Source of the DNA: a virus | Taxonomy: Duplodnaviria; Heunggongvirae; Uroviricota; Caudoviricetes | IMG/VR virus record: IMGVR_UViG_3300043219_000435 | DNA length: 64,000 nt | Reading direction: 5' to 3' (one strand) | Shown: positions 1 to 64,000 of the stretch, piece by piece | How positions within the stretch are numbered: position 1 is the first letter of the stretch | Layout of the letters: the number at the start of each line of letters is the position of its first letter | Position numbers and translations under genes: made by a program | Notes under the pieces: model-generated | What the model was told of the DNA's origin: nothing | Databases searched by the model: none | The model's input: the letters and a program-made list of their open reading frames with translations, nothing else

Positions 1-127
1 TTAATAAGGTTTTTAGTTTAGTAAAATATTTAACCATATATTCCACATTGACAGTGGCTATGGTGCTTGTATAACTCTTAAAAGCCTCTAGCTGTTCATT
101 TACCATATCATTAAATTCTTTATTCAT
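1..127 (-). CDS. hypothetical protein, N-terminal part (gene continues beyond window start)
   Basis: Reverse-complement reads ATG at 125-127 then MNKEFNDMVNEQLEAFKSY... with no stop before the window edge. Confidence 0.3.
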   Translation of the reverse strand, partial: MNKEFNDMVNEQLEAFKSYTSTIATVNVEYMVKYFTKLKTLL

Positions 128-232
128 AATATCCTCCGGTTAACTAAAGTATATTATAAACTGGTAGACATGTCAATATAATAAATGTACTTTAGTTTAA
201 GCCGGAGAATTGGAATACAGGTGATTCTCTAA

Positions 233-372
233 GAGTCTGTGGCGAAATAGATATGCTAAAAGCTCTGTAATGGGGTATAGTCAGTAGATGTGGTCCCTGT
301 AAACCGAAAGGCAGACGGGGTTAGTTCTGAGAAAGCCTTACATCTTGTAGGAATCGAATCCTTCCAGGCTCT
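233..372 (+). ncRNA. tRNA-like / Y-RNA-like structured RNA, copy 1 (approx. 140 nt)
   Basis: 5' GAGTCTG pairs with 3' CAGGCTC (one G-U); D-arm-like GGCGAAATAGATATGC follows the 5' strand; T-arm-like AGGAATCGAATCCT precedes the 3' strand; approx. 90-nt structured insert where the anticodon arm would be; ends in a T-run. Confidence 0.55.
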
Positions 373-396
373 TTTTTAAACTAAAGTGAGGTATTA

Positions 397-717
397 ATGT
401 CAATCGACAGACGTGATTATTTAGTAACAGGTTATAAATTACCAGGGGATTTCTTAAACGATTATGATGAAGAAATACTTTTGCCGTATATTGAAGGAAG
501 ACAAGGATTAGAATATCGTATTATTGCCGATAGTATGTGTGGTGAATATGTAGTATTTGGATATGTTCACAGCTCATCTTCTTCCGATGTAGGTTGGGAT
601 TTTGTAGAGATTAATATTGAATGTTACAATGATAACATACTTAAACAGTTTCATAGTTTATTTTTCAAAGAACCTGATGTACCGTTAACTACTTTTATAT
701 TCAGCGAATTCTGTTAA
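397..717 (+). CDS. hypothetical protein
   Basis: ORF with RBS GAGGTATTA upstream; follows the AACTAAAGT motif. Confidence 0.45.
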   Translation: MSIDRRDYLVTGYKLPGDFLNDYDEEILLPYIEGRQGLEYRIIADSMCGEYVVFGYVHSSSSSDVGWDFVEINIECYNDNILKQFHSLFFKEPDVPLTTFIFSEFC

Positions 718-729
718 AACTTTAGTTGT

Positions 730-873
730 GAGTCTGTGGCGAAATAGAAATGCTAATCATATAGGATAGGGTAGGCTTCCTTTGGGCGAAGCTAGAGAGT
801 GATGAATGGATCGTAACCTTACCAATGACCTTATATGGAACTCTCATGCAGGAATCGAATCCTGTCAGACTCA
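730..873 (+). ncRNA. tRNA-like / Y-RNA-like structured RNA, copy 2
   Basis: GAGTCTG...CAGACTC terminal helix; identical GGCGAAATAGAAATGC box; T-arm CAGGAATCGAATCCTG; internal long helix ATATAGG/CCTTATAT and GGTAGG/CCTTACC. Confidence 0.55.
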
Positions 874-924
874 TTTTTAAACTAAAGTAGTTATAGACGT
901 GTCAACAGAATTTGACTACTTTAG

Positions 925-1542
925 TTGCCAAAAAGGATTATAATGAAATATTTAATAATAATAGCTATAACACTAATTACTTCTTGTGTAACAGACCCTA
1001 CACCTCCTGATTTGTCCTCCATAGAAGCTAAACATGAGGCACTTCAAACTAAAGTAGATTCATTGTCACAGATACCAACTAAAGTAGATACGGTTGTTAT
1101 TAATGATACTGTTACTGTGTTTGACACTTTAGTTGTGAATGACACCTCGTTTGTTGTTACTAAGGATACAATGTTTTTTGTTACTAATGATACTATGGTA
1201 GTTCGAGATACTTTAGTTGAATTTGTCCAACAAGATGTTGTAAAGTCGGTTGGTGTTGAAAGATTCAATAGAGCAGATTTTGATTTGGCAGACCTGGGCT
1301 ATCATATGTATAGTCAGGAATATACATACTGTTCAGAAGATAATCCCAGGTTGATAATTATCCAACTGTCAGGAACAGACGATGGTGTTTTTGTTCCATT
1401 ATCGTTGATTGTGGATTTATTTGATAGACACGACATGTTTTTAAGTTTTGTTCATAACAACTGTAGTTTTTCATTTGCTACAAACGATTTAGATTATCTA
1501 CTAGCAAACTATCAATATTATAAAATAATTATGATAGACTAA
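925..1542 (+). CDS. lipoprotein with degenerate V.NDT/DTLV repeats
   Basis: Signal peptide and lipobox (LITSC); 6 short repeats encoded by reiterated ACTAAAGT/ACTTTAGTT-like DNA. Confidence 0.5.
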   Translation: MPKRIIMKYLIIIAITLITSCVTDPTPPDLSSIEAKHEALQTKVDSLSQIPTKVDTVVINDTVTVFDTLVVNDTSFVVTKDTMFFVTNDTMVVRDTLVEFVQQDVVKSVGVERFNRADFDLADLGYHMYSQEYTYCSEDNPRLIIIQLSGTDDGVFVPLSLIVDLFDRHDMFLSFVHNNCSFSFATNDLDYLLANYQYYKIIMID

Positions 1543-1584
1543 CAATACAGCAATCAAATATTAAACTAAAGCAAATAGGAAGTT

Positions 1585-2169
1585 ATGAAAACAATATTAT
1601 TAATCATAATATCATTAAGTGTTTTGTTATCAGCTCAAACAAATAATGGTATATTACAAGCTAAAGACTCTTCATACATCATGGTGGGTATTGGTGCATC
1701 TAGTAGGTATAAGATGAATCTATCAATGGGGTATATTGGAAAAGATAGTGATATTGGAATTTTAGTTAATATAAAATTTGATCCTTCGTCTGATATTACT
1801 GATGAACTAGTATATACAGATTTAAGTAAAAATCCTTTCGGTGATAAAAATGTTACTCAAGATTACAAATCTAGTCAGTGGAATGTGGAATTGATGATAC
1901 GAATGTATGATTATCTTTACTTGAATCCAATTATTGGATGGGGAACCGATGATTATTACAATAAACTTCAGGACAACACTGGTATCCTTAGTAATGGTGG
2001 GGACTATTACTATACACCTGCATACACAGATCAATATTTTGTAACAGGTTTGGGTGCTATGTTAAAAATAGGTTATGTAGTTGCATTATTGGAACTTGAA
2101 GTACCTTTAGGCAACTCAGAAAATAACATATTAGTAGGATTTAACATAGGCTGTATGTTGGGTTGGTAA
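1585..2169 (+). CDS. secreted protein, possible outer-membrane beta-barrel
   Basis: N-terminal signal peptide; alternating hydrophobic strands; C-terminal ...GCMLGW ending in an aromatic residue. Confidence 0.45.
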   Translation: MKTILLIIISLSVLLSAQTNNGILQAKDSSYIMVGIGASSRYKMNLSMGYIGKDSDIGILVNIKFDPSSDITDELVYTDLSKNPFGDKNVTQDYKSSQWNVELMIRMYDYLYLNPIIGWGTDDYYNKLQDNTGILSNGGDYYYTPAYTDQYFVTGLGAMLKIGYVVALLELEVPLGNSENNILVGFNIGCMLGW

Positions 2170-2194
2170 TTAACTAAAGTAAAAAGGAAATAAC

Positions 2195-3253
2195 ATGAAG
2201 ATATTAATACTATTAGTATTATCAATTTTGTCTATTGTAAGTGGTGCAAACATAGATGAAGATTATTTAATTTGTCGAGAATTTGAAAAGAAAAAAGATT
2301 GGACTAAAGTAATTGAGTATTGTGACAAATCTATAAAGAACAAACCTGATGGCAACAACCCATATCATAAGTTATGTATAGCACATAGTATGGTAGGCAA
2401 TAATGAGAAAGCTATTGAAAATTGTACCGTAGTTATAGTTCGTAAAAAATTAAGTAAAGATTTACAATACTCGTCATATTATTATAGAGCATTTGCAGGT
2501 TATAAGTTAAAGTATTATGATAAAGCTCTAATGGATATAGAGAATGCTATCACCTTAAACCAAAAAGGTATGGATCAATATATATTACAAGGTAAAATTA
2601 GATATAGCTTAAATGAATATAAAAAAGCTGATATAAGTTTTTCTCGTGTTATCAACCAGGATCGCAATAATTATACTGCGACATATGGTAGATATCTCAC
2701 AAGGTTAAAGTTAGGTAATTACAAAGGTGCATATACTGATATAACATATGCCATAGATATTAATAAAAGTAAACCTTCTACAAAAGACCTATCCAAGTTA
2801 TATGTATTACGTGGTATAGTATCGAGTAAATTGACTAGATACAAGCAGTCATTTGTAGATTTTAATCATGCACTTAGTGTAGATTCTACAAATTATAAGT
2901 CGCATGTTGGAATAGCGCAACTTAAACATAAGTTGTGCGACTATTATGGTGCTATTCAATCATACAACAATGCTATAAAATTAAGTAAAATTAATTCATC
3001 ACTTTTAACATATCGTGCAGAATCATGGTCTGAATTAAGTGAATATAAAAATGCACTGGCAGATTGCAACAGTGCCATTAAAATAGACGCTAACTACGCA
3101 AAAGCATATTATATGCGTGGTATGATACGAATAAAACAAAATATACTAGACAATAAAGGTTTGTATGATTTGTCTATAGCTGCAAATTTAGGCATGTTTA
3201 AGGTGTATAACGTTTTAAGAAAAATACACAATAAACGGAATTCACCAAACTAA
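2195..3253 (+). CDS. secreted TPR-repeat protein
   Basis: Signal peptide; repeated A..Y..A/KA.Y.RG TPR-like helices. Confidence 0.5.
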   Translation: MKILILLVLSILSIVSGANIDEDYLICREFEKKKDWTKVIEYCDKSIKNKPDGNNPYHKLCIAHSMVGNNEKAIENCTVVIVRKKLSKDLQYSSYYYRAFAGYKLKYYDKALMDIENAITLNQKGMDQYILQGKIRYSLNEYKKADISFSRVINQDRNNYTATYGRYLTRLKLGNYKGAYTDITYAIDINKSKPSTKDLSKLYVLRGIVSSKLTRYKQSFVDFNHALSVDSTNYKSHVGIAQLKHKLCDYYGAIQSYNNAIKLSKINSSLLTYRAESWSELSEYKNALADCNSAIKIDANYAKAYYMRGMIRIKQNILDNKGLYDLSIAANLGMFKVYNVLRKIHNKRNSPN

Positions 3254-3279
3254 AGTAGTTTTGTTGAACAAGGAATATT

Positions 3280-3588
3280 ATGAGTAATGATCACCCCACA
3301 AATGATCCTGAGTTTGGTCTTGATTCAAGATACAGTTCTAATGCAGAATTAACTAAGGATACAATTGCTTTACTAAAGGCAAGATTAAATAGAAATAAGT
3401 TAATGTGTGAATCAGTTAAAAGTATGGCAGTAATTGATGTTGATACTTATGGTTCAGAAGCAGGATCTTTTTGTCCTATGTGTTATGGTAGACCTGATGA
3501 TAAAGGATTTGTTGATAACATATCAAAGATACATCATGAGTTAGACTGTGGTTATATTATAGCCATTGAATTATTAGAAGAAAACTAA
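3280..3588 (+). CDS. small Cys/His protein (CPMCYGRP..DCGY family)
   Basis: Paralog of 4534..4746; shared CPMCYGRP.DKGF.DN...HE.DCGY.IAIELL. Confidence 0.5.
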   Translation: MSNDHPTNDPEFGLDSRYSSNAELTKDTIALLKARLNRNKLMCESVKSMAVIDVDTYGSEAGSFCPMCYGRPDDKGFVDNISKIHHELDCGYIIAIELLEEN

Positions 3589-3602
3589 AGTAGGAATAGT
3601 AT

Positions 3603-3884
3603 ATGATAAAAATAATGTCATTGGCTGTAATATTGATCACTATGTGTTGGTTATGTTTTACCATCAAAATATACCATCTAACCGATAGTTTAGCAGCGAC
3701 TTTAGTTATTGGTTCTTTTGGATTGTTTATATCTTTGTATTTTTGGATAGATTTATATTTTGTAAGTTGTAGATACAGAGCTAGAAACTATATAAATGAA
3801 ACATTGTCCAATAACGACAAACCATCTGCTTCAGCTGCAGATCGAAACATTATGAAAATGATTAAAAACTGGAAACTAAAGTAG
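3603..3884 (+). CDS. small membrane protein
   Basis: Two predicted TM helices; RBS GGAATAG. Confidence 0.45.
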   Translation: MIKIMSLAVILITMCWLCFTIKIYHLTDSLAATLVIGSFGLFISLYFWIDLYFVSCRYRARNYINETLSNNDKPSASAADRNIMKMIKNWKLK

Positions 3885-3890
3885 GTTACG

Positions 3891-4070
3891 ATGAAAGATA
3901 TTAAGAAAGGTTACTACTGGGTGAAGTTTTACAACCATGATGTTATGCAAGTAATGTTGTTTAATGGCAAGAACTTTGAAGGTTTCAAGAGTGACAACTT
4001 AATACCCGATGAGATAGAGGGTTACGAGTATATTGATTACCCACCAGTGGGCTTGTGTAACGACAACTAA
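3891..4070 (+). CDS. hypothetical small protein (59 aa)
   Basis: ATG preceded by AACTAAAGTAGGTTACG; ends within the motif. Confidence 0.3.
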   Translation: MKDIKKGYYWVKFYNHDVMQVMLFNGKNFEGFKSDNLIPDEIEGYEYIDYPPVGLCNDN

Positions 4071-4210
4071 AGTACTTCCCATGGTTCTATATCTTCTTTT
4101 ACTAATATATCGTACATACGGGTTTTTGGATTATATTTGTATGTAGGACCATATTTTTTAACGGGTTTCGGTCCAACTAAAGTATCGAGGTGTTTAACGA
4201 GTTCTGTCAC
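4067..4210 (-). CDS. mini member of the LDTLV...WEV family (47 aa, GTG start)
   Basis: Translation VTELVKHLDTLVGP...EPWEVL; no ATG, so the start is uncertain. Confidence 0.3.
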   Translation of the reverse strand: MTELVKHLDTLVGPKPVKKYGPTYKYNPKTRMYDILVKEDIEPWEVL

Positions 4211-4216
4211 TTTAGT

Positions 4217-4516
4217 TTACTCAAAATTTATTCTGGTTGATCTATATAAGTGACCATCATTTATGTATTTTTGTATGTTATCCAAACCACATGTATATTG
4301 TTTTGAATAAAACCCAACTCTAGTACCAACATGTCCTTTTAAATACAACAATCTTATAACTTGATCAGACCTATCATAAATCAACAATGCAGCAGATCCA
4401 TTGCTCTTTAGTACATAATAAGCAAGTTCAAGTCGTATATGCTCTATCACTTTAGTTGCTGACATAACTACAGGCTGTATGTTATCTTCATGTTCTTCAT
4501 TAATAATTTGTTTCAT
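4217..4516 (-). CDS. hypothetical protein
   Basis: ORF with RBS GAGGGATAA; CACTTTAGTT lies upstream in sense. Confidence 0.45.
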   Translation of the reverse strand: MKQIINEEHEDNIQPVVMSATKVIEHIRLELAYYVLKSNGSAALLIYDRSDQVIRLLYLKGHVGTRVGFYSKQYTCGLDNIQKYINDGHLYRSTRINFE

Positions 4517-4533
4517 TTATCCCTCTTTTTAAA

Positions 4534-4746
4534 CTAAAGTGTTTTTAACAATTCAATTGCTATAGTATATCCACAATCTGGTTCATGTTCTATTTCGGCC
4601 ATGTTATCTGTAAAACCTTTATCATTAGGTCTTCCATAACACATTGGACAATATGAACCTGCTGTAGATCCATTAGTATCAAAATCAATTACAAGCATAT
4701 CTCTAATAGATTCACACATTGTTTTAATTTGTTCTTCATTAGTCAT
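4534..4746 (-). CDS. small Cys/His protein (CPMCYGRP..DCGY family)
   Basis: Paralog of 3280..3588. Confidence 0.5.
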   Translation of the reverse strand: MTNEEQIKTMCESIRDMLVIDFDTNGSTAGSYCPMCYGRPNDKGFTDNMAEIEHEPDCGYTIAIELLKTL

Positions 4747-5020
4747 ACTTTAGTTTCTCTATTGTAGATGTATAATTACTCAAGGCTTCTTTATTTAAAA
4801 ATACTACGTTAGTTCCGTCATGATATATTTCCAAATTTCGATAATATGTATATAATCCATATTGAGAAACCTTTTTCATATGAACTTTATCACCTTCAAC
4901 CTTTATCTGCTGTAAAGTAATAACAAATACCTTAAGCCTTTGATTATTATCTATATCATCGAAACCATATAATAAATTATCATCCATATCAAATATTAAA
5001 CACTTTTTAACTTCTTTCAT
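4739..5020 (-). CDS. hypothetical protein
   Basis: ORF; TACTTTAGTT plus RBS upstream. Confidence 0.4.
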   Translation of the reverse strand: MKEVKKCLIFDMDDNLLYGFDDIDNNQRLKVFVITLQQIKVEGDKVHMKKVSQYGLYTYYRNLEIYHDGTNVVFLNKEALSNYTSTIEKLKYD

Positions 5021-5052
5021 AATCCTATCTTATATCCATAACTAAAGTATCC

Positions 5053-5277
5053 TTACATATTGTCAATACTGTCTTTTAAATTCATTACAATACTATCAGT
5101 ATACAGTTTTTGTTCGTGCATACGGATTAAATTATGGTTCACCATTTTGTAGAGGATTTCAACATCTTCCTTCATACGTTCTATATGTACTTTTAAACGC
5201 ACTATTTCTTCATCGCCAGTATCTTCATCTAAAACACAGGAGGTTAATAATAGTGAAAATAGTATTACAAATTTCAT
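5053..5277 (-). CDS. small lipoprotein
   Basis: MKFVILFSLLLTSC signal peptide with lipobox. Confidence 0.45.
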   Translation of the reverse strand: MKFVILFSLLLTSCVLDEDTGDEEIVRLKVHIERMKEDVEILYKMVNHNLIRMHEQKLYTDSIVMNLKDSIDNM

Positions 5278-5631
5278 TTAGATTCCAATTATCCGTTTAA
5301 GTATGTCTCTTAAATCAACTAGATCTTGAGCGCAATATTCTCCTTCATCAATCCATTCATCAGACATCATTTCCAGAGCTTCTTTAATTGGGAATTTTTT
5401 ATAATTTCCATCTTCAGCGGTTAATCTTTTAGTGACATTTCCAACTAAAGTGTTTACAATTTTATCTGCAGCATCATCAATGTTTACATTGAATACTTTA
5501 GTTTCAGTTCTTTTTTCTCCACAACAGCAGTTTCCAGGTTCATTGCTATATGGAGAACTACAGTAAGGATTGTGGCATTGATATTTTGAATTTGTCCCTC
5601 TCAGGATATCTTTAATTTTTTCTTTATTCAT
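5278..5631 (-). CDS. Cys-rich protein
   Basis: Internal start MNKEK with a strong RBS GGAGGGAAAT; it overlaps the stop of the upstream gene (ATGAATAA). The longer track ORF 5278..5781 would overlap 5624..5971. Confidence 0.4.
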   Translation of the reverse strand: MNKEKIKDILRGTNSKYQCHNPYCSSPYSNEPGNCCCGEKRTETKVFNVNIDDAADKIVNTLVGNVTKRLTAEDGNYKKFPIKEALEMMSDEWIDEGEYCAQDLVDLRDILKRIIGI

Positions 5632-5971
5632 ATTTCCCTCCACATTCGCTGCAGAATTTATGTGGACATCCTGTTGTATAATCTTCATGCCAATGTTCGT
5701 AATTACAGTAAGGACAATTGTATTTAACATTTCTAAAGCTATCTCTTTCTGTAGTTGTAACAATTCTTTTCTTTGTTTCAACTAAAGTATTCATATGATA
5801 TTTTACTTTAGTTGCGAGTTTTTTGGCGCATTCTCCGCAGAATTCTACACCTTTATCTTCATAGCTCAAACTAAAGTAGTCACCGAATTCATCAGATATA
5901 TCATGTCCACACCATGAACCTACAAGTTCATATTCTTTTTTACATTTTTTACATATTGTCATATTTCCCAA
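5624..5971 (-). CDS. zinc-ribbon-rich protein
   Basis: Multiple CxxC pairs (CKKC, CGEC, CPYC, CSEC). Confidence 0.45.
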   Translation of the reverse strand: MGNMTICKKCKKEYELVGSWCGHDISDEFGDYFSLSYEDKGVEFCGECAKKLATKVKYHMNTLVETKKRIVTTTERDSFRNVKYNCPYCNYEHWHEDYTTGCPHKFCSECGGKYE

Positions 5972-6318
5972 CCTTGATATGTTAAATTGTTATTAGGATA
6001 CAAAATCAGTCTACATTTTTCATCTAAAGACATATAATCTGCACCTATACATTTGAAATCTGCAAATGAAGACATATAATCTGTGCTTCTTTTAAAGATA
6101 GAAATGATATTAACTTGATACATCCATACGGTGGTGTTTTTGTATTTTACAATATATATTACATTTTCATCATGAATATCTCTTTCTATGTGGAATTCTT
6201 CAAAAACTAAAGTGAAGTCATCATTATATTTTGTAGCCACCTCTAATATAACATCATACAATTTTTGATGTAATGGAGATCTTATTCCAACTAAAGTATC
6301 GAGATGTTCTGGTGTCAT
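5959..6318 (-). CDS. LDTLV...GWEV family protein
   Basis: MTPEHLDTLVG...YQGWEI; the track ORF extends to 6330 (MGSE-) using an ATG that lies inside the upstream gene's GWE codons. Confidence 0.55.
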   Translation of the reverse strand: MTPEHLDTLVGIRSPLHQKLYDVILEVATKYNDDFTLVFEEFHIERDIHDENVIYIVKYKNTTVWMYQVNIISIFKRSTDYMSSFADFKCIGADYMSLDEKCRLILYPNNNLTYQGWEI

Positions 6319-6575
6319 TTCACTTCCCAACCTTCGTGTTCATCATGTTTTTTATACAATTTTGTTGTGCGGTCGAATACCTTACATAATATATCTTCTA
6401 AAGTATCAAATGCCTTAAACTCTATTACATATACTACACCAAAAGCATGTAAGGAAACCCAATGTTTTTTGTTATTTAAATATTCTATTACTTTAGTTTT
6501 AGCTACATGGAATTCATATAATATAAACGGATCTATATCAGGCACAACTAAAGTGTCCAGGTGTTCCGGTGTCAT
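6315..6575 (-). CDS. LDTLV...GWEV family protein
   Basis: MTPEHLDTLVVP...HEGWEVK; ATGA stop/start overlap with its neighbours. Confidence 0.55.
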   Translation of the reverse strand: MTPEHLDTLVVPDIDPFILYEFHVAKTKVIEYLNNKKHWVSLHAFGVVYVIEFKAFDTLEDILCKVFDRTTKLYKKHDEHEGWEVK

Positions 6576-6733
6576 TTTACTTCCCATCCATTTTCAATAG
6601 GTCTATAATTAGCTTTGTATTTGATATCTAAATAACGGTTATCAACCGTATAAAATCTACAGTATCTCCCTTCAATTATACAATAGCCATAATTATCAGG
6701 TACAACTAAAGTATCGAGGTGATCGGGTGTCAT
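6572..6733 (-). CDS. LDTLV...GWEV family protein (53 aa, absent from the ORF track)
   Basis: MTPDHLDTLVVPDNYGYCIIEG...ENGWEVK; fills the gap between its neighbours and has the same junction repeat. Confidence 0.5.
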   Translation of the reverse strand: MTPDHLDTLVVPDNYGYCIIEGRYCRFYTVDNRYLDIKYKANYRPIENGWEVK

Positions 6734-6963
6734 TTCACTTCCCATCCAGGATGTTGTATTTCTTCCCGATATTCTTGTACGTAGAACAGTTCTTTAAATT
6801 CTTGTACTGTCATATGGAATGTTTCCCAACCTTTATCATTCCCGAACCATACAGCAAAATAATGTGACCATGGTCCATAGCATGTAATAGTACCTCGATC
6901 CCATTGTTTTATATCAAGATCTGGATGATCTATTTTGCTTATAGCTGTTCCATAATCATTCAT
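6730..6963 (-). CDS. GWEV-C-terminus family protein
   Basis: ...HPGWEVK; sigma70-like TTGACT-N17-TATACT lies immediately upstream of the ATG (leaderless-like). Confidence 0.5.
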   Translation of the reverse strand: MNDYGTAISKIDHPDLDIKQWDRGTITCYGPWSHYFAVWFGNDKGWETFHMTVQEFKELFYVQEYREEIQHPGWEVK

Positions 6964-7034
6964 CTTTAAAGTATAATAAAAATATATAGACGAGTCAATA
7001 AAAAATATGTACTTTAGTTAAAAAGGATTAATAT

Positions 7035-7307
7035 ATGACTGGTGAACAGTTAGATGAATACCATAGAAAGCAGCAAGTTGCTATAGATTTTTGGAAGAAG
7101 CGAGGAGCTACTGACAAAGAGATATTGTGGTTTGAGCGTGGTGCGTGTACTGGAATGCATAATTATCGTAATATGTTATATGAGAATAAACAACAAGATA
7201 ATATTATGGTTGAGATGGAAGCTATGAAAGCAGCTAATAAAGTACGAGAACAGAATAATGAAGCTTTAAAGTATTCAGAAGAGTCATTTATGGATTTGAT
7301 AGAATAA
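7035..7307 (+). CDS. hypothetical protein
   Basis: GTCAATAAAAAATATGTACTTTAGTT promoter-like box followed by RBS AAAAGGA. Confidence 0.45.
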   Translation: MTGEQLDEYHRKQQVAIDFWKKRGATDKEILWFERGACTGMHNYRNMLYENKQQDNIMVEMEAMKAANKVREQNNEALKYSEESFMDLIE

Positions 7308-7312
7308 AAGGA

Positions 7313-7600
7313 TTGAGTATGAAGCAATTAATTGGTTGGGTGATAGGAATTGTTATGTTTTGTGTTGTTATGTTTGTTATGACTTGGTTTATAAACGACC
7401 AGATTGGGTCTGAAGCGCAAGAACGTAAGATTAGAAATCGTGATTACAAGTACCAGGTAACATGTACTGTTAATGGTAAAACTATAACCGAATATTTTTT
7501 GGATTGTTATTCTGGTCAAAGTGGTTTGCGATGTGGTAATAGTCGTGCTACTACATTTTTATGTCAGGGTAATTACAGTTACACAATAGTCCCAAAGTAG
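7313..7600 (+). CDS. membrane protein
   Basis: One N-terminal TM helix; RBS AAGGATTGAGT. Confidence 0.45.
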   Translation: MSMKQLIGWVIGIVMFCVVMFVMTWFINDQIGSEAQERKIRNRDYKYQVTCTVNGKTITEYFLDCYSGQSGLRCGNSRATTFLCQGNYSYTIVPK

Positions 7601-7608
7601 GAGTAAGT

Positions 7609-7818
7609 ATGAAGATAATAATTTTATTAAGTTTAATGGTTATGTCATGTAGTTATGATGTAAAATCGATTAAATGTTATTCTGATGATAAGGTAATATA
7701 CGAGAGTAATAATGTGTATAGTTTGATGTTAAATTCAAACAATCGATATACTATAATAGAGAAAGGTTCTAAAAAACATATAAATGTAAGTGGCAATTGT
7801 ATAGTGGAGCATTATTAA
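7609..7818 (+). CDS. small lipoprotein
   Basis: MKIIILLSLMVMSC lipobox. Confidence 0.45.
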   Translation: MKIIILLSLMVMSCSYDVKSIKCYSDDKVIYESNNVYSLMLNSNNRYTIIEKGSKKHINVSGNCIVEHY

Positions 7819-7819
7819 T

Positions 7820-8083
7820 ATGTCAAAAGATTTAAGGGATTTAAAGTCTTATACGATTGAGTTTGCATCGTGGAATAATGGTGACGATGATAATTTAAGT
7901 ACGAAGTTTATCACATATGATACAGAGGAAGAGGCTTTAGCTGTTTTGAAGCTGTGTCAGGACTGTGATAGTGTGAATGAAATCAGTAAAGAGTTGGATT
8001 TTTTAGAACATGAGAATCCAGATAATTTTTTAGTTGAGTTTTATATTCACCAACGTAAGCAATACATTTGGAAGAAGGAGTAA
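7820..8083 (+). CDS. SW.NDGD...ALA.LKLC family protein
   Basis: Paralog of 8335..8745 (FASWNNGDDDN...EEALAVLKLC). Confidence 0.45.
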   Translation: MSKDLRDLKSYTIEFASWNNGDDDNLSTKFITYDTEEEALAVLKLCQDCDSVNEISKELDFLEHENPDNFLVEFYIHQRKQYIWKKE

Positions 8084-8307
8084 ATATGTCAGAAGTAGAA
8101 GTAGTAAACGTTTGGGTATCGATCTCAGGAGATTATTGTGCATTCCATGAGATGGGTTTTTCAGTAGTATATGACATAACAAATGATATTCAGTTTGATG
8201 ATATGACATTAAAGGAATTGAAAGCTTTCAAAAATGATGGTGATTACTGTGATTATGAGAAGCGTAAAGCATTGAAAGATGGTAAGAATTATTATGTCAA
8301 ATGGTAG
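8068..8307 (+). CDS. hypothetical protein (weakly related GDYC motif)
   Basis: ORF with RBS AGGAGTAAAT. Confidence 0.4.
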   Translation: MEEGVNMSEVEVVNVWVSISGDYCAFHEMGFSVVYDITNDIQFDDMTLKELKAFKNDGDYCDYEKRKALKDGKNYYVKW

Positions 8308-8334
8308 AAGCAACTAAAGTAAAAAGGAATAAAT

Positions 8335-8745
8335 ATGGCAAAGAAATTAATAGCTAACAAAGGTTATACAGTTGAAGTTGAATCCTGGGAAAATGATGGT
8401 GATTATCGTGCAACTGAAACCATTGTCTATGAAAACAAGGAAAAGGCTTTAGCATTACTTAAGTTGTGCAAAAAATTGTTTTCTGATGGGGACGGTGGTA
8501 TTGGTAATGGTATGGGTGGATCTGAAGAGAAGATTAAAGCGTATGCAAAAAAGAACCGCAAGGTTATATCTACACTTTTTGGTGAAGATATTGATATTGA
8601 TAACGGGGATCATATTGTAGACTCCATTCGTGATTTAAAAGGTGATATAATGGGTTATACTGAAATATATGACTCAAGAGTATTTGAGAGTGGAACTGTA
8701 TATTATTCACCTGAAGATGTATATTTAGAAGTGATAAAAAAGTAA
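8335..8745 (+). CDS. SW.NDGD...ALA.LKLC family protein
   Basis: VESWENDGDYRATE...EKALALLKLC; RBS AAAGGAATAAAT. Confidence 0.45.
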   Translation: MAKKLIANKGYTVEVESWENDGDYRATETIVYENKEKALALLKLCKKLFSDGDGGIGNGMGGSEEKIKAYAKKNRKVISTLFGEDIDIDNGDHIVDSIRDLKGDIMGYTEIYDSRVFESGTVYYSPEDVYLEVIKK

Positions 8746-8752
8746 CTAAAGT

Positions 8753-8944
8753 ATGAGCGATTGTATTTGTCATAAATGTATAAAAGAGAATAATTTAACG
8801 AATGAAGCTGGTTGGCCGTTAAGTTCTTGTGTAATGATAGTGTGTGACATATGTGGCAATAAACGCTGTCCAAAGGCTTCTGACCATGCTTTAGCTTGTA
8901 CTAATAGCAATGCACCAGGACAGCCAGGAAGTATCTACAGGTAA
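8753..8944 (+). CDS. Cys-rich small protein
   Basis: CICHKC...CDICGNKRCP. Confidence 0.4.
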   Translation: MSDCICHKCIKENNLTNEAGWPLSSCVMIVCDICGNKRCPKASDHALACTNSNAPGQPGSIYR

Positions 8945-8947
8945 CGT

Positions 8948-9145
8948 ATGGATGTAAAATTTAAAGATTTAGAGAATGGTGATATGTTTGAATGTTATGG
9001 TGATATTTTCATTAACTATAATTATTCAAAGATCTGCAGGTGTATTAAGATAGATGAGGATACCGCTCAGGAGATAGATGGTTGTAATTTTCTGGTGGAT
9101 CATAGTGATTATGTATATAAGGTGGATTCAAATGAAAGAATATAA
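8948..9145 (+). CDS. hypothetical protein
   Basis: ORF coupled to the upstream gene. Confidence 0.35.
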   Translation: MDVKFKDLENGDMFECYGDIFINYNYSKICRCIKIDEDTAQEIDGCNFLVDHSDYVYKVDSNERI

Positions 9146-9572
9146 AGTTTTTATGGATTCGAGCATTAAGATTTATACTAAAGAAGAGAATCCTGATATG
9201 ACCTATTATGGGTTTTTAGATTTCTTATATAATGAAGGTTGTAAAAAACCATATTATAGAACTAAAGATACTCAGTTTTATAATTCGATGTATGGTCCAT
9301 ATCATAATTGTTTACGTTTGATGAGATCTAGATATAACCAATCTGGATTTTATCCTGGATGGGACATCCGTGAAGATCGTAGAAAGTTACGTAGGTTGTT
9401 CTTCTATAAATTGGAAGAAGAGGTACAGGCAGCTTTAAATCCGTTAAAATTGGATGATACAATGACGTGGGCAGCTTTAAGTTTGGATCAAGGTGGTTAT
9501 ACATCAATTGATGTTGAATACACTTCACAGACTCTATTTTCAACTGGTAAAGGTTGGGAAATAAATAGTTGA
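9132..9572 (+). CDS. hypothetical protein with a GWEI-type C-terminus
   Basis: MKEYKVF... start with RBS AAGGTGGA; ends ..GKGWEINS. Confidence 0.4.
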   Translation: MKEYKVFMDSSIKIYTKEENPDMTYYGFLDFLYNEGCKKPYYRTKDTQFYNSMYGPYHNCLRLMRSRYNQSGFYPGWDIREDRRKLRRLFFYKLEEEVQAALNPLKLDDTMTWAALSLDQGGYTSIDVEYTSQTLFSTGKGWEINS

Positions 9573-9602
9573 CAAACTGAAGTGATTAATGTACTTTAGT
9601 TG

Positions 9603-9763
9603 TGCGCTGTTGGCGAAACATTGTGCAGACGCTCAGGGATCATAACTCTTATTTAAATTGACTAAGACAAGCATCCCTGGATTTGCGAATGGAAGATTGC
9701 GAGGGGTATACACCGGACAATTGGAAACGAGTAGAATAGGGGTTCGAATCCTTTACGGCGCAT
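9603..9763 (+). ncRNA. tRNA-like / Y-RNA-like structured RNA, copy 3
   Basis: TGCGCTG pairs with CGGCGCA (covarying relative to copies 1 and 2); TTGGCGAAACATTGTGC box; T-arm-like AGGGGTTCGAATCCTTT; starts directly after TACTTTAGTT. Confidence 0.55.
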
Positions 9764-9784
9764 TTTCAACTAAAGTGAATAAAC

Positions 9785-10093
9785 ATGAATAAAGATTGTC
9801 CTTTTTGCGGAGCTGTGGTATTTAAAAATGATTTTGGCAATGCATCTATAGAACATAAAAAAACTTGTTATTTCAACGAAATATATGCATTTCAAGGAAT
9901 ACAAATTTTAGATCTAGAAAAATGGAATAAGCGTGTTATCCCTTCAATGTATAGAGAAATAACAATAAAATCTGTTAAGAGTGTTCGAAGGATATCCAAC
10001 GCAGGTTTGAAAGAATCATTGAACGCACTTAAAGAATGTGACGGTGATATTGATAAAGCTGTAGAATTGTTGAAATTAACTAAAGTGAGATAA
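9785..10093 (+). CDS. zinc-ribbon protein with a UBA-like (EF-Ts N-terminal-like) domain
   Basis: N-terminal CPFCG...; C-terminal LKESLNALKECDGDIDKAVELL resembles the EF-Ts N-terminus (..CKKAL.E..GDIE.AIE.LR). Confidence 0.4.
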   Translation: MNKDCPFCGAVVFKNDFGNASIEHKKTCYFNEIYAFQGIQILDLEKWNKRVIPSMYREITIKSVKSVRRISNAGLKESLNALKECDGDIDKAVELLKLTKVR

Positions 10094-10095
10094 AC

Positions 10096-10302
10096 ATGAC
10101 AGATAATCAGATAAGTGCAGTAATAATATTTTCAATAGTAGAATTCTTCAATTTAATGTTTATGTTTATATTGTTATGTGATGGAAAATTCAGGACGAAA
10201 CTTCAGTTTTTAATTCATTTGTTTATACCATGGAGTTTAATGTATAGATTGTTCAGATATTGGTTTTTATCAGTAGAATCTGCGTGGGTCAGACTAAAGT
10301 AA
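10096..10302 (+). CDS. small membrane protein
   Basis: Hydrophobic helices. Confidence 0.4.
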   Translation: MTDNQISAVIIFSIVEFFNLMFMFILLCDGKFRTKLQFLIHLFIPWSLMYRLFRYWFLSVESAWVRLK

Positions 10303-10437
10303 ATAGGAATAATTATTATGGAAAAATTAGATGCACTTATAAAGATGATAAAGTTGTTTGTAGTCATATTTGTAATATATGGATTTGCATCATTGGTTCG
10401 TGATGTAATTAACTTACTTTAGTTTAAAAGGAAAACT

Positions 10438-10740
10438 ATGGCAGATAAAGAAAAGTGTGAAGAGATTATTTTAGAAGAGCACAAGAATGGTAATGTAGTA
10501 ACCTTTACAATAGAAGGCCCCGTAGCTCACAACCTAAAGGAATTTATCAAGCAGCCAGTTGACGGATTGTTATATGATTTGAATCGTTTAGAGGAAGTTG
10601 CGTTATCTTTGATAGATGATCCAAAATATGTAAATGATTTTGCAGTAGCTAAAGTGATCAGAGAATTATATAGACAATTAGAAGAATTAAAAGAAAAAGA
10701 AAAATTATATAAAGACGCATTAGAAGAGTGTAGACAGTAA
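10438..10740 (+). CDS. hypothetical protein
   Basis: TACTTTAGTT followed by RBS AAAGGAAAACT. Confidence 0.45.
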   Translation: MADKEKCEEIILEEHKNGNVVTFTIEGPVAHNLKEFIKQPVDGLLYDLNRLEEVALSLIDDPKYVNDFAVAKVIRELYRQLEELKEKEKLYKDALEECRQ

Positions 10741-10959
10741 TTACTTTAGTTTAAATAGTTACTCCGAATAATAATAACATAGAGCATATAAAGATAAGCC
10801 AACAGAAAACAATATACATGTCTGTAATTAAATCTCTTTTATTATCAACATTTTGTTGTATATCGTCTTTAGATTCTACCATTTGGTATCCTTTTTAATT
10901 TAAAGTAAATAAAAATATGGTAATGTCAAACAAAAAAATGTACTTTAGTTGTAAAAGGA

Positions 10960-11304
10960 TTGGCTATGAAAATATTAATTATAATAACATGTATGGTGTT
11001 TGGTTATGCTTTAGCTGATGACACGGAAGATATTACTCTTGTTGAGTTGTGTAAATATGCAGGATATGCACATATGTTAGGTGATGTGCATATATCTAAT
11101 GAGTTGCTACAGCAAGCGTTTACAAAAATACTAGTACCACCATGCGACAGTCTTAAAATTGAAACCCGTAGATGTTGGGATTTGTTTGATACTAGTAAAA
11201 AGATAGGTCTTCCTATTAGTGAACGTGAGTTAATAGGAAAAAAAATAGTCAAACTAAAGTTTATAGATATTCATCCTTCAATTTCCCATCCTTCTTTACA
11301 ATAA
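10960..11304 (+). CDS. secreted hypothetical protein
   Basis: Signal peptide MAMKILIIITCMVFGYALA. Confidence 0.45.
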   Translation: MAMKILIIITCMVFGYALADDTEDITLVELCKYAGYAHMLGDVHISNELLQQAFTKILVPPCDSLKIETRRCWDLFDTSKKIGLPISERELIGKKIVKLKFIDIHPSISHPSLQ

Positions 11305-11621
11305 AAATACCTTGATTGTAATTTATATTCTTGTGCAAATCCAATAAGTTTAATAGTCATTCTAATAAGAATTTCGTCTGGTTCAACTAATTTATAAGTC
11401 GGTACAGTCCTTCTAAATCTTCCTTTATATGTCCGTTTTAGTTTATTACTTTTGATTAGATATTTTCTTATAGAATCCATACTTTCAGGATCAAATGAAA
11501 ATATCAGAGTATTTCCAGTAGTATTTTCAATAATACCAATTAGTTTTTTATATGTGCTATCAAATACTTTAGTTGCTTTTTTATCCGCTACAACTAAAGT
11601 GTCCAGGTATTCATGGTTCAT
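11271..11621 (-). CDS. LDTLV...GWEV family protein
   Basis: MNHEYLDTLVV...KEGWEIEG. Confidence 0.55.
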   Translation of the reverse strand: MNHEYLDTLVVADKKATKVFDSTYKKLIGIIENTTGNTLIFSFDPESMDSIRKYLIKSNKLKRTYKGRFRRTVPTYKLVEPDEILIRMTIKLIGFAQEYKLQSRYFYCKEGWEIEG

Positions 11622-12052
11622 TCAATTTCCCATCCATCACCGGTTGTATGTTGAAGTCTGGTTGTATTTTCACAGATTCTTTGATATAGTAATTTGTCAA
11701 GTTCATCTACTTCTTTGCTTATATCTTCTTTAATATCAAATAATAATAGGTAGGTCGATATCCATTGATTATCTTTATCTGCTAACCATTTTTTATAATT
11801 AGTTACATCAGTTGATTGGTTCATCACTACTTTTTCTTCAGCCATGAGTATCATAGTAATTTTCATGATGTCTTTTTTGAAGTCATCCATGAAGTCGAAT
11901 TTTTGTTTGCCGTATGGATCGTTTAGATAACGAGATGAATCCTGGTTCATTATATTCAAAACAATATATTCTCTACATTTTTCATATTCTTTCTGCTGGT
12001 TGTGTGGTAGAATAACTCCAACTAAAGTATCAAGGTATTTCGGATCGTACAT
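11618..12052 (-). CDS. LDTLV...GWEV family protein
   Basis: MYDPKYLDTLVG...GDGWEIE. Confidence 0.55.
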   Translation of the reverse strand: MYDPKYLDTLVGVILPHNQQKEYEKCREYIVLNIMNQDSSRYLNDPYGKQKFDFMDDFKKDIMKITMILMAEEKVVMNQSTDVTNYKKWLADKDNQWISTYLLLFDIKEDISKEVDELDKLLYQRICENTTRLQHTTGDGWEIE

Positions 12053-12328
12053 TTAATATTCCCATCCTGTTTTAGGGTGAAAGATCATATCAATATAATA
12101 TCCGGCAATGATGCTAAACATTCTCGCTTCAAGATCATATACATCTTTAATACCATGTGAATCTACACTAATTATTTGAAATGATTCCTGACCTTGAAAA
12201 CCGATAAGTGTTTCACCATTTTCATAATGTTCAATTGCTTTAATTCTTTCTTTAAAGAATAGGTCTCTTACTTCAGTTGAGATTGTCGGTTTAACTAAAG
12301 TGTCCAGGTGTTTATAATTCATATTCAA
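12053..12328 (-). CDS. LDTLV...GWEV family protein
   Basis: MNMNYKHLDTLVKP...KTGWEY. Confidence 0.55.
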   Translation of the reverse strand: MNMNYKHLDTLVKPTISTEVRDLFFKERIKAIEHYENGETLIGFQGQESFQIISVDSHGIKDVYDLEARMFSIIAGYYIDMIFHPKTGWEY

Positions 12329-12557
12329 GTTCTTTTTGAGTATATTCTTTTCCGTTTATAACTTGTCTCAGAGTGACTACATCAATTTCATATGCTTTCC
12401 AATCTTCCAGGACGTAGATATAATGTTTAATCACTTTAGTTGATTCTCTGGGAGCCGGTTCGAGCATATCCATTTTATATGCATATGCAGCGTAATAAGA
12501 TCCTTCTATCAATGCAAAGTCACTGAATCTTCTTGATCTAAACAATGGAGCATTCAT
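12312..12557 (-). CDS. hypothetical protein inside the array (carries the motif in another frame)
   Basis: No LDTLV or GWEV; STKV is encoded by ACTAAAGT in a different frame. Confidence 0.4.
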   Translation of the reverse strand: MNAPLFRSRRFSDFALIEGSYYAAYAYKMDMLEPAPRESTKVIKHYIYVLEDWKAYEIDVVTLRQVINGKEYTQKELEYEL

Positions 12558-12709
12558 ATAACCTCCCAGCTACTGCATTTATTAATATAGAGATTTGAAA
12601 CAATTTTATAGACATAATTATGTCTGTCGTTATATGTAGTAAGCTTTGAGAAATCTATAGGCTTCTTTTTCCGAGGCCCAACTAAAGTATCCAGGTATTC
12701 AACAGTCAT
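12554..12709 (-). CDS. LDTLV...WEV family protein (51 aa, absent from the ORF track)
   Basis: MTVEYLDTLVGP...SSWEVI; ATGA overlaps on both sides. Confidence 0.45.
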   Translation of the reverse strand: MTVEYLDTLVGPRKKKPIDFSKLTTYNDRHNYVYKIVSNLYINKCSSWEVI

Positions 12710-13059
12710 ACTTCCCATCCTTCACCTTCACTATAACTACTGCAATGTTCACAATATTTTTTCATTTCTTTAATATGAAGTGGTGAGTCATCGAAATCAA
12801 ATCTTTTTATATGTCGTTTATTTTGCGAAGAGATAAAATGTTCGATTCGTATTCGATACATATTATTAGTATTTGGATGGTTTAAAATGGAATGATCTAT
12901 TAATAGTGTGATTAATACATAATTCAAAAATCCATATGAGCCTTTGAAATATATATTACTATATGTCAATGATTTTATGCCTTCATATATCACTTCAAAT
13001 AATTGATCTGACTTTAGTTTCTCCGGCCCAACTAAAGTATCCAGGTGTTCAACAGTCAT
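12706..13059 (-). CDS. LDTLV...GWEV family protein
   Basis: MTVEHLDTLVGP...GEGWEV; the track version starts at 13068 (MGSM). Confidence 0.55.
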   Translation of the reverse strand: MTVEHLDTLVGPEKLKSDQLFEVIYEGIKSLTYSNIYFKGSYGFLNYVLITLLIDHSILNHPNTNNMYRIRIEHFISSQNKRHIKRFDFDDSPLHIKEMKKYCEHCSSYSEGEGWEV

Positions 13060-13415
13060 ACTTCCCATCCTTCACCTGTTGTATCATTTGGGTCATATTT
13101 GAATGTTACAAGTGATACAATTTCAGTAAGTATTTTTTGATAGTCTTCCATTTTTCCAGATATTATATATCTGGCTAATGTTATTGTAATTCTATCGAAA
13201 TTATAATTGTACAACGGGAATAAGCGAGTATGGTGTATGAATCTTTCGGTTACTCTTCTAGTATCTGGATAAGCTATTTCTTTCATATCTGCAATAGTTT
13301 GATGGACACATATAAGTGCAGCCATATATTGTTCATCAGATATTTTTTTAGTTGTAGTAACTAAAGTGTCAAGATATTTTACTTTATAATTTTTTGTATC
13401 CAAAATTTTCCACAT
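13056..13415 (-). CDS. LDTLV...GWEV family protein
   Basis: ..YKVKYLDTLVTT...GEGWEV. Confidence 0.5.
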   Translation of the reverse strand: MWKILDTKNYKVKYLDTLVTTTKKISDEQYMAALICVHQTIADMKEIAYPDTRRVTERFIHHTRLFPLYNYNFDRITITLARYIISGKMEDYQKILTEIVSLVTFKYDPNDTTGEGWEV

Positions 13416-13423
13416 TTAAATAA

Positions 13424-13535
13424 AGAGTCTGGTAGGATTCTAACCTACAATTTAAGATCCGTTTATCGAGATTTTACCGTCTTTGACAACTTAAAGGAAC
13501 CTGACATCCTGCGATTATCATTTCGCTTCAGACTC
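13424..13535 (-). ncRNA. tRNA-like / Y-RNA-like structured RNA, copy 4 (minus strand)
   Basis: Minus-sense 5' GAGTCTG AA GCGA-AATGATAA-TCGC (clean D-arm) ... T-arm GTAGG-TTAGAAT-CCTAC then CAGACTC at the 3' end. Confidence 0.5.
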
Positions 13536-13639
13536 ATATAGAAAGTATATAAAAAATAAAGTTGAGTCAATAAAAATATAGACCAGTTAATAAAAACATA
13601 TTACTTTAGTTACTACGGATTAATAATTGGAGTATATAA

Positions 13640-14296
13640 ATGATAATGACACGGGATCAGATAAAGAAAGAAATATTAAAATTAAATGGATATGCTTTTA
13701 TATCATTTGAAGCGCAATATGACATATCTAAAAGTATCTTAAAAGCAGGTTCTAAGAAGGCTCAGGCTGCTTTATTGGAAAGTGGTATAGATAGATCTAA
13801 GATGTTCAAACGAGTTGTTACACATGCTCATTTGGCTACTACAAAGCGTGGTTATAATGAGTTTGTAGAGAATGAGTTTAAACGTGCTGGAATACCTACA
13901 GGGTTTAAAGAATGGAAGTCTTCCCAGGTAGAGAAATATGGTAAGACTTACAATGGTACATATGAGCGTATTGATGAGAATAATGCAGCATTGGAGATTG
14001 GTAAGAATGATACTGAGTATTTGGTGATATTTCGTGCTAAGAATTTAGAGACGGATTATTACTATATCGATGAGCAAACTAAAGAAAAACAAAAGATTTC
14101 TTTGGATGATTCCAAGCTTGTTGATTTTCAACCGAAGAGTTCAGTGAAGTATTTAGAGTATACTGAATATGAACAGATGGTGCGAAAGGTTCGTGATCGG
14201 ATTAATATACGTAAACCAAAATTAGATAACATACGATCAATCAACATTCTTGGTAATAATATTGATTTGATTGGTGATCACGGTTGGGAAGTTTAA
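13640..14296 (+). CDS. hypothetical protein with a GWEV C-terminus
   Basis: Ends ..IGDHGWEV; conserved GAGTCAATA..TACTTTAGTT promoter-like box upstream. Confidence 0.45.
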   Translation: MIMTRDQIKKEILKLNGYAFISFEAQYDISKSILKAGSKKAQAALLESGIDRSKMFKRVVTHAHLATTKRGYNEFVENEFKRAGIPTGFKEWKSSQVEKYGKTYNGTYERIDENNAALEIGKNDTEYLVIFRAKNLETDYYYIDEQTKEKQKISLDDSKLVDFQPKSSVKYLEYTEYEQMVRKVRDRINIRKPKLDNIRSINILGNNIDLIGDHGWEV

Positions 14297-14297
14297 T

Positions 14298-14666
14298 ATG
14301 TATAGCTTAAATTATAAACTAAAGTGTGAAGAATGCAAAAAGAATTTTACCGGTCGGATGAATGGTAAGTTTTGTTGTTCTTCATGTGCAACGAAGAATT
14401 GGAAGAATAACAATAAAGAGAAGATAAAAAAGAGATCACTGGAATGGTATAAAGAAAATCGTGAAGAACGTTTAAAGAAATCAAAGAAATATCGTGAAGA
14501 GAATCGTGAGAAGGCTTTAACATATGGTTTTTGGTATTATCAAAAGAATCGTCAAATAATTATTGATCGAGCGCAGGAATATCATAAAGCTAATCGTGAT
14601 AAATTATTACCTCGAATGAGAGCGTATATGGCTAAAAGACGTAAAGAAGAATTGGGGAACGTATGA
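14298..14666 (+). CDS. basic Cys-containing protein
   Basis: MYSLNYKLKCEECKK..CCSSC; K/R/E-rich; the ATG overlaps the junction GGTTGGGAAGT. Confidence 0.4.
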   Translation: MYSLNYKLKCEECKKNFTGRMNGKFCCSSCATKNWKNNNKEKIKKRSLEWYKENREERLKKSKKYREENREKALTYGFWYYQKNRQIIIDRAQEYHKANRDKLLPRMRAYMAKRRKEELGNV

Positions 14667-14875
14667 AATATTTAATAATTGTTTTTATTGTTACTTTAGT
14701 TGGGTGTGAAGGTGGAAATCATGTAGGTGATAGAACTTCAGTTTATGATACTGCATGTATAAATGGAGTTAAATATTATAGACGTGGACCTTCATTGGCA
14801 CCTGCATATGATAGAAGTGGTAATGTTGTTTTGTGTGAGGAGGAGGAGGAGGTTAATAAATGCAACCACAAATAG
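14663..14875 (+). CDS. small lipoprotein
   Basis: MKYLIIVFIVTLVGC lipobox. Confidence 0.45.
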   Translation: MKYLIIVFIVTLVGCEGGNHVGDRTSVYDTACINGVKYYRRGPSLAPAYDRSGNVVLCEEEEEVNKCNHK

Positions 14876-15051
14876 TATACACGTACATAGTAGATATGGA
14901 AATAGGTACAAATGGTGGTAGGGCTGTAAATAGTCTCGTAAAGATTCATCATTGTACCAACAACAAATATTATCGTGAGTCTCATGGTAAATTTGCCGGT
15001 GTATTAACTGAAGTATCTAAAGAAGAATTTGACAGTTGTAAACTAAAGTAA
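14860..15051 (+). CDS. hypothetical protein
   Basis: ORF ending in the AACTAAAGTAA motif. Confidence 0.35.
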   Translation: MQPQIVYTYIVDMEIGTNGGRAVNSLVKIHHCTNNKYYRESHGKFAGVLTEVSKEEFDSCKLK

Positions 15052-15237
15052 TATATTTAATCTGGAAGAATGAAGCTCACAGAAGGTACTAATGAAGCTC
15101 ATAATGTGGTACTGGCGAAATATAGTGGCTTATATTGGAACCGACCTCTACTTTAGTTTAGCCGATTAAAGGAATGTCTGAGAAACGGTTTGAGTTTTAC
15201 GAGTAAGTTCTTTCAGGTTTTTAAATAAGGAAAACAA

Positions 15238-15732
15238 ATGAAAAAATTTAAAAATGTAACTATAATAAAATATCCTGTATTCATATGGGATGTAGAGAAT
15301 GAATGTGTTGCGCTGAATGATATTGATAGAAATGTGACCTCTCATGTGATTAGAACATACAAATTTTCTGAAGACCAAACAATTGAAGATTTAATTGAAG
15401 ATCATAAAGATTATCATATTGTAATATGTGCAAACAATGAAACGTTATATTGGGATTATAATAAAAATCCTATTAAATTACCGAATATTAATCGTTCTTT
15501 TCCACCAAAACCAACAAGTGATAAGAGAGTGAGAATTTGTTTAATAGATAAAAATGGAAAATCTGTTGTACCATATGATTCAGAAATTTATATTGAAGGT
15601 AAAGCAATACGTAAATCAGATTTTATTAGAGAGATAGAATCTGGTGGAAGACCAGAATATCATATACGTGTAATTGATGGTGTAAAAACTCCATTTTTTA
15701 ATCCTGGCAAACCAAAAGATCATAGGGATTGA
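15238..15732 (+). CDS. hypothetical protein
   Basis: RBS AAGGAAAACAA. Confidence 0.45.
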   Translation: MKKFKNVTIIKYPVFIWDVENECVALNDIDRNVTSHVIRTYKFSEDQTIEDLIEDHKDYHIVICANNETLYWDYNKNPIKLPNINRSFPPKPTSDKRVRICLIDKNGKSVVPYDSEIYIEGKAIRKSDFIREIESGGRPEYHIRVIDGVKTPFFNPGKPKDHRD

Positions 15733-15755
15733 CAAACTAAAGTAAAGGTGAGTTT

Positions 15756-16004
15756 ATGAGCATGCGTGAAGAATATAGTAAATTGACTAGTTATCAAAAA
15801 TTCATTTTCAACAGTATAAGATATGGGTCAAAACTCGTATCATCTGAAGGTGAAAATTATAAATGTTGTTTAGATATACATGGTAATAAAAAAATGATAA
15901 GAAGAAACTCTGCAGAAATTGTTTGTGATAAAATGAAAGAGTATCTTATATTTGGTGACAATGAAGGTATTATATTTAAAAAACCTAAACGGAAGCAGGA
16001 TTAA
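15756..16004 (+). CDS. hypothetical protein
   Basis: ORF following the motif with RBS AAGGTGAG. Confidence 0.4.
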   Translation: MSMREEYSKLTSYQKFIFNSIRYGSKLVSSEGENYKCCLDIHGNKKMIRRNSAEIVCDKMKEYLIFGDNEGIIFKKPKRKQD

Positions 16005-16637
16005 ATGGATTATGGAAATATAGTAATATTGACGGGTGCAGGAATATCTGCAGAATCTGGAATTCCAACATTCCGTGGTGACGATGGATTGTGGGAAGGT
16101 GAGCCGATTGAAGAAATTGGTACTTCTGAAGGATATAGAAAAGATCCTGAAAGAGTTATTTCTTTTTTAAATGAATTAATAGATAAGTTTGCAGCAAAAC
16201 CAAATGCAGCTCATTACGCTTTAGCTGAAGCGGAAGCTAAAGCAGTATCAAAAGGTTATAAATTTACCTTGATAACTCAGAACATTGATGATTTACATGA
16301 GCAAGCAGGTAGTAAGAATATCTTACATATTCATGGTCAGTTGAACAAAACGGTAATTGATGATAATGGTGAACCAAGACCTGATGTTGTTTTGTTTGGT
16401 GAAAATCCATATCATGTTAAAGAGATTCAGAAGATGATGAAGTTCTGCAGATTGTTTGTATCTATTGGAACATCTGGTGAAGTATTACCGGCAGCATCAT
16501 TTGTTGATTTAGCATTTCGTGGTAGGACTGTAGAACTAAATTTAGAATCTACATGTATCAGTAAACGATTTCAAGAATATTCTTATGGCCCTGCAACTAA
16601 AGTAGTTCCTGAATTTTTCAGCAATATCAATAAATGA
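16005..16637 (+). CDS. Sir2-family NAD-dependent deacylase/ADP-ribosyltransferase (short form without a Zn ribbon)
   Basis: GAGISAESGIPTFRG Rossmann motif; QNIDDLH; HIHG catalytic His. Confidence 0.7.
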   Translation: MDYGNIVILTGAGISAESGIPTFRGDDGLWEGEPIEEIGTSEGYRKDPERVISFLNELIDKFAAKPNAAHYALAEAEAKAVSKGYKFTLITQNIDDLHEQAGSKNILHIHGQLNKTVIDDNGEPRPDVVLFGENPYHVKEIQKMMKFCRLFVSIGTSGEVLPAASFVDLAFRGRTVELNLESTCISKRFQEYSYGPATKVVPEFFSNINK

Positions 16638-16819
16638 CAATTGAGTATTTAGACAGTATTGTATTACCTGAAGAGATTATATATTTAGTTCCATACAACA
16701 TTTATACTATAGAACGATATATAAAATTTCTTAGAAAACAAAATATTTATCAAACGTTTTGGAGTCGTATTACTTTATTTCAAACAGAACAATTTGGTTG
16801 GGAAGTAAATGACAGTTGA
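16634..16819 (+). CDS. LD(S/T)(I/L)V...GWEV family protein
   Basis: MTIEYLDSIVLP...FGWEVNDS; the N-terminus is encoded without the ACTAAAGT motif. Confidence 0.5.
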   Translation: MTIEYLDSIVLPEEIIYLVPYNIYTIERYIKFLRKQNIYQTFWSRITLFQTEQFGWEVNDS

Positions 16820-16994
16820 TTATTTAGACAGTGTTGTATTACCGGAAAAATATTATTATATCGTGCCGTTTCAAGTTAAGTCATTAAGACAATATTTAAA
16901 TTATATGAATAAATATCATAATAGATTGTATAGTGATTATAATAGAATTGTCGTATATCGACCAAAACAAATAGGTTGGGAAGTAAATAGTTGA
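16809..16994 (+). CDS. LD(S/T)(I/L)V...GWEV family protein
   Basis: MTVDYLDSVVLP...IGWEVNS. Confidence 0.5.
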   Translation: MTVDYLDSVVLPEKYYYIVPFQVKSLRQYLNYMNKYHNRLYSDYNRIVVYRPKQIGWEVNS

Positions 16995-17024
16995 AAATGA
17001 ATAATTTTACAAAAGGAAGAAAAA

Positions 17025-17393
17025 ATGACTAAGTTAATAATCGTGCTAAGGAAAGACCTTAATATGCGTAAGGGAAAAATGATCAGCCAAGGTGCTCATG
17101 CCGTTTTAAAAATTTTTACTGATAGAATTACAGATACAGGTTTTTTAGAGACGACTGTAGAGATGGATGAATGGTTAAAAACTGATTACACTAAAATTGC
17201 TTTAGCTGTTAATTCTGAAGAAGAATTGTTGACATTACAAAAAATAGCAGAAGAACAAAATATACCAAATGCTTTAATTAAAGATCTTGGAAAAACTGAA
17301 TTTAATGGTGTCGAAACGTATACTGCTTTAGCTATTGGTCCTGCACAAATAGATATTATTGATGGTATAAGTGGTCATTTAAAATTATTATAG
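17025..17393 (+). CDS. peptidyl-tRNA hydrolase, PTH2 family
   Basis: LIIVLRKDLNMRKGKMISQGAHAV... matches the PTH2 core (GK.AAQ..HA). Confidence 0.7.
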   Translation: MTKLIIVLRKDLNMRKGKMISQGAHAVLKIFTDRITDTGFLETTVEMDEWLKTDYTKIALAVNSEEELLTLQKIAEEQNIPNALIKDLGKTEFNGVETYTALAIGPAQIDIIDGISGHLKLL

Positions 17394-17522
17394 GAATACG
17401 AACTAAAGTAATCAATTGACAATTTTAAGTACTTTAGTTAATATAAACGTGTACGGCACGAGTTTCACAGATGGGTTGTTTAGTCAAGTTCGAATCTTGG
17501 AGCTAAAACCGTATTAACTAAA

Positions 17523-17702
17523 GTAGGTTTTATGAATATTATTACGATTGATGAACAAAATTATGAGATAGTTTATACATCGAAGAAGAGAGATGTTGCA
17601 GCAAATATTTGTTACAAATTGTGCGAATACACACCAGAGCTTTGTCATTGTGAATGTCAATGTGATGATGGTAAAGAATATTATTTAAAGAAAGTAAAAT
17701 AA
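17523..17702 (+). CDS. small Cys-rich protein
   Basis: ..CYKLCEYTPELCHCECQCDDG; follows AACTAAAGTAGG. Confidence 0.35.
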   Translation, partial: VGFMNIITIDEQNYEIVYTSKKRDVAANICYKLCEYTPELCHCECQCDDGKEYYLKKVK

Positions 17703-17867
17703 ATGGAAGTACTTATTGGGCCAGTAGCATTTGGAATCAAATATGGCATATGTCCTATATGTGGTTATGATAAAATAGAGTTAACTGATATTGAATGTTA
17801 TAAATGTGATCAGCCTGTACAACCAGTAGAACGGATACTTACAATAGAATTAAAGGATAAGAAATGA
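17703..17867 (+). CDS. small zinc-ribbon protein
   Basis: CPICGY...CYKCDQ; ATGA overlap with tsf. Confidence 0.35.
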   Translation: MEVLIGPVAFGIKYGICPICGYDKIELTDIECYKCDQPVQPVERILTIELKDKK

Positions 17868-18739
17868 ATATAACAGCATCACAAGTAAAAGAATTAAGAG
17901 AACTGACAGGCATTGGAATGATGCATTGTAAGAAAGCTTTGGTTGAATCTGAAGGTAATATTGAGAAAGCTATTGAGAATCTTCGTAAACAAGGTGAAGA
18001 TCTTTCAAATAAGAGAGCCGGAAAAGATGCCAATGAAGGTTGTGTATTTATAGGTTCTTCTCTTGATAAGACAGCAATTGTTGAGATTAATTGTGAGACT
18101 GATTTTGTAGCAAAGTGTGCAATCTTCCAGGATTTCGGTAAAGCTATTGTTGATTTGTTACTTGAAGGTGATTTCAATGATGTAAATGAATTACTTGGTG
18201 TAGGTATTGATGAGGAAGAGAATATCGAAACACTTGGAGATGCTATTAAACGAATGTCTGGAATGCTCGGTGAAAAGATTGAGATTAAACATTTTGAAAC
18301 TGAAGTAATTGGTGAATTTAATATTGTTGGTACATATTCTCATATGGGTGGTAAGATCGGTGTTATTATTAATTTGACATACAGTGGTTATCATGCAGAT
18401 AAAACGGTTTTAGAGGGTATTGCAAAGAAATTATGTATGCAGGTAGCAGCCACTAAACCAATTGCTGTTCATTCCCATAACGTATCTGAAACGGTCTTAA
18501 ACAAGGAACGTGAGATATACAAAGAACTTGCATTAAAAGCCGGTACTAAAGAAGAATATATTGATCGTCAAATTGAAGGAAAGCTCAAGAAATATCTTAA
18601 AGAAGTTTGTTTGTCTGAACAGAATTATATAAAAGACAATAAGACTTCAGTTGCTAAACTTTTAACAAAAACTGAAGTGGCTATGGGAATTGTTGATTTA
18701 GAGATTGATTCATTTGTTCGTTTTGAGCTTGGAAACTAA
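17864..18739 (+). CDS. tsf: translation elongation factor Ts
   Basis: N-terminal ITASQVKELRELTGIGMMHCKKALVESEGNIEKAIENLRKQG (EF-Ts UBA-like domain); typical length for the family. Confidence 0.85.
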   Translation: MNITASQVKELRELTGIGMMHCKKALVESEGNIEKAIENLRKQGEDLSNKRAGKDANEGCVFIGSSLDKTAIVEINCETDFVAKCAIFQDFGKAIVDLLLEGDFNDVNELLGVGIDEEENIETLGDAIKRMSGMLGEKIEIKHFETEVIGEFNIVGTYSHMGGKIGVIINLTYSGYHADKTVLEGIAKKLCMQVAATKPIAVHSHNVSETVLNKEREIYKELALKAGTKEEYIDRQIEGKLKKYLKEVCLSEQNYIKDNKTSVAKLLTKTEVAMGIVDLEIDSFVRFELGN

Positions 18740-18773
18740 ATTGACAAAGACATTTGAAGCTGTTGCTGTAAAG

Positions 18774-18911
18774 ATGAAAGATGGCAATGTAGGTGTTTGG
18801 ACTGATGGAGTTATGATTCAGAGTGATCATTTAACACATCCATTAGGAGATTATTGTTTCCATAAATTTGTTCCTGGAAATAAGTACAAAATAACAATTG
18901 AGAAAATATGA
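18774..18911 (+). CDS. hypothetical small protein
   Basis: The track ORF begins at 18705 inside tsf; the internal ATG at 18774 is chosen, so the start is uncertain. Confidence 0.3.
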   Translation: MKDGNVGVWTDGVMIQSDHLTHPLGDYCFHKFVPGNKYKITIEKI

Positions 18912-19117
18912 TTGAAGCACAGTTGAAAGAATTAACTAAAACTCCTAAAACTATAGATGGCAATGCTGATCTATCGTTTCATGAAATCTGTTATTGTTCC
19001 AAACTAAAGTTCGGACATACTTGGTATTCCATGAAAGAGATTGAAGTAGGTATGCAGATGTTTGAAAAAGTTAGAGCTGCAGAAGAGTTAAAAAAAATAA
19101 TCGAGGATATTAAATGA
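18908..19117 (+). CDS. hypothetical protein
   Basis: ATGA-coupled ORF. Confidence 0.35.
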   Translation: MIEAQLKELTKTPKTIDGNADLSFHEICYCSKLKFGHTWYSMKEIEVGMQMFEKVRAAEELKKIIEDIK

Positions 19118-19410
19118 AAGAGATATTAAAGAATATAACTAGTGATCGTGACATGAATCTTAATATGTTAATAACGATTTGTATTTCTGGTATTCTGTTG
19201 ATAATAATTTACGGTATAATTTCAAACGTTTCTGCGAAGAATGATATTGATCGTGATAATGCAAAGAACAGGTGTAACTATCACCGGAATGAGGTAATCA
19301 GTAAACATGATAAGATTAAAGAATTGTATAGAGAGTTAGAGATTCAGCAAAGTGAAATAATTCGTTTAGAAGAATTCGAAACTAAAGTGTTAAATAGGAT
19401 AATGAAATAA
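19114..19410 (+). CDS. membrane protein
   Basis: TM helix LITICISGILLIIIYGII. Confidence 0.4.
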   Translation: MKEILKNITSDRDMNLNMLITICISGILLIIIYGIISNVSAKNDIDRDNAKNRCNYHRNEVISKHDKIKELYRELEIQQSEIIRLEEFETKVLNRIMK

Positions 19411-19412
19411 TT

Positions 19413-19718
19413 ATGGAAGAAGAATATTTAGAAAAAAGACTTAAGAGTCAAGAAGAAAAAGTGGAAGATATGATACAACATCATGATCGAAGATTAATGA
19501 GAATACTATCAGAAAATTTCATATCTCTTACCTGGATGGTAGCGTTTATTTGTATGACGTTTGTATTGTCTTGTTTTACAGACTGTGTAATGAAAAATAA
19601 CACAGAAGATAATAAACGCTATTATGATATGGAAAAGATTAAATTGGATAATGAGATTAGGCGTTTAAGAAAGTTGGAAAAGAAAGTTATAAACGATGCA
19701 ATTGGATATACAGAATAA
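19413..19718 (+). CDS. membrane protein
   Basis: TM helix LTWMVAFICMTFVLSCF. Confidence 0.4.
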   Translation: MEEEYLEKRLKSQEEKVEDMIQHHDRRLMRILSENFISLTWMVAFICMTFVLSCFTDCVMKNNTEDNKRYYDMEKIKLDNEIRRLRKLEKKVINDAIGYTE

Positions 19719-19886
19719 TTGTTGAATACAACTGAAGTAATTGTTACTTTAGTTGTATTGGTTTATAGCTAAAGCTGTCGGCTATTGTATATTCGTTAAA
19801 AAGGACACACCATAATGTCAGCCTCGCTTTCAAGGCCGAGACATAGGGAAAGCTTCGATGAATATTCATAAATCATACTAGGGAAA

Positions 19887-19912
19887 GGAGCAATAATTTG
19901 CTCCTTTTTTTA
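19887..19912 (+). terminator. rho-independent terminator
   Basis: GGAGCAATAATTTGCTCC hairpin followed by TTTTTTT. Confidence 0.6.
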
Positions 19913-20476
19913 TACCAATTCCTGGCATTCAGGGCACTTTTTCTCATCAGTTCTTATATATTTTTTATCTACAAAATCAACTAACCATACATCATTTCCT
20001 GTTTTATAAAAGTTAATTCCATCTTCAAACATTGCTTTAGCATCAATCAATGTAACCGCAGCTTTACCTCTTCTTTCTGCAACGTCTACTGCAGTATTAA
20101 TGTTGTCAGATAAATGTACATGATGCCTGGACATCTTTTTAATGCCAGTATTTAATATTGAAGACAATGATTTTATTGGGGTTCCGTGGAATAAAACATC
20201 CGGTGGTTTTATAGCTTCCAACTGAAGTATAACTTTTATCGAATGTCCTTGTTGGGCTTTGATTTTCAATCCATCTTCACTTAATATGAAGCGTTTTTTG
20301 TCATTCTTAGCCACAACTTCTTCAATTATGTCCCTGGTCAAGTCATATTTAGTAGTTTTTTGAATAAGTTCGTCAACATATGCCCAACCATGTTCATCAA
20401 TATTTAAATTTATAGATTCTGGTTTATGTCTTAATATTAAGCTTAAATATTTGGAGATGTGTGTTAATTTTTTCAT
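19910..20476 (-). CDS. kptA: RNA 2'-phosphotransferase Tpt1/KptA
   Basis: ISKYLSLILRHKPE...HGW..VDEL...KKRF.....G..I.A.QGHS...HGT...RHHVHLS aligns with KptA over the full length. Confidence 0.85.
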   Translation of the reverse strand: MKKLTHISKYLSLILRHKPESINLNIDEHGWAYVDELIQKTTKYDLTRDIIEEVVAKNDKKRFILSEDGLKIKAQQGHSIKVILQLEAIKPPDVLFHGTPIKSLSSILNTGIKKMSRHHVHLSDNINTAVDVAERRGKAAVTLIDAKAMFEDGINFYKTGNDVWLVDFVDKKYIRTDEKKCPECQELV

Positions 20477-20521
20477 ATGTTTTCTATTTTTATATAAAAT
20501 ATAATTACTTTAGTTGGAAAT

Positions 20522-20899
20522 ATGGACAATTCAGAATATTGTGAAACAAAAGTTGCTCAAGACTTAGGATTAGCACCAGATTGGAAAGAAAAACTGGCAA
20601 AATTGTTAGAGGGAAGTGAACCAACTCGATTTATGGAAATGCACCAATGTCAAAAAGATATTTTCGAGAAAATTCCCAATCATAAAGAATTTCTTGATCG
20701 TGAAATTGAATCAGTTGCTAAAAATTACTATGAACGATTAGAAAAAACAGCAAACATCATAAAAGACTCATTTGGACAGGGTTATTATATGAAAAATGAA
20801 AAAACTTTAGTTGATGCCTGGGAAAACAGCGAAGCTAAAGCAGCTTACGATTCAATTTTTGTAAAAATTGAAGAAAAAAAGAACTCCACGAATCAATAG
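20522..20899 (+). CDS. hypothetical protein
   Basis: ORF following TACTTTAGTT. Confidence 0.4.
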   Translation: MDNSEYCETKVAQDLGLAPDWKEKLAKLLEGSEPTRFMEMHQCQKDIFEKIPNHKEFLDREIESVAKNYYERLEKTANIIKDSFGQGYYMKNEKTLVDAWENSEAKAAYDSIFVKIEEKKNSTNQ

Positions 20900-20904
20900 A
20901 CAAT

Positions 20905-21438
20905 TTAATTTAAATAGTTCTCAACTAAAGTAATTTCATCTTCATAATAAGGAAAAACTGTATCAAAATCTGTAGAAAAAGTTTTTAATTCTTCCAGGTT
21001 AATCCATTTTACTTCAGAAAGCTCTTCTGTTTGAATGATGAATTTATCTAGATCTTTTTCTCTACATTTTACAATAAAAACATCATTTATCTCGTGATCT
21101 ATAAATTTTCCATTATTAGAAATGGATTTCTTTTTTAATGACTTTATAAATTTAACATCTGCAGGAAATAATATAATACCTAATTCTTCGAAGACTTCTT
21201 TAATGACAGTTCTGAATGATCGATCACCGGCAACAACATGGCCACCACAAGAAATGTCCCACATTCCAGGAAAGGAATCTTTATTCTCAGATCGTTTTTG
21301 AATAAGAATTTGTTTATCTTCATTTATTAACCAGACATGAACCGATAAGTGCCATAAGCCTTCTTTATGAGCCTGTTCCCGTGGTGCTGTATTTCCGGTT
21401 TGTGTTCCGTCTTCATTTAATATATCTAAATATTCCAT
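20905..21438 (-). CDS. Nudix hydrolase
   Basis: Nudix box GGHVVAGDRSFRTVIKEVFEELGI. Confidence 0.7.
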   Translation of the reverse strand: MEYLDILNEDGTQTGNTAPREQAHKEGLWHLSVHVWLINEDKQILIQKRSENKDSFPGMWDISCGGHVVAGDRSFRTVIKEVFEELGIILFPADVKFIKSLKKKSISNNGKFIDHEINDVFIVKCREKDLDKFIIQTEELSEVKWINLEELKTFSTDFDTVFPYYEDEITLVENYLN

Positions 21439-21704
21439 TATTTTTCCGGTTTTAATTTTGTAACTATACCATCAATATATCCAGGCCAACTATCCACAAA
21501 TGATGATTCATTGTGTTCACGAAATCCTATAAAAACAATTCTTAACATTTCAACAGGTGTAGCAACGACCACTGCAACCGCAATACATATAAATGCTGGA
21601 ATTGTAAATATCACATATATTAATCTTTTAATCATTCCTATCATATTGTTCTCGATTTTATTTCTTTTTCTTTTTTTAATAACCAATCTTTCAACTCCAA
21701 CCAT
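21438..21704 (-). CDS. membrane protein
   Basis: TM helix VIFTIPAFICIAVAVVVA. Confidence 0.4.
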   Translation of the reverse strand: MVGVERLVIKKRKRNKIENNMIGMIKRLIYVIFTIPAFICIAVAVVVATPVEMLRIVFIGFREHNESSFVDSWPGYIDGIVTKLKPEK

Positions 21705-21916
21705 ATTTTTTTGTCACAATCATTACCTAACATATCGGTTTTATCTCCATAATCAATATCTTTTATAATTTGATTTACAGAATTGCCATCTAATACATCA
21801 TGATAATTTTTTATTAATTCAGAAGATTCGAGAGTAGCATATGTTTTTCTTCCTAATGCATATCTGAAAGTACAGATTAACAAAGTTCTTAATTCAGTAC
21901 GAGGTATCATTATCAT
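21641..21916 (-). CDS. hypothetical protein
   Basis: ORF overlapping its neighbours. Confidence 0.35.
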   Translation of the reverse strand: MIMIPRTELRTLLICTFRYALGRKTYATLESSELIKNYHDVLDGNSVNQIIKDIDYGDKTDMLGNDCDKKIWLELKDWLLKKEKEIKSRTI

Positions 21917-22314
21917 GTGAACTTCTTTTTTAAACGTTCAAATTCATCTTTTTCTTCTTTTTCTAGTTCTTCTTTTTTAGCTTTAGCTTCAACGTCTTTA
22001 TGTTCTCTATCTGCTTTAGCAGCAAGTTCTTTTTTCATGTTTACAACAACAAGAATATCTTCATTCGACATATTCAATTCTTCAAATTGAACTGAAGTAT
22101 AAACCTCTTCACCTCTACAACAACTACAAGTTGTATCTTCATAGAATACTACTTCTAAATAATCGTTTTCATAATCAACTGAAGTGGCTGAATCATAAGA
22201 TGACAACTCTTCCGAACCATATCTTTTTAATGATGCAACTCTTATTGCAGCTTTATCAATTTCTGCTGTTTTAGTATAACATTCGGTTATATATTCTTTA
22301 GTAAAGGTTTTCAT
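21913..22314 (-). CDS. hypothetical protein with a K/E-rich tail
   Basis: ORF; CSCCRGEE motif. Confidence 0.4.
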   Translation of the reverse strand: MKTFTKEYITECYTKTAEIDKAAIRVASLKRYGSEELSSYDSATSVDYENDYLEVVFYEDTTCSCCRGEEVYTSVQFEELNMSNEDILVVVNMKKELAAKADREHKDVEAKAKKEELEKEEKDEFERLKKKFT

Positions 22315-22377
22315 AATTATCTAAGACTGAAGTACTTACACATCATTTAAATATTATTTAATGGCTTGTCAATAATA

Positions 22378-22593
22378 TTATTCTGGTATATTCATCCAGG
22401 CTACAATAAGACTGTCATCTATCCAAAACTTCCCGTTTCTACCCCAGCGATTGTGTTCTTTGTTGTACCAACCAAAAGTACACATCTTTACAGTATTTCG
22501 TTGATATTTAATTAAAACGGGTTCACCATCTTCCGGCAATCTATCTTTTACATCAATCCAATCTGAATTATTTGAATTCATTCCACTTACCAT
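22378..22593 (-). CDS. hypothetical protein
   Basis: ORF. Confidence 0.35.
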   Translation of the reverse strand: MVSGMNSNNSDWIDVKDRLPEDGEPVLIKYQRNTVKMCTFGWYNKEHNRWGRNGKFWIDDSLIVAWMNIPE

Positions 22594-22837
22594 TTTCTTG
22601 TTGAATTATCATTTCAAGATAATGAAGAGCCTTCTTAAGATCTTCCATTCCATTTTTAAGCTTATATCTGGTAACATACTTAACAACATTTCCTTGGAAA
22701 TAGTCCAGTTTGTTTGCATAAATATATTGGATAGGTTGAATAGCTTGTTTAGTATAATGATCGCCACCGATTTGATGATCAAAGGTTGTTTTAATTTCAC
22801 CTGTATTTATTATTTTATCTCTGCTACTAGGAGGCAT
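22568..22837 (-). CDS. hypothetical protein
   Basis: ORF. Confidence 0.35.
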   Translation of the reverse strand: MPPSSRDKIINTGEIKTTFDHQIGGDHYTKQAIQPIQYIYANKLDYFQGNVVKYVTRYKLKNGMEDLKKALHYLEMIIQQENGKWNEFK

Positions 22838-22896
22838 ATATACTCCGGTTATTGTTTAATAACTAAAGTACATATTTTTTATTAACTAGTCAATGA

Positions 22897-23322
22897 TTAT
22901 GGTGACGGTAGTAAATTTTTCCAGGCATCTTTTTTAAAACTGCCTTCGGAAATTTTATTTGGCTTAATATCAATCGAATGATTTATAGGCTTTGGATATG
23001 TCGCATCAATCCATCTTGATTGATTTCTACACCTGAATGGCTTGTCAGATAATCCATTTTGTTGTTGATAATACTCAGACATGTCTTCCATAAAATAAAA
23101 CAATTCAGCAGGACTCAACTTTAGTTTATACAATATATTACAAAAACTACCCATCGTTGGCAAATGATCTCCATGGATTATCCTCGACACTGAAGAAGGA
23201 TAGGTATTTAATTTAAAAGACATTTCTTTTGTACTTAAGTCATGTCTTTTCATATAAAGCCTAACTATTTTTTGAAACGGGTTATCGGAACGAATTCTTT
23301 TGACTTTTTTAACTTTGGGCAT
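22897..23322 (-). CDS. HTH (XRE/Cro-like) DNA-binding protein
   Basis: LSTKEMSFKLNTYPSSVSRIIHG helix-turn-helix. Confidence 0.5.
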   Translation of the reverse strand: MPKVKKVKRIRSDNPFQKIVRLYMKRHDLSTKEMSFKLNTYPSSVSRIIHGDHLPTMGSFCNILYKLKLSPAELFYFMEDMSEYYQQQNGLSDKPFRCRNQSRWIDATYPKPINHSIDIKPNKISEGSFKKDAWKNLLPSP

Positions 23323-23680
23323 TAAATATTAATCCTATAAATTTTTTCAAATATCTTATTTGTTCTAGATATGTACATATTTCACGATCAGGCTCTGCTT
23401 CAATATCAGAATATTTATTATTAGCATAATCAAAGGATCTTTTTATTAATTCATCCATGTATCCATATTGAAATCTTTCTTTAAGATAATTTTCTTGATG
23501 AATCCAAAACGCACCTGTACCTTTTGATTCATCTAACCATTCATCAAGACATGCATGTAAAAATTCTCTCCTCTTTTTTGTTAATTTTAAAAGATCACAT
23601 TCGGGAGGACAAATATCACTATGAATTTTCGTTCCATCGTCTTTGAGATATTCTATTTGTGCATGTACATTATTTTTCAT
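23309..23680 (-). CDS. hypothetical protein
   Basis: ORF. Confidence 0.4.
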   Translation of the reverse strand: MKNNVHAQIEYLKDDGTKIHSDICPPECDLLKLTKKRREFLHACLDEWLDESKGTGAFWIHQENYLKERFQYGYMDELIKRSFDYANNKYSDIEAEPDREICTYLEQIRYLKKFIGLIFNAQS

Positions 23681-24153
23681 CTACTATGATTCCAGGCAGT
23701 TCGATAATGAATATTTAATTTTTTTGCAATATCAGGCAAAGACATTTTTTTATATTGCAATTCTTTAACTTTTTTTCTTAAAGTAATGCGTTGAATTTCA
23801 CGCATAGTGATTTTAGTATTATCATGTTCTGGATGGTTTATAAAAAATTGAGTGATTAAATATCTTGAAATCGTTGCTTGTGCAATTCCAAGATCTTCAA
23901 TAATATCAGCAGTAGATTTTCCTTCCATATGCATTTCATAAACACGTTCCATTTTTTCTTTTTTTGATAATTTTAATTTTTTTATTGGTCCAACCATAGT
24001 AATCAATTCTCTTAGAGAATGACTATAAACTTTACTTTTATATCTTATTGATAATCTTCCAAATTTGTCATATGGAACAACTGTATTAACTCGATAAACA
24101 ATTTTTGTGTTTAAATCTATACAGTGATTTGGATACTTTGGTATTATTTTCAT
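23677..24153 (-). CDS. DNA-binding protein with two HTH motifs (regulator or sigma-region-4-like)
   Basis: ADIIEDLGIAQATISRYL and LPDIAKKLNIHYRTAWNH. Confidence 0.45.
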   Translation of the reverse strand: MKIIPKYPNHCIDLNTKIVYRVNTVVPYDKFGRLSIRYKSKVYSHSLRELITMVGPIKKLKLSKKEKMERVYEMHMEGKSTADIIEDLGIAQATISRYLITQFFINHPEHDNTKITMREIQRITLRKKVKELQYKKMSLPDIAKKLNIHYRTAWNHSR

Positions 24154-24419
24154 TTTTTCCCTTTAAAAAATAAATGAGTCGATAGGTTATTATCCTACTT
24201 GCCTTATCCACGTACATTTTAATCCTATTATAACCGAAGCTACCATTCCGATAATGTGGATTATATCAGAGGTAATTACGCTGTTTCACATTATAATACA
24301 GACTCACTTCACAGTGCAACTCATCTATCAATAAAAACTAAAGTAATTTATATCATTTTTAATGTCAATACATAAATGATATGTTATATTATAACAATGA
24401 AAATTTATTAAGGATTAAT
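24154..24419. promoter_or_regulatory. 266-bp divergent intergenic control region
   Basis: Largest non-coding gap apart from the RNA clusters; lies between divergent operons and contains AACTAAAGTA, GTCAATA-N12-TTATATT and an AAGGAT RBS. Confidence 0.4.
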
Positions 24420-25079
24420 ATGAAAGTACTTATAACAGCCGGTAGCACCAAAACAATGATTGACCAAGTAAGATGTATCACCAACGTCTTTAAAGGCCGT
24501 ACAGGGGCTGATATGGCAGAATACTTTGGTGCAAATGGTCATTATGTTGATTTATTAACATCGAATACAGATATCAAATTAATGAACAATGTAATGGTCC
24601 TTCCTCATTACAAAACATATGATGATTTGTTTGAGTCAATGAAAAAATTTATTACTATGAAAAAATATGATGTGATTATTCATAGTGCTGCAGTATCAGA
24701 TTATAAACCTGATGGGATATTTAAACCTGATATGTCGTCTGGTGAATTGGAATTAGAATGTGTTTCTTCAGCAACTAAAGTAAGTTCTGATCATGATGAA
24801 CTTTATATCAAAATGATTCCTACAGAAAAGATAATAGATAAAATTCGTTCTGAATGGGGTTTTGAAGGTACTTTAGTTAAGTTCAAGTTACAAGTTGATA
24901 TGAAAGATAAAGAGTTAATATCGGTAGCCCAGGAATCTCGCAAAGCAAGTAATGCTGATATTATTGTTGCAAACTGTTTAGAATGGGCAAGAGAAAGAGC
25001 ATATATTTGTGATGATAATGGACATTTAAATGTTAAACGTTGTAATCTATCTAAAAAATTATTGGAGAAGATTAGCTAA
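24420..25079 (+). CDS. coaB: phosphopantothenate-cysteine ligase (CoaB domain)
   Basis: MKVLITAGSTKTMIDQVRCITNVFKGRTG...AAVSDY matches the CoaB domain of CoaBC. Confidence 0.75.
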   Translation: MKVLITAGSTKTMIDQVRCITNVFKGRTGADMAEYFGANGHYVDLLTSNTDIKLMNNVMVLPHYKTYDDLFESMKKFITMKKYDVIIHSAAVSDYKPDGIFKPDMSSGELELECVSSATKVSSDHDELYIKMIPTEKIIDKIRSEWGFEGTLVKFKLQVDMKDKELISVAQESRKASNADIIVANCLEWARERAYICDDNGHLNVKRCNLSKKLLEKIS

Positions 25080-25639
25080 TGAATATATTATTAGGAATCA
25101 CCGGATCTATCAGTGCATATAAAGCATGTGATATCATATCTGGATTAAATGCTACCGGCCATGATGTTAAAGTAATAATGACTGAAGATGCTAAAAACTT
25201 TATAACTGAAATGAGTTTATCAATTATTTCCGGTAGAGAAGTTGTTTCAAAATTTTCAACTGAAGTAACTGGTCAGGTTGAACATATTGATCTGGCTGAG
25301 TGGGGAGAAATGTTATTAATTGCTCCTGCTACTGCCAATACAATTGCAAAACTTGCAAATGGAATTTGTGATAATGTATTGACTGCAACCGCTTTAGCTT
25401 TTCGAGGAAAGTTTAAAATACTTGCTCCTGCAATGAATACTCTAATGTATGACCATAAAACAACCAAAGGCAATTTAAAAAAACTTGGGGGTAAATTTTC
25501 TGAAAAAAATGTTTGGCATATTATTGAACCTGATGAAGGATTGTTAGCTTGTGGTGAAACCGGAGTTGGTAAATTACGAAAACCTAGAAGGATCGTTGAA
25601 ATAATAAACAAACTGGTAACTTTAAAAGAGGAAATATAA
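25079..25639 (+). CDS. coaC: phosphopantothenoylcysteine decarboxylase (CoaC flavoprotein)
   Basis: LLGITGSISAYKA..GH.V.V.MTE.A..FI; LIAPATANTIAKLANG; PAMN..M. Confidence 0.8.
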   Translation: MNILLGITGSISAYKACDIISGLNATGHDVKVIMTEDAKNFITEMSLSIISGREVVSKFSTEVTGQVEHIDLAEWGEMLLIAPATANTIAKLANGICDNVLTATALAFRGKFKILAPAMNTLMYDHKTTKGNLKKLGGKFSEKNVWHIIEPDEGLLACGETGVGKLRKPRRIVEIINKLVTLKEEI

Positions 25640-26835
25640 TGAGCAAAGCAGTATTCGCATTCTCTGCAGATCCAATAACATTTGGACATATTGATATAAT
25701 CAAAAGAGCATTAACTATGTTTGATGAAGTTATAATTGCCATTGGTAATAATACTGAGAAAACATATTTGTTTCCAACAGAAAAAAGAATTGAAATGACA
25801 ATTGATGCTTTAGCTACTATTGGACATGTAAATCAATATCCATATACAAATACAGTTAAAACATATGAAGGTTTATTAATTGATTTTGCATATGAACAAA
25901 AAGCAAATGTAATCGTAAGAGGAGTTCGAAATGCTGCCGATTTTGATTATGAAAAAAGAATGGCTTTGTGTGGTGAATCCCAGGATCTTGATATAGAAAC
26001 CGTTTTGTTAATGTCAAATCAAAAATATGAACATGTATCTTCTGGATCTGTAAAATCTCTTTTAAAAAGTGGGGGCTTCATTCATAAGATGGTTCCTCTC
26101 AATGTTAAATATAATCTTGAAAAAGAACTGCTAAAGCAATATATAATTGGTGTAACTGGTGAGATGGGTTCCGGCAAATCATTTGTTACTAAAAAATTAA
26201 TTGAAAAGATCGAATCAAAAGGTTATGAAGTTCATCATCTGGATCTTGATAAGATTGCTCACGAAGTATTGAAAGATTTAAAACAACCTGCTTATGTAAA
26301 TGTAAGAAAAATGCTGATAAGTACTTTTGGATTGGTTCATCAATGCAATGACGATTATATTGACCGTGCAGAAATAGGTAAAATTATTTTTGCTGATAAA
26401 AATGATATGGAAACATTTAATTCTATAATGCTTAAACCAATGCTCACAAGAATCAAGAAAGAACTGTTTGGCAAGAAAGGAATCATTCTTTTCAACAGTG
26501 CATTATTGGCTGAAGCAGATTGGAATTTGATCTGTAATAATTTTGTAATACTTATTAATACAACCAAAGAACTTCAGTTAAAGCGTTTACTAAATCGTGG
26601 CTTGGATGAAGATCAAATTAAAGAACGTCTTGATAATCAATTGAGTTTTGAAGATAAATACAATAAGATTTATTCTGATATAACAAAACATAATCAAGGT
26701 AAAACTTTTGTGTTCGAAAATACTTTAGATGATCTTGAACCAGAATTGGAAAGAGTCACAACTGAAGTAATTAGTTCAATTATTAATACTGAAAATTATG
26801 ATGCCTATTACCAAGAAGTAAATGGTTTACTTTAA
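25639..26835 (+). CDS. coaDE: bifunctional phosphopantetheine adenylyltransferase / dephospho-CoA kinase
   Basis: N-terminal AVFAFSADPITFGHIDII..RGVRNAADFDYE (CoaD); C-terminal IIGVTGEMGSGKSFV... with a P-loop (CoaE). Confidence 0.8.
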   Translation: MSKAVFAFSADPITFGHIDIIKRALTMFDEVIIAIGNNTEKTYLFPTEKRIEMTIDALATIGHVNQYPYTNTVKTYEGLLIDFAYEQKANVIVRGVRNAADFDYEKRMALCGESQDLDIETVLLMSNQKYEHVSSGSVKSLLKSGGFIHKMVPLNVKYNLEKELLKQYIIGVTGEMGSGKSFVTKKLIEKIESKGYEVHHLDLDKIAHEVLKDLKQPAYVNVRKMLISTFGLVHQCNDDYIDRAEIGKIIFADKNDMETFNSIMLKPMLTRIKKELFGKKGIILFNSALLAEADWNLICNNFVILINTTKELQLKRLLNRGLDEDQIKERLDNQLSFEDKYNKIYSDITKHNQGKTFVFENTLDDLEPELERVTTEVISSIINTENYDAYYQEVNGLL

Positions 26836-26841
26836 ATAAAA

Positions 26842-26880
26842 AGAGAGTTGGACATAGTGTACCCAACTCTCTCTTATTCT
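26842..26880. terminator. hairpin terminator between convergent genes
   Basis: AGAGAGTTGG-loop-CCAACTCTCT followed by a T-rich stretch. Confidence 0.5.
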
Positions 26881-26949
26881 TGGAAATGCATCAAACGATG
26901 CTCAAACAAAATAAATTAATTATTTTGTTTGGTCAACAATTATTATTTG

Positions 26950-27909
26950 TTATTTGCTACCTGCAGCTACTTCCGCAACTTTTTTGATAGTTGCTGCGTC
27001 AGCTTGTGCATTAAGAGCACTCTTAGCCATATCAGAAATTTGATTTACTTGATTTTCGATGATTGAATTTGATTTGTCAAGTTGAGCAATAAGATCTGTT
27101 ATTTTTTCCTCTAAAGAATTAATTCTTCCTTCCTGGATCTCAGCTTTAGATTCAGCACCCATTTTTGCCATACTAGAAGCATACTGTGCAGATCTTTTTG
27201 CTTTATCTTCACCGTCAACATATGATTTAGCAACTTTTTCTGCAGTCGAGTTTTCAAGCTCTGTGATCTTATTATTGAGAACTTCAACTTCTGCTTCACG
27301 TTGCTCAAGATCATCTTCACGACCATTGAGTTCCGTTTCACGAGTATCAAGAGATTTGAGTTTTGTACGAAGTGCATCATCAACAGCATCATTTGACATT
27401 GAACGTTTTCTGTCTGTCTCATATGAATAAACTTCAAGTTCACGTCTACGAGAAACTTCAAGATCATTTTTCTTGTCTGATGAATTCTCAATAATTTCAT
27501 TGTAATAAGTGTCAGCACGATCTCTGATGTCTTTTGCTTTTTCGTCAGCATCAGTAACCAGTTTTTCTTTAACTGCAGCTAAAGCAGCAAGATCATTTGC
27601 ACTTACTTCAATACCATGAACATCTTTAAGCTCAGCTTTTTTAGCTTCGATAGCAGTAATGATATCTTCATATTGACTTTTAAGATCAGTAATTTGACCA
27701 ACTAAAGTACTAAGAACACCATCAATAGCACTAATGTCCATTGAGTTTGCACTTGCAATAGAACCTTTGATTTTAGCTTCTGTTGCTTTAGCTGTTGTAG
27801 TGATTGGTCCACCTTGAATAGCTTCCAATTTTGCTTTTTGCTCTTTGTATGCATCCCACAAATCTTTTTTTGTTGAACCCATGAATTTAATTCCGTTATT
27901 ATCTGACAT
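26950..27909 (-). CDS. long coiled-coil protein (function unknown)
   Basis: Heptad-rich E/K/A sequence with no catalytic motifs. Confidence 0.4.
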   Translation of the reverse strand: MSDNNGIKFMGSTKKDLWDAYKEQKAKLEAIQGGPITTTAKATEAKIKGSIASANSMDISAIDGVLSTLVGQITDLKSQYEDIITAIEAKKAELKDVHGIEVSANDLAALAAVKEKLVTDADEKAKDIRDRADTYYNEIIENSSDKKNDLEVSRRRELEVYSYETDRKRSMSNDAVDDALRTKLKSLDTRETELNGREDDLEQREAEVEVLNNKITELENSTAEKVAKSYVDGEDKAKRSAQYASSMAKMGAESKAEIQEGRINSLEEKITDLIAQLDKSNSIIENQVNQISDMAKSALNAQADAATIKKVAEVAAGSK

Positions 27910-28134
27910 ATGTACTCCTTATTAATTCCGTTATTGTCATGTATAGAATATAATAACAATTAATATTACTTGTCAATACAATTAATAAAAAATATTAATT
28001 ATTATTAAATTTTATTAATAATAACTGTAATGAATATGTGTTTTTAAACTCAACAATAAGAACTTGTTGACAGACTAAATGGATATTGTTACTTTAGTTG
28101 TACAATCATTTTTGTTCATTATGATTGCCTTTTG

Positions 28135-28172
28135 AAAAAACAGATCTTTTGGCTAAGGATCTGTTTTTTTTT
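28135..28172. terminator. bidirectional rho-independent terminator
   Basis: A-run, then CAGATCTTT..AAGGATCTG hairpin, then T9. Confidence 0.6.
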
Positions 28173-28467
28173 ATGATTTGAAGCAATGTTTTATTTTATC
28201 TGCATATTTTAAGTAGAAGCCGGAGATCTCCGTCAACATATTTTTCTTAGTATCGAGTTTCGGATTTTCGAGGATACAATCAGCTTTTGATAAATGTAAA
28301 TTCATCTCACTAATCATATCTCTTTTCATCAACCGTTCTAAATGAACAACTTCAATTATTGCTAATAATGAATTTGGATCTTCAGCTAAAGCAACGATAA
28401 TTTGATAATGTTTTTCTTTATCAGAATCAGAAGAGTTAACTATTTCTGTAATCTTTTCCAGGTTCAT
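28171..28467 (-). CDS. hypothetical protein
   Basis: ORF. Confidence 0.4.
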   Translation of the reverse strand: MNLEKITEIVNSSDSDKEKHYQIIVALAEDPNSLLAIIEVVHLERLMKRDMISEMNLHLSKADCILENPKLDTKKNMLTEISGFYLKYADKIKHCFKS

Positions 28468-28924
28468 CTTTTATTCCTAATAGTTCATGAATTTCTTTTG
28501 GTGTGGGTGCCGGTGGCATATATTTCCAAAGTATTACAGGATCTATTCTATCTATCCTACATCTACCTTCGGGACCTTCAGCAGATGTCATATCAAAACC
28601 TGTTTTACGCATATAGCTATCTTCGTGTACATCCGGTTTATTTCCCATATGAGATACCCAGCAAGGATCATACTCAATAGCCAAAACACTCTTACCATAC
28701 ATTGGCTTAGGTACTTCAGGGAGGCCCTTACGCACGTCTATCCATGGATCTATATCATTAACTGTCAAGTTCAATGCTTTTATCAAATCTTTCTTACGTA
28801 CTTTAGTTGAAATAGTAGCTTTTTGTCCAACCGGATTAAGTCCACAGATTCTGTGACCATTAATATAAATGGTAGGATCTTTAGTAACATAAAATACATC
28901 TAATTCAATTAGTTCATTTTTCAT
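28436..28924 (-). CDS. hypothetical protein
   Basis: ORF of 162 aa. Confidence 0.4.
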   Translation of the reverse strand: MKNELIELDVFYVTKDPTIYINGHRICGLNPVGQKATISTKVRKKDLIKALNLTVNDIDPWIDVRKGLPEVPKPMYGKSVLAIEYDPCWVSHMGNKPDVHEDSYMRKTGFDMTSAEGPEGRCRIDRIDPVILWKYMPPAPTPKEIHELLGIKDEPGKDYRNS

Positions 28925-29106
28925 GAAATACCTTCTAAAAAATATCTTAATTTAAGTTCATGAGTATCTACTTGAATACCAATAATAGCATTTCTTAATT
29001 TATTATGATCTATTGGCTTTTCCTCTGATTCCAAGTTAATAGATTGTTGTACAATTGATAGTAATTTTTCCTCTATGATAGTAATTCTTTTTAAACCATC
29101 ACCCAT
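28921..29106 (-). CDS. hypothetical protein
   Basis: ORF. Confidence 0.35.
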   Translation of the reverse strand: MGDGLKRITIIEEKLLSIVQQSINLESEEKPIDHNKLRNAIIGIQVDTHELKLRYFLEGIS

Positions 29107-29263
29107 TCTTATACCATACTACAAATTTATCTATTATTGATGATATGACAGCACCGCCCATAAAGAACATAACACTGGTTTTCGGCAAATCAAAAAGCAT
29201 TGCTGCGAGGTTTATATTTATGAATATTAATGTCCATATCAATACTACCATCGTTATCTCACT

Positions 29264-29521
29264 TTAGTCTAATTTAAACAGTTTATGATCATTGTCTATC
29301 ATTGATACCAAATTCCCCAGGGAGAATATTAAATCATATGATTGATCTACAATATCAAAACCGATATCTGATCTGTTGGAAAAACTACATTCAGGATTAT
29401 GCTTGCTGCTTGTAGATGCACAACGATATTCCTTATATTGTTCTCTTATTTCTATAATAATGTAACACGGTTCACCAATATAAGGATTTTTACAACGTAT
29501 TACATCACCAAGTCTAAGCAT
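29264..29521 (-). CDS. hypothetical protein
   Basis: ORF. Confidence 0.35.
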   Translation of the reverse strand: MLRLGDVIRCKNPYIGEPCYIIIEIREQYKEYRCASTSSKHNPECSFSNRSDIGFDIVDQSYDLIFSLGNLVSMIDNDHKLFKLD

Positions 29522-29786
29522 GTTTATTATGCTTCGTTTTTAATAAATCTGTAAAATTGAAAAAATCTTCATGAGCCTTCCGTATTTTTGCTTTAAGCTC
29601 AACCATAAATACATCATTGAAAAAATGAAATCCATCATGAAATTCAACAACTAAAGTAACTTTACCTTGAGCAATTTTAACATAAACGATTCCTGCAGGA
29701 AATTGCATTTTATCATCTACCTTTAATGAAAAGAAAGATTTAAAGGGATTACCCTGTAACGATATTTGTATGCCATCTATAATCAT
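29514..29786 (-). CDS. hypothetical protein
   Basis: ORF. Confidence 0.35.
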   Translation of the reverse strand: MIIDGIQISLQGNPFKSFFSLKVDDKMQFPAGIVYVKIAQGKVTLVVEFHDGFHFFNDVFMVELKAKIRKAHEDFFNFTDLLKTKHNKHA

Positions 29787-30277
29787 TTATTAAGTTGTCC
29801 TCCAACTAATCTATCATATGCTTTCATATATTTGATTAATCGTCTAGAAAACGATTCTTGAGAATCTATTGACCAATCACCAAATACACGTCTTGACACA
29901 TCCAAATTGTGACGAAGATCTTCTATCTTAACTTCCCTGGCAATATCATTCTGTGCAACTATTTCAACATATTCTTCATAAGAATGTTTTTCTTTATCAT
30001 GAGTTAACGCACTGACTGCAGCTACAATTTCATAACTAAAGTCATATGACAAATCTTCTATAGTAATTTCATTCTTTTTACCCTTAGTATCTTCAACCAC
30101 ATCATGTAAGACAGCAACGATTAAAAATCTTTCATCAAAATTTTTTTCTTTTAATTTATGCATTACATGCATTGGATGAAATATATAAGGTCTTCCACTT
30201 TTATCCATTTGTCCTGCATGACCTGTAACGGATATGATTATTGCTCTATCTATATCATTCATAATTATCCTTTTCAA
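29783..30277 (-). CDS. small alarmone hydrolase (RelA/SpoT-type HD (p)ppGpp hydrolase)
   Basis: VTGHAGQMDKSGRPYIFHPMHV...VAVLHDVVEDT, the HD-domain signature of SpoT/Mesh1. Confidence 0.7.
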   Translation of the reverse strand: MKRIIMNDIDRAIIISVTGHAGQMDKSGRPYIFHPMHVMHKLKEKNFDERFLIVAVLHDVVEDTKGKKNEITIEDLSYDFSYEIVAAVSALTHDKEKHSYEEYVEIVAQNDIAREVKIEDLRHNLDVSRRVFGDWSIDSQESFSRRLIKYMKAYDRLVGGQLNK

Positions 30278-30350
30278 TCATCCCATAGATGATATAAGTT
30301 ATTAACATAACCATATTAATAACTTATTAAATGTAAGCAGATTTGTCAAT

Positions 30351-30380
30351 AAAAAAAGAAGAGAGCTGTGGAACTCTCTT
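30351..30380 (-). terminator. rho-independent terminator (minus strand)
   Basis: AAGAGAGCTGTGGAACTCTCTT hairpin; the A-run on plus gives a T-run on minus. Confidence 0.45.
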
Positions 30381-30440
30381 ATATAGCAGGAACACAAACT
30401 AAGTGGAAAAGCTTGTGCAGTATTAATATAAACTTTTATT

Positions 30441-30602
30441 TACGTTTCGTCAACTTTTTCTTTTGCATCTTCATATTCATCATGACATTTGAAACAACAA
30501 AAATTAAGTGTACCATTTGACAAACCATATTTAGTATAATTAAATTCTTTTTTACAAAAATCACATATTCTCAATCTTTCTTTTTGTTTTTCCCTGGGCA
30601 TT
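30441..30602 (-). CDS. small zinc-ribbon protein (53 aa, absent from the ORF track)
   Basis: MPREKQKERLRICDFCKKEF..CCFKCHDEY; its ATG overlaps the upstream stop (TAATG). Confidence 0.35.
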
Positions 30603-31041
30603 AATCAAACCCCCCACAATCACCACTGTCACAGCTAGATCCTGAGTCACATGATGAGCCTGAGTCATAGCTTGAAGAATCTGAATAACTATCACTCACA
30701 CAGCCACTCGCATCATCATAAGATGGTGATTCATCAGCATGTACATTAATGTTTGCTATAGTTTCATCTATCACATCACTTACATGATCCAACACAACTA
30801 AAGTATCATCTACCATATCTTCGACTTGTCTCAATGTGTTTTGCCTACGAATGTTTCTAACCAAATCATTTTCTTCATTACGATGATAATATGTATTTGT
30901 AGGACTAGCTGTTCTTCTCAGTTCTTCCATAGCCAGTTTCTTTTCCTCTTTCTCTTTTCTCTTGCGGTTATAAATTATAACAAAAGCAACTATTAAAGTA
31001 ACCAATACTACTGCTATTATAATTTCCATTTGCATTTCCAT
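30601..31041 (-). CDS. membrane protein with a Cys/Ser/Asp-rich tail
   Basis: N-terminal TM helix; C-terminal SSYDSGSSCDSGSSCDSGDCGG; RBS AGGAGTAAAA. Confidence 0.45.
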   Translation of the reverse strand: MEMQMEIIIAVVLVTLIVAFVIIYNRKRKEKEEKKLAMEELRRTASPTNTYYHRNEENDLVRNIRRQNTLRQVEDMVDDTLVVLDHVSDVIDETIANINVHADESPSYDDASGCVSDSYSDSSSYDSGSSCDSGSSCDSGDCGGFD

Positions 31042-31053
31042 TTTTACTCCTAT

Positions 31054-31082
31054 AAAAAAAGGGGGCTTATTATTAAGCCCCC
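31054..31082 (-). terminator. rho-independent terminator (minus strand)
   Basis: GGGGGCTTA..TAAGCCCCC hairpin; T7 on the minus strand. Confidence 0.6.
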
Positions 31083-31121
31083 TACTAAAGTAAATACAAG
31101 TTATTAACTTGTCAATATAAT

Positions 31122-32867
31122 TTATGCATCAGATTCTGGTACATCTTTTTTTGGAGTAATACATTCTGTTAAACCATTAAGAGAATCAGCATTCATACCA
31201 AGCTCGTTCAATAGATTATTGATCATTGGCGCTTGTGCTTTATACTTAAGAGCAGCTTCTGCCATGCTATCAGCCATATTAGTAGACTGTGGAGCACCTT
31301 CAACTGAAGTTCCTGTAGAAGAGCCTATACCGTTCAAACCTTCATATTGAACGATTTTAATTGATTCGATTGCTTCTATTGGTTTAACACTTTGCTCAAT
31401 GATTTTTGGAAGATTCTCAATAGTTTTCATTTTGATTTTCATTTCGATTATCTCAGGAGACAGAGAATTTTCGGCATCAACCATTTCTTTCTTACCGGCA
31501 GCATCAACAGAGTATTCTTTTTCTTTTGTTTCAGCTTTCATCATATCAGCGTTCTTATTAGCCTCAGCAATGATTTCAATTGAGTCCGCTTTGTCTTTAG
31601 AAGCTTTCTTTTCAGCATCAGCAGCAATAGTAATAGATACCGCATCTTTTTCAGCTTCTTCTTTTGCTTTAATGATTTCGATTTCTTTGTTACGATTAGC
31701 TACTTCAGTTTCTTTAACAGTAGTAACGTTCTCTTCCGCTTTAACAGCTAAAGCTCTTGCATCTTCAGCTTCTGCTTTAGCTTCAGACTCTTCTTTTGAC
31801 TTCTCACTGATAGCAATAGCTTTATCTTGAGAAGCGATCTCAAGGGTTTTGTTCTTATTAATCTCTGCAGATTGAATAGCTTGATTCTTTGTAATCTCTG
31901 CAGATTGAATAGCCTGTTCAGATTTAATGCTTTGCTCTTTGATAGCTTTTTGATTCTGAATAGTTTCTTCTTGAATTGCTTGGTTTGTAGAGAGTTGAGC
32001 TAAATCAATACTTTGTTGAGCTTTGATCTCTGCTTCTTCAGCTTCTTGTCTTTTCTCAGCTCGTTGTTTAGCAGTACTGGTAGATTCCTCTTGAGTTTTG
32101 ATAGAGATTTCTCTTTGCTGTTCAAGACGTGCATATTCATTATCTTTCTTGATAGACAGAGATTCTTTTTCAGCTTCAAGATTTTTCTTTTGAATTGCAA
32201 TTTTAGTTGACTGTTCAATGTCATTTCTTGATTTGTTACGAGATTCAATTTCTTGAGTAAGTTTCAATAAGCCTTCAGCATCAAATGCATTGTTCGGATT
32301 AAAGAATTCTTTATTAGTTTGATCCAATGAAGTAAGTGAAACAGATTCAAGTTCCATACCATTCTTCAATAAATCTTCTGTTACTGCTCGTTGAACTTTT
32401 TGAACAAAATCCGTTCTTTTTTCATGTAAATGTTCCATTGACATTTCAGCAGCTACAGAACGAAGTGCATCAACAAATTTACCCTCAACCAAATCTTTCA
32501 ATTCATTGATGACCAATGTTTTACTACCAAGAGTTTGTGCAGCATCTGCAATCGATTCATTTGTTGGTTTTACACGAACATAAAATTCTGCAGTAACGTC
32601 TACTCTCATTCTATCACTTGTAATTAATGAGTCCTTACATTTTCTATTAACGACTAATCTGATAGTGTTCATGTTTACCATAATGATGTCATGAAGAACA
32701 GGAAGTACTAACGCACCACCATTCATGATAACTTTTTGACCACCTAAACCAGTTCTTACAAAAGATCTTTCTTTAGTTGATCTGGTATATAATTTTGAAA
32801 ATACGATTCCCATTGTAAGTAATGCGACCACTGGTATTGCTATGAATAATATTAAACTGATATCCAT
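31122..32867 (-). CDS. flotillin-like SPFH/band-7 protein
   Basis: N-terminal TM, SPFH core (GGQKVIMNGGALVLP..), long EA-rich coiled coil; YqiK/FloT-like. Confidence 0.75.
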   Translation of the reverse strand: MDISLILFIAIPVVALLTMGIVFSKLYTRSTKERSFVRTGLGGQKVIMNGGALVLPVLHDIIMVNMNTIRLVVNRKCKDSLITSDRMRVDVTAEFYVRVKPTNESIADAAQTLGSKTLVINELKDLVEGKFVDALRSVAAEMSMEHLHEKRTDFVQKVQRAVTEDLLKNGMELESVSLTSLDQTNKEFFNPNNAFDAEGLLKLTQEIESRNKSRNDIEQSTKIAIQKKNLEAEKESLSIKKDNEYARLEQQREISIKTQEESTSTAKQRAEKRQEAEEAEIKAQQSIDLAQLSTNQAIQEETIQNQKAIKEQSIKSEQAIQSAEITKNQAIQSAEINKNKTLEIASQDKAIAISEKSKEESEAKAEAEDARALAVKAEENVTTVKETEVANRNKEIEIIKAKEEAEKDAVSITIAADAEKKASKDKADSIEIIAEANKNADMMKAETKEKEYSVDAAGKKEMVDAENSLSPEIIEMKIKMKTIENLPKIIEQSVKPIEAIESIKIVQYEGLNGIGSSTGTSVEGAPQSTNMADSMAEAALKYKAQAPMINNLLNELGMNADSLNGLTECITPKKDVPESDA

Positions 32868-32876
32868 GATATCTCC

Positions 32877-33542
32877 CTATTGTTTTTTTAATAATTGATT
32901 ATTGTTTTTTATTGCTTTGAATATATGATTGTTTTTTTCTGTTAAAATTACTTCAGTTCCTTGCTTAAACTCAACATTCTCTTCATCAGGCTCAACCATT
33001 ATATGATGAGTAGTGCCATGATGATCTTGAAATTTTGCCGAAGCCGGATAATTCAACTTTGCTGTACCTAAAGTTATAATAGCAACTTCACCGATAAACG
33101 AATCTTCTGATATTGATTGAGATTCATCATCAGGAATAATTTTATTTAACATGTTTGCACATGTTTTTATTATCGGTACAGAAATTACTATAGCCAGGAT
33201 ACTTGCAATGAATGAAGGAAAAAACTGAAGTAATATGGATTTTGATATTATCTGTATTAAATATCCAGACAAACCAAAAGTTGTTAATGCGAGTATTAAC
33301 AAAATTAGTATTGGTACTTTACCAATACAGAACCAAGTTAATATTCTTGAAAAGAAATCCGGTGTATCAAAATTATCTGGCACATCAGTATCAATATCAA
33401 AATCTGGTAATATTGAATCCAAAAGATTAGAAAATCCGACACCAATTAATAAACCAAAACCTTCCATAAATGATATAGTAATCATTATTCCAATTGCTAC
33501 AGTAAATGGAAGATTCTCGTTTGCTAAAATTAAATCAATCAT
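32877..33542 (-). CDS. NfeD-like membrane protein (flotillin partner)
   Basis: Multi-TM N-terminus plus a C-terminal soluble beta-domain; lies immediately upstream of the flotillin, as in yqiJ-yqiK. Confidence 0.5.
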   Translation of the reverse strand: MIDLILANENLPFTVAIGIMITISFMEGFGLLIGVGFSNLLDSILPDFDIDTDVPDNFDTPDFFSRILTWFCIGKVPILILLILALTTFGLSGYLIQIISKSILLQFFPSFIASILAIVISVPIIKTCANMLNKIIPDDESQSISEDSFIGEVAIITLGTAKLNYPASAKFQDHHGTTHHIMVEPDEENVEFKQGTEVILTEKNNHIFKAIKNNNQLLKKQ

Positions 33543-34201
33543 TACAGATTCTGTTTAAATTTTTGTAAACGAACTTCAATTTTATTTTTTCTTCTTATCT
33601 CTTTAAGTTCCTCGATTTCACGATCTGCTTTCATATCAGTACTTGATTTTGTAAGATCTTTGCCAACAATATTTGTAACAACTCTTTCAAATGCTGCTTC
33701 AGCTTTTGAAATATTATCTTCAATATTATGTTCTTTATCTGTTTGTGAATCAACTAATACTTTAGTTTCTTTTAACAGTGTTAACTCATCTTTCATTTCT
33801 CTAATTTTACTTTCAAGAGCAAGGATGAAATTTTCAAGTTCAATTTTCTTGTTATTGTTTTCTTTTAAAGACGATTCGATGATAGGTAATTGAGTTTCAA
33901 TATCAATTTGTTGAGAAATTACAGATTCTGCATGTTCATCTTTACCTTCATCAACAGCAATTTTGATAAGTTCATTATAGTCGTTGATTTTATTTTCAGC
34001 TTCTATTTTTCTCTTTGATCCTAGATAAAGAGCTGCTTCAATTTTACCAAGTTCAGATTTGATCTCACTCATTGCATCCTGAATTTCTTTTATGGATTGC
34101 TCCATCATAACTTCAGGCATAGAACTTTCTACAATGTTTATTAATTTGTGTGTGCTACCACTAATAATTCTGGTAACTTTTGATGATATACTTTCTTTCA
34201 T
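33542..34201 (-). CDS. pspA: PspA/IM30-family protein
   Basis: N-terminus ..MPEVMMEQSIKEIQDAMSEIKSELGKIEAA aligns with the PspA helix 1-2 region; all coiled coil. Confidence 0.55.
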   Translation of the reverse strand: MKESISSKVTRIISGSTHKLINIVESSMPEVMMEQSIKEIQDAMSEIKSELGKIEAALYLGSKRKIEAENKINDYNELIKIAVDEGKDEHAESVISQQIDIETQLPIIESSLKENNNKKIELENFILALESKIREMKDELTLLKETKVLVDSQTDKEHNIEDNISKAEAAFERVVTNIVGKDLTKSSTDMKADREIEELKEIRRKNKIEVRLQKFKQNL

Positions 34202-34279
34202 TTATTGATCCTTTAATTAAAAGTATTAACTAAAGTAATTCAAATGTATATTGTTGTCAATAAAAAAAATGGATCTAAA

Positions 34280-34312
34280 TAAAAAGAAATCAGCCTTTGC
34301 GGGACTGATTTC
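34280..34312 (-). terminator. rho-independent terminator (minus strand)
   Basis: AAATCAGCC..GGGACTGATTT hairpin with an A-run on the plus side. Confidence 0.45.
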
Positions 34313-34367
34313 TCTTAACATTAAGGAGAAGTCTACTGTAATTGACCTCAATAATAATATACATTAT

Positions 34368-34739
34368 TCATTTTCGATTGTCAACAGCCCATCCTTCAAT
34401 ATCGATCAATTTACGTCTTCTTTCATTAAAGATAGCAATTTGATTATATCCAATTATAAACATTTCTCCTTTCAAGAAAGCAATTTCATTGCTGATATCA
34501 CCAACTATTTTAAAGTTATGTTTATTTCCATCATCAATTAATTTGCCATCACACAGCATTTCTTCTTGTATCATTAATAAAGTATCACCAAAATTAGCTA
34601 TATGCATGTTACTTTCACATTCTAATTCTTTACGCACTACACAAGAAATAGTTTTATAATATGTTTCGATGAAGTCTGTACATTCTTTACTAAGTTTCGG
34701 TCTAACTAAAGTATTAAGATGTTTCACTTTAGTTGGCAT
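34368..34739 (-). CDS. L.TLV...GW.V family protein
   Basis: MPTKVKHLNTLVRP...EGWAVDNRK. Confidence 0.45.
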   Translation of the reverse strand: MPTKVKHLNTLVRPKLSKECTDFIETYYKTISCVVRKELECESNMHIANFGDTLLMIQEEMLCDGKLIDDGNKHNFKIVGDISNEIAFLKGEMFIIGYNQIAIFNERRRKLIDIEGWAVDNRK

Positions 34740-34979
34740 TCATTGTCCGGTTAATAACGATGATATCCATTTAAGGAATAATACAAATGAAGCAAGAATA
34801 AGAAAGACCGTTGCAAAAAATAATACAACAGGCCATATTAATATACATATCATAATAAACGGACCTTCATCTTCTACCTCTATAGCATTTATTCTTCCAA
34901 GAATTCCATAGCCAATTATTCCAATTACAACACCGGCAATCCATATTTTAAAAAGATGTGTATCAATAAATTCTATCAC
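34740..34979 (-). CDS. small membrane protein (GTG start)
   Basis: Two TM helices. Confidence 0.35.
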   Translation of the reverse strand: MIEFIDTHLFKIWIAGVVIGIIGYGILGRINAIEVEDEGPFIMICILIWPVVLFFATVFLILASFVLFLKWISSLLTGQ

Positions 34980-35137
34980 TTTTGTTTATCCATTTCTTCC
35001 AGGTAAAGTTCTTTAGTGAAATCATTCACTCTCTGGCTGAAATTTTTTATGACACCATCGGAACTTCTACCAATACCTTCATGTGCCATGCTATAACATT
35101 TATTCCATACTTCTTGATCTCTTTCATTTTCCATTTA
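34979..35137 (-). CDS. hypothetical small protein (52 aa, absent from the ORF track)
   Basis: MENERDQEVWNKCYSMAHEG...; RBS GGAGTATATAA. Confidence 0.3.
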
Positions 35138-35196
35138 TATACTCCGGTTAATAACTGATATTAACTAAAGTACATATAAAATATTTACATGTCCAT

Positions 35197-35224
35197 AAAA
35201 AAAGCCAGATCTCTCGATCCGGCT
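35197..35224 (-). terminator. rho-independent terminator (minus strand)
   Basis: GCCAGATCTCTCGATCCGGC hairpin followed by T7 on the minus strand. Confidence 0.5.
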
Positions 35225-35291
35225 CAACAATAAATGCACAAGATAATTACCCTGGCTGTATTATAATAAGTAATAATACTTTAGTTGTCAT

Positions 35292-35633
35292 CTAGTTTTT
35301 ATATAATTCACACCATTTGTCAAATTTATAATCTCCAACAAGTCGTTTTATTTGATTGAACATAGTAAATCGTATCATAGTATCTTTTTTGTTAACGAAA
35401 TTCATAACAATATATTTAAAACCATCTTCCATATCACATATTTTTTTAGAATCTCTTAACAGAGAATCAATCAAAAGTTGTACATCTTGTTTTGGTGTAC
35501 TGTATTTTTCTAATAATTTATGGCGAAGCTTCCAGTAATTACGTTCGGATTCCATAGCACTAAATTTGATCTCAGGAGATAACTCTAAATCTACAGGATC
35601 ATTAAAATCTGATTTTGATATTTTACTGTTCAT
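35292..35633 (-). CDS. hypothetical protein
   Basis: ORF. Confidence 0.4.
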   Translation of the reverse strand: MNSKISKSDFNDPVDLELSPEIKFSAMESERNYWKLRHKLLEKYSTPKQDVQLLIDSLLRDSKKICDMEDGFKYIVMNFVNKKDTMIRFTMFNQIKRLVGDYKFDKWCELYKN

Positions 35634-35811
35634 TATATGGCTCCGTTAAATATGCTCGTATATCAGTTTTAATATCTTCATATTCTTCTGACAACGATGA
35701 AAAAGGTATAGGACTTATACTTTCATGGTGCTTTTTAAGAATAGCCATTACACTTCTAACAGCTTTTTCGTCCTCTTCTTTTAATAACTCATTTATTACG
35801 GAATTTTCCAT
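35623..35811 (-). CDS. hypothetical protein
   Basis: ORF. Confidence 0.35.
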   Translation of the reverse strand: MENSVINELLKEEDEKAVRSVMAILKKHHESISPIPFSSLSEEYEDIKTDIRAYLTEPYNEQ

Positions 35812-35861
35812 GTTATCTCACTTTAGTTTTTCAACTAAAGTAAATCAATTAACTAAGTTTG

Positions 35862-36275
35862 TCATCTGATATTTCCACTTAAAGTGCTTACTGCACCTTT
35901 AATATTTTTAGCTTTAACATTACCACTTGTTGTTTTAATATCTCCATCGACATCACCACATTCAATATCACCGCTCGTTGTTGATATGTTACCATGGACA
36001 TCACCCATAACTTCAACATCACCACTCGTTGTAGATAACTTTCCAACATCACCACGAACTTCAATTGATTCACAATAATCAACAGTAAGAGTTAATATCG
36101 ATTTTTCAATAACAATATTAATATTTTTATCGTCGGAATCTACTTTCTTACCATCAATGATAACAGTTCCATTCTTCATAGATAATGAATTGCCATGATA
36201 ACTTTTACCATTTATACTAATGGTTCCTTTATTGTTAATTATTTTTTCTTTTAATTTTTTAAAAAACATATTCAC
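35862..36275 (-). CDS. beta-helix repeat protein, DUF4097/LiaG-like (bactofilin-like is an alternative)
   Basis: Four 14-residue repeats ..STTSGD(V/I)E..GDV.G.I.. Confidence 0.45.
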   Translation of the reverse strand: MNMFFKKLKEKIINNKGTISINGKSYHGNSLSMKNGTVIIDGKKVDSDDKNINIVIEKSILTLTVDYCESIEVRGDVGKLSTTSGDVEVMGDVHGNISTTSGDIECGDVDGDIKTTSGNVKAKNIKGAVSTLSGNIR

Positions 36276-36341
36276 TCCTTTTAATAACTAAAGTAAATAG
36301 AAATTATTGACACGTCTACACATTTTGTATATACTTTCTAT

Positions 36342-36698
36342 ATGAATCCTATTAATTATATAAAACAAAAACTGATGGTTAAGAAGCTCACTACTTTAGT
36401 TTTGCCGACAATTCACACAGAAGATATATTTTATGAGATATGTCAAGGATTGAGAGAGGTTAATAATCCTGGATCTCATTATACCAAACTTAATTTGAAA
36501 ATTGTGAATGAATCAGTTGGTGCAACTATAAGCAATGTGAAAATTTGTTATAATAATATACATTATATTGAAATAAGAAGATATGATATTATGCCAACTC
36601 ATTATTCTTATAATGATCTACAGGATTTGGAAACTTTTTGTGAGAGTATAAGCAGAAGTAATAGAGCTGACAAATATGAAGGATGGGAAGTTGATTAA
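36342..36698 (+). CDS. L.TLV...GWEV family protein
   Basis: ..KKLTTLVLP...YEGWEVD. Confidence 0.45.
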   Translation: MNPINYIKQKLMVKKLTTLVLPTIHTEDIFYEICQGLREVNNPGSHYTKLNLKIVNESVGATISNVKICYNNIHYIEIRRYDIMPTHYSYNDLQDLETFCESISRSNRADKYEGWEVD

Positions 36699-36735
36699 TA
36701 AAAAAATAAAATGGTACGAAAGCTTACAAGCAAGA

Positions 36736-37086
36736 ATGATTGATGAATGTATAATTGAAGAAAAATCAGTACAGGCAAAAGTTTGTATATCAACAGTCTT
36801 AGTAACGTTAAATGAAATCAAAAACACTTTAGTTGAGCAGAGAACAAAAGCTGTTGATATATTTAATAAGAAACATGATAGTGGAGATTTAGGAAATTAT
36901 CTTGAATATTATGCTTGGCCTCAAACCTTCAGTGGAACTAATCCATTTGGACCTGGGGGCTGCGCTATAACCTCTTTTACGATAGAGTGCTATCATAATG
37001 ACCTGTACAAGGATTGTGTCTTGTTCCTATGTGGGAGGCCACAATACCATGATAACTTTAAGCCCTTTATGAGATACAACACATGA
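36736..37086 (+). CDS. hypothetical protein (start uncertain)
   Basis: The track ORF starts at 36676, at the ATG inside the GWE codons of the upstream gene; the internal ATG at 36736 is used here. Confidence 0.3.
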   Translation: MIDECIIEEKSVQAKVCISTVLVTLNEIKNTLVEQRTKAVDIFNKKHDSGDLGNYLEYYAWPQTFSGTNPFGPGGCAITSFTIECYHNDLYKDCVLFLCGRPQYHDNFKPFMRYNT

Positions 37087-37313
37087 TTAATGAATATATT
37101 ATTGGAAGATTGAAATTAGGTCATTTGAAATCAAATAAAACCAAAGCAATTGCCATCTTTTTAAATAGTCCTACTTGTTGGGATATGGATGAAGCAAAAG
37201 GATCTATTATGAGTCATGGTGAAATCTGTGAACATGATACCGGATATATGTGCGAATGCAGAATCCAACATTTACTTGATTTTATTAATGATAATTTTAA
37301 TGAGAAACCTTAA
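37083..37313 (+). CDS. hypothetical protein
   Basis: ATGA-coupled ORF. Confidence 0.35.
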   Translation: MINEYIIGRLKLGHLKSNKTKAIAIFLNSPTCWDMDEAKGSIMSHGEICEHDTGYMCECRIQHLLDFINDNFNEKP

Positions 37314-37531
37314 CCACCCCACGGTACATGTTTACATGTTATTACTGCTTTACGGCTTCCACTATATTTTTTTAATTTATCTAAATCTTCTTGAGTATAC
37401 TTCTCTGGATGTGGATGGGGATTCTCAATTGAAACATTCAAACCATTTTCTTTTAAAGCTTTCTCAATGATATGAATCTCATAATCAAAAGTTGTTCCCA
37501 TTCCTTTTATTTCTATATGTATAGTATCCAT
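37310..37531 (-). CDS. hypothetical protein
   Basis: ORF. Confidence 0.35.
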   Translation of the reverse strand: MDTIHIEIKGMGTTFDYEIHIIEKALKENGLNVSIENPHPHPEKYTQEDLDKLKKYSGSRKAVITCKHVPWGG

Positions 37532-37722
37532 TACATCACTCTTTTAAATTTTTTATAAGATAATATTAAATCTGTAATAAAATATATATTGACCAATATA
37601 AGATTTATAATTATCAATATAAATATCGTTCCAAATCCAAAAGTATCATATATTATAATAGTAACACAAACAGATGCTGCTATTATTAATAATACACATA
37701 CAAACATTATTTTAATTAACAT
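37531..37722 (-). CDS. small membrane protein
   Basis: Two TM helices. Confidence 0.35.
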   Translation of the reverse strand: MLIKIMFVCVLLIIAASVCVTIIIYDTFGFGTIFILIIINLILVNIYFITDLILSYKKFKRVM

Positions 37723-37731
37723 TTTAACCCT

Positions 37732-37950
37732 TCACTTTAGTTCTTTAACATAGTCTACAATTTGTGTTGTATCACCAAAATTTATTGGATGTTCACCAAC
37801 CATTTTAGTACAAATAATAGCTATCTCATCAAGTATTTCTGTTTCTTCTTCTAATGTCAAATTACATTCACCAAAAGCAGGTAACTCAATATTTGATCCA
37901 ATAGTTGCAATTAACAATTTTGCTATTAATTTCTTTTTCTTTCTATTCAT
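37732..37950 (-). CDS. hypothetical protein
   Basis: ORF. Confidence 0.35.
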   Translation of the reverse strand: MNRKKKKLIAKLLIATIGSNIELPAFGECNLTLEEETEILDEIAIICTKMVGEHPINFGDTTQIVDYVKELK

Positions 37951-38354
37951 AATTTAAAAAATCGCTTTTCACTTACCGGCTTGTTTATGACATTTTCACG
38001 GATAACTTTAGTTGTACCATCAGGATACTCTTTTATTATGTCACATCCAGATAAGTATGTAATAGGAACGTTATTTGCTTTAGCTTCAAATACTGCCTTC
38101 TGACCACCAGCTAAAGCAAACTTTGCTATCTCTTCATCATATTCTATTATATATGATAAATCTCTTTTATCTTCAACTTTATCAAGTTCTTCATGAATAG
38201 AATTAAACTCTTCAATAGTTTTTGCTGCCATTAAACGATCTTCAAACTTCTTAGCAACATCATATATATTTTTCATTTGAATAGAAGTCAAATATCTACT
38301 ACGTAAATATTCTTGATAATCTTTCTGTTCCCATACTAATTCACTAATAATCAT
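37947..38354 (-). CDS. hypothetical protein
   Basis: ORF of 135 aa. Confidence 0.4.
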   Translation of the reverse strand: MIISELVWEQKDYQEYLRSRYLTSIQMKNIYDVAKKFEDRLMAAKTIEEFNSIHEELDKVEDKRDLSYIIEYDEEIAKFALAGGQKAVFEAKANNVPITYLSGCDIIKEYPDGTTKVIRENVINKPVSEKRFFKL

Positions 38355-38374
38355 AATTCACTTTAGTTTAAAAA

Positions 38375-38433
38375 GACGAGGGAGAGATTCGAACTCCCAT
38401 CTGCAGATATCTTGCCGGACCAAGAACCTCGTC
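38375..38433 (-). ncRNA. anticodon-arm-less mini tRNA-like element (59 nt)
   Basis: Minus-sense GACGAGG TT CTTG-GTCCGG-CAAG ATATCTGCAGAT GGGAG-TTCGAAT-CTCTC CCTCGTC; perfect acceptor, D- and T-arms, but only a 12-nt palindrome where the anticodon arm should be. Confidence 0.45.
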
Positions 38434-38437
38434 AGGA

Positions 38438-38725
38438 TTATAAATTCAACATACCTTTTAACTTATGCATACAGGCACGAATGTCTTTTTTATCTTCACG
38501 TAATCTGATTTCATTATCAACAAGGTTTTGACAATTAAATATCAAATAATATTTCTCAACTTCGGATTCAGCTAAATCTACCATATCAACAATATCATAT
38601 TTAAGAATCTCATTGGCTAACTGCCAACTCATTATTTCTAATTCAGATTGTTTAGTATATCTGACACATTTTTTAAATAATCGTTGAATCTCTGCTTGAT
38701 CTTTCTTACCAATCTTACCAATCAT
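38438..38725 (-). CDS. hypothetical protein
   Basis: ORF. Confidence 0.4.
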   Translation of the reverse strand: MIGKIGKKDQAEIQRLFKKCVRYTKQSELEIMSWQLANEILKYDIVDMVDLAESEVEKYYLIFNCQNLVDNEIRLREDKKDIRACMHKLKGMLNL

Positions 38726-38913
38726 AGTATACCAAATGTTATATCTAAGTAATAATATAACTAAAGTACTTTAGTTTGTCAATGGAATACAAATCATTTC
38801 AACATTTTCTATTGGATATTCTTTCCGTTCAGTAAATAACATCTTTAATTCAAATTCTTCGAAACTTGATGCTTCTTCATTAAATATGTAATCTTCTAAT
38901 GTCATCTTTTCAA

Positions 38914-39294
38914 TCATAATAAATTTGTAGCTCTCATTAAATCTTCATCTATTTCATCGAGTGGTGAAACAATCTGATACCAATCATAACCAGAGTCTTT
39001 GCGAAATATTCTATTATTTGTAGTTACGATGGTTGTAACTACATTTTGAGAAGAAACTCCATCATCTTTTGAATCAACTGAAGTAACATCCAACAATTTT
39101 ATATCTTCTGGTTCTTCAGGTTTCGTTGCATAATATTTACCTTTCAACTCTGTAAATAATGATCTTGCCTCACAGATAGCAGCAGTATGAATATGAGTTT
39201 CAGGATTTTTAATATGTTTAAAAGAACTTATTTCTTCACCTAAAAATTTGATCATATGATTTATATGTTCTATATCCACTTTAGTTTTCCTCAT
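38914..39294 (-). CDS. hypothetical protein
   Basis: ORF; MRKTKVD is encoded by the motif. Confidence 0.4.
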   Translation of the reverse strand: MRKTKVDIEHINHMIKFLGEEISSFKHIKNPETHIHTAAICEARSLFTELKGKYYATKPEEPEDIKLLDVTSVDSKDDGVSSQNVVTTIVTTNNRIFRKDSGYDWYQIVSPLDEIDEDLMRATNLL

Positions 39295-39415
39295 AATTTA
39301 TATGACAACGACAAGAGGCACAAACTGAAGTGCCATTGTGTCTACATGTATAACAATCACCTAACATAATATTCTCTACATTAAAAAACTAAAGTAATCC
39401 ATTTTTATTAATTTG

Positions 39416-39619
39416 TCAAGTCAATTTGACATGATAAGAATGTATTTTCATATCAACTTCTTCAAGATATTTTTCACACTCGTGGATCTTTTTGAGACAA
39501 CTTCCCAGATTAGTAGAACTTCCACAATCCATAGACATATGCGTTTCTGCAATTATGTCCATGTAAAGTTTTCGTAATTCTATTACAGCTTTAAAATCAT
39601 TATATTCTGTTTTTATCAT
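39416..39619 (-). CDS. hypothetical protein
   Basis: ORF. Confidence 0.35.
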   Translation of the reverse strand: MIKTEYNDFKAVIELRKLYMDIIAETHMSMDCGSSTNLGSCLKKIHECEKYLEEVDMKIHSYHVKLT

Positions 39620-39978
39620 TTCTTACTCCGATTAAAAGATTCATGCTGTACAGCTCTCGAATGTATTCTTTCTGACATCACCCGAACCACTACCGGAAAA
39701 TCATCTTCAGAAATACATTTGGAACAATTTACAGAATTAATAGAAGATGCATATTCTGACATTACTTCAGTTAACAACTCTTCAAGCTCATAATCAATAC
39801 CAGGAATGGTTTTGCTTTTAACATATTTGTCCGTTTCTTCCTGACTCTTCAGATCAATTAAAATACTCATAACTTCATTTCTCAATAAAGTATGATCCAA
39901 CACAACTTGATTCTTCTCCTGAGCAACAATATAATCAACCAAATTCAAAAGCTCATCCTTTACTTCAATTCCCATCAC
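39616..39978 (-). CDS. hypothetical protein
   Basis: ORF. Confidence 0.4.
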   Translation of the reverse strand: MMGIEVKDELLNLVDYIVAQEKNQVVLDHTLLRNEVMSILIDLKSQEETDKYVKSKTIPGIDYELEELLTEVMSEYASSINSVNCSKCISEDDFPVVVRVMSERIHSRAVQHESFNRSKK

Positions 39979-40190
39979 TTGTTTATTGCATCAGTAATTT
40001 TAGTTGTTGCATTAGGAAGCATCAATGCAACTAATACTTGTAGAGATACCATCTGCCAATATTTCAAAACTGGTAAACCGAAAACTTCAGGCATAACACT
40101 ATTCCATGTCCACATTGTAGGAAATGCAAACAATAATAACATTCCTGCAACAATTACCATTGTAATTATAAATCCAACTACCTTTTCCAT
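39975..40190 (-). CDS. small membrane protein
   Basis: TM helices. Confidence 0.4.
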   Translation of the reverse strand: MEKVVGFIITMVIVAGMLLLFAFPTMWTWNSVMPEVFGLPVLKYWQMVSLQVLVALMLPNATTKITDAINK

Positions 40191-40306
40191 AATTTACTCC
40201 TTTATTAACTAAAGTAACTAATTTTTATGTACTTGTCATTATTTAATTGACTTTAGTTAATATTTTTTATATACTTAAGTATAACTTACTTTAGTTGGAG
40301 AAAACT

Positions 40307-40492
40307 ATGAAAAGAAAACCCTCTGGATTTTATAACGATAAACAAAATGTATTGAATGCTGCAAATGTATGTGAATCTCTCGCAGAATTCCACAACTTAT
40401 TTAGAGGAGCTTATAATTCAGCTCTAAAAAATAAATGGCTAACAGAAATAAATAAATCATTTAAAATGATAGATCTCGCTTTAGCTGTTTAA
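40307..40492 (+). CDS. hypothetical protein
   Basis: ATG with RBS GGAGAAAACT (the track starts at a TTG at 40295). Confidence 0.4.
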   Translation: MKRKPSGFYNDKQNVLNAANVCESLAEFHNLFRGAYNSALKNKWLTEINKSFKMIDLALAV

Positions 40493-40879
40493 ATGAAACT
40501 TACAAATCAAATGGTTTCAGAGCAGTATAAGAATATTCAATTCTTTCTTATGCCAAGTGATTTTAAAGGTGCTTTAGCTTATTATATAGCTGTTCAAAAC
40601 CCAAATGCTATACTTGAAAATAATGAAGCTTTAATTGCTTATATGGATTTCTTATATTTTGTACACTTTAAAAATCCTAAAGAACCAATAAAATTTACTT
40701 GTGAGAAATTAAGGAATATTGTAAATGAAGATATATTCTGTGCCATACCTGAAGTTCGAGACCTCAATGAAATGAGGCCGGACTTTATCGATTTAGGTGC
40801 TTTAGCCAGGAATGTCTATTATATGATTATTAAACAAGTTATCATTGAAGATAATCTTGCAGATCCTTTAATGTTATAA
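40493..40879 (+). CDS. hypothetical protein
   Basis: ORF coupled to the upstream gene. Confidence 0.4.
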   Translation: MKLTNQMVSEQYKNIQFFLMPSDFKGALAYYIAVQNPNAILENNEALIAYMDFLYFVHFKNPKEPIKFTCEKLRNIVNEDIFCAIPEVRDLNEMRPDFIDLGALARNVYYMIIKQVIIEDNLADPLML

Positions 40880-40896
40880 CGACATATAACATGTTT

Positions 40897-41181
40897 TTAA
40901 CATTTTAAATGTACTGCAGTCAAAGTAGGTTCTTCCGGTTCCGTTACTTTAGTTGCTACTTCTTCTATAAAAACTTCAATAACTTGTTTTTTGAAGTGTT
41001 TGCGTTTCAAATATTCTTGATATTTACCAATTAAAAATCTTTCACAATAATCTAAACTATAACATGATTTTGTATCATCATAAGAATCTTTATAAATATG
41101 CCAAAATAAAAAAGTTTTATATTGAGGTATATACTGTTTATTTGCCATGGCATCTAATTTAATAATAATTCTATATTTCAT
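40897..41181 (-). CDS. MK(Y/T)RI-family small protein
   Basis: MKYRIIIKLD...; paralog of 41277..41591, 43115.., 43404.. and 44629..; RBS AAGGA. Confidence 0.45.
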   Translation of the reverse strand: MKYRIIIKLDAMANKQYIPQYKTFLFWHIYKDSYDDTKSCYSLDYCERFLIGKYQEYLKRKHFKKQVIEVFIEEVATKVTEPEEPTLTAVHLKC

Positions 41182-41195
41182 TTTAAATCCTTAAG

Positions 41196-41270
41196 CAGAC
41201 GTGGAAGGAATCGAACCCTCACTAGCGCTGATTTTGGAGATCAGTGTTCTACCGTTTGAACTACACGTCT
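41196..41270 (-). tRNA. tRNA, anticodon CCA (Trp)
   Basis: Minus-sense AGACGTG TA GTTC-AAACGGTA-GAAC A CTGAT-CTCCAAA-ATCAG .. GAGGG-TTCGATT-CCTTC CACGTCT; canonical cloverleaf, no encoded CCA. Confidence 0.7.
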
Positions 41271-41276
41271 ATAATA

Positions 41277-41591
41277 TTAATATTCTATTGTGATTGGGGC
41301 AAAGTCTACGTTCTCTATTTTTCTATCTTTGTCAAGATCTACCTTAGGTCTTTTGTCAAATCTCATAGGAACAATATTTATTTCAATTGGTTGTTGGCCT
41401 TCTATCAAAAATCTCTTGCGTCTTACCTTAAAGTCATTTAGTATATTATTTGTGACACTTTTAATATTACGGTTATCTACAAATGAATTAAATGACACGG
41501 GAACATCGTACCAACATATAAAGCTTTTCATTTCAGAACGATAATATACTTCTCCATCGTCATTTACTTTTACAATTATTCTATATTTCAT
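41277..41591 (-). CDS. MK(Y/T)RI-family small protein
   Basis: MKYRIIVKVNDDGEVYY.. start with RBS AGGAG; the longer track ORF to 41675 would run through the tRNA. Confidence 0.45.
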   Translation of the reverse strand: MKYRIIVKVNDDGEVYYRSEMKSFICWYDVPVSFNSFVDNRNIKSVTNNILNDFKVRRKRFLIEGQQPIEINIVPMRFDKRPKVDLDKDRKIENVDFAPITIEY

Positions 41592-41604
41592 TTTAACTCC
41601 TAAG

Positions 41605-41677
41605 CAGGTGTGACAGGCATCGAACCCGTAACCGTTGGATTTGGAATCCAGTGCTCTGCCAATTGAGCTACACACCT
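41605..41677 (-). tRNA. tRNA, probably anticodon CCA (one anticodon-stem mismatch)
   Basis: Minus-sense AGGTGTG TA GCTC-AATTGGCA-GAGC A CTGGA-TTCCAAA-TCCAA .. ACGGG-TTCGATG-CCTGT CACACCT. Confidence 0.6.
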
Positions 41678-41815
41678 ATTAATTATATTTATATAAAGTA
41701 CCAGATTACTCTGAACACTATTAAACAAGTTACCAGGAAAACCCAATTGAATTTCAATCGAAAATTTCCTATTTCTAATGAGATCCAAGCCCAACGTTTT
41801 TTCATCTTTGCCATT

Positions 41816-42919
41816 TTAAGCCTTTATGTTTATTAATGGAATAACTCGATGTTTTACTTCAACCAATTCTTCCTGTTCTTTCATTACATGGAAAATATCT
41901 TTATATGCAAATGGTGATTCATCAATTGTTCCTTGAATAACTTTTGCTTTAATACCTACCATAGATTCTTTAAAATCATCTAATGATATATTTTCTTTTG
42001 CTTGTCTTCTGCTAAGAATTCTACCGGCACCATGGGAAGATGAATAAAGAGAATCTGGATTTCCTTTACCTTCAACAATAAAAGACCCATCTCTCATATT
42101 CCCAGGTATCACACCTTCCATACCTGCTTCAGCATGTGTTGCACCTTTTCTATGAATCCACAAACCATCTTTAAATGTTGCATGATTATGATTTCTATTA
42201 ATCAATGATCTGAAATTTGCACCACCTTCACAATAATGTTTAATCTCTCTTACAACTCTTTCAAGCATTATCTCTCTATTACGAAGAGCAAACTCAAGAC
42301 AGAAATTAAGATCCATTATATAATTTTCACCTTCAACTGAAGTAACTTCTAAAGAATAATTTCCTTCTCTTGCTTTATTAGAATTTGAAGCAAGTTTCAT
42401 ATAATGTGTAGCAGTTTTATGACCAAGATTTCTAGATCCTGAATGAATAATAATCCAGATATCATCATTCTCATCATATCCTATTTCGATAAAATGATTT
42501 CCACTTCCCAGGGAACCCAATTGTTTTAATCCATTAATATCAAAATTTTCTCGACATGTTTTTGTACATTCAATTGCTTCAGCTTCTTTCCATGTACTTG
42601 AATGATCATTACGATTCATTCCGGTAGGAATTGCTCTATAGATACCATTAAAAATCTTTTCAGTTTGATCTACAATATCGCTCTTTTTAAAAGTGGTTTT
42701 TAAGGCACCTACACCGCAGCCAATATCATAACCAACCCATGCAGGGACAATATGTCCATCAGTGGCTACAACGGCTCCTATGGGTATAGAATAGCCCAAA
42801 TGTGCATCAGGCATCAATGCGCCACGTACAACAAAATCACATTTCATTGCATCATAAAATTGATTCATTGTTTTTGGTTCTATGTATTCAGCAAATACTT
42901 TATGTGGTTTTAATTTCAT
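41816..42919 (-). CDS. rtcB: RNA-splicing ligase RtcB (3'-phosphate/5'-OH RNA ligase)
   Basis: Full-length RtcB fold signatures: ..GCG.. Cys, NRNHNHA, SSSHGAGR, IPGNMRDGSFIVEG. Confidence 0.85.
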   Translation of the reverse strand: MKLKPHKVFAEYIEPKTMNQFYDAMKCDFVVRGALMPDAHLGYSIPIGAVVATDGHIVPAWVGYDIGCGVGALKTTFKKSDIVDQTEKIFNGIYRAIPTGMNRNDHSSTWKEAEAIECTKTCRENFDINGLKQLGSLGSGNHFIEIGYDENDDIWIIIHSGSRNLGHKTATHYMKLASNSNKAREGNYSLEVTSVEGENYIMDLNFCLEFALRNREIMLERVVREIKHYCEGGANFRSLINRNHNHATFKDGLWIHRKGATHAEAGMEGVIPGNMRDGSFIVEGKGNPDSLYSSSHGAGRILSRRQAKENISLDDFKESMVGIKAKVIQGTIDESPFAYKDIFHVMKEQEELVEVKHRVIPLINIKA

Positions 42920-43143
42920 TTTATCATCCTCTTGAGAAAAATTTCTGGGTAATCAGGTAATGGCATCCACCATTCTACATCTTTAGTATCACAGAAATAA
43001 TCATCTCCTTCTTCATCATCCCAACATTTATGATGGTCATTATAACACAGTATTTTCTGTGTTCCTTTATGTATAGCTAATACATAGGGATGTTTTTCAG
43101 GAGGTACTTGTACTTCAGTTTTTATCCAATCCGTCTTTTTCAA
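42916..43143 (-). CDS. hypothetical protein
   Basis: ORF. Confidence 0.35.
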   Translation of the reverse strand: MKKTDWIKTEVQVPPEKHPYVLAIHKGTQKILCYNDHHKCWDDEEGDDYFCDTKDVEWWMPLPDYPEIFLKRMIK

Positions 43144-43429
43144 AGAAAAACTCTTCTGTTAATTGTTGAATTTTCTTACCTGGATGTTCATCATATATGT
43201 AATCATGATATTTGATTGTAGTTACTTGGCTGTGTCGGCCTAAAAATCTACGTGCTTCATCAATATCGTAGAAATATATTTCATCACTACATTCAGGATG
43301 TGTATGTCTATCATACGTCCACCACATTGGAAATATCCAAAACAATCGGAATAAATGTTGTGGGTAAAACTTACTCTTACCGTTCTTCTTAACTTCTTTA
43401 ATTCTATACTTCATGGTCTGTCTCATCAT
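43115..43429 (-). CDS. MK(Y/T)RI-family small protein
   Basis: ..MKYRIKEVKKNGKSKFYPQ.. Confidence 0.4.
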   Translation of the reverse strand: MMRQTMKYRIKEVKKNGKSKFYPQHLFRLFWIFPMWWTYDRHTHPECSDEIYFYDIDEARRFLGRHSQVTTIKYHDYIYDEHPGKKIQQLTEEFFFEKDGLDKN

Positions 43430-43658
43430 GATATTTTACAACAGGAATACTATCAATTTTTTCTTGTATGAATGTTCTAGCATCTTTTATTGATTGGAAG
43501 GATATATTTCTTTTAATAGGTTGCATCTGTGGGAATGTAGGTGATGATGACATAATTTGATCCGTTTTTGTAAAACAAACCCATCCACTTAAATCTGCAT
43601 ACTGAGGGTAGAAACTACTTTTACCTTTAACAATTGATTCTTTTATTCTTGTTTTCAT
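43404..43658 (-). CDS. MK(Y/T)RI-family small protein
   Basis: MKTRIKESIVKGKSSFYPQ.. Confidence 0.4.
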   Translation of the reverse strand: MKTRIKESIVKGKSSFYPQYADLSGWVCFTKTDQIMSSSPTFPQMQPIKRNISFQSIKDARTFIQEKIDSIPVVKYHDETDHEV

Positions 43659-43744
43659 ATTAACTCCATAACTAAAGTATATAATTTTTATACACAGGTG
43701 TCAATAATTTTTATATACTCTTAATATAATTAAACGGAGTTAAT

Positions 43745-44632
43745 ATGAAAACAACATTTAAACGGTATGATAGTTCAGAAGGGAATGTCTGGAAGTATGT
43801 ATTTGATTTTGGTGACGCAATAGCTGAAGCGGTACTATATAAATATGAAGATTTTTATGAGCGTACAGTGATATGCATATCGGTCCAAAGTGGCTGTCCT
43901 GTAGGATGTACATTTTGTGGGACCGGCAAGAAATTTATTCGTAATCTTAATAGGCTTGAAATTGTTGAGCAAGTTGAAATTATTTTAGCGGATATGGATA
44001 TTAAAGATATAAGTCGTAATGGAAGAAGATTTCAAATAATGTTTATGTCTATGGGCGAACCATTTTTAAATTATGATGAGTTTAGTAGTGCGCTTGAGAG
44101 ATTAAATAGTTGTTATGTTAATGCTGAATTATTGGTATCAACAATTGCACCAAAAAAAGATGAAGAGAATTATGGTCATTTTATTGGTATGTCACAAACA
44201 TTTAGTAGAATTGGACTTCAGTTTTCAATCCACGAATCCAGTGATTATAGACGGAATATGTTGATACCATATAAGAACAAATATAATCTGAGAGAGATTC
44301 GAGATCTTGGATTAACTTGGCATATGAAAACGAATAGACCGGTTTATATTAATTATTGTGTTCACGAACATAATTCAGATATCACTGATTTTATATCTTT
44401 GAAAGATCTTTTTTCTCCCCTGGCATTCAGATTTACATTCTCAGTAATATGTTCTGCAGATGAGACTATGAAAGATGCAGGTGAAAAGAATATGGATTTA
44501 TTAACTAAAGTAAGTCAGAACTTTTTGAATGATGGTTATAATGTAAGAGTATTTGATCCGGCTGGACAAGATGATATTGGCGGTGGCTGTGGTCAGTTAT
44601 GGCATGTACAACAATGGATGAAAGAGCATTAA
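43745..44632 (+). CDS. radical-SAM RNA methyltransferase, RlmN/Cfr-like
   Basis: CISVQSGCPVGCTFCGTGKKFIRNL matches the RlmN ...SSQ.GC...C.FC.T...G..RNL motif; MSMGEPFLN; N-terminally shorter than RlmN. Confidence 0.6.
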   Translation: MKTTFKRYDSSEGNVWKYVFDFGDAIAEAVLYKYEDFYERTVICISVQSGCPVGCTFCGTGKKFIRNLNRLEIVEQVEIILADMDIKDISRNGRRFQIMFMSMGEPFLNYDEFSSALERLNSCYVNAELLVSTIAPKKDEENYGHFIGMSQTFSRIGLQFSIHESSDYRRNMLIPYKNKYNLREIRDLGLTWHMKTNRPVYINYCVHEHNSDITDFISLKDLFSPLAFRFTFSVICSADETMKDAGEKNMDLLTKVSQNFLNDGYNVRVFDPAGQDDIGGGCGQLWHVQQWMKEH

Positions 44633-44850
44633 GCTCTTTCTTTAGTAATATCTATAGGATAATGATATTTAGAAGCAGGGAATCTATTATTAATATATTC
44701 CACTGCTTCTTCATGTGTATAAAATTTTGTTGTTTCATACAAACTAAAACTATTTATTTTAGAACAATTCATCCACCACCAAAGAAGTTTTGTTTGTGGA
44801 ATGAATTCACTATACTTATGGTATTTTAATTCTAATATTCTTGTTTTCAT
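44629..44850 (-). CDS. MK(Y/T)RI-family small protein
   Basis: MKTRILELKYHKYSEFIPQ.. Confidence 0.4.
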   Translation of the reverse strand: MKTRILELKYHKYSEFIPQTKLLWWWMNCSKINSFSLYETTKFYTHEEAVEYINNRFPASKYHYPIDITKERA

Positions 44851-44883
44851 AAAAAAATGAGAGCCTTTCGACTCTCACCCATA

Positions 44884-45447
44884 TTATCTTCTTCTAGATT
44901 TACTTTTACTTCTACTCGGAGATGATTTTCTGATATTCATTCTACTTGGTGATTTCTTCTTAAGATTTAATCTTTTATTAGATTTTTTCTTAAGATTAAT
45001 ACGATTTGATTTTGCTTTAGCTGCAGGTTTCTTTTTTAAATCAATTCGTTTTTTAGCTGTTGGTTTAACAGATTTTTTAGTAGTTGTTTTTTTAGTAACT
45101 GTCTTTGTTTTTTTAACAATTTTTTTATTTGGATGTTTCTTTTGATAAGAATCTTGAGTAGGATAACGATCTCTTGTACCAGTATGATAACTTGAATTAT
45201 ATCCTACACTACCTACAAATATAAACACGCCAAGTGGACTGTAATAGCCACGATTACTATAAAAGTCTTGTTGATATACTCCTTGAGCATTCATATGACC
45301 TTGATCATAATAATCTTGCTGTACAGTTACCGGCTGAACAGGTACATGTACTACAGCTCTGCGTGTTGGTATACTTGTGATAATAATAACCAGAATCACT
45401 ACAGCAATTAATGATCCAAATATTAGTGTTGTTTTATTTCCATTCAT
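44884..45447 (-). CDS. membrane-anchored highly basic protein
   Basis: N-terminal TM helix; C-terminal K/R-rich tail with INLKKKS repeats. Confidence 0.45.
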   Translation of the reverse strand: MNGNKTTLIFGSLIAVVILVIIITSIPTRRAVVHVPVQPVTVQQDYYDQGHMNAQGVYQQDFYSNRGYYSPLGVFIFVGSVGYNSSYHTGTRDRYPTQDSYQKKHPNKKIVKKTKTVTKKTTTKKSVKPTAKKRIDLKKKPAAKAKSNRINLKKKSNKRLNLKKKSPSRMNIRKSSPSRSKSKSRRR

Positions 45448-45669
45448 TTTGTTTCTCAGTTAAATTAATAATATTAATAGTATATTAAATAAATCAATAT
45501 TATTCAAGGGTGTTTGTTAATTAAACATTCAAAGTTTTTTTGTTATAAAATCTTTACAAGTATCGATAATTGATATATTATTCATATATAAACCCTTTTA
45601 TTTGTTATAATATTATATTAATATTACGTTTAATGAATAGGTGATAATACTTTAACTAAGGACTAATTT

Positions 45670-46410
45670 ATGAAACAAATACTTAAAGATCCGGCAATTA
45701 TGGCAATAATATTTCTCGTATCTTGTACATTAGGTATATGTGTTTTTTCATTTATTACTCGTGAATGTGACATAAATAAACCATGTCCAGAAAAAACTAA
45801 AGTAACAGCAAACATTTATAATAAATTAACTGAAATTAATAATACTTTAGTTATTACAAAAACTGAACAGAAACAAAATGATAAACTTACTCATGAGTTA
45901 ATTAAAGATGTGAAAGATGATATTGTTGTCATACAAAATCAATATAAAGAACCATCATTTAATTATTTAATAACAGGCAGTATAATATTCATATTCGGGA
46001 TTGCTTTAGCTTTATATTTAAAATCAAATCCATTAAAACGAATGTCATATGAAAGAAGCTTATTTCTATTAAGTAAACTTGAACAAGAATTACTTGATCG
46101 TAAAATGTTATTAGAAGTACATAAACATGATATGATTGACAAATTAAAAAATTGTGATACTGAAAGTTCGGCTATTCAAAAAAATAATGTTGTATGTTTA
46201 TTAGATACATATACAAATTCATATCTTATGACTTTAGAAAGAATGTGTCATTTGTTATTATCTAATAGAAAATTAATATGGACTATACGTTATCGTTATA
46301 TGGATCAAATACACATGGTCTTAAAACAATATCCAGAAGAATTAAATTCTGTGACTACAGATTATAGAAGTGTTGTAAAAGTTTATAACAAATGGATGCA
46401 TGGTGAATAG
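45670..46410 (+). CDS. membrane protein
   Basis: Two TM helices. Confidence 0.45.
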   Translation: MKQILKDPAIMAIIFLVSCTLGICVFSFITRECDINKPCPEKTKVTANIYNKLTEINNTLVITKTEQKQNDKLTHELIKDVKDDIVVIQNQYKEPSFNYLITGSIIFIFGIALALYLKSNPLKRMSYERSLFLLSKLEQELLDRKMLLEVHKHDMIDKLKNCDTESSAIQKNNVVCLLDTYTNSYLMTLERMCHLLLSNRKLIWTIRYRYMDQIHMVLKQYPEELNSVTTDYRSVVKVYNKWMHGE

Positions 46411-46588
46411 AAAGAAACATCTAAAAATACCGACACGAAAACCAATGGTTTCAATGTCTTTAAAAGAATTACAACAAACATTTTGTAATGAAGCTTGTTG
46501 TCGAGACGTAGATTGTAATGAATGTATATTTAAGGATCGTCATTTTAAACAATTTGAGAAATGGGTTAAAAAACATGGAATAATATGA
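46400..46588 (+). CDS. Cys-rich small protein
   Basis: CNEACCRDVDCNEC. Confidence 0.35.
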   Translation: MVNRKKHLKIPTRKPMVSMSLKELQQTFCNEACCRDVDCNECIFKDRHFKQFEKWVKKHGII

Positions 46589-46773
46589 GTTTAATAGATG
46601 AAGAACCTGACAATGAATTCGTTCCTGTGTGTTTAGGAGTTGATGGTAGATGGCATCACAAAAAATTGGGATCTGATACTACGTTATGTGGCATAAAAAC
46701 AATTAAAGATTATAAAGTAGACAAACAACAAAATGTATCTGGTCGTCATGGTTGTTATGAATGCTCTTATTAA
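46585..46773 (+). CDS. hypothetical small protein
   Basis: Coupled ORF. Confidence 0.35.
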   Translation: MSLIDEEPDNEFVPVCLGVDGRWHHKKLGSDTTLCGIKTIKDYKVDKQQNVSGRHGCYECSY

Positions 46774-46782
46774 AAGGAAATT

Positions 46783-47315
46783 ATGAATAGTACAAATCTT
46801 ATAGAAGCTGCTAATAAAGCACATGATCGTTTAAAACATAAGAACTATGATAGAGTAAGTTTTACGAATGGATTTTTTGAATGCTTTGCTCATATGCTTA
46901 CAAAATATGAATCATTACAAATAAATGGTAAATTCTATACCCGTGATCAAATAGAATTAGCATTACACAGATTTGATCCACCTCCTGTAAAAGGATTTTG
47001 TGAATACTGCATGATAGTAGTTGAAGGTAGACCAGATCATGATGGAATGGGAACTTATTGTACGACTACTGAATGTGGTAGATTAGCTTCTACTTACAAA
47101 TTCGAAAAATATAAAGATGGTGAAAAGATTAAAAAACAATATGGTCTCGGTGAAGAAAGAACTATTGAAGATCATGTAGATGGATGTGGTTGTAGTGACT
47201 GTATTGGTGATACTGGATGGTGGTGTGAAAAATGTCAACCATACGACAGAGAACAAAACAAAATAATATTTCCAGGTACATATGACAAATGTCATTTTTG
47301 TGAGTCAAAAAGATA

Positions 47316-47316
<1 letters not shown>
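46783..47316 (+). CDS. Cys-rich protein (multiple zinc-ribbon-like motifs)
   Basis: CEYC, CTTTEC, CGCSDC, CEKC, CHFC. Confidence 0.4.
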
Positions 47317-49531
<2,215 letters not shown>

Positions 49532-49538
49532 GGATCTG

Positions 49539-49925
49539 ATGAAAATAATGCCCAACAAATTGACCGATGAAAATGTAGCTGATATAACCGTATCTGAAGT
49601 AGTTAAAATTGATTGTCCCATCTGCACTGATGGGATTGATCCATTCGGTGATAAATGTGATCATTGTAAAGGTTTAGGTAGTTCTATGAGAACTGTAGTT
49701 ATGTCTGCAGACAATATAAAATCTTTATATGATACTTTAGTTGAAAAATTAGGTGAACCAACTAAGCCTATCGCAAACACACCAACTAAGCCTATTGCAG
49801 ACATAGTAACTAAAGAAGCTACTAAAACAACAAAAGTAGCGAAATGTATTGATTGTGGTAAAGAAATCAAAATAGCAATCCGTGCTCGTCGTGAAACTGC
49901 TAAATGTCTAAAATGTAAAAAATAA
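49539..49925 (+). CDS. zinc-ribbon protein with a PTKPIA tandem repeat
   Basis: CPICTDG..CDHCKG at the N-terminus and CIDCG..CLKCKK at the C-terminus. Confidence 0.4.
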   Translation: MKIMPNKLTDENVADITVSEVVKIDCPICTDGIDPFGDKCDHCKGLGSSMRTVVMSADNIKSLYDTLVEKLGEPTKPIANTPTKPIADIVTKEATKTTKVAKCIDCGKEIKIAIRARRETAKCLKCKK

Positions 49926-50206
49926 TTTATAGATCCTTAATAATATGTATTATATTTACTAATACATATTATTAAAAGGTTTATAATGATTAATACATAT
50001 TTTAGAATAATTAAAGAACATCCTATTGCACATATTGTAGCATTCGTAACTGGAATATTTGTTTATAATTATATGTTTTAATGAATAGACGAACTAAACA
50101 CGCTATACAAACTCTTTTATTTTTCATGATTATAAACGCACTCACTTTTTGTGCATGTTACATGATTGCTTATGACCCCAATATATACTAAAGAACCCTT
50201 CGGCTT

Positions 50207-50365
50207 ATGAAACTAAAGTGTTTTAATTGTGGCGAAGAATATGATGGACCAGAACTGGAATATTGTTGTAATGGTAGTGATTGTGGATGTAATGGTCTTC
50301 CAATAGATCCTATTCTATGTGAACCATGCGAACATATATATTTTAACGGAGGTAATTATGAATGA
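50207..50365 (+). CDS. small Cys-rich protein (52 aa, absent from the ORF track)
   Basis: MKLKCFNCGEEY..CCNGSDCGCNG..CEPCEH; its ATG lies within the motif. Confidence 0.3.
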   Translation: MKLKCFNCGEEYDGPELEYCCNGSDCGCNGLPIDPILCEPCEHIYFNGGNYE

Positions 50366-50759
50366 TATTTTGAATATGTTATTTGATGATTTAGAAGATG
50401 ATGAAGTACAATTAGATTCCGATATTCAAGAAGAACCAGAATTAACTGAAGTACAAATTCATTACGACAAATTAGTTAACAAAACTGATAAGAGTTATTT
50501 GTTTGAAATTAATGGTATTGAGCTTTGGCACCCAAAGAAATTAATCACTGGCCTGGACACTGCAGAACAAACTTTTTTCATACCGGAATGGTTATATGAA
50601 AAAAAGAAAGATGAATATAATACAGCTATAATCACAGAGTTCAAGAATATATTCCATGATTTTTTAGATGAAAATGACATTACTATTACTAATCTTAATA
50701 ATAATTTGATGTTCAATGTCGAGGATTTAATGATTCCAATAGAGGACTGTATAAAATGA
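50358..50759 (+). CDS. acidic hypothetical protein
   Basis: Start MNDILNML with RBS GGAGGTAATT (the track starts earlier at 50319). Confidence 0.4.
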   Translation: MNDILNMLFDDLEDDEVQLDSDIQEEPELTEVQIHYDKLVNKTDKSYLFEINGIELWHPKKLITGLDTAEQTFFIPEWLYEKKKDEYNTAIITEFKNIFHDFLDENDITITNLNNNLMFNVEDLMIPIEDCIK

Positions 50760-50965
50760 GTTATATAATATATTATATCTGCACAATAATTTTTTCACTA
50801 TGTTTATTAATGTCATGCCTACATACCATTTTTATTGTTAAGCTCTATGTTCCAGGAACTATTGCTGCAGTAGGGACCATTGTATTATGTTTAATAATAA
50901 TAGATGCCATAAGAGCAACTAAAAGCAGAAATTTAAAATGGAATGAAAAATATAACCAGGACTAA
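50756..50965 (+). CDS. small membrane protein
   Basis: Two TM helices. Confidence 0.35.
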   Translation: MSYIIYYICTIIFSLCLLMSCLHTIFIVKLYVPGTIAAVGTIVLCLIIIDAIRATKSRNLKWNEKYNQD

Positions 50966-50967
50966 AG

Positions 50968-51192
50968 TTATTCAACTTCTTCAGCAATGAAACCTATATG
51001 TGGTTCTTTATCTGAAGGAATAATACCAGGACTGAATTGTTCAGCTTCTATGATAAGAAATATACCTTCAACTTTTCCTTCAAACTTCATTTCTTTACCA
51101 ATATAATCTTTAAAGTCAGGGAAGTGTTCACCGCAGCAAGCTCTTCCTCGACCTGTTATATTAAAAGAATCTTGTACGATAAAGGTTTTCAA
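50968..51192 (-). CDS. hypothetical protein
   Basis: ORF. Confidence 0.35.
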   Translation of the reverse strand: MKTFIVQDSFNITGRGRACCGEHFPDFKDYIGKEMKFEGKVEGIFLIIEAEQFSPGIIPSDKEPHIGFIAEEVE

Positions 51193-51650
51193 AACTCACC
51201 TCTTATTGGATTGATTTCACCTTCAAGAACCTGGATAACCGGCAATTTCATTTCTATCCATTTATTAACAACTTTGTTTCGATCTTCCAGGATAAGTGCT
51301 ATATCTTCCGGTTTAATTCCTGCCTTGACGAGTAATTCAGGCTTTGCGATAGTATCACACCGTCTATCATTTTCTTCCTTCATAAGCAGCTTAAAATCAG
51401 AAATATTGATGTGTTGTTTTAGCCAAACTTTAGTTTCATCATAGATCTCTTTGCTTCTACCAGTACAAAATACAATCTCATAGCTTTTAGAAAGCATCTC
51501 GACTAATTGTATAATTTCTGGAATAGGGGTATCAAGAGTGCATAATTTAAAAAAGGTTCTGTAATCTTTTCTTTTTCTCTCGATAAAATGTACTCGATGT
51601 TGTATATCTGCAACTGTGCCATCAACATCAACGATAACTATATTTCTCAT
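51189..51650 (-). CDS. HAD-superfamily phosphatase (phage Pnkp-phosphatase-like / 5'-nucleotidase-like)
   Basis: Motif I IVIVDVDGTV, motif II FCTGR, conserved Lys, motif IV LEDR; 153 aa. Confidence 0.55.
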   Translation of the reverse strand: MRNIVIVDVDGTVADIQHRVHFIERKRKDYRTFFKLCTLDTPIPEIIQLVEMLSKSYEIVFCTGRSKEIYDETKVWLKQHINISDFKLLMKEENDRRCDTIAKPELLVKAGIKPEDIALILEDRNKVVNKWIEMKLPVIQVLEGEINPIRGEF

Positions 51651-51731
51651 ATATATCCAAGTTAATATTTATTAATGATTATATCATAATAATAAATAAA
51701 AAACAAGGAAAATATATAAAAAGTATTAATC

Positions 51732-52049
51732 CTACTTTCTTTGCATTACATAATCAATAATTAAATTGATTTCTTCAAGTTCATGTGAATTAGCTTTTTT
51801 TACTTTTTCAATTATCATATCCTGTTCTCGATTCAATCCATGATCGGAACCTGTTAACTCTTTTGCATTACATTCAAAAACTTTACATAATTTGAAAATC
51901 ATTGATTTTGTTGCAATTCTCTCACCGGTTTCAAGTTGGGAGATAGCTGCTTGTGATACCCCACTTGATTTTGACAACTGAGTTTGGGTTAATTCTTTAC
52001 AATTTCTTAAAAACTTTAAATTCTCTGAAAATATAGACATCTTATGCAC
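51732..52049 (-). CDS. XRE-family HTH transcriptional regulator
   Basis: LTQTQLSKSSGVSQAAISQLETG. Confidence 0.65.
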   Translation of the reverse strand: MHKMSIFSENLKFLRNCKELTQTQLSKSSGVSQAAISQLETGERIATKSMIFKLCKVFECNAKELTGSDHGLNREQDMIIEKVKKANSHELEEINLIIDYVMQRK

Positions 52050-52221
52050 CTCTCAAATTAATCTTGCAGATATAAAATAAATATAGAAAAAATATGTAAC
52101 ACTTTAAATAAAACATAACAACTTTACATAAAACGACACACTTGCAACTAAAGTAAAAAAGTAGTTCCTTATTATCGTTCTATTTAGATGCCCAGGAACT
52201 ACTTCGAAGTGTCTCATATAA

Positions 52222-52509
52222 CTATTTTATTAGGGATTTTCTCTTCTTTTCTTTGAGATATTTAGATAACTTGTGAATTAAATCTAACACTTCATCGGAT
52301 TTAAGTTCCAATCCTACACAAATCTTTGTAAAAACTTCCATTGAAGGCAAATGTATTCCATTCATGAGACGATTTAATGTTGTAGTATTCAATTTTGTTC
52401 TAGCTATCATATCACCAACCGAGCCATGCTTTTTATAATTTTCAATCAATAAATGCTGAACAGGATTGTTATCGAATGCAGGTAAATGCTTTTTAAATGC
52501 AGACTCCAT
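52222..52509 (-). CDS. HTH (XRE-like) DNA-binding protein
   Basis: Internal start MESAF with a 1-nt overlap with the upstream stop; TTTLNRLMNGIHLPSMEVFTKIC. Confidence 0.45.
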   Translation of the reverse strand: MESAFKKHLPAFDNNPVQHLLIENYKKHGSVGDMIARTKLNTTTLNRLMNGIHLPSMEVFTKICVGLELKSDEVLDLIHKLSKYLKEKKRKSLIK

Positions 52510-52787
52510 TAACTTGCACCTACTATATGTGTTAGCATAGATGCAAAATGAGGCACTTCTGAGCAAATAACTGTTTGTGTCATAGGTGTTATAGCACAAG
52601 CAGATAATGACGTTGAATGGGTTTCCTCGTCCTTAACTGAAGACAATTGAAAATCTTCACAAGATTCACAAGCCTCAGATCCTACTATAATTAATTTACC
52701 CTTACATTTTTTTTTATATGGGCATTTTTTTTCTTTTCCATTTTCATCAAGTGAAGAAATTTCTTGAGTGTAAATTTTATTTGCCAT
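52509..52787 (-). CDS. Cys-rich small protein
   Basis: CPYKKKC..CESCEDF. Confidence 0.35.
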   Translation of the reverse strand: MANKIYTQEISSLDENGKEKKCPYKKKCKGKLIIVGSEACESCEDFQLSSVKDEETHSTSLSACAITPMTQTVICSEVPHFASMLTHIVGAS

Positions 52788-52977
52788 TATTATCCTTTAA
52801 TTGTAAACTTTAGTTTACGGTGTTGCTTTAATTATTTGAAATATAACATAATATAACAAATTGGTCTGTAATTTTAATTATTTGGGAATTATATGCTGTT
52901 ATTGTAAAATAATGTACACATAAAGTTAAAAGTTATTTAAATTACCATAAAGCTATTACTTATTTGCTTGGAGGCAT

Positions 52978-53382
52978 ATGATTAACAAACAAGAATTAAC
53001 TACTTTGGTTGCATCTGATTTATTACATCCAGAAATGTCTGTACGTAAGCATCCTGAGTTGCTGTTTAACTTTTATTATAATCTCCATGAGATGTCTGAA
53101 ATTTATATAGATATTAATCGTCAAAAATCGTATTTTGTTAATATTCATACTAAGTTTTTATCTGAAAGTATCCAGTTCCTCAATGATTACAAAAAACTAA
53201 ATGAATCTTCTTATAACGTCGAATTCTGTCAATCATATGTTACTTATCATTATCCTTTCCATACTAATGATGAGTTTTGTTATTATCTCGATATTCTGGT
53301 AAAAGAAAGCGAAGATGATATAAAGTTATGGAAACGATCAGATGGTATCATGACAGATATCTTCGACATATTCAAAAAATAA
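52978..53382 (+). CDS. hypothetical protein (N-terminus QELTTLVASD resembles the family N-terminus)
   Basis: ORF; no GWEV C-terminus. Confidence 0.4.
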   Translation: MINKQELTTLVASDLLHPEMSVRKHPELLFNFYYNLHEMSEIYIDINRQKSYFVNIHTKFLSESIQFLNDYKKLNESSYNVEFCQSYVTYHYPFHTNDEFCYYLDILVKESEDDIKLWKRSDGIMTDIFDIFKK

Positions 53383-53406
53383 GAGGCTTACGCCTCTTTA
53401 TTTTTA
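53374..53406. terminator. bidirectional rho-independent terminator
   Basis: A7, then GAGGCTTACGCCTC hairpin, then T8. Confidence 0.6.
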
Positions 53407-53615
53407 TAATTATTACACCATTTTATTTTCCAAGTTGGATCGAAGTTGATAGGATAGAAAAACCATCCATTTTGTATACCATATCCTTCACCTTTCATAT
53501 TTGGATCTGGAACAGCACATGATGAGTGACAATCACCTGGACAGGTGCGTCTATGTTCACAACTATAGCATTCATTCTGTATGGTTCTTGCATCACCTGC
53601 CATAATATTCCTCAA
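53388..53615 (-). CDS. Cys-rich small protein
   Basis: CYSCEHRRTCPGDCHSSC. Confidence 0.35.
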   Translation of the reverse strand: MRNIMAGDARTIQNECYSCEHRRTCPGDCHSSCAVPDPNMKGEGYGIQNGWFFYPINFDPTWKIKWCNNYKNKEA

Positions 53616-54528
53616 TCATATCAATCATTATTTTTTCAATATTATCTCTATCGGGTTCTTCTGGAAAATCTGATTTTTCATAAAGAACTTCAATATCAGC
53701 TTGAAGATCATTTGCCAACTGAAGTAAATCCTCATATTTCCATTTTCCAAATCTAATATCTTTCAATTGATCAGCATCAATTCCAGTACGATCAACAATA
53801 ACTTCACCGGTTTCAAATATTTCTTTAGATTGCTTTAGCAGCCTGATAACATGCATTGCATGTTTAGTATCATAACCTACTTTTAATTCCTGTTTAAGAC
53901 GGTCTACATTACGATTTTTCATGTGAGAGACATAATCATTGTATTCTTGTAATTGCTTCTGATAAAGCTTCTCTGCCTTTACTTGATCATGTATACCAGG
54001 ATTTAAATATTTTTCTGGAATTGATAATATTGCTTTTCCGTGAATTTCAAATTCATCTTTACGTACAGGCTTTACAACGTTCTTATCGAGCCAAGACTTG
54101 TGTCTCTTCAATCGATGCAATTGAGCTTGAGCATAACAAGTATAAGTATTTTTGATTCTTTTTGATATGAATTGATATCGGTTGTCATAGATTTCCATCC
54201 AGATAGAATCACAATAAGTCCAAAATTCAGGAGGTGCAAATAATATATCCAACATATTAGGATTGTTATTAAGCATTAACTTTAAAGCTTTTTGTAATGA
54301 ATAAATTACGTTGTCAGTATCTCGATCTTCGAATTGTTGATAGTCTTTGAACCCCAGGATATATTCTTTGGGAGGTATTGCAATACCTTTATAATCATGA
54401 TCTGATTCGTCACAAAAAGTACCGTATAATCGTGATCCAGTAAGTGTTTTGAAAATACAATTATTAGTTGCTATTTTCTTTTCGTTATCATAGTTTATTA
54501 CATCTTGTTCTGTTTTTAATTCTTTCAT
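53593..54528 (-). CDS. Pol-beta-superfamily nucleotidyltransferase
   Basis: N-terminal LTGSRLYGTFCDESDHDYKGI (hG[GS]..G....D.D minimal NTase motif) plus a helical C-terminal domain. Confidence 0.5.
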   Translation of the reverse strand: MKELKTEQDVINYDNEKKIATNNCIFKTLTGSRLYGTFCDESDHDYKGIAIPPKEYILGFKDYQQFEDRDTDNVIYSLQKALKLMLNNNPNMLDILFAPPEFWTYCDSIWMEIYDNRYQFISKRIKNTYTCYAQAQLHRLKRHKSWLDKNVVKPVRKDEFEIHGKAILSIPEKYLNPGIHDQVKAEKLYQKQLQEYNDYVSHMKNRNVDRLKQELKVGYDTKHAMHVIRLLKQSKEIFETGEVIVDRTGIDADQLKDIRFGKWKYEDLLQLANDLQADIEVLYEKSDFPEEPDRDNIEKIMIDMIEEYYGR

Positions 54529-55070
54529 TTTATACAGTTATCCTTTCTAAAATCTAATATGCATTTGAATTCTCTATCATCAAATAAAAGATTCCATTCT
54601 TCTTTAACATCAATCCACATGTTTAAATAATCACACTGATTTTTAGGTGGCATATATTTACAAGGATCTCTGGCACCCTTTTTTCTATTCTCTGATGCTT
54701 TAACCGCAATCAAATGATTAGGATTTTTTAAATAGTTAGAATATTTTTGTTTCTTTTTTTTATTCCATTCATAAGCACCCGATACATATGCTTCTTTTAA
54801 TGGGACCAAATGGTCAATGTCAAGTTCAGAAGCGTTGTATATAGTATCCCCAGAATAGAAACAAATCCATAAGCCTGTAACAACTTTTCTTCCATCTTCA
54901 GACATGGTAACTTTAGTTGATAAATTTTCTTCTAGCAAAACTTCGTGTCTGGTATTGATTTTATCTTTGTCCATATCTTTCCAACCACCGAATTCTCCAC
55001 GGTTATAACCGTTGCTGAATGCTATTTGGAATAATAATAGTAATGGTATTATATATTTAATATTTTTCAT
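54525..55070 (-). CDS. secreted HNH-type (DUF1524-like) nuclease
   Basis: Signal peptide; DIDHLVPLKEAYVSGAYEWN...NHLIAVKASENRKKG HNH-like core. Confidence 0.45.
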   Translation of the reverse strand: MKNIKYIIPLLLLFQIAFSNGYNRGEFGGWKDMDKDKINTRHEVLLEENLSTKVTMSEDGRKVVTGLWICFYSGDTIYNASELDIDHLVPLKEAYVSGAYEWNKKKKQKYSNYLKNPNHLIAVKASENRKKGARDPCKYMPPKNQCDYLNMWIDVKEEWNLLFDDREFKCILDFRKDNCIK

Positions 55071-55081
55071 ATATTTACTTC

Positions 55082-55612
55082 TTATTTACAATGTATTCTT
55101 TTTAGTTTTTTTATTTTCTTTTTTTCATAACGATCCATACTTAAACCCCACCAACTTTTAATTGATGTCCATTCGTTTAAGTATCCACATTTATTAATTT
55201 CGGGAAGCCATAATGTAGGCTCTCTACTCTTTCTTTCATATGCTAATTTTTTTTTAATAACAATTAAATGTTTTTCATAGTCAAGATAATTTGAAAATTT
55301 ATTTTTCTTTTTAGTATTCCATCTATTACCACCAGATCTCCAAGCTTCTCTTGTAGAAACTAAAGTGATAACTGAAATATTTTTCGGTTCGGTTATAGTA
55401 TCACCACTAAAAAAACATATCCATTTACCGGCTAATATATGTTTATAATCAGTTGATAATGTAATAGGTTCGATACTTCGGTCTATTAAAACTACATCTC
55501 GTATAGTACGTCCATAAGTAGATTCATAAAACATTTTCCATTCATATGATTTGTATGGTATAAGAGAGAATGTGTTGCTGATAAGTATGATAATTAAAAA
55601 GATATATTTCAT
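55082..55612 (-). CDS. secreted paralog of 54525..55070 with a degenerate HNH core
   Basis: Same architecture (GKWICFFSGDTI..), but the catalytic His positions are replaced (VITLVSTREAW). Confidence 0.4.
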   Translation of the reverse strand: MKYIFLIIILISNTFSLIPYKSYEWKMFYESTYGRTIRDVVLIDRSIEPITLSTDYKHILAGKWICFFSGDTITEPKNISVITLVSTREAWRSGGNRWNTKKKNKFSNYLDYEKHLIVIKKKLAYERKSREPTLWLPEINKCGYLNEWTSIKSWWGLSMDRYEKKKIKKLKRIHCK

Positions 55613-55690
55613 TTTTGTCCTGAATAGACAGTCCTGCAGCGATTAGGGTGGGGACGTGGGTGTTAATCGTTATCTGCAGGACTTTTGGGA

Positions 55691-56101
55691 TTATGAGTTA
55701 GTTAAATTTGCTACTTCTTCTTTTACTTTAGTTACTTCGAGAGCATCGAATTTTTCAAGAAAAGTATTTATTTCATGTAATTTTTTAATTGTATTAAGAG
55801 CAAGTTCTTTATAATAAAACTTGGATTTCTTTTTTGATTTAAAATCTTTAATCAGTGCCTCAAGCATTTCAGGTTGTTGTTTGAATTGTTCAATTGGAAC
55901 GATTGCTTCAATACCTTCGTCTGTCTTAACATGGCCATTAAATGTAGGGTCGTCGAGTAAATCTTTGGTTTTTTCTAAAATTGTCATTTGAGTTGATAAA
56001 TGTCTCTGCTCCATATCTTTATCGTCACAAAATTCTTCGATCGATTTTTCTAGTAATCGAAGTTCGGAGCCATCAAAAATTAATTTGTTTTTCATATTCA
56101 T
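55691..56101 (-). CDS. hypothetical protein
   Basis: ORF. Confidence 0.4.
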   Translation of the reverse strand: MNMKNKLIFDGSELRLLEKSIEEFCDDKDMEQRHLSTQMTILEKTKDLLDDPTFNGHVKTDEGIEAIVPIEQFKQQPEMLEALIKDFKSKKKSKFYYKELALNTIKKLHEINTFLEKFDALEVTKVKEEVANLTNS

Positions 56102-56165
56102 AATACATTCCTTTCGTTTTGGTAGTTATAATATAACATAAAAATTAATAATTGTACTTATTTTT

Positions 56166-56384
56166 TTATGTTTTTTTAAATAAAAACTCAAGTACTCTAG
56201 ACTTATTAATATCAACTTCAGTATTTTGGCCTTTAGGAGCTGAATCTATTACATATTTAACGTATTCTGCTGATGATGAAGTGCTTCCAAATAATTTAGT
56301 ACAGGCATTTAAATACATCCCCAATGTGTGTTTATTTTGATTTTTTAATTTCCCCATTGCCACTAAATCTTTTTTTTCTCTCAT
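56166..56384 (-). CDS. hypothetical protein
   Basis: ORF. Confidence 0.35.
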   Translation of the reverse strand: MREKKDLVAMGKLKNQNKHTLGMYLNACTKLFGSTSSSAEYVKYVIDSAPKGQNTEVDINKSRVLEFLFKKT

Positions 56385-56619
56385 CTTTTTTCTTACCAGT
56401 ATTTAAATTAATGTATTTTATCTTCTTTATTTTCTTAATTAAAGCCAATCTAGATTTCAATTTATAAACTAAAGTTTTTTCATACATTCGAGTTATTATT
56501 TTTAATTCTTTTAACAAATCATTCTTTTCTTTATCTTTTAATTCGTCATCTTTACACCATCTATCATAAAGATCGTTAATAATAACCCATTTCGTTCTAT
56601 CGGATATATAATCAAGCAT
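56332..56619 (-). CDS. basic hypothetical protein
   Basis: K-rich ORF. Confidence 0.35.
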   Translation of the reverse strand: MLDYISDRTKWVIINDLYDRWCKDDELKDKEKNDLLKELKIITRMYEKTLVYKLKSRLALIKKIKKIKYINLNTGKKKDERKKRFSGNGEIKKSK

Positions 56620-56878
56620 CGATATTTAAAACCCTTTCAGGATCTGTATTATTTCTAATACAGTCTATATGTTTTTCTAATTGATAAAGACTGTCCGATT
56701 TTAATAATGTATTTAAATAATCTACAAGAGATTCATTGGTCATACCACCCCAGGACGTAGATAATTCCATTGTAACAATATCATTCTTGTTTACAATTCG
56801 TAACCACCATCCCAAAGTATTACTAAAGCCAAATATCAGCTTATTATCGTTTTTAGTATGACCTTGAAATACAGACAT
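56612..56878 (-). CDS. hypothetical protein
   Basis: ORF. Confidence 0.35.
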   Translation of the reverse strand: MSVFQGHTKNDNKLIFGFSNTLGWWLRIVNKNDIVTMELSTSWGGMTNESLVDYLNTLLKSDSLYQLEKHIDCIRNNTDPERVLNIDA

Positions 56879-57924
56879 TAATTAGTAATACCTAATATGA
56901 ATTCACCTACTGTATTGGCCCACGCAACTCCAATACCTCTTGATAAAGTATAGAAAGCATATACAGCATAACAAGTAAGAAGGAAGGCTGCAGTCTTATA
57001 ACCTAATTTTTTTAACGAAAGGAAAATGAATAATAAGACTACAGTCAATCCTAAGAGCAATATTCGTAGTTCAGCAACACCAGCATCTATTGTTATGGTT
57101 GGTTCTTTTATTAAAGTAAATGCTAATAATGGGACTCCAAGACAAATACATATATCAAATATATTTGATCCTACAGCATTACTTACAGCATCATCATAAT
57201 TACCTTTTTTAGCATCTTTCATACTGATAATTGTATCGGGGACTGAAGTGGCTGCAGCAGCAATAATAACGGCTATAAAGAACGTAGGTATCTCTAAAAT
57301 CTTTGCAATTTCAACTACTGAGAAGGACATGATAAAACAACCTATACCAATTGATACAATTGCTCCAAGTAATAATAACCATGCTTTTTTGGTAGTCATT
57401 CCATTAAAGTCTTCTTCATCATCATCTTCAGAACGCACTTTAGTTGAAATTTTATTATGGATGTATAGAGTTAAAGCATAAAGGATATAAATTCCTATTA
57501 AAACAGCACCCATCCACCATTCTAATTTACCATCTGTTAATATTAATATTAAAGCCAATTCAGCAAGAATAAAGAAAAAACCATCTCTTATAATAACAAC
57601 TTTATTTATTGAAATGTTTTTGAGATTTGGTATAAATTTTAAAGCTGATACAATTACTAAACCAGGAATAATAAATGCATTAAATACACTAGATCCGGCA
57701 GTAGTTCCAATTGCTGCTGCAAATTCCTTTTCACCAAAAATAAACAAGAAGATAATAGTTGTCCATAATTCGGGCATAGAGCTGCCTATAGCGTTTATTG
57801 TGGCACCTTTAATGCCTGGGCCGAGATTTCTTCCAAGATAGCTTGAAGCGTCCTCAAACGGGTCACATGACTTCATTATCCATAAACAACCTACAATTAC
57901 TAATGCTAACCATAAAAATATCAT
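56878..57924 (-). CDS. Ca2+/cation antiporter (CaCA family, YrbG/NCKX-like)
   Basis: 10-TM-like hydropathy with two alpha-repeat signatures, GSSMPEL and GSNIFDI. Confidence 0.65.
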   Translation of the reverse strand: MIFLWLALVIVGCLWIMKSCDPFEDASSYLGRNLGPGIKGATINAIGSSMPELWTTIIFLFIFGEKEFAAAIGTTAGSSVFNAFIIPGLVIVSALKFIPNLKNISINKVVIIRDGFFFILAELALILILTDGKLEWWMGAVLIGIYILYALTLYIHNKISTKVRSEDDDEEDFNGMTTKKAWLLLLGAIVSIGIGCFIMSFSVVEIAKILEIPTFFIAVIIAAAATSVPDTIISMKDAKKGNYDDAVSNAVGSNIFDICICLGVPLLAFTLIKEPTITIDAGVAELRILLLGLTVVLLFIFLSLKKLGYKTAAFLLTCYAVYAFYTLSRGIGVAWANTVGEFILGITN

Positions 57925-57933
57925 TATATCTCC

Positions 57934-58542
57934 TTATTTTATAATTTTCATATTAAAATCATCTTCATTTTCATCATAAGTGATTACACATGGTGATTTT
58001 GGTTTAACTTGCCATTCATCAAGTGTTTTATAATTTGAGTTTCCATCATAAATAGTAACTTCATGATCATCATTAAATGATGGCAATTTTCTTAATTTTT
58101 TAACAAGATCAAAAATATAAATGGCATATGCTTCATAAGCATGAATACTTTCATCGAGATCATGTGTAGAATAAAACTCTTCCATAAAATTAGAGCAATA
58201 TATTTCCCATTCAAATGCAGAACCCATACGAACATTCCAACCAGATAATTTAGCTTCATTACAAATATGAAGAAATGCTTTAAATTGTGCTTGGATAGTA
58301 GGCATTTGAAATATAACATAACATTTTTTCAAAGAATGCGATTTAGGTTCTTCTTCACCATCATATGAAAAACCACAACAAGAAAATTTTGTAGGGATAC
58401 CTATTCGGTGCATCTCATATATAAGAGGTTTCATAGGTCTGTCAATCGAATTCCAAACAGATTTTTCATTACTATCAGCATTTAAAGATTTTAATCTTTT
58501 GCTATAGTTTAAATAATTGGAATCTTCCACTATATTTGTCAT
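57934..58542 (-). CDS. hypothetical protein
   Basis: ORF of 202 aa. Confidence 0.4.
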   Translation of the reverse strand: MTNIVEDSNYLNYSKRLKSLNADSNEKSVWNSIDRPMKPLIYEMHRIGIPTKFSCCGFSYDGEEEPKSHSLKKCYVIFQMPTIQAQFKAFLHICNEAKLSGWNVRMGSAFEWEIYCSNFMEEFYSTHDLDESIHAYEAYAIYIFDLVKKLRKLPSFNDDHEVTIYDGNSNYKTLDEWQVKPKSPCVITYDENEDDFNMKIIK

Positions 58543-58593
58543 ATATTTCCTTTAAATTAGGTATGGGGAAAGGCCATCCCCCACACCTAAATA

Positions 58594-59211
58594 TTATGGA
58601 TTTGTTTGAAATCCAAATGAGTGCAACAGGTCGCCAAGATCTTCATTTGATCCTTGACCTTGTGGGTGGAATTTCCACGCATCATTCTTTTTGTAAATTT
58701 CAAATACTCTCATGAATTTGAATTGACTATAATCTTCAGTAAGATCATACTCAACCAATTTTTCACCACTTGCATCATCAACAATACTAATTTGAGCGTT
58801 AACAGCTTGACCAAGATTCAAACCTGTCTGACCTTCTTTTTCATCAATTGAAATAAAGAAAGCGATTTTTGCTTTTGGTACTGTAGAAAGTTTTGCAACG
58901 ATTTCTTCAACTGAAAGACCGTCAGTTCCACCGTCAAGAACATCACCTGAGTGCATGATTGCACCTTCAGCAATAATTTTCTTGCCATCAGAATTTACAG
59001 TTTCGGTATTATAAAACAATAAATCCTCTGCACATAACATTTTGTCATTTTCATCAAGCATGATTGCAGATAAATCCAAATCAATTGCTTCAGTCATTGC
59101 AGGACTTTTTCCCCAACTTAAAACAGCTTTTACTTTGTCAAGTCCTGGAAGTGCTTTTGTAAGGTCGATTCTTACACCAGTTTGTGCTTTTTGTAAATTA
59201 ATTACAGTCAT
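58594..59211 (-). CDS. TerD-family protein (TerZ/TerE-like)
   Basis: VRIDLTK..LDLSAIMLD...GDVLDGGTDG...KFMRVFEIYKKNDAWKF matches the TerD fold signature. Confidence 0.7.
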   Translation of the reverse strand: MTVINLQKAQTGVRIDLTKALPGLDKVKAVLSWGKSPAMTEAIDLDLSAIMLDENDKMLCAEDLLFYNTETVNSDGKKIIAEGAIMHSGDVLDGGTDGLSVEEIVAKLSTVPKAKIAFFISIDEKEGQTGLNLGQAVNAQISIVDDASGEKLVEYDLTEDYSQFKFMRVFEIYKKNDAWKFHPQGQGSNEDLGDLLHSFGFQTNP

Positions 59212-59263
59212 ATTATTTCCCTTCCTAAATCATTTGAGGCCGAAGCCCCAAACGATAAGTTAA

Positions 59264-59740
59264 TTAAGCTTCTTCTGTGTCTGCAACGTCTTCAGTTGTT
59301 TCTACAGTAGTTTCAGTAACAGTTTCTTCTACAACAGTTTCTTCTGCTTCAACAGCAGGGAGAAGTGCATAAAGTTCGTCAAGAGCAGGATCAATTGATG
59401 TTGCTTTAGCTTTGATCTCTCTAAGAAGAGCTTGTTCGTTGTCATCTAATGAACCATCACCAGAGATTTTGTCAAACAGATATTTTGCTTCGTCTGCATC
59501 AACAACACCTGGAGTTTTTTCATCAGCAAGAACACCATCAGTAATAGCTTTAACAAATAGAGTTTTGAATGATGAATCGAAGTTGCCACTTTCTGAAACA
59601 GCATCATTGAGATCAAAAAGAACATCCATTTCTTCTTTATCAACAATACCATCTGCATAGATAGTAGTTTCGAGTTGTTTTACTTCTTCTGCGTCAATTT
59701 TACCGTCAGCAAGTATATCTTCTTTTAATTTTTGTAACAT
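59264..59740 (-). CDS. terB: TerB-family protein
   Basis: Repeated DG.ID.EE...L acidic helical motifs typical of TerB. Confidence 0.55.
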   Translation of the reverse strand: MLQKLKEDILADGKIDAEEVKQLETTIYADGIVDKEEMDVLFDLNDAVSESGNFDSSFKTLFVKAITDGVLADEKTPGVVDADEAKYLFDKISGDGSLDDNEQALLREIKAKATSIDPALDELYALLPAVEAEETVVEETVTETTVETTEDVADTEEA

Positions 59741-59808
59741 AAGTTACTCCTTTTTCGTTATTAGGTTAAAAGCGCATTTAACCCTGCGCTACAGGTTAAT
59801 TTTTTTGA

Positions 59809-60489
59809 TTAGTTCATCAATCCACGAAGTCTTCCCATAATCCCACCACCGGAATTACTAGAAGATGAATCTTGACTTGGAGTAGAACCGGAACTATAAT
59901 CTTTTGATGCAATAGCTCGTTCCATTTCTGCAATATTATTATGATTTGTAGCAATACCGAGGGCATTGAATTTCCATTCACCATTGTGACGATATACTTC
60001 ACCAAAGAAAAGGGCTTTATTGTCAGCAACAGATTTATCATCACTCAAAGTAAACTGATATAAATCTTTTTTAGAATCTGCATTTGAAAGACGAATCCAT
60101 GCATTTTTAAGATCTTTGAATTTGAAACCACTACTAAAAGTATTCATTATGATAACACATTTATCAACATCAGCAGCTACAGAATCAAAAATAACATCAA
60201 TTTTTTCATTTGGTGCATCAGCTCTTCCACCACCATCCAAATCGTCACCATGATGCTTAACACCTCTACATGAACTATTAAATTTTTGATATGAAACGGT
60301 TTCTTTAACTTTACCATCAGCTTTAACTAATACAATAGAAGCATCAAGATCGATTGTTCCCATTCCTTTTTTAGCCCAACCCATTCCCAACTGAAGTTTC
60401 TTCAAACCATCATGTTTTTTAGTAAGATCAATTCGTTGACCTTTATCTATTTTCTCTAAATTAATTACACTCATATGCACTCCTACCAA
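59809..60489 (-). CDS. terD: TerD tellurite-resistance-family protein
   Basis: QRIDLTK..IDLDASIVL..HGDDLDGGG...IDVIFDSV...FGEVYRHNGEWKFNALG. Confidence 0.8.
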   Translation of the reverse strand: MVGVHMSVINLEKIDKGQRIDLTKKHDGLKKLQLGMGWAKKGMGTIDLDASIVLVKADGKVKETVSYQKFNSSCRGVKHHGDDLDGGGRADAPNEKIDVIFDSVAADVDKCVIIMNTFSSGFKFKDLKNAWIRLSNADSKKDLYQFTLSDDKSVADNKALFFGEVYRHNGEWKFNALGIATNHNNIAEMERAIASKDYSSGSTPSQDSSSSNSGGGIMGRLRGLMN

Positions 60490-60575
60490 TTAAATTTTTA
60501 TTTCCGTTATACCATATTAAGTATTAATTTTTTGTCAGTCAATATATTTTTTAAATATTATTACTTTAGTTGTAA

Positions 60576-60603
60576 ATAAAAAAAAGACACTCAAAAGAGT
60601 GCC
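60576..60603 (-). terminator. rho-independent terminator (minus strand)
   Basis: GGCACTCTTTTGAGTGTC hairpin followed by T8 on the minus strand. Confidence 0.5.
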
Positions 60604-60630
60604 TTATAATCAGACGAATATCATGTACAA

Positions 60631-60713
60631 AGTTTTGATAGGATTTGAACCTATAGTTACTTGGCGTTAACCAAGTAGCCGGTTTATGAGACCAGTGCGT
60701 TTACCAATTTCGC
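60631..60713 (-). ncRNA. tRNA-like element (canonical arm order, CAU anticodon loop, extra variable-arm hairpin, mismatched acceptor)
   Basis: D-arm GCG-AAATTGGTAAA-CGC, anticodon arm CTGGT-CTCATAA-ACCGG, hairpin ACTTGG..CCAAGT, T-arm ATAGG-TTCAAAT-CCTAT; the complementary 5' strand GGTTTTG lies about 35 nt upstream of the D-arm. Confidence 0.4.
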
Positions 60714-60855
60714 TACGATGTAATTGTACATTGCAGTACTGATTAATCAAAACCTGGACTGTAGTTATATAATAATGAAATTATAAAAATTAACTACAGC
60801 CAGGATTTTCAATCATATAAATGGGTAAAAGTCAAAATAAGCGTTTTCTCCCGTT

Positions 60856-60911
60856 GCTCTACCAACTGAGCTACTTGCCCCCGTTATGGGCAAAGATGGA
60901 TTTGAACCACC
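60856..60911 (-). ncRNA. circularly permuted tRNA-like module B (YrlA-type Y-RNA-like)
   Basis: Minus-sense T-arm GGTGG-TTCAAAT-CCATC, acceptor 3' TTTGCCC, loop ATAAC, acceptor 5' GGGCAAG, TA, D-arm GCTC-AGTTGGTA-GAGC; preceded by the GTGTTGCAG..AGATACTTCG box. Confidence 0.5.
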
Positions 60912-61005
60912 GACACACAGCTTTACATACGAAGTATCTTATTCCTGCAACACCATTTAAAACATAAAAAAATTATAGGAAAAAATCAATCAGAGAGAAT
61001 ATCGT

Positions 61006-61061
61006 GCTCTACCAACTGAGCTATTCCCCCATGTTACGGGGAAAGATGGACTCGAACCACC
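61006..61061 (-). ncRNA. circularly permuted tRNA-like module C
   Basis: T-arm GGTGG-TTCGAGT-CCATC, TTTCCCC, G TAACAT, GGGGGAA, TA, GCTC-AGTTGGTA-GAGC; same flanking box. Confidence 0.5.
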
Positions 61062-61218
61062 GGCCACGTCGTTAAAAGCGAAGTAACTCTAATCTGCATC
61101 ACTACAATTTTTTTTATCACTCTCTAATCTTTGATCTACATAATAAAGAACATGATCTCAGAATGATAAAAATCAAATAAATAAATGGGTAAAAATCGTT
61201 AAGAGAATCTATATCGTT

Positions 61219-61275
61219 GCTCTACCAGACTGAGCTATCTCCCCACGTTACGGGGAAAGGTGGATTCGAACCACC
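61219..61275 (-). ncRNA. circularly permuted tRNA-like module D
   Basis: T-arm GGTGG-TTCGAAT-CCACC, TTTCCCC, G TAACGT, GGGGAGA, TA, GCTC-AGTCTGGTA-GAGC; same flanking box. Confidence 0.5.
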
Positions 61276-61381
61276 GACACACGGCTCCTAATGCGAAGTA
61301 ACTCTACACTGCAACACCATTTATTTAATATTTTAAAAATACAATAAAAAGAATGGTAAAAATCAATATAACAAATTTTTT

Positions 61382-61434
61382 TCTCTACCAATTGAGCTAT
61401 ATCCCCCTGGGGGAACAATCGGACTCGAACCGAT
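61382..61434 (-). ncRNA. circularly permuted tRNA-like module E (short loop)
   Basis: T-arm ATCGG-TTCGAGT-CCGAT, TGTTCCC, CCA, GGGGGATA, D-arm GCTC-AATTGGTA-GAGA; variant flanking box. Confidence 0.4.
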
Positions 61435-61541
61435 AACCTTTTGTATTTCAAACAATCGAAGTAAGTCATATTTGCAACACATTCTTTTTATTTTATTCTT
61501 AAAAAATTAGTAGGTAAAAAACGTAATAAGTGGTCTTTTGT

Positions 61542-61611
61542 TTACAATACCGGGATTGAACCAGTAACGTTTGATTAGCTATCAAATGCTCTACCAGTTG
61601 AGCAAATTGTA
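61542..61611 (-). ncRNA. tRNA-like element, canonical order but atypical (A33 in anticodon loop TAGCTAA, terminal acceptor mismatch)
   Basis: D-arm GCTC-AACTGGTA-GAGC, anticodon arm TTTGA-TAGCTAA-TCAAA, T-arm ACTGG-TTCAATC-CCGGT, acceptor GTACAAT/ATTGTAA; preceded by the flanking box. Confidence 0.35.
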
Positions 61612-61797
61612 CGAAGTAACTTATAACTGCAACACTACTAAAAGTTTTAAATTATAATAATCAGGTAAGTATCGAGGATAGTGTCTAGTTTTTTATTTTG
61701 AGAAAAAATTTTTCGAAGTAACTATTCCCTGCAACACTAATTATTATTTTTTATTAATTTCTTATCTATATATAAAGATAATAAAGATCAAAGTTAT

Positions 61798-61833
61798 AGT
61801 CAACCATTATCTTTCAAATGGCTGACTTTTTTA
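61798..61833. terminator. hairpin plus T-run abutting the Ro60 stop codon
   Basis: TAGTCAACCA..TGGCTGACT followed by TTTTTT on the plus strand; orientation relative to a transcript is unclear. Confidence 0.35.
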
Positions 61834-61834
61834 A

Positions 61835-63517
61835 TTATAAATCTACAGCATTTACCATGTCAATAATACCATGCTTCATAGTTTCCATTTCAACTACACT
61901 CTTAAGAAGATTATCACTCCATCCGCTAAGATGCATGTAATTATTATTCTTAGGATCTAACTGAGTAGAACTATCATTTGCTGCCAAGTTAAATTCATAA
62001 ACCTTAATTGACTTATTCACTTTAGTTTGATAAGTTTTAAGATCCTGGAACAAACTTGATCCACCATTATATGATCCGTTAAACTGACAATCAGTGAATA
62101 CGAACATTTGATCAACATGTATATTTCGCTTTGTAATATCTTGCATTACAGAAGCAAAATTTGTTGAATGACCAACTGAAGTACTCATGATCTGTTTAAC
62201 TCGATCAAGAGGATTATGTTTACGTTCATCAACTGCTACTATTTTCTCATGATTACCGAAACCATAAATAATTGATTTATCACAATACTGTTGCGCCAAT
62301 GAACCCATAACAGCACCGATTTCCATATAAGTAACAGATCCTTCTGCAGACAAAAGAGTATTCATAGAAGCTGACAAATCAACAGCAATTACGGTATTAC
62401 CATTCATCTTTGGTACATTCTTACCGGAATGCCATAATGCTTTATTAAGAGCACTTAAATAACGATCCCTGACAGTTCTAGTGTTTTCAGTGCCAGACCC
62501 ACCATATTTAGAATCGAAGGGATCTGTATTTTTATGTCCCCAACCACTCGTATTATATCCAGAGTTTCCACCAATAGCTTTATACGCACTCCAATATCTG
62601 AAAGGGAATTGTTTGCCTTTTTCTACTGCAGTCTCATTGGATAAAAACTGAAGTGCCATTCTATGTGCTTCTTCTGACAAACCACTTTCAATGATGTTAC
62701 GAATATTTCTTAACAAAGCCATATAAGGAAGTTTTTTAGCAAGAATTAATTGTTCCCAATTATCTTTTTTGGCAGCATCAACTTCTTTTTTCACTTCAGT
62801 TTTAGTCTTACCTTTTTTATCAATCTGACCGGCACCTGAAATTTTATTTTCCCAGGTATTTGCTTTCTCAAGAGTACCGTTCATAAATTTCTTCCAAAGC
62901 TCAGCTTGATCAGAATCAATTGGTTTAGGTCTAAGAATTCTGAAAATATCTCTCAATTTAACTTCTTTCTTAGCAGCTTTGTATTTGTCCAACTGATAAG
63001 CATCAAATTTTGAAATAGAATTTTGTAAACCAATTCTCAATTGTTTTGAAAGTTTTTTCTTGATATGTCTAGAACCATGTACAGTTGTTTTTTCTTTACT
63101 GTAATTATAAATCAAGTAAGAGATAATTTCTGTAATATCATCAACACGACAAGTAACTCTTTCAGCAACAGTTTTAACAACTGAAGTATCAACATCTTCT
63201 TTTTCATTTAACTTAGAAACAATTCTTGAAAGTTCCGCAGTCAATACATGAGAAACACTTCTTAGATTAAACTTTTCACGGCTTAATACAGCAAGTTTAG
63301 CAAGAAATACAGGATCTTCTTTACCGACTTTGTCGATAAGTTTATGTAGTTCTTTATCAGATTTGTATCCGCTTTTATAAAATTTATCTTGACCATAGAA
63401 ACACGTTAAAACTCTATCACACAAATCTTGATAGATAGATTTTTCAAATGCTTTTACTCCATCACATGAAGTAGTCATTTTACGTGTTTTTTTCGGAGTG
63501 GTATTAAACTTAGACAT
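61835..63517 (-). CDS. rsr: Ro60/TROVE-domain protein (Rsr orthologue) with a C-terminal vWA/MIDAS domain
   Basis: 560 aa; a helical TROVE-like N-terminal two-thirds and a C-terminal VIAVDLSASM (DxSxS MIDAS)...T...D vWA; adjacent to the tRNA-like RNA cluster, with rtcB in the same genome region. Confidence 0.6.
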   Translation of the reverse strand: MSKFNTTPKKTRKMTTSCDGVKAFEKSIYQDLCDRVLTCFYGQDKFYKSGYKSDKELHKLIDKVGKEDPVFLAKLAVLSREKFNLRSVSHVLTAELSRIVSKLNEKEDVDTSVVKTVAERVTCRVDDITEIISYLIYNYSKEKTTVHGSRHIKKKLSKQLRIGLQNSISKFDAYQLDKYKAAKKEVKLRDIFRILRPKPIDSDQAELWKKFMNGTLEKANTWENKISGAGQIDKKGKTKTEVKKEVDAAKKDNWEQLILAKKLPYMALLRNIRNIIESGLSEEAHRMALQFLSNETAVEKGKQFPFRYWSAYKAIGGNSGYNTSGWGHKNTDPFDSKYGGSGTENTRTVRDRYLSALNKALWHSGKNVPKMNGNTVIAVDLSASMNTLLSAEGSVTYMEIGAVMGSLAQQYCDKSIIYGFGNHEKIVAVDERKHNPLDRVKQIMSTSVGHSTNFASVMQDITKRNIHVDQMFVFTDCQFNGSYNGGSSLFQDLKTYQTKVNKSIKVYEFNLAANDSSTQLDPKNNNYMHLSGWSDNLLKSVVEMETMKHGIIDMVNAVDL

Positions 63518-64000
63518 CGCACAGCTCCTTTTAATTAGTTTTAAACCGACACATTCGGTTTGTTAATATAAGTATAGCAACTTTTATATTAACCGTCAAT
63601 ACTTTTAAGTAACTAATTTCATTTTATATAAATTGGAGTGTAATTACATTAATATTTTCAATAAATTTAAACTTATTATCATAATGATCTATATGCATCA
63701 TTTCATGAATATAGATTTTATCCTTATTAATAATTTTATAATAATGAACCACAACATTGTAGTTATTTTGTAACGCGAAATCTTTTGAATACATGGCTAA
63801 TCCTTAATAGAGATTATATACTAAGTTATTTATTTAACGTTGTCAATAAATTTATAAATATAATATAAGGATGAGACCTGAGAGGCAGAATGAATACTTT
63901 AACTAAAGTAGATTTTAAAGAATTAATAGCACAATTTATAAATTTATACGGACAGAATTTTATATGGTTTATTATAATTTTTATTTCTTTTTTCTTTTTA

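Follow-up and report, generated by a model that had tools for sequence, protein, structure and literature searches.

Does a large, uncultured phage use its scattered genes for RNA mending and continued translation, which look intact, in one pathway, or as separate devices? We analysed a window of 64,000 nucleotides (64 kb), in which a preliminary description had named seven such genes between positions 16,005 and 54,528. All seven ORFs are in the ORF list at those coordinates and fall into the superfamilies claimed. In profile-HMM searches, RtcB, Tpt1/KptA, PTH2, EF-Ts and the HAD protein passed their Pfam thresholds (gathering scores, GA) with catalytic motifs kept. The genes had been read as a strategy for protecting or repairing the tRNA and rRNA pool. 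That part stands insofar as phage genes that repair or maintain the tRNA and translation pool fit the surveys of jumbo phages; a joined-up pathway did not emerge. We think it fairly probable that the phage has gathered a number of modules, independent of one another, for undoing or tolerating damage to RNA and the translation apparatus. Substrates, in vivo roles and cooperation between modules, as given below, we infer.

Such toolkits are already known in big phages (Iyer et al. 2021, 2022; Al-Shayeb et al. 2020), and surveys of jumbo phages assign the same kinds of genes to RNA-repair, translation and NAD+ systems (PMC7824862, PMC9503650, PMC7162821). Homologues are rare gene by gene: among 50,697 GenBank phage records, RtcB occurs in 708, Tpt1 in 97, PTH2 in 38 and EF-Ts in 10, the last mostly mis-binned bacterial DNA. 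Thus, the set is not a chance pattern, though large phages accumulate such genes. From 45.6 to 63.8 kb the window is syntenic with a 211,777-bp IMG/VR viral contig (locus L104), its nearest relative. Scans for RtcB, EF-Ts and Tpt1 did not recover this relative, so that these three genes may be recent, dispensable acquisitions.

Translation and NAD+ genes at 16.0–21.4 kb

The first group comprises SIR2, PTH2, EF-Ts, Tpt1 and NUDIX genes. It starts with a minimal SIR2/sirtuin of 210 aa (16005–16637, + strand; PF02146, 111 bits; PHROG 2162). Read directly, its sequence keeps the NAD-binding and catalytic His motifs and has no cysteines at the sirtuin zinc-ribbon position; the protein gave no PADLOC defence-system match. 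The labels proposed for the next two genes were confirmed. A PTH2-type peptidyl-tRNA hydrolase of 122 aa (17025–17393, + strand) matched PF01981 over its full length (109 bits; GA 23), and a full-length EF-Ts of 291 aa (17864–18739, + strand; PF00889, 186 bits; GA 27) has its EF-Tu-contact motifs, TGIGMMHCKKAL and CETDFVAK, intact. EF-Ts has no PHROG family, and its nearest relatives (52–60% identity) are Fibrobacterales tsf genes in an rpsB-tsf-pyrH-frr context. It is a captured, Fibrobacterales-like host-type gene outside its cellular context. The phage host possibly belongs to the Fibrobacterota.

On the opposite strand lie a 188-aa Tpt1/KptA NAD+-dependent RNA 2'-phosphotransferase (19910–20476, − strand) and, adjoining it, a NUDIX hydrolase (20905–21438, − strand; Pfam NUDIX, 67 bits), which could process ADP-ribose derivatives. 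The Tpt1/KptA assignment is sound: PF01885 scored 167 bits (GA 26), and the Arg-His-Arg-Arg tetrad is intact in comparison with Runella Tpt1 (PDB 7kw8; 166 bits, about 57% identity). The NCBIfam model NF002014 gave 227 bits, just below its cut-off of 239. Tpt1 had also been said to clear the 2'-phosphate left by a healing-and-sealing route. That role found no support: the window encodes no partner that generates a 2'-phosphate, neither a Trl1/Rnl-type ligase nor a 2H cyclic phosphodiesterase.

In this group, PTH2 would recycle tRNA from peptidyl-tRNA released by drop-off, EF-Ts would increase the recycling of EF-Tu, and Tpt1, with NUDIX or SIR2, would spend NAD+ on removing RNA 2'-phosphates or on processing ADP-ribose derivatives. 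A tentative alternative, to which we give roughly a third of our credence, is that SIR2, Tpt1 and NUDIX, together with the DNA ligase LigA and a Tad5-like protein, mainly serve an NAD+/ADP-ribose conflict with the host, not RNA 2'-phosphate removal. They might ADP-ribosylate nucleic-acid ends, degrade ADP-ribose-derived immune signals or cope with NAD+ depletion. Tpt1, SIR2, NUDIX and the NAD-dependent LigA alike use or process NAD+ or ADP-ribose, a Tad5-like anti-Thoeris protein is encoded at 40493–40879, and the absence of a 2'-phosphate-generating enzyme points the same way. Viral KptA, sirtuin and Nudix genes also form one NAD+-ADPr network in PMC9503650; however, the same study reads phage KptA and sirtuins of this kind as RNA-end clean-up enzymes. 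Moreover, Tpt1 has the full tetrad of bona fide 2'-phosphotransferases and its close likeness to the Runella enzyme, and the window has no NAD+ salvage genes and no PADLOC matches.

RNA-end enzymes and the question of one pathway

The HAD protein (51189–51650, − strand; 153 aa) had been likened to the 3'-phosphatase half of phage Pnkp, and rightly so: it is a stand-alone Pnkp-type phosphatase by its match to HAD_PNKP (PF25109, 89 bits; GA 27.6) and by its alignment to Pnkp1 and the phosphatase domain of T4 Pnkp, where it keeps DVDGT, the conserved Lys and (E)DR. A Pnkp kinase, which the description had suggested looking for, was found neither as a domain of this protein nor as a partner in the window or ~9.5 kb past its end. 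An orthologue in the syntenic relative is 75% identical. About 2 kb away, on the same strand, lies a Pol-beta nucleotidyltransferase of 311 aa (53593–54528, − strand). It had been proposed to repair CCA ends. The superfamily is correct, but the enzyme is RlaP: PF10127 scored 71 bits (GA 23) and PHROG 388 217 bits, the GS...DxD motif is intact (G31-S32...D43-x-D45), and no CCA-adding or NTP_transf_2 model matched at E<=0.01, so that we rejected a CCA-adding enzyme. Biochemically, RlaP-family enzymes add 1–2 nucleotides to RNA 3'-OH ends (PMC12776372). Upstream of RlaP (54525–55612, − strand) are genes for a 181-aa protein with a GmrSD_C-like HNH nuclease domain (Pfam GmrSD_C, 30.6 bits), whose stop overlaps the start of RlaP, and for a 176-aa protein of unassigned function. 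In the syntenic relative both accompany RlaP (57–61% identity); at the other 79 RlaP loci neither does. That relative has also kept the HAD gene together with the RlaP operon.

Within this module (51.2–55.6 kb), the HAD phosphatase would free a 3'-OH; restoring the one or two nucleotides removed by "excising" ribotoxins would be the task of RlaP. It is rather unlikely, at about one chance in five, that the phosphatase and LigA (47540–49531) instead treat DNA 3'-phosphate ends in support of DNA repair or replication. T4 Pnkp-type phosphatases do act on DNA 3'-phosphates too, 1.7 kb separates LigA from the HAD gene, and both genes are conserved in the syntenic relative. However, the HAD gene is opposite in strand to LigA and shares its strand with RlaP, and it matches best to phosphatase domains from Pnkp enzymes of RNA repair.

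The ligase RtcB (41816–42919, − strand; 367 aa) was correctly named as a 3'-phosphate/5'-OH RNA ligase. It scored far above threshold (PF01139, 305 bits; GA 27; PHROG 1075, 378 bits), its DxxC, GNH, HSGSR, HN and SHGAGR motifs are intact, and its metal-binding and His-GMP motifs are conserved relative to PDB 1uc2 and 2epg. Three small ORFs of unassigned function and with no Pfam match precede it in the same apparent operon (42916–43658, − strand). A promoter scan placed a promoter-like site, TTGACA-17-TATACT, at 43704–43676 (11/12 matches), in a region where the count of such sites is not above that of shuffled controls. Immediately downstream of RtcB and in its orientation (41195–41677, − strand) are two diverged tRNA-Trp(CCA) genes (41195–41270 and 41604–41677; ARAGORN; Rfam tRNA, ~61 bits each). 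A small ORF follows each of them; the two ORFs are paralogous and, read directly, begin MKYRII. The closest RtcB relative (62% identity) is part of an island of 13 tRNA genes, where it adjoins a radical-SAM gene and an RNA ligase. The RtcB operon and the two phage tRNA-Trp genes would form a module of their own (40.9–43.7 kb): RtcB would directly reseal breaks with a 2',3'-cyclic phosphate or 3'-phosphate and a 5'-OH, the ends produced by metal-independent ribotoxins and anticodon nucleases, and would require no further end-healing enzyme.

Could HAD, RlaP, Tpt1 and RtcB nevertheless act in sequence on the same cut tRNAs, with the methyltransferase, PTH2 and EF-Ts completing the recovery of translation? 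We consider such a single healing-and-sealing pathway improbable. Every component does lie within 38 kb of one genome, and Pseudomonas RtcB operons contain RlaP genes (PMC12776372). The chemistry argues against it: RtcB requires a 3'-phosphate, which HAD strips and RlaP products lack, a mismatch between 3'-OH and RtcB that the RlaP authors themselves note (PMC12776372), and RtcB junctions leave no 2'-phosphate as a substrate for Tpt1. The window and ~9.5 kb past its end (at least 131 kb of the genome lies outside) encode no 5'-kinase, ATP-dependent (5'-P) RNA ligase, 2H/LigT cyclic phosphodiesterase, Macro domain or RtcA. A single integrated pathway is thus not supported: the HAD–RlaP module would stop at a 3'-OH that RtcB cannot use, and the phosphatase, with no kinase partner, would alone destroy the 3'-phosphate that RtcB requires.

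The arrangement of the genes agrees. They form at least four transcription groups, set apart from one another on both strands over 38 kb, with 10.7 kb between RtcB and RlaP. Around 80 radical-SAM and 80 RlaP loci, other toolkit genes occur within ±10 kb at 0–2 loci each, and RtcB of this type lies within 10 kb of 0/80 RlaP loci. Since the homologues lie apart in other viral contigs, the "toolkit" is a genome-level repertoire, not a pathway locus, and independent modules fit better.

A phage relative of RlmN and Cfr

A spacer of 86 bp separates the RtcB operon from the divergent gene for a radical-SAM methyl synthase of 295 aa (43745–44632, + strand). The label RlmN/Cfr-like was right as to superfamily, fold and cysteines; in the tree the protein groups with neither enzyme. 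It shares both mechanistic cysteines with RlmN and Cfr, keeping CPVGCTFC plus Cys43 and Cys283 (aligned with Cys118 and Cys355 of E. coli RlmN), and all six top Foldseek matches of its AlphaFold2 model (pLDDT 86.9) are RlmN/Cfr. The generic Radical_SAM model gave 27.9 bits, under its GA of 29.5, and the RlmN model TIGR00048 (100 bits) and the Cfr models (71–79 bits) stayed below curated cut-offs of 290–550. Homologues occur in >227 viral contigs, and the short family in about 10–20 of the 50,697 GenBank phage records. The family at first seemed to lie near tRNA genes, but this signal was lost on de-replication.

This protein, the least understood piece of the toolkit, belongs to a separate, very abundant phage-only clade and by its sequence appears to be neither RlmN nor Cfr. 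It would most likely C-methylate adenine in some RNA. Despite the shared superfamily, fold and cysteines, we find it very unlikely that it is an RlmN orthologue or a Cfr-type C8-methyltransferase of 23S rRNA A2503 that makes ribosomes drug-resistant: its scores are 4–7-fold under the curated cut-offs, it is equally distant from both (24–28% identity) in a clade with phage homologues, and it lacks the N-terminal domain of roughly 80 residues common to RlmN and Cfr. The proposed multi-drug resistance is therefore without support, and A2503 of 23S rRNA and A37 of tRNA are analogies for its target.

Phage origin and the Ro60 locus

Matches to TPR and DUF551 were the sole Pfam matches among 73 small ORFs, showing that most genes are ORFans. 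Synteny with the 212-kb viral contig and an EF-Ts outside its cellular context indicate that the window is jumbo-phage DNA, probably a piece of an accessory region. That it is instead a bacterial chromosome or plasmid with ordinary housekeeping genes such as EF-Ts, PTH2 and RtcB is highly improbable: the 64 kb hold no capsid, portal or terminase gene and many of the genes are homologous to cellular ones (CoA synthesis, LigA, PspA, TerD), but tsf lacks its universal rpsB and pyrH neighbours, ~70 of the roughly 120 ORFs match no Pfam family, the syntenic contig is classed as viral, DUF551, Tad5-like and (just past the window start) Phage_VG64 genes are present, and RtcB, RlaP and the radical-SAM protein have their closest homologues in viruses.

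RtcB had also been mentioned as a partner of Ro60 and Y RNA, and a Ro60 gene followed by Y-RNA-like RNAs does adjoin the region, just outside it. The Ro60/Rsr orthologue (61835–63517, − strand; 560 aa; Pfam TROVE, 83 bits; vWA_Ro60, 43 bits) has a counterpart 72% identical in the syntenic relative. The array (60615–61760, − strand) has about seven units, which share the 5' motif GTGTTGCAG-N7-8-AGTTACTTCG; matches to Rfam YrlA score 25–38 bits, under its GA of 69. Ro60 and these RNAs could form a ribonucleoprotein that handles misfolded or damaged RNA (60.6–63.5 kb). In their predicted folds, four units resemble Y RNAs, a two-part terminal stem enclosing a permuted tRNA-like domain, and an eight-sequence alignment that includes the relative has compensatory changes at 23 of 30 pairs.

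Phage origin of the window and its genes for translation

The G+C content of the window is 31% and short ORFs are densely packed on both strands. Several lines of evidence point to its being phage DNA. About 70 of the ORFs have no Pfam match, and among the 73 small ORFs that were scanned only TPR and DUF551 proteins matched. No capsid or terminase gene was found in the window; a Phage_VG64 gene lies just outside its start, and a Tad5-like anti-Thoeris protein is encoded inside it. The closest homologues of the RtcB ligase, the Pol-beta nucleotidyltransferase and the radical-SAM enzyme are viral. Moreover, the region 45.6-63.8 kb shows synteny to one end of a viral IMG/VR contig of 211,777 bp (IMGVR_UViG_3300037245_001419), with identities of 72% for Ro60, 75% for the HAD phosphatase, 61% for the nucleotidyltransferase, 63% for LigA and 79% for a Na/Ca exchanger. 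The exact window proteins also occur on a 131-kb JGI contig.

The ORF list of the window confirmed all seven ORFs named in the preliminary description as real and at the coordinates assigned to them: RtcB, Tpt1/KptA, PTH2, EF-Ts, a HAD phosphatase, the Pol-beta nucleotidyltransferase and an RlmN/Cfr-like radical-SAM protein. The first group of these genes, at 16.0-21.4 kb, holds SIR2, PTH2 and EF-Ts on the plus strand and Tpt1 and NUDIX on the minus strand. PTH2 (17025-17393, plus strand) scored 109 bits against PF01981 (curated gathering score, GA, 23), its residues 3-122 matching profile positions 2-115 of 115. EF-Ts (17864-18739, plus strand) scored 186 bits against PF00889 and carries the N-terminal TGIGMMHCKKAL motif and CETDFVAK. 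Both are EF-Tu-contact motifs, the second including the Asp-Phe of TDF.

The nearest relatives of EF-Ts (52-60% identity) are Fibrobacterales tsf genes, which lie in an rplM-rpsI-rpsB-tsf-pyrH-frr context. The cellular rpsB-tsf-pyrH context is missing from the window, where EF-Ts is flanked by ORFans and PTH2. Thus, EF-Ts is a captured host-type gene, which argues against a cellular origin of the window and gives a hint of a Fibrobacterota host. Tpt1, unlike EF-Ts, provided no usable host hint: its scan of the genome collection returned solely cyanobacterial homologues, at 46-51% identity. Among GenBank phage records, PTH2 is present in 38 and EF-Ts in 10, the latter mostly mis-binned bacterial DNA. 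By recycling peptidyl-tRNA and EF-Tu, respectively, PTH2 and EF-Ts would plausibly sustain translation under stress. A survey of huge phages lists EF-Ts with the genes presumed to keep elongation going (Al-Shayeb et al. 2020, PMC7162821). The window shares EF-Ts with those phages and goes beyond them in two respects: the likely donor lineage can be named (Fibrobacterales-like), and the gene lies beside PTH2 in an NAD+-linked cluster.

End chemistry and arrangement of the RNA-repair genes

RtcB (41816-42919, minus strand) scored 305 bits against PF01139 (GA 27) and 378 bits against PHROG 1075. Because it fell below the NCBIfam equivalog cut-offs (PRK09588, 167 versus 407; TIGR03073, 135 versus 272), no RtcB subtype was assigned. 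Alignment with Pyrococcus and Thermus RtcB showed that the motifs YDIGCG, GSGNHF, HSGSR, NHNH and SSHGAGR are intact, and that the Asp/Cys/His metal ligands and the guanylylated histidine of SHGAGR are kept. We take these motifs to correspond to D95/C98, H203, H234, H329 and H404 of Pyrococcus RtcB. RtcB ligases use GTP and Mn2+ to join a 3'-P or 2',3'>P end to a 5'-OH end, a putative activity of the window protein. RtcB alone would reseal breaks that carry a 2',3'-cyclic phosphate or 3'-phosphate and a 5'-OH.

The 40.9-44.6 kb group contains a minus-strand unit in which RtcB follows three small unknown ORFs and precedes two tRNA-Trp(CCA) genes, each with a small ORF after it; these two small ORFs are paralogous. 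Co-orientation with phage tRNAs would fit a role of RtcB in tRNA rescue. The pair of tRNA-Trp(CCA) and small ORF (beginning MKYRII) is duplicated in tandem immediately downstream of RtcB (40897-41677, minus strand), and the stems of the two tRNA copies have strongly diverged from each other. An 86-bp spacer separates the unit from the divergent radical-SAM gene and holds a near-consensus promoter-like site, a class of site that overall showed no enrichment over shuffled controls. RtcB is common in GenBank phages (708 records); the RtcB/radical-SAM region gave no megablast match among them.

The HAD phosphatase (51189-51650, minus strand; PF25109, 89 bits) is a 153-aa protein consisting of the phosphatase domain only. 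Its VDVDGT motif, Lys and (E)DR motif IV align with T4 Pnkp and Pnkp1. The preliminary description likened it to the phosphatase half of phage Pnkp and called for a search for the kinase half. A Walker-A scan and a Pfam scan of the window ORFs revealed no P-loop 5'-kinase, fused or adjacent, and the sole true Walker A motif in the window is that of CoaE. The Walker-A scan and a Pfam scan of the 73 remaining ORFs likewise turned up neither a Pnkp kinase nor an Rnl ligase, and no 2H, Macro or RtcA protein.

The Pol-beta nucleotidyltransferase (53593-54528, minus strand) had been suggested to repair CCA ends. We abandoned this assignment because at E<=0.01 the protein matched RlaP (PF10127, 71 bits versus GA 23; PHROG 388, 217 bits) and no other family, neither NTP_transf_2 nor class I or II CCA-adding enzymes. 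The catalytic signature GS...DxD is intact (G31-S32...D43-H-D45); a sequence search against the PDB gave no useful match. RlaP enzymes append one or two NMPs to RNA 3'-OH ends, and they have been proposed to restore nucleotides taken by "excising" ribotoxins such as RloC (PMC12776372, a 2025 preprint). As its authors note, the 3'-OH product is incompatible with RtcB (PMC12776372).

Would these enzymes act in one pathway? The HAD phosphatase would strip exactly the 3'-phosphate that RtcB requires. It would pair better with RlaP, which needs a 3'-OH; such a branch would then need a 5'-kinase and a 5'-P ligase, neither of which was found in the window or in ~9.5 kb beyond its end. The adjacency of RlaP to an RNA ligase, from which the family takes its name, is not seen here: RtcB lies 10.7 kb from RlaP, and none of 80 viral RlaP loci had an RtcB of this type within 10 kb. 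Instead, the group at 51.2-55.6 kb brings RlaP together with HAD (both on the minus strand), two HTH proteins, an unknown protein of 176 aa and a GmrSD_C-like HNH protein, the stop codon of which overlaps the start of RlaP. Within 10 kb on either side of the 80 RlaP loci, HAD was found in two; the genes for the HNH and 176-aa proteins were confined to the syntenic relative.

The comparison with T4 follows the same lines. Like the Pnkp-Rnl1 healing-and-sealing system of T4, the window encodes a Pnkp-type HAD 3'-phosphatase with DxDGT, and T4 also has an RlaP homologue, NrdC.11 (PMC12776372). Unlike T4, it has neither a 5'-kinase, fused or separate, nor an ATP-dependent Rnl ligase, and sealing would go via RtcB, with the opposite end chemistry.

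Tpt1/KptA (19910-20476, minus strand) scored 167 bits against PF01885 (GA 26) and 227 bits against NCBIfam NF002014, slightly under the cut-off of 239. Identity to Runella slithyformis Tpt1 is ~57%, and the Arg-His-Arg-Arg tetrad is conserved (LRH, KKRF and SRHHVHLS aligned). The gene occurs in 97 GenBank phage records and is thus rarer than RtcB. No source of 2'-phosphate RNA, that is, a Trl1-type ligase or a 2H cyclic phosphodiesterase, was found among the window ORFs. Since RtcB junctions carry no 2'-phosphate either, Tpt1, SIR2 and NUDIX may belong as much to an NAD+/ADP-ribose conflict network as to RNA repair. The SIR2 protein (16005-16637, plus strand; 210 aa, 111 bits), the ORF at the very start of the region under study, has the NAD-binding and catalytic His motifs. 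The stretch from this His to RPDVVLFGE is free of cysteines, and the zinc-binding module usual in sirtuins is thus missing.

PADLOC was run on the SIR2, HNH, RlaP, NUDIX, HD, Tpt1 and Tad5-like proteins as candidate defence-system components and returned only generic HTH and Nudix matches, so that this reading was dropped. The Tad5-like protein (40493-40879, plus strand; 128 aa) matched the type I Thoeris inhibitor family weakly, at 30.9 bits (GA 27), with no single domain stretch passing the threshold alone, and may have an anti-defence role. LigA, an NAD-dependent DNA ligase of full length, lies at 47540-49531 (plus strand; 760 bits). A small HD_4 (RelA/SpoT-type HD) protein at 29783-30277 (minus strand) is a possible (p)ppGpp hydrolase.

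RtcB had also been described as the partner of Ro60 and Y RNA. The window does encode Ro60 (61835-63517, minus strand; TROVE 83 bits, vWA_Ro60 43 bits) and Y-like RNAs, so that the remark has a counterpart here; Ro60 lies ~19 kb from RtcB. Downstream of Ro60, an array of ~7 tandem RNA units (60615-61760, minus strand) ends with an intrinsic-terminator-like hairpin. The units share an invariant 5' motif, GTGTTGCAG-N7-8-AGTTACTTCG, and a 3' TTTTACCCAT-like motif. In four of them, a permuted tRNA-like domain (T-arm, acceptor-like hairpin, D-arm) is enclosed in a two-part terminal stem, and these four Y-like RNAs have the invariant motif UGCA...UUACUUCG. The same Ro60 gene and array are present in the 212-kb relative (locus L104, 289-3000, plus strand). 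A consensus structure built from eight units of the two phages showed compensatory changes in 23 of 30 pairs. The best unit scored 38 bits against Rfam YrlA (RF02553; GA 69), so the units are YrlA-like in architecture and not members by score, and they may form a distinct phage Y-RNA family. A pattern search of the window for the 5' motif elsewhere gave a chance-level match only, with a pattern whose spacing was wrong and which missed the true units too.

Two array units (61540-61612 and 60637-60716, both minus strand) have tRNA-like elements in normal order. One was called as tRNA-Ser(GCU), yet its variable arm is short; the other has a CAU anticodon loop, a long variable arm and an extended stem replacing the acceptor end. 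Because the Y-unit 5' motif precedes both, they are possibly not ordinary decoding tRNAs.

Like the bacterial rsr-yrlBA-rtcBA and Pseudomonas rtcB-rlaP-rtcA operons, this genome encodes Ro60, YrlA-like RNAs, RtcB and RlaP. Unlike in these operons, the genes are dispersed, RtcA and RtcR are missing, and the array comprises four Y-like RNAs plus other tRNA-like units. Over the window as a whole, the toolkit genes fall into at least four groups, at 16.0-21.4, 40.9-44.6, 51.2-55.6 and 60.6-63.5 kb, the last outside the region under study. We rejected the notion of a conserved repair locus: around 80 viral radical-SAM loci (10 kb on either side), the other toolkit genes were each seen at one or two loci at most. 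RtcB, EF-Ts and Tpt1 scans did not recover the 212-kb relative; as exact-peptide-word scans they do not prove absence.

Taken together, the end chemistry expected of RtcB, HAD, RlaP and Tpt1 argues for parallel modules over a single pipeline. The proposed phage strategy of protecting or repairing host-attacked RNA held in part: family assignments and published jumbo-phage parallels favour it, and the idea of a single conserved toolkit, CCA repair and Cfr-type resistance fell away.

A phage branch of RlmN/Cfr-like radical-SAM enzymes

The radical-SAM protein (43745-44632, plus strand) narrowly missed the generic Pfam threshold, and RlmN and Cfr models aligned over its whole length. Its scores were far under the curated cut-offs for both: 100 bits versus 290 for RlmN (TIGR00048), 71 versus 550 for Cfr and 79 versus 530 for CfrAB (TIGR04432 and NF000424). 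We compared it with three Cfr proteins (Cfr, Cfr(C) and Cfr(D)) and three bacterial RlmN, among them that of E. coli, all from annotated records, and asked with which of the two it groups. It grouped with neither. In a small, distance-based neighbour-joining tree without bootstrap, the window protein and 12 phage homologues formed a clade outside RlmN plus Cfr. Identity was 24-28% to every RlmN and Cfr compared, versus 50-66% within the phage clade.

Like RlmN (m2A2503/m2A37) and Cfr (m8A2503), the protein has the CxxxCxxC motif (as CPVGCTFC) and the MGEP and CGQL motifs. Both mechanistic cysteines are kept: by alignment, Cys43 in ICISVQSGC and Cys283 in GGCGQL equal Cys118 and Cys355 of E. 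coli RlmN. The fold is also the same. An AlphaFold2 model (pLDDT 86.9) gave six top Foldseek matches that were all RlmN/Cfr (TM 0.66-0.77, E 1e-11 to 1e-16), with viperin next after a wide gap. Unlike RlmN and Cfr, the protein lacks the ~80-residue N-terminal accessory domain, the aligned part beginning near residue 87 in E. coli RlmN and near 75 in Cfr. This truncation is general in the family: 38 of 38 aligned phage homologues are ~295 aa long.

Sequence and predicted fold thus place the protein in a third branch of RlmN/Cfr methyl synthases, one specific to phages and distinct from both RlmN and Cfr. Adenine C-methylation chemistry can be inferred for it, which does not extend to the substrate or to the methylated carbon. 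The suggestion of Cfr-type drug resistance found no support, given the 71-79 bits with the Cfr models and the position outside Cfr in the tree.

The family is abundant. It occurs in more than 227 IMG/VR contigs, with thousands of metagenomic matches, and in a large protein collection the best 120 matches were all ~295 aa long and at least 58% identical. It is scarcely present in PHROGs. We found no earlier description of phage RlmN/Cfr-like enzymes in the searchable literature, which does not prove that there is none. The clade is the least explored element of the set. That this large phage-specific clade of ~295-aa truncated proteins has a substrate differing from the cellular A2503/A37 is a proposal that we regard as rather unlikely. 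The clade may C-methylate adenines of another RNA, for instance of tRNAs from the phage or its host; the modified RNA would then withstand host nucleases that target RNA, or function better once repaired. In a bolder variant, the clade may act on phage DNA.

The neighbourhood of the gene was analysed in viral radical-SAM loci. Before de-replication, tRNA density seemed to drop with distance from the radical-SAM gene. We discarded tRNA proximity as a sign of a tRNA substrate: after de-replication to 54 loci the gradient was gone and there was no peak at the gene. The only recurrent neighbour is a small (~164 aa) calcineurin-like metallophosphoesterase, assigned by motif reading and found within 1.5 kb at 17 of 79 loci (for example at 11059-11553, plus strand, in viral locus L002, and at 16 others). 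A second metallophosphoesterase type occurs at six further loci (for example L050, 11859-12545, plus strand). The window itself does not have this gene.

In the window the radical-SAM gene lies beside RtcB, and it lies near RtcB in a few other phages. In viral locus L186, a homologue with 51% identity is 2.8 kb from RtcB; in Salmonella phage Arash, 6.5 kb separate the two genes. This recurring link of radical-SAM genes to the RtcB subfamily is weak. The closest viral RtcB homologue (62% identity) is in L184 (9953-14189, plus strand), within an RNA-repair island with 13 tRNA genes. There, RtcB is followed by a distant RlmN-like radical-SAM protein, which lacks the first mechanistic Cys, a tRNA-Arg and an ATP-dependent RNA ligase, apparently intein-interrupted at its KxxG motif (KIHG|C...HN|S).

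Known jumbo-phage repertoires and further gene clusters

Gene classes of this kind have been read as counter-measures to host attacks on tRNA and translation in jumbo phages (Iyer et al., Viruses 2021, PMC7824862), and the viral NAD+-ADPr network has been covered separately (Iyer, Anantharaman, Krishnan, Burroughs and Aravind, Viruses 2022, PMC9503650). The window shares with these repertoires RtcB, RlaP, KptA/Tpt1, a PNK-type HAD, TROVE/Ro60 with tRNA-like RNA, phage tRNAs, a sirtuin, Nudix and an NAD-dependent ligase. Unlike in them, RtcB is the only RNA ligase, and HAD, RlaP and KptA come without a polynucleotide kinase, 2H or Macro domain. EF-Ts and the RlmN/Cfr-like radical-SAM enzyme are additions of the window, and neither was found in the 2021 survey; PTH2 appears there in a cited reference only (PMC7824862).

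The region is a good example of how large phages stock enzymes for RNA and translation under host attack. Because the published surveys already cover the same gene classes, it establishes no new principle; the window is a well-populated example of a known strategy plus one uncharacterised, abundant enzyme family. Two tempting mis-annotations, "CCA repair" and "Cfr-like resistance gene", are put right. The second has practical weight: automated pipelines give this phage family the label "23S rRNA (adenine2503-C2)-methyltransferase", and the label could be mistaken for a sign of drug resistance carried by phages. The abundant, uncharacterised RlmN/Cfr-type clade is a defined biochemical target, and the four-copy Y-RNA array with its clear covariation offers a tractable phage Ro60 ribonucleoprotein.

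Other clusters accompany these genes. A CoA biosynthesis block (24381-26835, plus strand) encodes a CoaB-like protein (DFP C-terminal domain), a CoaC-like flavoprotein and a CoaD-CoaE fusion (pantetheine-phosphate adenylyltransferase plus dephospho-CoA kinase). A membrane-stress cluster (31122-34201, minus strand) comprises a PspA/IM30-like protein, YqiJ (N-terminal and OB domains) and a flotillin/SPFH (YqiK-like) protein. Immediately beyond the window end, the contig (L086, 1-10000) carries a MoxR-type AAA_5 ATPase, which is paired with a DUF2201 (VWA/metallopeptidase-like) protein, as well as an HNH protein and, as a weak match, an RNase T-like exonuclease. A Ter-type cluster (56878-60489, minus strand) is located between RlaP and the Y-RNA array. 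It holds two proteins with a TerD domain, one TerB-like protein, an unknown protein of 202 aa and a membrane protein of the Na+/Ca2+ exchanger family, and it is conserved in the 212-kb relative (36-79% identity).

Follow-up and report, generated by a model that had tools for sequence, protein, structure and literature searches.

We propose that the four genes joined by a first-pass annotation into one alarmone and NAD set (a sirtuin, a Nudix hydrolase, an HD-domain hydrolase and a DNA ligase) are independent cargo genes in the accessory region of a jumbo phage, predicted from their motifs to be catalytically competent and forming no coordinated alarmone/NAD module, in a region whose theme is RNA and translation repair (probability about 0.6). 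The window, meaning the whole stretch of DNA that was analysed, covers 64 kb of a contig of ~131 kb, and the rest of that contig could encode NAD salvage, a (p)ppApp synthetase or domains that process ADPr. It holds 139 short ORFs at a coding density of 89% and no structural genes. PHROG matches, including phage-only families, the architecture of the genes and a large related contig point to an uncultivated low-GC jumbo phage as the source. All four ORFs were found exactly where they had been placed, with their catalytic motifs kept, and are given here with their relevant neighbours:

16005-16637 (+), CobB-derived class III sirtuin (Sir2), Zn-binding module absent and acyl pocket remodelled, 210 aa, PF02146 (Pfam E = 6e-32)
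17025-17393 (+), peptidyl-tRNA hydrolase Pth2, PF01981 (E = 1.5e-31), TIGR00283 (96 bits, cutoff 82)
17864-18739 (+), elongation factor Ts (EF-Ts), PF00889 (E = 7.5e-55), TIGR00116 (241 bits, cutoff 104)
19910-20476 (-), NAD-dependent RNA 2'-phosphotransferase KptA/Tpt1, PF01885 (E = 7e-49), NF002014 (227 bits)
20522-20899 (+), conserved hypothetical ORF between KptA and Nudix
20905-21438 (-), Nudix hydrolase, YfcD/IPP-isomerase-like clade, 177 aa, PF00293 (Pfam E = 2e-18)
24381-26835 (+), CoA biosynthesis cluster (Pfam DFP, Flavoprotein, CTP_transf_like and CoaE)
24381-25079 (+), CoaB of this cluster
25079-25639 (+), CoaC of this cluster
25639-26835 (+), CoaD-CoaE fusion, TIGR01510 (149 bits) and TIGR00152 (83 bits), both over cutoff
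29783-30277 (-), stand-alone HD alarmone hydrolase, Aph1/PbcSpo type, 164 aa, PF13328 HD_4 (Pfam E = 1.5e-8), phrog_990 (PHROG E = 4e-43)
41816-42919 (-), RNA ligase RtcB, RNA repair context, PF01139 (E = 1e-90)
47540-49531 (+), full-length NAD-dependent DNA ligase LigA, 663 aa, NF005932
53593-54528 (-), RlaP-family nucleotidyltransferase, RNA repair context, PF10127 (E = 1.5e-19)
61835-63517 (-), Ro60/Rsr with TROVE and vWA, RNA quality control context, PF05731 (E = 4e-23), PF25045 (E = 8e-11)

The arrangement of the four genes argues against their being a set. They lie on both strands, spread across 33 kb with dozens of ORFs between them, and none of the Sir2 loci in 20 viral contigs has the gene surroundings seen in the window. 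A promoter scan stayed at chance level and so did not establish an operon structure. Five genes of the region are kept within 20 kb of a related phage contig, L021, namely Nudix, HD (56% identical), KptA (54%), RtcB (78%) and CoaD-CoaE (46%). The spacing between Nudix and KptA is at most ~4 kb in two related phages, and the ORF between them, which matched no family in Pfam or PHROG, has a 40% identical homologue in L021 that likewise sits between Nudix and KptA. No Zn-less orthologue of the sirtuin was found in the database that holds the proteins of the related 249-kb contig, and the sirtuin appears to be absent from the related phage.

The HD protein is the one genuine counter-defence candidate among the four genes, a plausible role given the activity shown in its homologues. 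It is a small alarmone hydrolase, catalytically intact as judged by its motifs: the His/Asp residues of the SpoT-type HD site are all present (H34, H58-D59, E62-D63, D120 and N124). Its TTG start codon at 30277 is uncertain, an ATG lying in frame at codon 6. The best PDB match was Aph1 (7smg, "(p)ppApp hydrolase"; E = 9e-20; 43% identity across 133 residues), whereas Rel/SpoT or Mesh1 hydrolases matched more weakly (E = 1e-10 to 1e-4), and for the C-terminal 66 aa Aph1 was the sole, weak PDB match (E = 0.006). Five of the six Aph1 signature residues are present, including D24 and R119, which set the substrate specificity of Aph1 (PMC10083569). In the same study 12 of 12 assayed Aph1 homologues hydrolysed ppApp and just two of them had modest ppGpp activity. 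The window protein therefore probably targets (p)ppApp, or else tRNA that carries a pyrophosphate, rather than ppGpp, though it may hydrolyse ppGpp as well, since two Aph clusters have that modest activity and ATfaRel (PbcSpo) has been described as a (p)ppGpp-degrading enzyme.

The HD protein matched 393 phage records, and its closest relatives among them were the orthologues of the PVP-SE1 enzyme in Seunavirus. CapRel, PhRel, PhRel2, FaRel2 and FaRel are neutralised by the hydrolases of phages PVP-SE1 (PbcSpo) and SSU5, the former neutralising all toxSAS toxins (PMC7229694), and the SSU5 enzyme strips the tRNA modification installed by FaRel2 (bioRxiv 10.1101/2024.07.05.602228); counter-defence by phage alarmone hydrolases of this kind is already published. 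Most likely the HD protein would strip adenosine nucleotides ((p)ppApp) of their 3'-pyrophosphate and also clear this group from tRNA CCA ends modified by toxSAS or CapRel-type toxins, rescuing ATP pools and tRNA charging. It had been proposed to blunt the stringent response or alarmone-based defence; the defence part finds support in the intact protein and the toxSAS neutralisation by its phage relatives, whereas the ppGpp and stringent-response part is probably wrong, the protein being far closer to Aph1.

The sirtuin aligns with E. coli CobB (1s5p/6rxm; E ~4e-50) in two stretches either side of a deleted Zn module and is 47-54% identical to bacterial CobB proteins of 226-250 aa. The description of a short Sir2 lacking the Zn ribbon was accurate: an in-frame deletion has removed ~25 residues of the CxxC...CxxC module, and its only two Cys (148 and 184) lie outside the deleted region. 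The motifs GAGIS at 11, TQNID at 91, the catalytic H110-G111, FGE at 131 and GTS at 155 are kept. This unusual sirtuin variant departs from bacterial CobB at 14 of 82 positions of at least 90% conservation and scores under the cutoff of every NCBIfam CobB equivalog model. No defence-SIR2 model (PADLOC) matched it, and on the question of deacylase or NADase it falls with the CobB-type sirtuins of the deacylase class rather than with the NADases of defence systems. It would be a recent CobB acquisition that retains NAD binding and the catalytic His; although it has lost the Zn module and the Tyr/Arg pair for succinyl-lysine, it would most likely still be an NAD-dependent deacylase, or an ADP-ribosyl-transferring enzyme, with a narrowed and more hydrophobic substrate. 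As Sir2 is co-oriented with Pth2 and EF-Ts in one tightly packed plus-strand block, this substrate is possibly translation-related. A link to Thoeris is not supported; as a CobB-type enzyme it would use NAD up and not spare it.

By sequence and fold, the Nudix hydrolase belongs to the YfcD/IPP-isomerase-like clade, which is rare among phages (7 matching phage-database records only). YfcD (2e-12) and IDI (4e-11) were its PDB matches, while its NCBIfam scores for IDI (82 bits, cutoff 127) and YfcD (64 bits, cutoff 152) were both below cutoff; Foldseek gave YfcD, IDI and DR0079 as best matches and ADPr/NAD-type Nudix at TM ~0.54 only. In the Nudix box (residues 66-88, G66-x5-D72-x7-K80-E81-V-F-E84-E85-L-G-I) all three REx2EE glutamates are present, though the Arg is Lys, so that neither this motif nor that of the HD protein has lost its catalytic residues. 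The proposed NAD or ADP-ribose-type substrates are not borne out: the markers that define the ADP-ribose, NADH and CoA subfamilies (ADPRase Pro, NudC SQPWPFPxS, NuCoA motif) are all missing from the protein, and it falls outside the T4 NudE and NadM clades, home of the NAD/ADPr-linked phage Nudix proteins. Its bacterial homologues are chromosomal, in housekeeping contexts, and it would be a YfcD/IDI-like hydrolase of the housekeeping type that the phage took over from a Firmicutes-like host. Because its proximity to KptA is conserved, it might process the ADP-ribose 1'',2''-cyclic phosphate made by KptA, a possibility that homology does not support.

LigA was correctly called NAD-dependent (NF005932, 760 bits, cutoff 369): its domain set is complete, K115 stands in KxDG, and the domain Ia equivalents of Y22, D32 and D36 are present. 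With homologues in 1,318 phage records it is an ordinary replication enzyme and not a counter-defence candidate. KptA, with its tetrad Arg-His-Arg-Arg (R16, H17, R62, R117), is the clearest NAD-consuming enzyme of the range and had been overlooked, as had the CoA synthesis cluster. KptA and LigA would use NAD as co-substrate in RNA-end healing and DNA joining respectively, making the phage NAD-dependent rather than NAD-manipulating. The co-location of Pth2, EF-Ts and KptA with RtcB, RlaP, Ro60/Rsr, tRNAs and tRNA-like elements suggests that the region is mainly devoted to repair and protection of RNA and of the translation machinery. Joining by RtcB, however, yields no 2'-phosphate, so that RtcB is no obvious partner ligase for KptA.

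Other explanations have to be weighed against this one. The CobB-like sirtuin, the CoA pathway (CoaB, CoaC and CoaD-CoaE) and the housekeeping-type Nudix could reprogramme host acyl-CoA and acetylation metabolism instead of countering defence, which we hold to be unlikely. CobB canonically deacetylates, and thereby activates, AMP-forming acyl-CoA synthetases; such activation, with an increased CoA supply, could fuel phage production. The kinship with bacterial CobB, the three genes spanning four CoA synthesis steps 8 kb from Sir2, the retention of CoaD-CoaE in L021 and the chromosomal context of Nudix homologues all fit, but Sir2 is not beside the CoA genes and is seemingly missing from the relative, the window showed no pantothenate kinase, and the 14 conserved-position differences in acyl pocket and Zn module make canonical CobB substrates doubtful. 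Quite unlikely, in our view, is the original idea that the four proteins jointly manipulate alarmone and NAD/ADP-ribose pools against Thoeris, Sir2-effector and ppGpp-linked defences. Intact catalytic residues in 4/4 proteins, the Nudix-KptA proximity and the neutralisation of toxSAS toxins speak for it, as does the argument of Iyer et al. 2022 (PMC9503650) that signals derived from ADPr are often countered in phages by Nudix, Macro and similar domains. Against it stand the scatter of the genes, the YfcD/IDI-like Nudix, a CobB-type sirtuin that would consume NAD, a ligase ubiquitous among phages, HD determinants for (p)ppApp and not ppGpp, and the lack of any Macro, NADAR, 2H or NAD-salvage gene among the ORFs scanned in the 64-kb window. 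Counter-defence rather than housekeeping thus survives for the HD gene only.

We regard as very unlikely that the sirtuin is an RNA-end ADP-ribosyltransferase acting like KptA in tRNA repair, a role proposed for phage sirtuins associated with genes for 2H, Nudix, cREC or RNA ligase (PMC9503650, section 3.7.3). The many RNA-repair genes of the window and the strand block shared with Pth2 would agree with it; however, identity to rV5-like, T5-like and jumbo-phage sirtuins is 25-36% only, far from that to cellular CobB, the FGE peptide-binding loop is retained, the window already encodes a genuine KptA, and no 2H or cREC partner occurs among the scanned ORFs. Most improbable of all is that the HD protein counters no host defence and serves as immunity to the phage's own (p)ppApp-synthesising toxin. 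Aph1, its 43% identical homologue, is itself phage-encoded immunity to such a toxin, the MuF-fused Apk2, but most Aph homologues do not adjoin toxins (PMC10083569), no RelA/SpoT-synthetase match was found in the scanned window ORFs of at least 160 aa, and HD is flanked, both in the window and in L021, by ORFs of no more than ~146 aa for which no family was detected.

Independent cargo genes remain our preferred reading, and three of the four can be compared with known systems. Like Aph1 (7SMG) and PVP-SE1 PbcSpo, the HD protein is a lone HD domain of ~150-165 aa, phage-encoded and stand-alone as in PVP-SE1, and shares with Aph1 the catalytic H, HD, ED, D and N as well as D24, D116, R119, K133 and Y134; it differs in having Ile for R96, a 6-residue insertion ahead of the C-terminal helix, no toxin gene alongside, and a place in a jumbo-phage accessory region beside orphan ORFs. 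The sirtuin shares with E. coli CobB and human SIRT5 (43-54% identity) the Rossmann fold (AF2 pLDDT 91; Foldseek best match CobB, TM 0.91), the NAD-binding motifs, the catalytic His and the FGE loop, but has lost the Cys4 Zn-binding module (~25 residues), has Leu/Leu for the succinyl-lysine-recognising Y92/R95, Gly for A76, and Leu for the Trp of VWFGE and the Tyr of VYPAAG. The Nudix protein has in common with E. coli YfcD (PDB 2FKB) and type 1 isopentenyl-diphosphate isomerase the Nudix sub-fold (TM ~0.8), an N-terminal extension, His equivalents of IDI H32 and H69, and whole Nudix glutamates, and differs in its box by Asp for the first Glu and Lys for Arg. Replacement of IDI C67 (catalytic) by Gly, Y104 by Lys and W161 by Thr rules it out as an isopentenyl-diphosphate isomerase, and as the substrate of YfcD is not established, no function can be transferred from there. 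Compared with the viral NAD+-ADPr network (Iyer, Burroughs, Anantharaman, Aravind 2022, PMC9503650), the window has its Nudix outside the NudE and NadM clades, its sirtuin outside the rV5/T5/jumbo "RNA-repair" clade, and no visible Macro, 2H, cREC or NAD-salvage partner; what it shares with that network is a jumbo-phage accessory region in which KptA, a sirtuin, a Nudix hydrolase, an NAD-dependent ligase and RNA-repair genes occur together.

Four genes, encoding a sirtuin (Sir2), a Nudix hydrolase, an HD-domain alarmone hydrolase and the NAD-dependent ligase LigA, had been grouped by the first-pass annotation as one set acting on alarmones, NAD and nucleotides. All four ORFs were recovered at exactly the positions it gave, each with a highly significant domain match, and their catalytic residues are retained; the loss of these residues that was to refute the first reading is not seen. 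These genes, together with KptA, Pth2 and EF-Ts, are as follows:

16005-16637, + strand: sirtuin (PF02146, E = 6e-32)
17025-17393, + strand: Pth2, a peptidyl-tRNA hydrolase of archaeal/eukaryotic type, 0.4 kb downstream of the sirtuin gene
17864-18739, + strand: full-length elongation factor Ts (EF-Ts), 1.2 kb downstream of the sirtuin gene
19910-20476, - strand: KptA/Tpt1, RNA 2'-phosphotransferase (PF01885, 167 bits against a cutoff of 26), with the Arg-His-Arg-Arg tetrad
20905-21438, - strand: Nudix protein (PF00293, E = 2e-18)
29783-30277, - strand: HD-domain protein (PF13328, E = 1.5e-8; phrog_990, E = 4e-43)
47540-49531, + strand: LigA (NF005932, 760 against a cutoff of 369; TIGR00575, 731 against 444)

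The grouping itself did not hold. The four genes lie on different strands and are spread over 33 kb with dozens of ORFs between them, and no conservation of their linkage was found. Each class is individually common in large phages, with Nudix domains in 45% of jumbo phages (PMC9503650), sirtuins in 536 phage records, alarmone hydrolases in 393 and LigA homologues in 1,318, so that their co-occurrence in one jumbo phage needs no special explanation. We therefore considered each gene on its own.

The HD-domain protein had been read as a SpoT-like (p)ppGpp hydrolase that would blunt the stringent response or alarmone-based defence of the host. Its catalytic set is kept, with H34, H58-D59, E62-D63, D120 and N124 aligning to H33, H53-D54, E57-D58, D110 and N114 of the (p)ppApp-specific hydrolase Aph1. 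Aph1 is also its best match among solved structures (7SMG, "(p)ppApp hydrolase"; E = 9e-20, 43% identity over 133 residues), whereas Rel/SpoT hydrolase domains match at 1e-10 to 1e-9 and Mesh1, PaSAH and CgSAH at 1e-4 to 1e-2. Two features define the Aph family according to Ahmad et al. (PMC10083569). One is homology to the last 53 residues of Aph1 (Y90-E143), which they used to tell Aph proteins apart from (p)ppGpp hydrolases, and the other is a set of six signature residues (D24, R96, D116, R119, K133 and Y134). D24 and R119 set the specificity of Aph1 and their double mutation conferred ppGpp activity; all 12 of the 12 homologues assayed hydrolysed ppApp, with modest ppGpp activity in only two (PMC10083569). 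When the C-terminal 66 residues of the HD protein (99-164) were searched alone against 177,635 PDB sequences, 7SMG was the sole match, and a weak one (E = 0.006). Of the six signature residues the HD protein retains five (D25, D126, R129, K149 and Y150), including the equivalents of the specificity-setting D24 and R119, and has I106 in place of R96. The guanine-contacting residues R43, R44 and S45 of TtRel correspond to D25, K26 and S27, as mapped through Aph1 D24, K25 and A26. A SpoT/Rel-type (p)ppGpp hydrolase is thus improbable, as the guanine-contacting set is not conserved and the Rel/SpoT and Mesh1 chains match at 1e-10 to 1e-4 against 9e-20 for Aph1. Rather than ppGpp, the likely substrates are adenosine 3'-pyrophosphates, namely (p)ppApp and tRNA whose CCA end is pyrophosphorylated. 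By its sequence the protein is a further member of the Aph1/PbcSpo hydrolases, PbcSpo being the stand-alone hydrolase of Salmonella phage PVP-SE1.

Seunavirus genes are the best matches among the phage records with a homologue of the HD protein; they include GAP31_029, whose annotation notes a similarity to PVP-SE1 ADP02616. The stand-alone hydrolases of PVP-SE1 (PbcSpo) and SSU5 (PaSpo) neutralise all five classes of toxSAS toxins (Jimmy et al., PMC7229694), which makes the proposed counter-defence role reasonable; ppGpp is probably not the target, since the Aph1-like determinants point to adenosine 3'-pyrophosphates. A role in self-immunity is unsupported within the window because the ORFs of at least 160 aa that were scanned include no RSH or (p)ppApp synthetase as a partner. 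The ORF as listed starts with TTG; translation may instead begin at an ATG in the same frame, at codon 6 (MNDIDRA...). For annotation, the gene is to be read as an adenosine-3'-pyrophosphate hydrolase, acting on (p)ppApp or tRNA, and not as a ppGpp hydrolase; read as such, it is a candidate anti-toxSAS/CapRel factor in a lineage without a cultured relative.

The sirtuin is the one unusual variant among the four proteins. It keeps GAGIS at residue 11, F23-R24, TQNID at 91, H110-G111, FGE, GTS at 155 and N179, and all 52 invariant columns of a 30-sequence alignment, NAD-binding and catalytic residues included, are conserved. As the first-pass annotation had seen, it has no Zn ribbon: compared with 29 bacterial CobB proteins, about 25 residues of the Cys4 module with both CxxC pairs are cleanly deleted in frame, and its only cysteines, Cys148 and Cys184, lie outside this region. 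The first-pass annotation had also asked whether the protein is a deacylase or of NADase type. A defence-type NADase (Thoeris ThsA, DSR, SIR2-HerA, SPARSA) was rejected, as none of the PADLOC defence-SIR2 models matched (the lone PADLOC match was marginal and unrelated, E = 0.006) and the fold neighbours are deacylases. The AlphaFold model (pLDDT 91) superimposes on CobB with a TM of 0.91, and the top 50 Foldseek matches in the PDB are all CobB, SIRT5 or archaeal Sir2 (Sir2Af) deacylases. Sequence and model thus place the protein in the deacylase class and not in the NADase class.

Within this class the protein is a CobB variant not seen before. Of the 82 positions with at least 90% conservation in bacterial CobB it departs from the consensus at 14, against 0-6 for single bacterial sequences. 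The acidic-acyl recognition pair Y92/R95 of CobB is replaced by L55/L58, with the Tyr present in 28 and the Arg in 27 of the 29 bacterial proteins; the other deviations are the Zn cysteines, a Gly at the A76 equivalent and Leu in place of both the VWFGE Trp and the VYPAAG Tyr. The NCBIfam CobB equivalogs score below cutoff (NF001755, 200 against 318; NF040867, 161 against 320), and the size of 210 aa is unique among the best 120 matches. The sirtuin is nearer to bacterial CobB (226-250 aa; 47-54% identity) than to the phage sirtuins in INPHARED (rV5-like, T5-like, jumbo and Streptomyces phages; 25-40%), which suggests that it was acquired separately, and recently, from a bacterium. The Zn ligands have been lost elsewhere too: the module is also missing in a viral homologue of 204 aa (L010), several other viral homologues retain its length with no CxxC pair, and two Orbaceae CobB proteins show partial losses. 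The window protein can be regarded as a natural experiment, a CobB minus its Zn module and acidic-acyl pair with NAD-binding and catalytic residues all retained, which could reveal the role of the Zn module and whether proteins of this kind move towards new substrates.

The sirtuin gene sits in a tightly packed + strand block, which also holds Pth2 and EF-Ts. The gene begins right after an 82-aa ORF (15756-16004), whose stop it abuts, and its own stop codon is overlapped by the first of two tandem, overlapping paralogous ORFs of 61 aa (16634-16819 and 16809-16994, + strand), both of which begin MT(I/V)(E/D)YLDS(I/V)VLPE and have no homologue in any fetched locus. A stand-alone 54-aa ORF (17703-17867, + strand) with a Zn-ribbon-like CPIC...CYKC pattern lies 1 kb downstream of the ribbon-less sirtuin, which may be coincidence. 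No conserved neighbourhood was found, as 20 viral Sir2 loci have no other gene in common with the window. The sirtuin also seems to be absent from the related jumbo-phage contig L021, because the protein database that holds the L021 Nudix protein contains no Zn-less orthologue.

The Nudix protein had been proposed to act on NAD or ADP-ribose-type substrates. Its Nudix box (G66-x5-D-x7-K-E81-x2-E84-E85-x-G-I) has the three catalytic glutamates, with two outer positions changed conservatively. Among solved structures its sequence is best matched by E. coli YfcD (2e-12), followed by type 1 IPP isomerase (IDI; 4e-11), and it is below cutoff for both the YfcD and IDI equivalogs of NCBIfam (IDI NF002995, 82 against 127). 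The model (pLDDT 93) agrees, its nearest folds being YfcD, IDI and DR0079 (TM about 0.8); the ADP-ribose- or NAD-binding Nudix structures NrtR, NudC and NUDT12 come below rank 36 with a TM of about 0.54. ADP-ribose pyrophosphatases (ADPRases) of the Nudix family are marked by a Pro about 15-16 residues after the box, NudC by SQPWPFPxS and CoA pyrophosphatases by the NuCoA motif, ending in FPGG. Residues 15-17 past the box are K, K and S, with no ADPRase Pro, and neither SQPWPFPxS nor the NuCoA motif is present. On subfamily motifs, homology and fold we rejected an ADPRase, a NudC and a CoA pyrophosphatase, and action on NAD or ADP-ribose is not borne out.

The JGI annotation as a type 1 IPP isomerase fails as well. 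C67, Y104 and W161 of IDI correspond to G65, a Lys and a Thr, and only E116, H32 and H69 are kept among the IDI residues compared; no member of the family to which the protein belongs has a Cys at the C67 position. With the catalytic Cys, Tyr and Trp missing, the protein is not an isomerase. Bacterial homologues (39-44% identity) occur in housekeeping chromosomal contexts, one among Mur ligases and another in a ParAB/GdpP/L9/DnaB region typical of Firmicutes. The majority of Nudix domains in phages fall into the NudE and NadM clades (Iyer et al., PMC9503650); only 7 of 50,697 phage records match the window protein, none of them T4-like. The sole hint of a link to NAD is the proximity of KptA, at a distance of about 0.5 kb in the window and of about 3 kb in L021; a small ORF common to both genomes separates the two genes. 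This may be simple inherited synteny, as just two related genomes are concerned. The gene is to be counted neither as an NAD/ADP-ribose enzyme nor as the IPP isomerase of the source database.

LigA is by its domain matches a complete, ordinary NAD-dependent ligase with the full domain set (Ia, adenylation with K115 in KxDG, OB, Zn finger, HhH and BRCT). In the range covered by the first-pass annotation the clearest predicted NAD-consuming enzyme is one that it overlooked, KptA, whose tetrad is intact (R16, H17, R62 and R117) and whose best NCBIfam equivalog is just under cutoff (227 against 239). KptA, LigA and the sirtuin all spend NAD, and the window ORFs that were scanned yielded no gene for NAD salvage and no Macro, 2H or cREC gene, suggesting NAD dependence rather than NAD protection.

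The wider window has a GC content of about 30% throughout and carries 139 mostly short ORFs (coding density 89%), two tRNA-Trp genes, one tRNA-Ser-like gene and further tRNA-like elements. Matches to phage-only PHROG families were obtained for several ORFs, namely to phrog_11947 (9e-20), the DUF3310-type phrog_236 (4e-23), phrog_924 and phrog_990; a PHROG scan of ten flanking ORFs gave none. A JGI contig of 131,247 bp is the recorded source of the window proteins. No structural genes were seen, and we conclude that the window is an accessory region of an uncultivated jumbo phage. Promoter and terminator counts in the window are at chance level, so operon boundaries are not definable. The lineage is without a cultured relative. 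No close relative was found in INPHARED or IMG/VR: a 14-kb region had no megablast match in 50,697 phage records, an exact 50-mer of the sirtuin gene was not in IMG/VR, a lineage-specific 319-aa protein had no match in viral or metagenome collections, and the three viral loci of an RtcB alignment share no further genes with the window. The sole relative found is L021 (JGI 3300043172, Ga0484852_0000002; 248,963 bp). It carries, inside 20 kb, orthologues of the HD protein (56% identity), Nudix (54%), KptA (54%), RtcB (78%), a radical-SAM protein (66%) and CoaD-CoaE (46%), and has several hypothetical genes in common with the window, in partly conserved order. L021 could thus serve as an anchor for comparative work on this phage lineage.

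Several other clusters were observed. Four steps of CoA synthesis are encoded by three genes at 24381-26835 (+ strand), those for CoaB, CoaC and a CoaD-CoaE fusion; a pantothenate kinase was not seen in the window. In the phage database the fusion is nearly missing, with a single 735-kb uncultured phage spanning both halves (29% identity); at least 279 fused homologues occur in metagenomes, many labelled as CPR bacteria or DPANN archaea. The literature on phage CoA pathways holds passing mentions only, as viral auxiliary metabolic genes. Consecutive genes for a flotillin/SPFH protein (YqiK-like), YqiJ and PspA/IM30 form a membrane-stress module at 31122-34201 (- strand). A Ter-type stress cluster at 56878-60489 (- strand) comprises a Na/Ca exchanger, two TerD and a weak TerB-like ORF, and near it lie an ORF with a GmrSD_C nuclease domain (54525-55070) and an RlaP gene (53593-54528).

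A more coherent theme than NAD is RNA and translation maintenance, with Pth2, EF-Ts, KptA, RtcB, RlaP, Ro60 with adjacent tRNA-like elements, the tRNAs and the HD hydrolase, which by homology could restore pyrophosphorylated tRNA. These genes are accompanied by the stress modules (the YqiJ/flotillin pair, PspA, TerD/TerB and the Na/Ca exchanger). Just downstream of the Ro60 gene (61835-63517), four matches to tRNA models stand in a row at 60637-61612 (- strand); two of them span 144 and 156 nt, suggesting tRNA-like folds with large insertions, and the tRNA-Ser(GCT) called there by ARAGORN has only 73 nt, short for a bacterial tRNA-Ser. These elements may be YrlA-type Y RNAs, the partners of Ro60. 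Two tRNA-Trp(CCA) genes lie 0.3 kb apart directly downstream of RtcB (41195-41677, - strand), and an ORF (41277-41675) overlaps one of them; as 107 residues of this ORF find a match in L021 (76% identity), either the ORF or the underlying DNA is conserved.

One speculative reading, to which we give a probability of only about one in ten, is that the Zn-less, pocket-remodelled sirtuin is an unprecedented phage effector on the translation apparatus, within an arsenal against translation shut-off. The sirtuin might erase acyl or ADP-ribosyl marks set by host toxins on aminoacyl-tRNA or elongation factors. Its partners would be the Aph1-type hydrolase, removing 3'-pyrophosphates from tRNA, together with KptA, RtcB, RlaP and Ro60, and the rare YfcD/IDI-like Nudix protein would clear ADP-ribose-derived by-products. 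The context that led us to this reading is the + strand block shared with Pth2 and EF-Ts and the orphan small ORFs that abut the sirtuin gene with no intergenic gap.

Set against known systems, every gene class described here is already known in phages and current concepts are unchanged. The general idea of an NAD+-ADP-ribose gene network in jumbo phages is that of Iyer et al. 2022 (PMC9503650), and the anti-toxSAS role of phage hydrolases is already published (Jimmy et al. 2020; PMC7229694). LigA and KptA are standard, and the Nudix protein belongs to a clade that is known but uncharacterised and seldom met in phages.

What the first reader, a model, noticed from the sequence alone, without database searches (positions are those of the whole stretch)
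24154..26880. Phage-encoded coenzyme A biosynthesis from 4'-phosphopantothenate, with unusual gene architecture
Three co-oriented, translationally coupled genes (ATGA overlaps at 25079 and 25639) encode CoaB, CoaC and a CoaD-CoaE fusion. In bacteria coaBC is normally one gene with the C domain first, and coaD and coaE are separate. Here B precedes C as separate genes, and D is fused to E. This covers every step after pantothenate kinase. The module sits behind a 266-bp divergent control region and in front of a hairpin terminator. It is an auxiliary metabolic module that would raise CoA or acyl-carrier capacity during infection.
Basis: partly seen in the sequence, partly recalled or inferred. 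Interest (0 to 1): 0.7.

Follow-up and report, generated by a model that had tools for sequence, protein, structure and literature searches.

The report
Phage-borne coenzyme A synthesis operon
A probable giant bacteriophage carries a compact three-gene operon for the last four of the five enzyme steps that turn vitamin B5 into coenzyme A; scattered versions of the same genes occur in other huge phages, a metabolic add-on I found described in none of the papers searched.

Summary
Three co-oriented, overlapping genes (24420-25079, 25079-25639, 25639-26835) encode CoaB, CoaC and a CoaD-CoaE fusion. All checked catalytic residues are present, and CoaD and CoaE score above NCBI equivalog cut-offs.

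Corrections:
- The junctions are 1-nt TAATG overlaps, not ATGA.
- The downstream hairpin is real but a weak terminator.
- No promoter or riboswitch signal exceeds chance in the 266-bp spacer.

The architecture is not peculiar to this element. Split coaB→coaC in this order is native to Patescibacteria and occurs in all nine IMG/VR phage contigs found with CoaB. The fusion forms a family of about 278 clusters, found in DPANN archaea, Patescibacteria, Bacteroidota, Pseudomonas megaplasmids and five huge-phage contigs.

What is unusual is the contiguity. None of 53 other fusion loci has coaB or coaC within 5-8 kb. The 735-kb phage LR756501 and one 312-kb IMG/VR contig encode all four activities, but dispersed.

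The window looks like a huge phage: 2.2 genes/kb, mostly ORFans, DUF3310, DUF551 and a Tad5-like gene. No capsid or terminase gene lies in the sequence available.

Best reading: an auxiliary module converting 4'-phosphopantothenate, or salvaged 4'-phosphopantetheine, to CoA during infection. New variant of a known kind; moderate interest.

The parts
24154..24419 (.). 266-bp AT-rich spacer between the divergent HTH gene (23677-24153, minus strand) and coaB. It presumably holds the promoters, but none is demonstrable.
   Evidence: GC 0.27. Promoter-like hits are not above shuffles. No Rfam match. Fold z = -0.66.
24410..24414 (+). Shine-Dalgarno-like AAGGA, 5 nt before the coaB ATG at 24420.
   Evidence: Read from the sequence. 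It supports the 24420 start, which is also the start used in the Logan gene call.
24420..25079 (+). coaB: monofunctional phosphopantothenate-cysteine ligase (PPCS), 219 aa.
   Evidence: PF04127 at 5e-28. NF005231 scores 127.5 bits and TIGR02114 110 bits, both below their equivalog cut-offs. Best PDB match is 2gk4, at 1e-19 over the full length. N22, D94 and K120 align with E. coli Dfp N210, D279 and K289. Homologues are 50-60% identical, in phage-like contigs and Patescibacteria.
25064..25067 (+). GGAG, 11 nt before the coaC ATG, inside the end of coaB.
   Evidence: Read from the sequence.
25079..25639 (+). coaC: FMN-dependent phosphopantothenoylcysteine decarboxylase (PPCDC), 186 aa. It starts on the last base of the coaB stop codon (TAATG).
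   Evidence: PF02441 at 3.7e-35. TIGR00521 N-terminal half scores 185 bits and TIGR02113 166.9 bits; the RiPP decarboxylase CypD model scores only 18 bits. PDB matches are CoaBC 6tgv and human PPCDC 1qzu, both about 1e-24. H69, the PAMN motif with N120, and the ACG motif with C158 align with E. coli H75, N125 and C158.
25626..25632 (+). Shine-Dalgarno-like AAGAGGA, 6 nt before the coaDE ATG.
   Evidence: Read from the sequence.
25639..26130 (+). PPAT (CoaD) domain of the fusion protein, residues 1-164. The gene starts on the last base of the coaC stop codon (TAATG).
   Evidence: TIGR01510 scores 149 bits against a cut-off of 103.3. 34 PPAT structures match at 1e-18 to 3e-27. TFGH with H17, K41, R97 and S134-S135 are present. 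The AF2 N-domain superposes on bacterial PPAT with target TM 0.81-0.92. The family-wide motif is AFS(G/A)DP instead of PG(S/T)FDP.
26140..26688 (+). DPCK (CoaE) domain of the fusion protein, residues about 168-350.
   Evidence: TIGR00152 scores 82.7 bits against a cut-off of 65.55, and PF01121 gives 4.4e-21. PDB dephospho-CoA kinases 2grj, 2if2 and 4i1u and the DPCK part of mouse CoA synthase 2f6r match. P-loop GVTGEMGSGKS and the invariant LDLD Asp204 are present.
26689..26835 (+). C-terminal tail of the fusion (residues 351-398) and the TAA stop. Its last 14 or so residues are specific to this protein and are modelled with low confidence.
   Evidence: Alignment A1. pLDDT is below 60 over the last two 10-residue blocks.
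26842..26872 (+). Hairpin (AGAGAGUUGG / CCAACUCUCU) between the convergent genes. It is a possible but weak intrinsic terminator.
   Evidence: Free energy -15.6 kcal/mol, z = -2.63. The terminator scan did not call it, and the tail is CUUAUUCUU.

Best explanation
The locus is a three-gene, translationally coupled operon on a large phage-like genome. It encodes the four enzyme activities that convert 4'-phosphopantothenate to coenzyme A.

The proposed pathway.
1. CoaB ligates cysteine to 4'-phosphopantothenate through an acyl-nucleotidyl intermediate.
2. CoaC, an FMN enzyme, decarboxylates the product to 4'-phosphopantetheine.
3. The N-terminal PPAT domain of the fusion adenylylates 4'-phosphopantetheine to dephospho-CoA.
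4. The C-terminal P-loop kinase domain phosphorylates the 3'-OH to give CoA.

Entry points.
- The first pathway step, pantothenate kinase, is not encoded in the window, so the phage depends on the host for 4'-phosphopantothenate.
- Alternatively the module can start at the fusion, from salvaged 4'-phosphopantetheine.

Likely role. It is an auxiliary metabolic module. It keeps or raises the CoA and acyl-CoA pool while host gene expression is shut down, using enzymes that need not obey host feedback control.

History. The module looks assembled from two units that also circulate separately in huge phages: a coaB-coaC pair and a coaD-coaE fusion.

Shown: gene structure, family membership by HMM, conservation of catalytic residues, the fold of the fusion, and recurrence of the two units in viral contigs.

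Inferred: the enzyme activities, phage origin, expression as one transcript, and the benefit to the phage.
For: Family assignments and cut-offs.

Catalytic residues:
- CoaB N22, D94 and K120.
- CoaC H69, N120 and C158.
- CoaD TFGH, K41, R97 and the SS pair.
- CoaE P-loop and Asp204.

Fusion model: pLDDT 86.8 and pTM 0.85, which points to a fixed packing of the two domains. The N-domain superposes on bacterial PPAT with target TM 0.81-0.92.

Operon structure: TAATG junctions with SD-like motifs before each ATG.

Residency: GC and GC3 of the three genes equal the window mean, so they are long-resident and not a recent insertion or an assembly chimera.

Phage-like window:
- 143 ORFs in 64 kb, median 100 aa, against 1.03 genes/kb in a Patescibacteria locus.
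- Of 66 small ORFs, none of the first 33 has a Pfam hit and the other 33 give only nine family matches on a few proteins.
- DUF3310 and DUF551, Phage_VG64 just upstream of the window, a Tad5-like anti-Thoeris protein, PHROG-only families and a Bacillus phage G gp268 homologue.
- tRNA genes.

Recurrence in viruses:
- Nine IMG/VR contigs (38-459 kb) carry coaB with coaC beside it.
- Five IMG/VR contigs (181-467 kb) carry the fusion.
- The closest CoaC and CoaB relatives (55-61% identical) lie in phage-like contigs.
- One 312-kb contig, and the 735-kb phage LR756501, carry all four activities at separate loci.
Against: - No enzyme assay or complementation exists.
- CoaB and CoaC score below the NCBIfam equivalog cut-offs.
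- The Ser-Ser-Gly that follows the catalytic Asn in E. coli CoaB is Phe-Lys-Gly here and in the whole clade.
- The PPAT motif PG(S/T)FDP is AFSADP.
- No capsid, portal or terminase gene lies in the 64-kb window or in the roughly 12 kb of flanks recovered, so viral origin is not proven.
- No CoA-consuming phage enzyme, ACP or phosphopantetheinyl transferase was found nearby that would explain the demand.
- In relatives, coaC is fused to or separated from coaB by an M23 peptidase domain. This is not explained by a plain CoA role.
- A single transcript is not shown.
Confidence: 0.65

Rival explanations
1. The sequence is not a phage. It is part of an ultra-small cell genome (Patescibacteria or DPANN) or of a megaplasmid, and the genes are that organism's ordinary CoA genes.
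For: - The only named close homologues are cellular: CoaB in Patescibacteria and Buchananbacteria, and the fusion in Woesearchaeota, Nanoarchaeota, Woesebacteria and Paceibacterota.
- The fusion also sits on Pseudomonas megaplasmids of 1.06 and 1.17 Mb.
- No virion gene lies in the window or its flanks.
Against: - Gene density is 2.2 per kb with a median ORF of 100 aa. The Patescibacteria locus L020 has 1.03 per kb and most other cellular loci about 0.5-1.7.
- Most small ORFs lack any Pfam family.
- The window holds no ribosomal protein, RNA polymerase or cell-envelope gene.
- Phage-associated families are present: DUF3310, DUF551, Phage_VG64, Tad5 and several PHROGs.
- The closest CoaB and CoaC relatives sit in IMG/VR or phage-like contigs.
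Confidence: 0.1
2. The module complements a host that cannot itself make CoA from phosphopantothenate, for example a Patescibacteria-type host living on salvaged precursors. The phage then supplies a missing pathway rather than boosting an existing one.
For: - The fusion commonly stands alone, with no coaB or coaC within 5-8 kb, including in the DPANN loci. This fits salvage from 4'-phosphopantetheine.
- The closest cellular CoaB homologues are in Patescibacteria, and that phylum has both the split pair and the fusion.
Against: - The host is unknown.
- The window also carries bacterial genes with no special link to Patescibacteria: EF-Ts, flotillin with YqiJ, PspA and TerD.
- The fusion also occurs in Bacteroidota and Clostridiales genomes of similar GC.
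- In the unbootstrapped NJ tree the window's fusion is an isolated long branch.
Confidence: 0.15
3. The module is a counter-defence device. It rebuilds CoA or 4'-phosphopantetheine after a host immune system destroys it, by analogy with phage NAD+ reconstitution pathways.
For: - The same genome region carries a Tad5-like anti-Thoeris gene, SIR2, NUDIX and KptA, all tied to NAD or ADP-ribose.
- Related phage loci carry Macro and NUDIX genes near coaB-coaC.
- A SIR2 homologue lies about 3 kb from the fusion in two other loci.
Against: - No CoA-depleting defence system turned up in the literature search.
- PADLOC gives no meaningful hit for the three proteins.
- The NAD-related genes are 3-8 kb away on the other side of unrelated genes.
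Confidence: 0.07
4. The CoaB-like ligase and the CoaC-like decarboxylase act on a substrate other than phosphopantothenate, for example a peptide or a cell-wall carboxylate. The locus would then not be a CoA pathway.
For: - CoaB and CoaC score below equivalog cut-offs.
- The clade replaces SSG by FKG.
- In a 735-kb phage and in L019 the decarboxylase is fused to, or followed by, an M23 peptidase domain.
- The HFCD flavoprotein family includes peptide-cysteine decarboxylases.
Against: - The CoaC models score 167-185 bits against 18 bits for the RiPP decarboxylase model.
- The PPCDC-specific PAMN and ACGxxGxG motifs are intact.
- In this window the pair is translationally coupled to a PPAT-DPCK fusion that passes equivalog cut-offs.
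- In three phage contigs the pair is preceded by a TANGO2 homologue, a family that publications link to CoA.
Confidence: 0.03

Closest known systems
Split coaB-coaC gene pairs of Patescibacteria (e.g. GCA_042568725.1) and the monofunctional CoaB and CoaC of streptococci and enterococci (TIGR02114, TIGR02113; PDB 2gk4)
   Same: - Separate genes of about 220 aa (CoaB) and 185 aa (CoaC).
- In Patescibacteria the order is B then C, with overlapping stop and start codons.
- CoaB is 53% identical.
- The same catalytic residues are present, and the same NxFKG variant.
   Different: - Those are cellular housekeeping genes with no coaD-coaE fusion beside them.
- The Patescibacteria CoaC is only 36% identical.
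Bacterial-type CoaD-CoaE fusion family, annotated only as 'pantetheine-phosphate adenylyltransferase'. It occurs in DPANN archaea, Patescibacteria, Bacteroidota, Clostridiales, Spirochaetes and Pseudomonas megaplasmids.
   Same: - Same domain order and length (about 377 aa).
- 40-48% identity.
- Same AFS(G/A)DP, P-loop and DxD signatures.
   Different: - In all 53 other fetched loci the fusion has no coaB or coaC within 5-8 kb.
- In about 28 loci it is paired with, and in proteins of about 580 aa fused to, an uncharacterised HD-type domain. The window lacks this domain.
- The window protein has a 7-residue insertion and a longer C-terminal tail.
Eukaryotic CoA synthase (COASY) and archaeal PPAT-DPCK fusions (arCOG04076; PMC6650551)
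   Same: One polypeptide carries PPAT followed by DPCK. The DPCK half is homologous to the COASY kinase domain (PDB 2f6r).
   Different: - The PPAT half here matches bacterial CoaD structures and TIGR01510; no eukaryotic PPAT domain appears among the PDB matches.
- The archaeal DPCK is a non-homologous GTP-dependent family.
- These are therefore convergent fusions.
Huge phage LR756501 (735 kb, Al-Shayeb et al. 2020) and IMG/VR contig 3300032046_000001 (312 kb)
   Same: Phage genomes encoding all four post-PanK activities.
   Different: - The genes sit at two loci far apart, about 385 kb and about 117 kb respectively.
- In LR756501 coaD and coaE are separate genes, the order is coaC then coaB, and CoaC carries an M23 domain.
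- The LR756501 record is unannotated, and the paper's main text does not mention CoA.
Single CoA genes annotated in jumbo phages (PPAT in Brevundimonas phages and in the Microcystis phages MaAM05 and PhiMa05)
   Same: Phage-borne CoA-pathway genes treated as auxiliary metabolic genes.
   Different: They are one step only and canonical unfused CoaD, 32-35% identical to the N-terminal half of the fusion here.
Phage-encoded NAD+ synthesis and reconstitution pathways (from my own knowledge, not tested here)
   Same: Phage-carried short pathways that rebuild an essential nucleotide cofactor from a late precursor.
   Different: A different cofactor and unrelated enzymes. An anti-defence role is established for NAD+ but only conjectural for CoA.

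Membership tests
Phosphopantothenate-cysteine ligase (CoaB / PPCS; Pfam PF04127) | Match to the DFP C-terminal domain model above Pfam's gathering score | tested here: met
   98.6 bits against a gathering score of 22, covering residues 14-201 of the 232-aa ORF.
Phosphopantothenate-cysteine ligase (CoaB / PPCS; Pfam PF04127) | Score above the NCBIfam equivalog cut-offs (NF005231, TIGR02114) | tested here: not met
   127.5 against 265, and 110.1 against 217.2. This is a divergent clade shared with Patescibacteria and phages.
   N22, D94 and K120 are invariant in alignment A2. The SSG that follows the Asn is FKG in the whole clade.
Phosphopantothenate-cysteine ligase (CoaB / PPCS; Pfam PF04127) | CTP- or ATP-dependent ligation of cysteine to 4'-phosphopantothenate | not testable with these tools
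   Needs an enzyme assay.
Phosphopantothenoylcysteine decarboxylase (CoaC / PPCDC; HFCD flavoproteins, PF02441) | Flavoprotein domain, with a better match to CoaC models than to peptide-Cys decarboxylases, UbiX or DpaB | tested here: met
   PF02441 scores 121.4 bits. The TIGR00521 N-terminal half scores 185 and TIGR02113 166.9. By comparison DpaB scores 31.6, UbiX 23 and CypD 18.
Phosphopantothenoylcysteine decarboxylase (CoaC / PPCDC; HFCD flavoproteins, PF02441) | Score above the equivalog cut-off of the monofunctional model TIGR02113 | tested here: not met
   166.9 against 261.4.
Phosphopantothenoylcysteine decarboxylase (CoaC / PPCDC; HFCD flavoproteins, PF02441) | Active-site His75, Asn125 in the PAMN motif, and Cys158 in the ACGxxGxG clamp | tested here: met
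   H69, PAMN with N120 and ACGETGVG with C158 are invariant in A3 and align in the PDB matches.
Bacterial phosphopantetheine adenylyltransferase (CoaD; TIGR01510) | Equivalog score | tested here: met
   149 bits against a cut-off of 103.3, over residues 4-163.
Bacterial phosphopantetheine adenylyltransferase (CoaD; TIGR01510) | (H/T)xGH nucleotidyltransferase motif and the C-terminal SS(x)xxK/R motif | tested here: met
   TFGH with H17, and VSSGSVK at 133-139.
Bacterial phosphopantetheine adenylyltransferase (CoaD; TIGR01510) | Canonical PG(S/T)FDP strand-loop before the HxGH motif | tested here: not met
   The window has AFSADP and the whole fusion family has AFS(G/A)DP. This is a family-level variant whose effect is unknown.
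Bacterial phosphopantetheine adenylyltransferase (CoaD; TIGR01510) | PPAT Rossmann-like fold | tested here: met
   AF2 model with pLDDT 86.8. Foldseek against E. coli and Mycobacterium PPAT gives target TM 0.81-0.92 and rmsd 2.0-2.5 Å.
Dephospho-CoA kinase (CoaE; TIGR00152, PF01121) | Equivalog score, and a better match than to other P-loop kinases | tested here: met
   82.7 bits against 65.55, and PF01121 at 75.8 bits. APS kinase scores 31 and thymidylate kinase 20.
Dephospho-CoA kinase (CoaE; TIGR00152, PF01121) | Walker A GxxGxGKS and the catalytic Asp of the DxD motif | tested here: met
   GVTGEMGSGKS at 171-181, and LDLD with D204 invariant in A1.
Eukaryotic CoA synthase (COASY) | Eukaryote-type PPAT domain fused to DPCK | tested here: not met
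   Only the DPCK half matches 2f6r (query residues 152-339). The N-terminal half matches bacterial CoaD structures. The locus works like COASY but is not a member.
Phage auxiliary metabolic gene | Located on a viral genome with virion hallmark genes | tested here: inconclusive
   No capsid or terminase gene in the window or in about 12 kb of flanks. Density, ORFan content and phage-associated families favour a virus.
Phage auxiliary metabolic gene | Homologues recur in independently classified viral contigs | tested here: met
   Nine IMG/VR contigs carry coaB-coaC, five carry the fusion, and six carry coaD alone. GenBank phages LR756500 and LR756501 also carry pathway genes.

The most novel reading that the evidence does not exclude
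Huge phages carry CoA-rebuilding modules (coaB-coaC, coaDE, and here all of them in one operon) as a takeover or counter-defence pathway. The module would restore the CoA and 4'-phosphopantetheine pool after the host or its immune systems cut it off. This would be a CoA counterpart of the phage NAD+ reconstitution pathways. It would imply that CoA depletion is a hitherto unrecognised battleground between phages and bacteria.
Probability: 0.1. Interest if true: 0.8.

Novelty: new variant of a known kind. Interest (0 to 1): 0.5.

Why it matters
The enzymes are ordinary, well-known families, and phages carrying cofactor genes are a familiar theme.

What is new:
- I found no paper describing a phage that encodes the whole route from 4'-phosphopantothenate to CoA.
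- The route is recurrent. At least 15 IMG/VR huge-phage contigs, and the largest published phage genome, carry parts or all of it, unannotated.
- This window packs it into one operon, so it is the cleanest construct for complementation and biochemical tests.

Wider points:
- It draws attention to a bacterial-type PPAT-DPCK fusion family of about 278 sequence clusters. Databases mostly label it as plain CoaD, and it seems to be the CoA salvage enzyme of many DPANN archaea and Patescibacteria.
- The related loci show two context links worth testing. TANGO2 homologues sit directly upstream of phage coaB. An uncharacterised HD-type domain is adjacent to or fused with the fusion.
- If the role is more than supply, for example host complementation or counter-defence, CoA would become a new axis of phage-host conflict.

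Tried and rejected
- DNA search of the locus against GenBank phages found no match.
- The viral scan with the single fusion protein found nothing. An alignment was needed.
- Riboswitch or structured leader in the 266-bp spacer: no Rfam hit at E<=1 and no unusual folding. Rejected.
- Promoter calls: not above shuffles. No claim made.
- The terminator scan did not call the hairpin. It is kept only as a 'possible weak terminator'.
- Search for pantothenate kinase, ACP or phosphopantetheinyl transferase in the window: Pfam on all ORFs of at least 55 aa not already annotated found none.
- Defence-system membership: PADLOC gave only a weak P-loop hit. Rejected.
- Link between the window's HD_4 protein and the HD-type partner of the fusion: hhalign probability 1.5%. 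Rejected.
- Close relatives of this phage in IMG/VR, searched through its DNA ligase: only 36% identical hits that share no other gene.
- Walking further along the contig was not possible. Look-ups are restricted to window proteins.
- Literature: searches for phage CoA modules, huge phage with CoA biosynthesis, CoA-depleting defence, and CoaD-CoaE fusions in DPANN or Patescibacteria returned nothing relevant.
- The NJ tree of the fusion has no bootstrap support. I use it only to say that the window protein is an isolated long branch and that the phage copies do not cluster.

Full report
**1. What is in the sequence**

The region holds three co-oriented ORFs on the + strand: 24381/24420-25079, 25079-25639 and 25639-26835.
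- An independent gene call on an identical Logan contig (SRR11832402) uses the 24420 ATG for the first gene, giving 219 aa. AAGGA lies 5 nt upstream of that ATG.
- Each upstream gene ends in TAA, and the last A of that stop is the first base of the next ATG. The junctions are therefore 1-nt TAATG overlaps, not 4-nt ATGA overlaps.
- GGAG lies 11 nt before the second ATG and AAGAGGA lies 6 nt before the third. Tight coupling is thus real, even though the overlap type was misread.
- The spacer to the divergent upstream gene (23677-24153, an HTH protein) is 266 bp with GC 0.27.
- In the spacer, promoter-like hexamers are no more frequent than in shuffles, no Rfam family matches, and the fold is unremarkable (z = -0.66).
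- Downstream, a 10-bp stem at 26842-26872 folds at -15.6 kcal/mol with z = -2.6. Its tail is weak, and the terminator scan did not call it.

**2. What the proteins are**

*ORF1 (CoaB).*
- It matches the CoaB domain PF04127 (5e-28).
- Its best named matches are the monofunctional ligase models NF005231 and TIGR02114 and the S. pneumoniae structure 2gk4.
- Aligned with E. coli Dfp, N22, D94 and K120 correspond to N210, D279 and K289.
- The SSG that follows the Asn in E. coli is FKG here and in the whole clade.

*ORF2 (CoaC).*
- It matches PF02441 (3.7e-35).
- It scores 185 bits on the CoaC half of TIGR00521, against 18 bits on a RiPP Cys-decarboxylase model.
- H69, the PAMN motif (N120) and the ACGETGVG motif (C158) are intact.

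*ORF3 (CoaD-CoaE fusion).*
- Residues 4-163 pass the CoaD equivalog cut-off (149 against 103.3 bits).
- Residues 169-348 pass the CoaE equivalog cut-off (82.7 against 65.55 bits).
- TFGH (H17), K41, R97, the SS pair, the Walker A loop GVTGEMGSGKS and the DxD aspartate D204 are all present.
- An AlphaFold model built on 29 homologues is confident (pLDDT 86.8, pTM 0.85). Its N-domain superposes on bacterial PPAT structures with target TM 0.81-0.92.

*Caveats.*
- CoaB and CoaC fall below the NCBIfam equivalog cut-offs.
- The canonical PPAT motif PG(S/T)FDP is AFSADP here. Across the family it is AFS(G/A)DP.

**3. Is it a phage?**

*Against certainty.* No capsid, portal or terminase gene lies in the window or in about 12 kb of extra flank recovered from public contigs.

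*In favour.*
- There are 143 non-overlapping ORFs in 64 kb, 2.2 per kb, with a median of 100 aa. A Patescibacteria locus has 1.03 per kb, and most other cellular loci carrying the fusion have about 0.5-1.7 per kb.
- Of 66 small ORFs, none of the first 33 has a Pfam match and the other 33 give only nine family matches on a few proteins.
- DUF3310 and DUF551 lie 2 kb upstream. A Phage_VG64 protein lies just outside the window start.
- The gene at 40493-40879 passes the Tad5 (anti-Thoeris) gathering score.
- The convergent downstream gene belongs to a PHROG-only family and resembles Bacillus phage G gp268.
- The rest of the window is a typical huge-phage accessory set:
  - RNA repair and NAD-linked genes: RtcB, KptA, PNKP phosphatase, an RlaP-type nucleotidyltransferase, a Ro60-like protein, NAD-dependent ligase, SIR2 and NUDIX.
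  - Translation: EF-Ts, PTH2 and tRNAs.
  - Membrane and stress genes: a flotillin-YqiJ-PspA cluster and TerD.
- GC and GC3 of the three CoA genes equal the window mean, so they are long-resident.

I put phage origin at about 0.85. A megaplasmid or an ultra-small cell genome is the residual alternative.

**4. How unusual is the architecture?**

*The coaB-coaC pair.*
- The closest CoaB homologues (50-60% identical) form a large family of monofunctional proteins of about 220 aa.
- In a Patescibacteria genome and in a 207-kb contig, coaB is followed by an overlapping coaC, exactly as here.
- The closest CoaC homologues (55-61%) lie in phage-like contigs with the same overlapping B-then-C pair, next to RNR with an intein, ClpS/ClpA, PRPP synthetase and QueC.
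- A scan of IMG/VR with a CoaB alignment found nine viral contigs of 38-459 kb. All nine have coaC beside coaB.

*The coaD-coaE fusion.*
- It is a family of about 278 clusters (50% identity) at E<=1e-30 among 1.84 billion representatives.
- It occurs in Woesearchaeota and other DPANN genomes, next to archaeal ribosomal and RNA polymerase genes.
- It also occurs in Patescibacteria, Paceibacterota, Tenacibaculum, Clostridiales, Spirochaetes and Lentisphaeria, and in two Pseudomonas megaplasmids of about 1.1 Mb.
- Five IMG/VR contigs of 181-467 kb carry it as well.

**5. What is distinctive**

- None of the 53 other fetched loci with a full-length fusion has coaB or coaC within the 5-8 kb of flank available.
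- None of the phage-like coaB-coaC loci has the fusion nearby.
- Two phage genomes do encode all four activities, but at separate loci.
  - IMG/VR contig 3300032046_000001 (312 kb) has them about 117 kb apart.
  - The 735-kb phage LR756501 has a CoaC-M23 fusion plus coaB at 217-219 kb, and separate coaD and coaE at 604 kb.
- The LR756501 record has no annotation, and the main text of the paper describing it does not mention CoA.
- Only single coaD genes are noted in jumbo-phage papers. Targeted literature searches found nothing on a phage CoA pathway.
- The window's operon therefore looks like a consolidation of two units that circulate separately in huge phages.
- In an unbootstrapped NJ tree the window's fusion is an isolated long branch, 41-46% identical to most DPANN and Patescibacteria versions and 35-42% to the IMG/VR phage ones. 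The phage copies do not cluster, which suggests several acquisitions.

**6. Mechanism**

- Shown by sequence: four enzyme domains with intact active-site residues, in pathway order B, C, D, E, and translationally coupled.
- Inferred pathway:
  - 4'-phosphopantothenate plus cysteine gives phosphopantothenoylcysteine (CoaB).
  - That gives 4'-phosphopantetheine (CoaC, FMN).
  - That gives dephospho-CoA (PPAT domain).
  - That gives CoA (kinase domain).
- The confident two-domain model (pTM 0.85) fits hand-over of dephospho-CoA within one protein, but this is not shown.
- Pantothenate kinase is absent from the window. The module therefore depends on the host for 4'-phosphopantothenate, or starts from salvaged 4'-phosphopantetheine.
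- The stand-alone fusion in the DPANN loci examined fits a salvage role there.
- The benefit to the phage is conjecture. It could be sustaining CoA and acyl-CoA for lipid, energy or acetylation reactions during a long infection, free of host feedback.
- No CoA-dependent phage enzyme, ACP or phosphopantetheinyl transferase was found nearby.

**7. Rivals**

- Cellular or plasmid origin (0.1).
- Complementation of a host that lacks the pathway, for example Patescibacteria (0.15).
- CoA reconstitution as counter-defence (0.07). The NAD-related and anti-Thoeris genes nearby support it only loosely. No CoA-depleting defence was found in the literature, and PADLOC gave no hit.
- Non-CoA chemistry by the B-C pair (0.03). 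The recurring M23 domain hints at it. The motif pattern and the coupling to PPAT-DPCK argue against it.

**8. Side findings in related loci**

- TANGO2-family genes sit immediately upstream of coaB in three IMG/VR contigs, with a remnant in a fourth. All three start with Met-Cys and carry GANRDE.
- Human TANGO2 is disputed between acyl-CoA binding, vitamin B5-rescued lipid defects and heme trafficking. I found no mention of this synteny in the two TANGO2 papers checked.
- An uncharacterised HD-type protein of about 205 aa lies next to the fusion in about 28 loci, including the viral loci L010 and L012. It is fused to the fusion in proteins of about 580 aa (hhalign probability 99.9%).
- That HD-type protein has no PDB or NCBIfam match, and no Pfam hit is on record for it. 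The window lacks it.

**9. Verdict**

- It is a new variant of a known kind: known enzymes and the known concept of phage auxiliary metabolism.
- The new elements are a pathway not described for phages in the papers searched, a consolidated operon seen nowhere else in the data I could reach, and an under-annotated fusion family.
- Interest is moderate (0.5).

Noticed in passing
L190 7274-7999, L192 7236-7997, L189 6878-7588; fragment at L188 7770-8001 (IMG/VR contigs; not in the window): TANGO2/NRDE-family genes (PF05742, 78-82 bits for L190 and L192; L189 assigned by tblastn to these two) lie immediately upstream of, or overlap, coaB in three phage contigs. All three start with Met-Cys and carry GANRDE. 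This is independent genomic-context support for the disputed link between TANGO2 and CoA metabolism.
   Followed up: partly
L197 1974-3083 (LR756501, 735-kb phage) and L019 1516-2106: A Peptidase_M23 domain is fused to CoaC in the 735-kb phage, and one sits between coaC and coaB in L019. The two M23 domains are 48-49% identical. A plain CoA role does not explain this.
   Followed up: partly
L004 7131-7748, L006 7163-7789, L195 3088-3702, L010 9197-9751, L012 9260-9781 and about 20 further loci; P0112 residues 379-588: An uncharacterised HD-type protein of about 205 aa (motifs RFYHN..H and WYHD) lies directly next to the coaD-coaE fusion in about 28 loci. It is fused to it in proteins of about 580 aa (hhalign 99.9%). 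It has no PDB or NCBIfam match and no Pfam hit on record. It may be a salvage phosphohydrolase. The window lacks it.
   Followed up: partly
window 60637-61612, minus strand: A cluster of tRNA-like hits. Rfam calls full-length tRNA matches of 144 and 156 nt (60887-61030 and 61251-61406), implying insertions of 70-85 nt. ARAGORN in intron mode calls a tRNA with anticodon tta and a 135-nt intron at 61036-61245. tRNA-Ser lies at 61540-61612.
   Followed up: partly
window 41816-42919, 19910-20476, 51189-51650, 53593-54528, 61835-63517, 47540-49531: A full RNA and DNA repair kit: RtcB ligase, KptA/Tpt1 2'-phosphotransferase, PNKP-type phosphatase, an RlaP-type nucleotidyltransferase, a Ro60/TROVE protein and NAD-dependent DNA ligase. 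Two tRNA-Trp genes lie at 41195-41677.
   Followed up: no
window 40493-40879, 16005-16637, 20905-21438: A Tad5-like anti-Thoeris protein (30.9 bits against a cut-off of 27), a SIR2 protein and a NUDIX hydrolase. Together they form an NAD and ADP-ribose theme in the same genome. SIR2 homologues also lie about 3 kb from the fusion in L009 and L119.
   Followed up: no
window 31122-34201 and 56878-60474: Host-like membrane and stress genes: flotillin/SPFH, YqiJ (NfeD-like) and PspA in a row, and further on a Na/Ca exchanger and two TerD proteins.
   Followed up: no
window 17025-17393 and 17864-18739: Translation-related genes on the phage-like genome: an archaeal/eukaryotic-type peptidyl-tRNA hydrolase (PTH2) and a bacterial EF-Ts. 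An EF-Ts homologue (32% identical) also lies near coaB-coaC in L191.
   Followed up: no
window 26903-26931: A perfect 12-bp AT-rich inverted repeat (CAAACAAAATAA / TTATTTTGTTTG, 5-nt loop) just after the stop of the convergent minus-strand gene (26950-27909). It may be that gene's terminator.
   Followed up: no
L043 (Pseudomonas serbica, 1.06-Mb plasmid) and H80 (P. silesiensis, 1.17-Mb plasmid): The coaD-coaE fusion also sits on Pseudomonas megaplasmids, in a region with phage-like gene density (1.9 genes/kb). In the NJ tree it is sister to the copy on a 181-kb IMG/VR contig.
   Followed up: no
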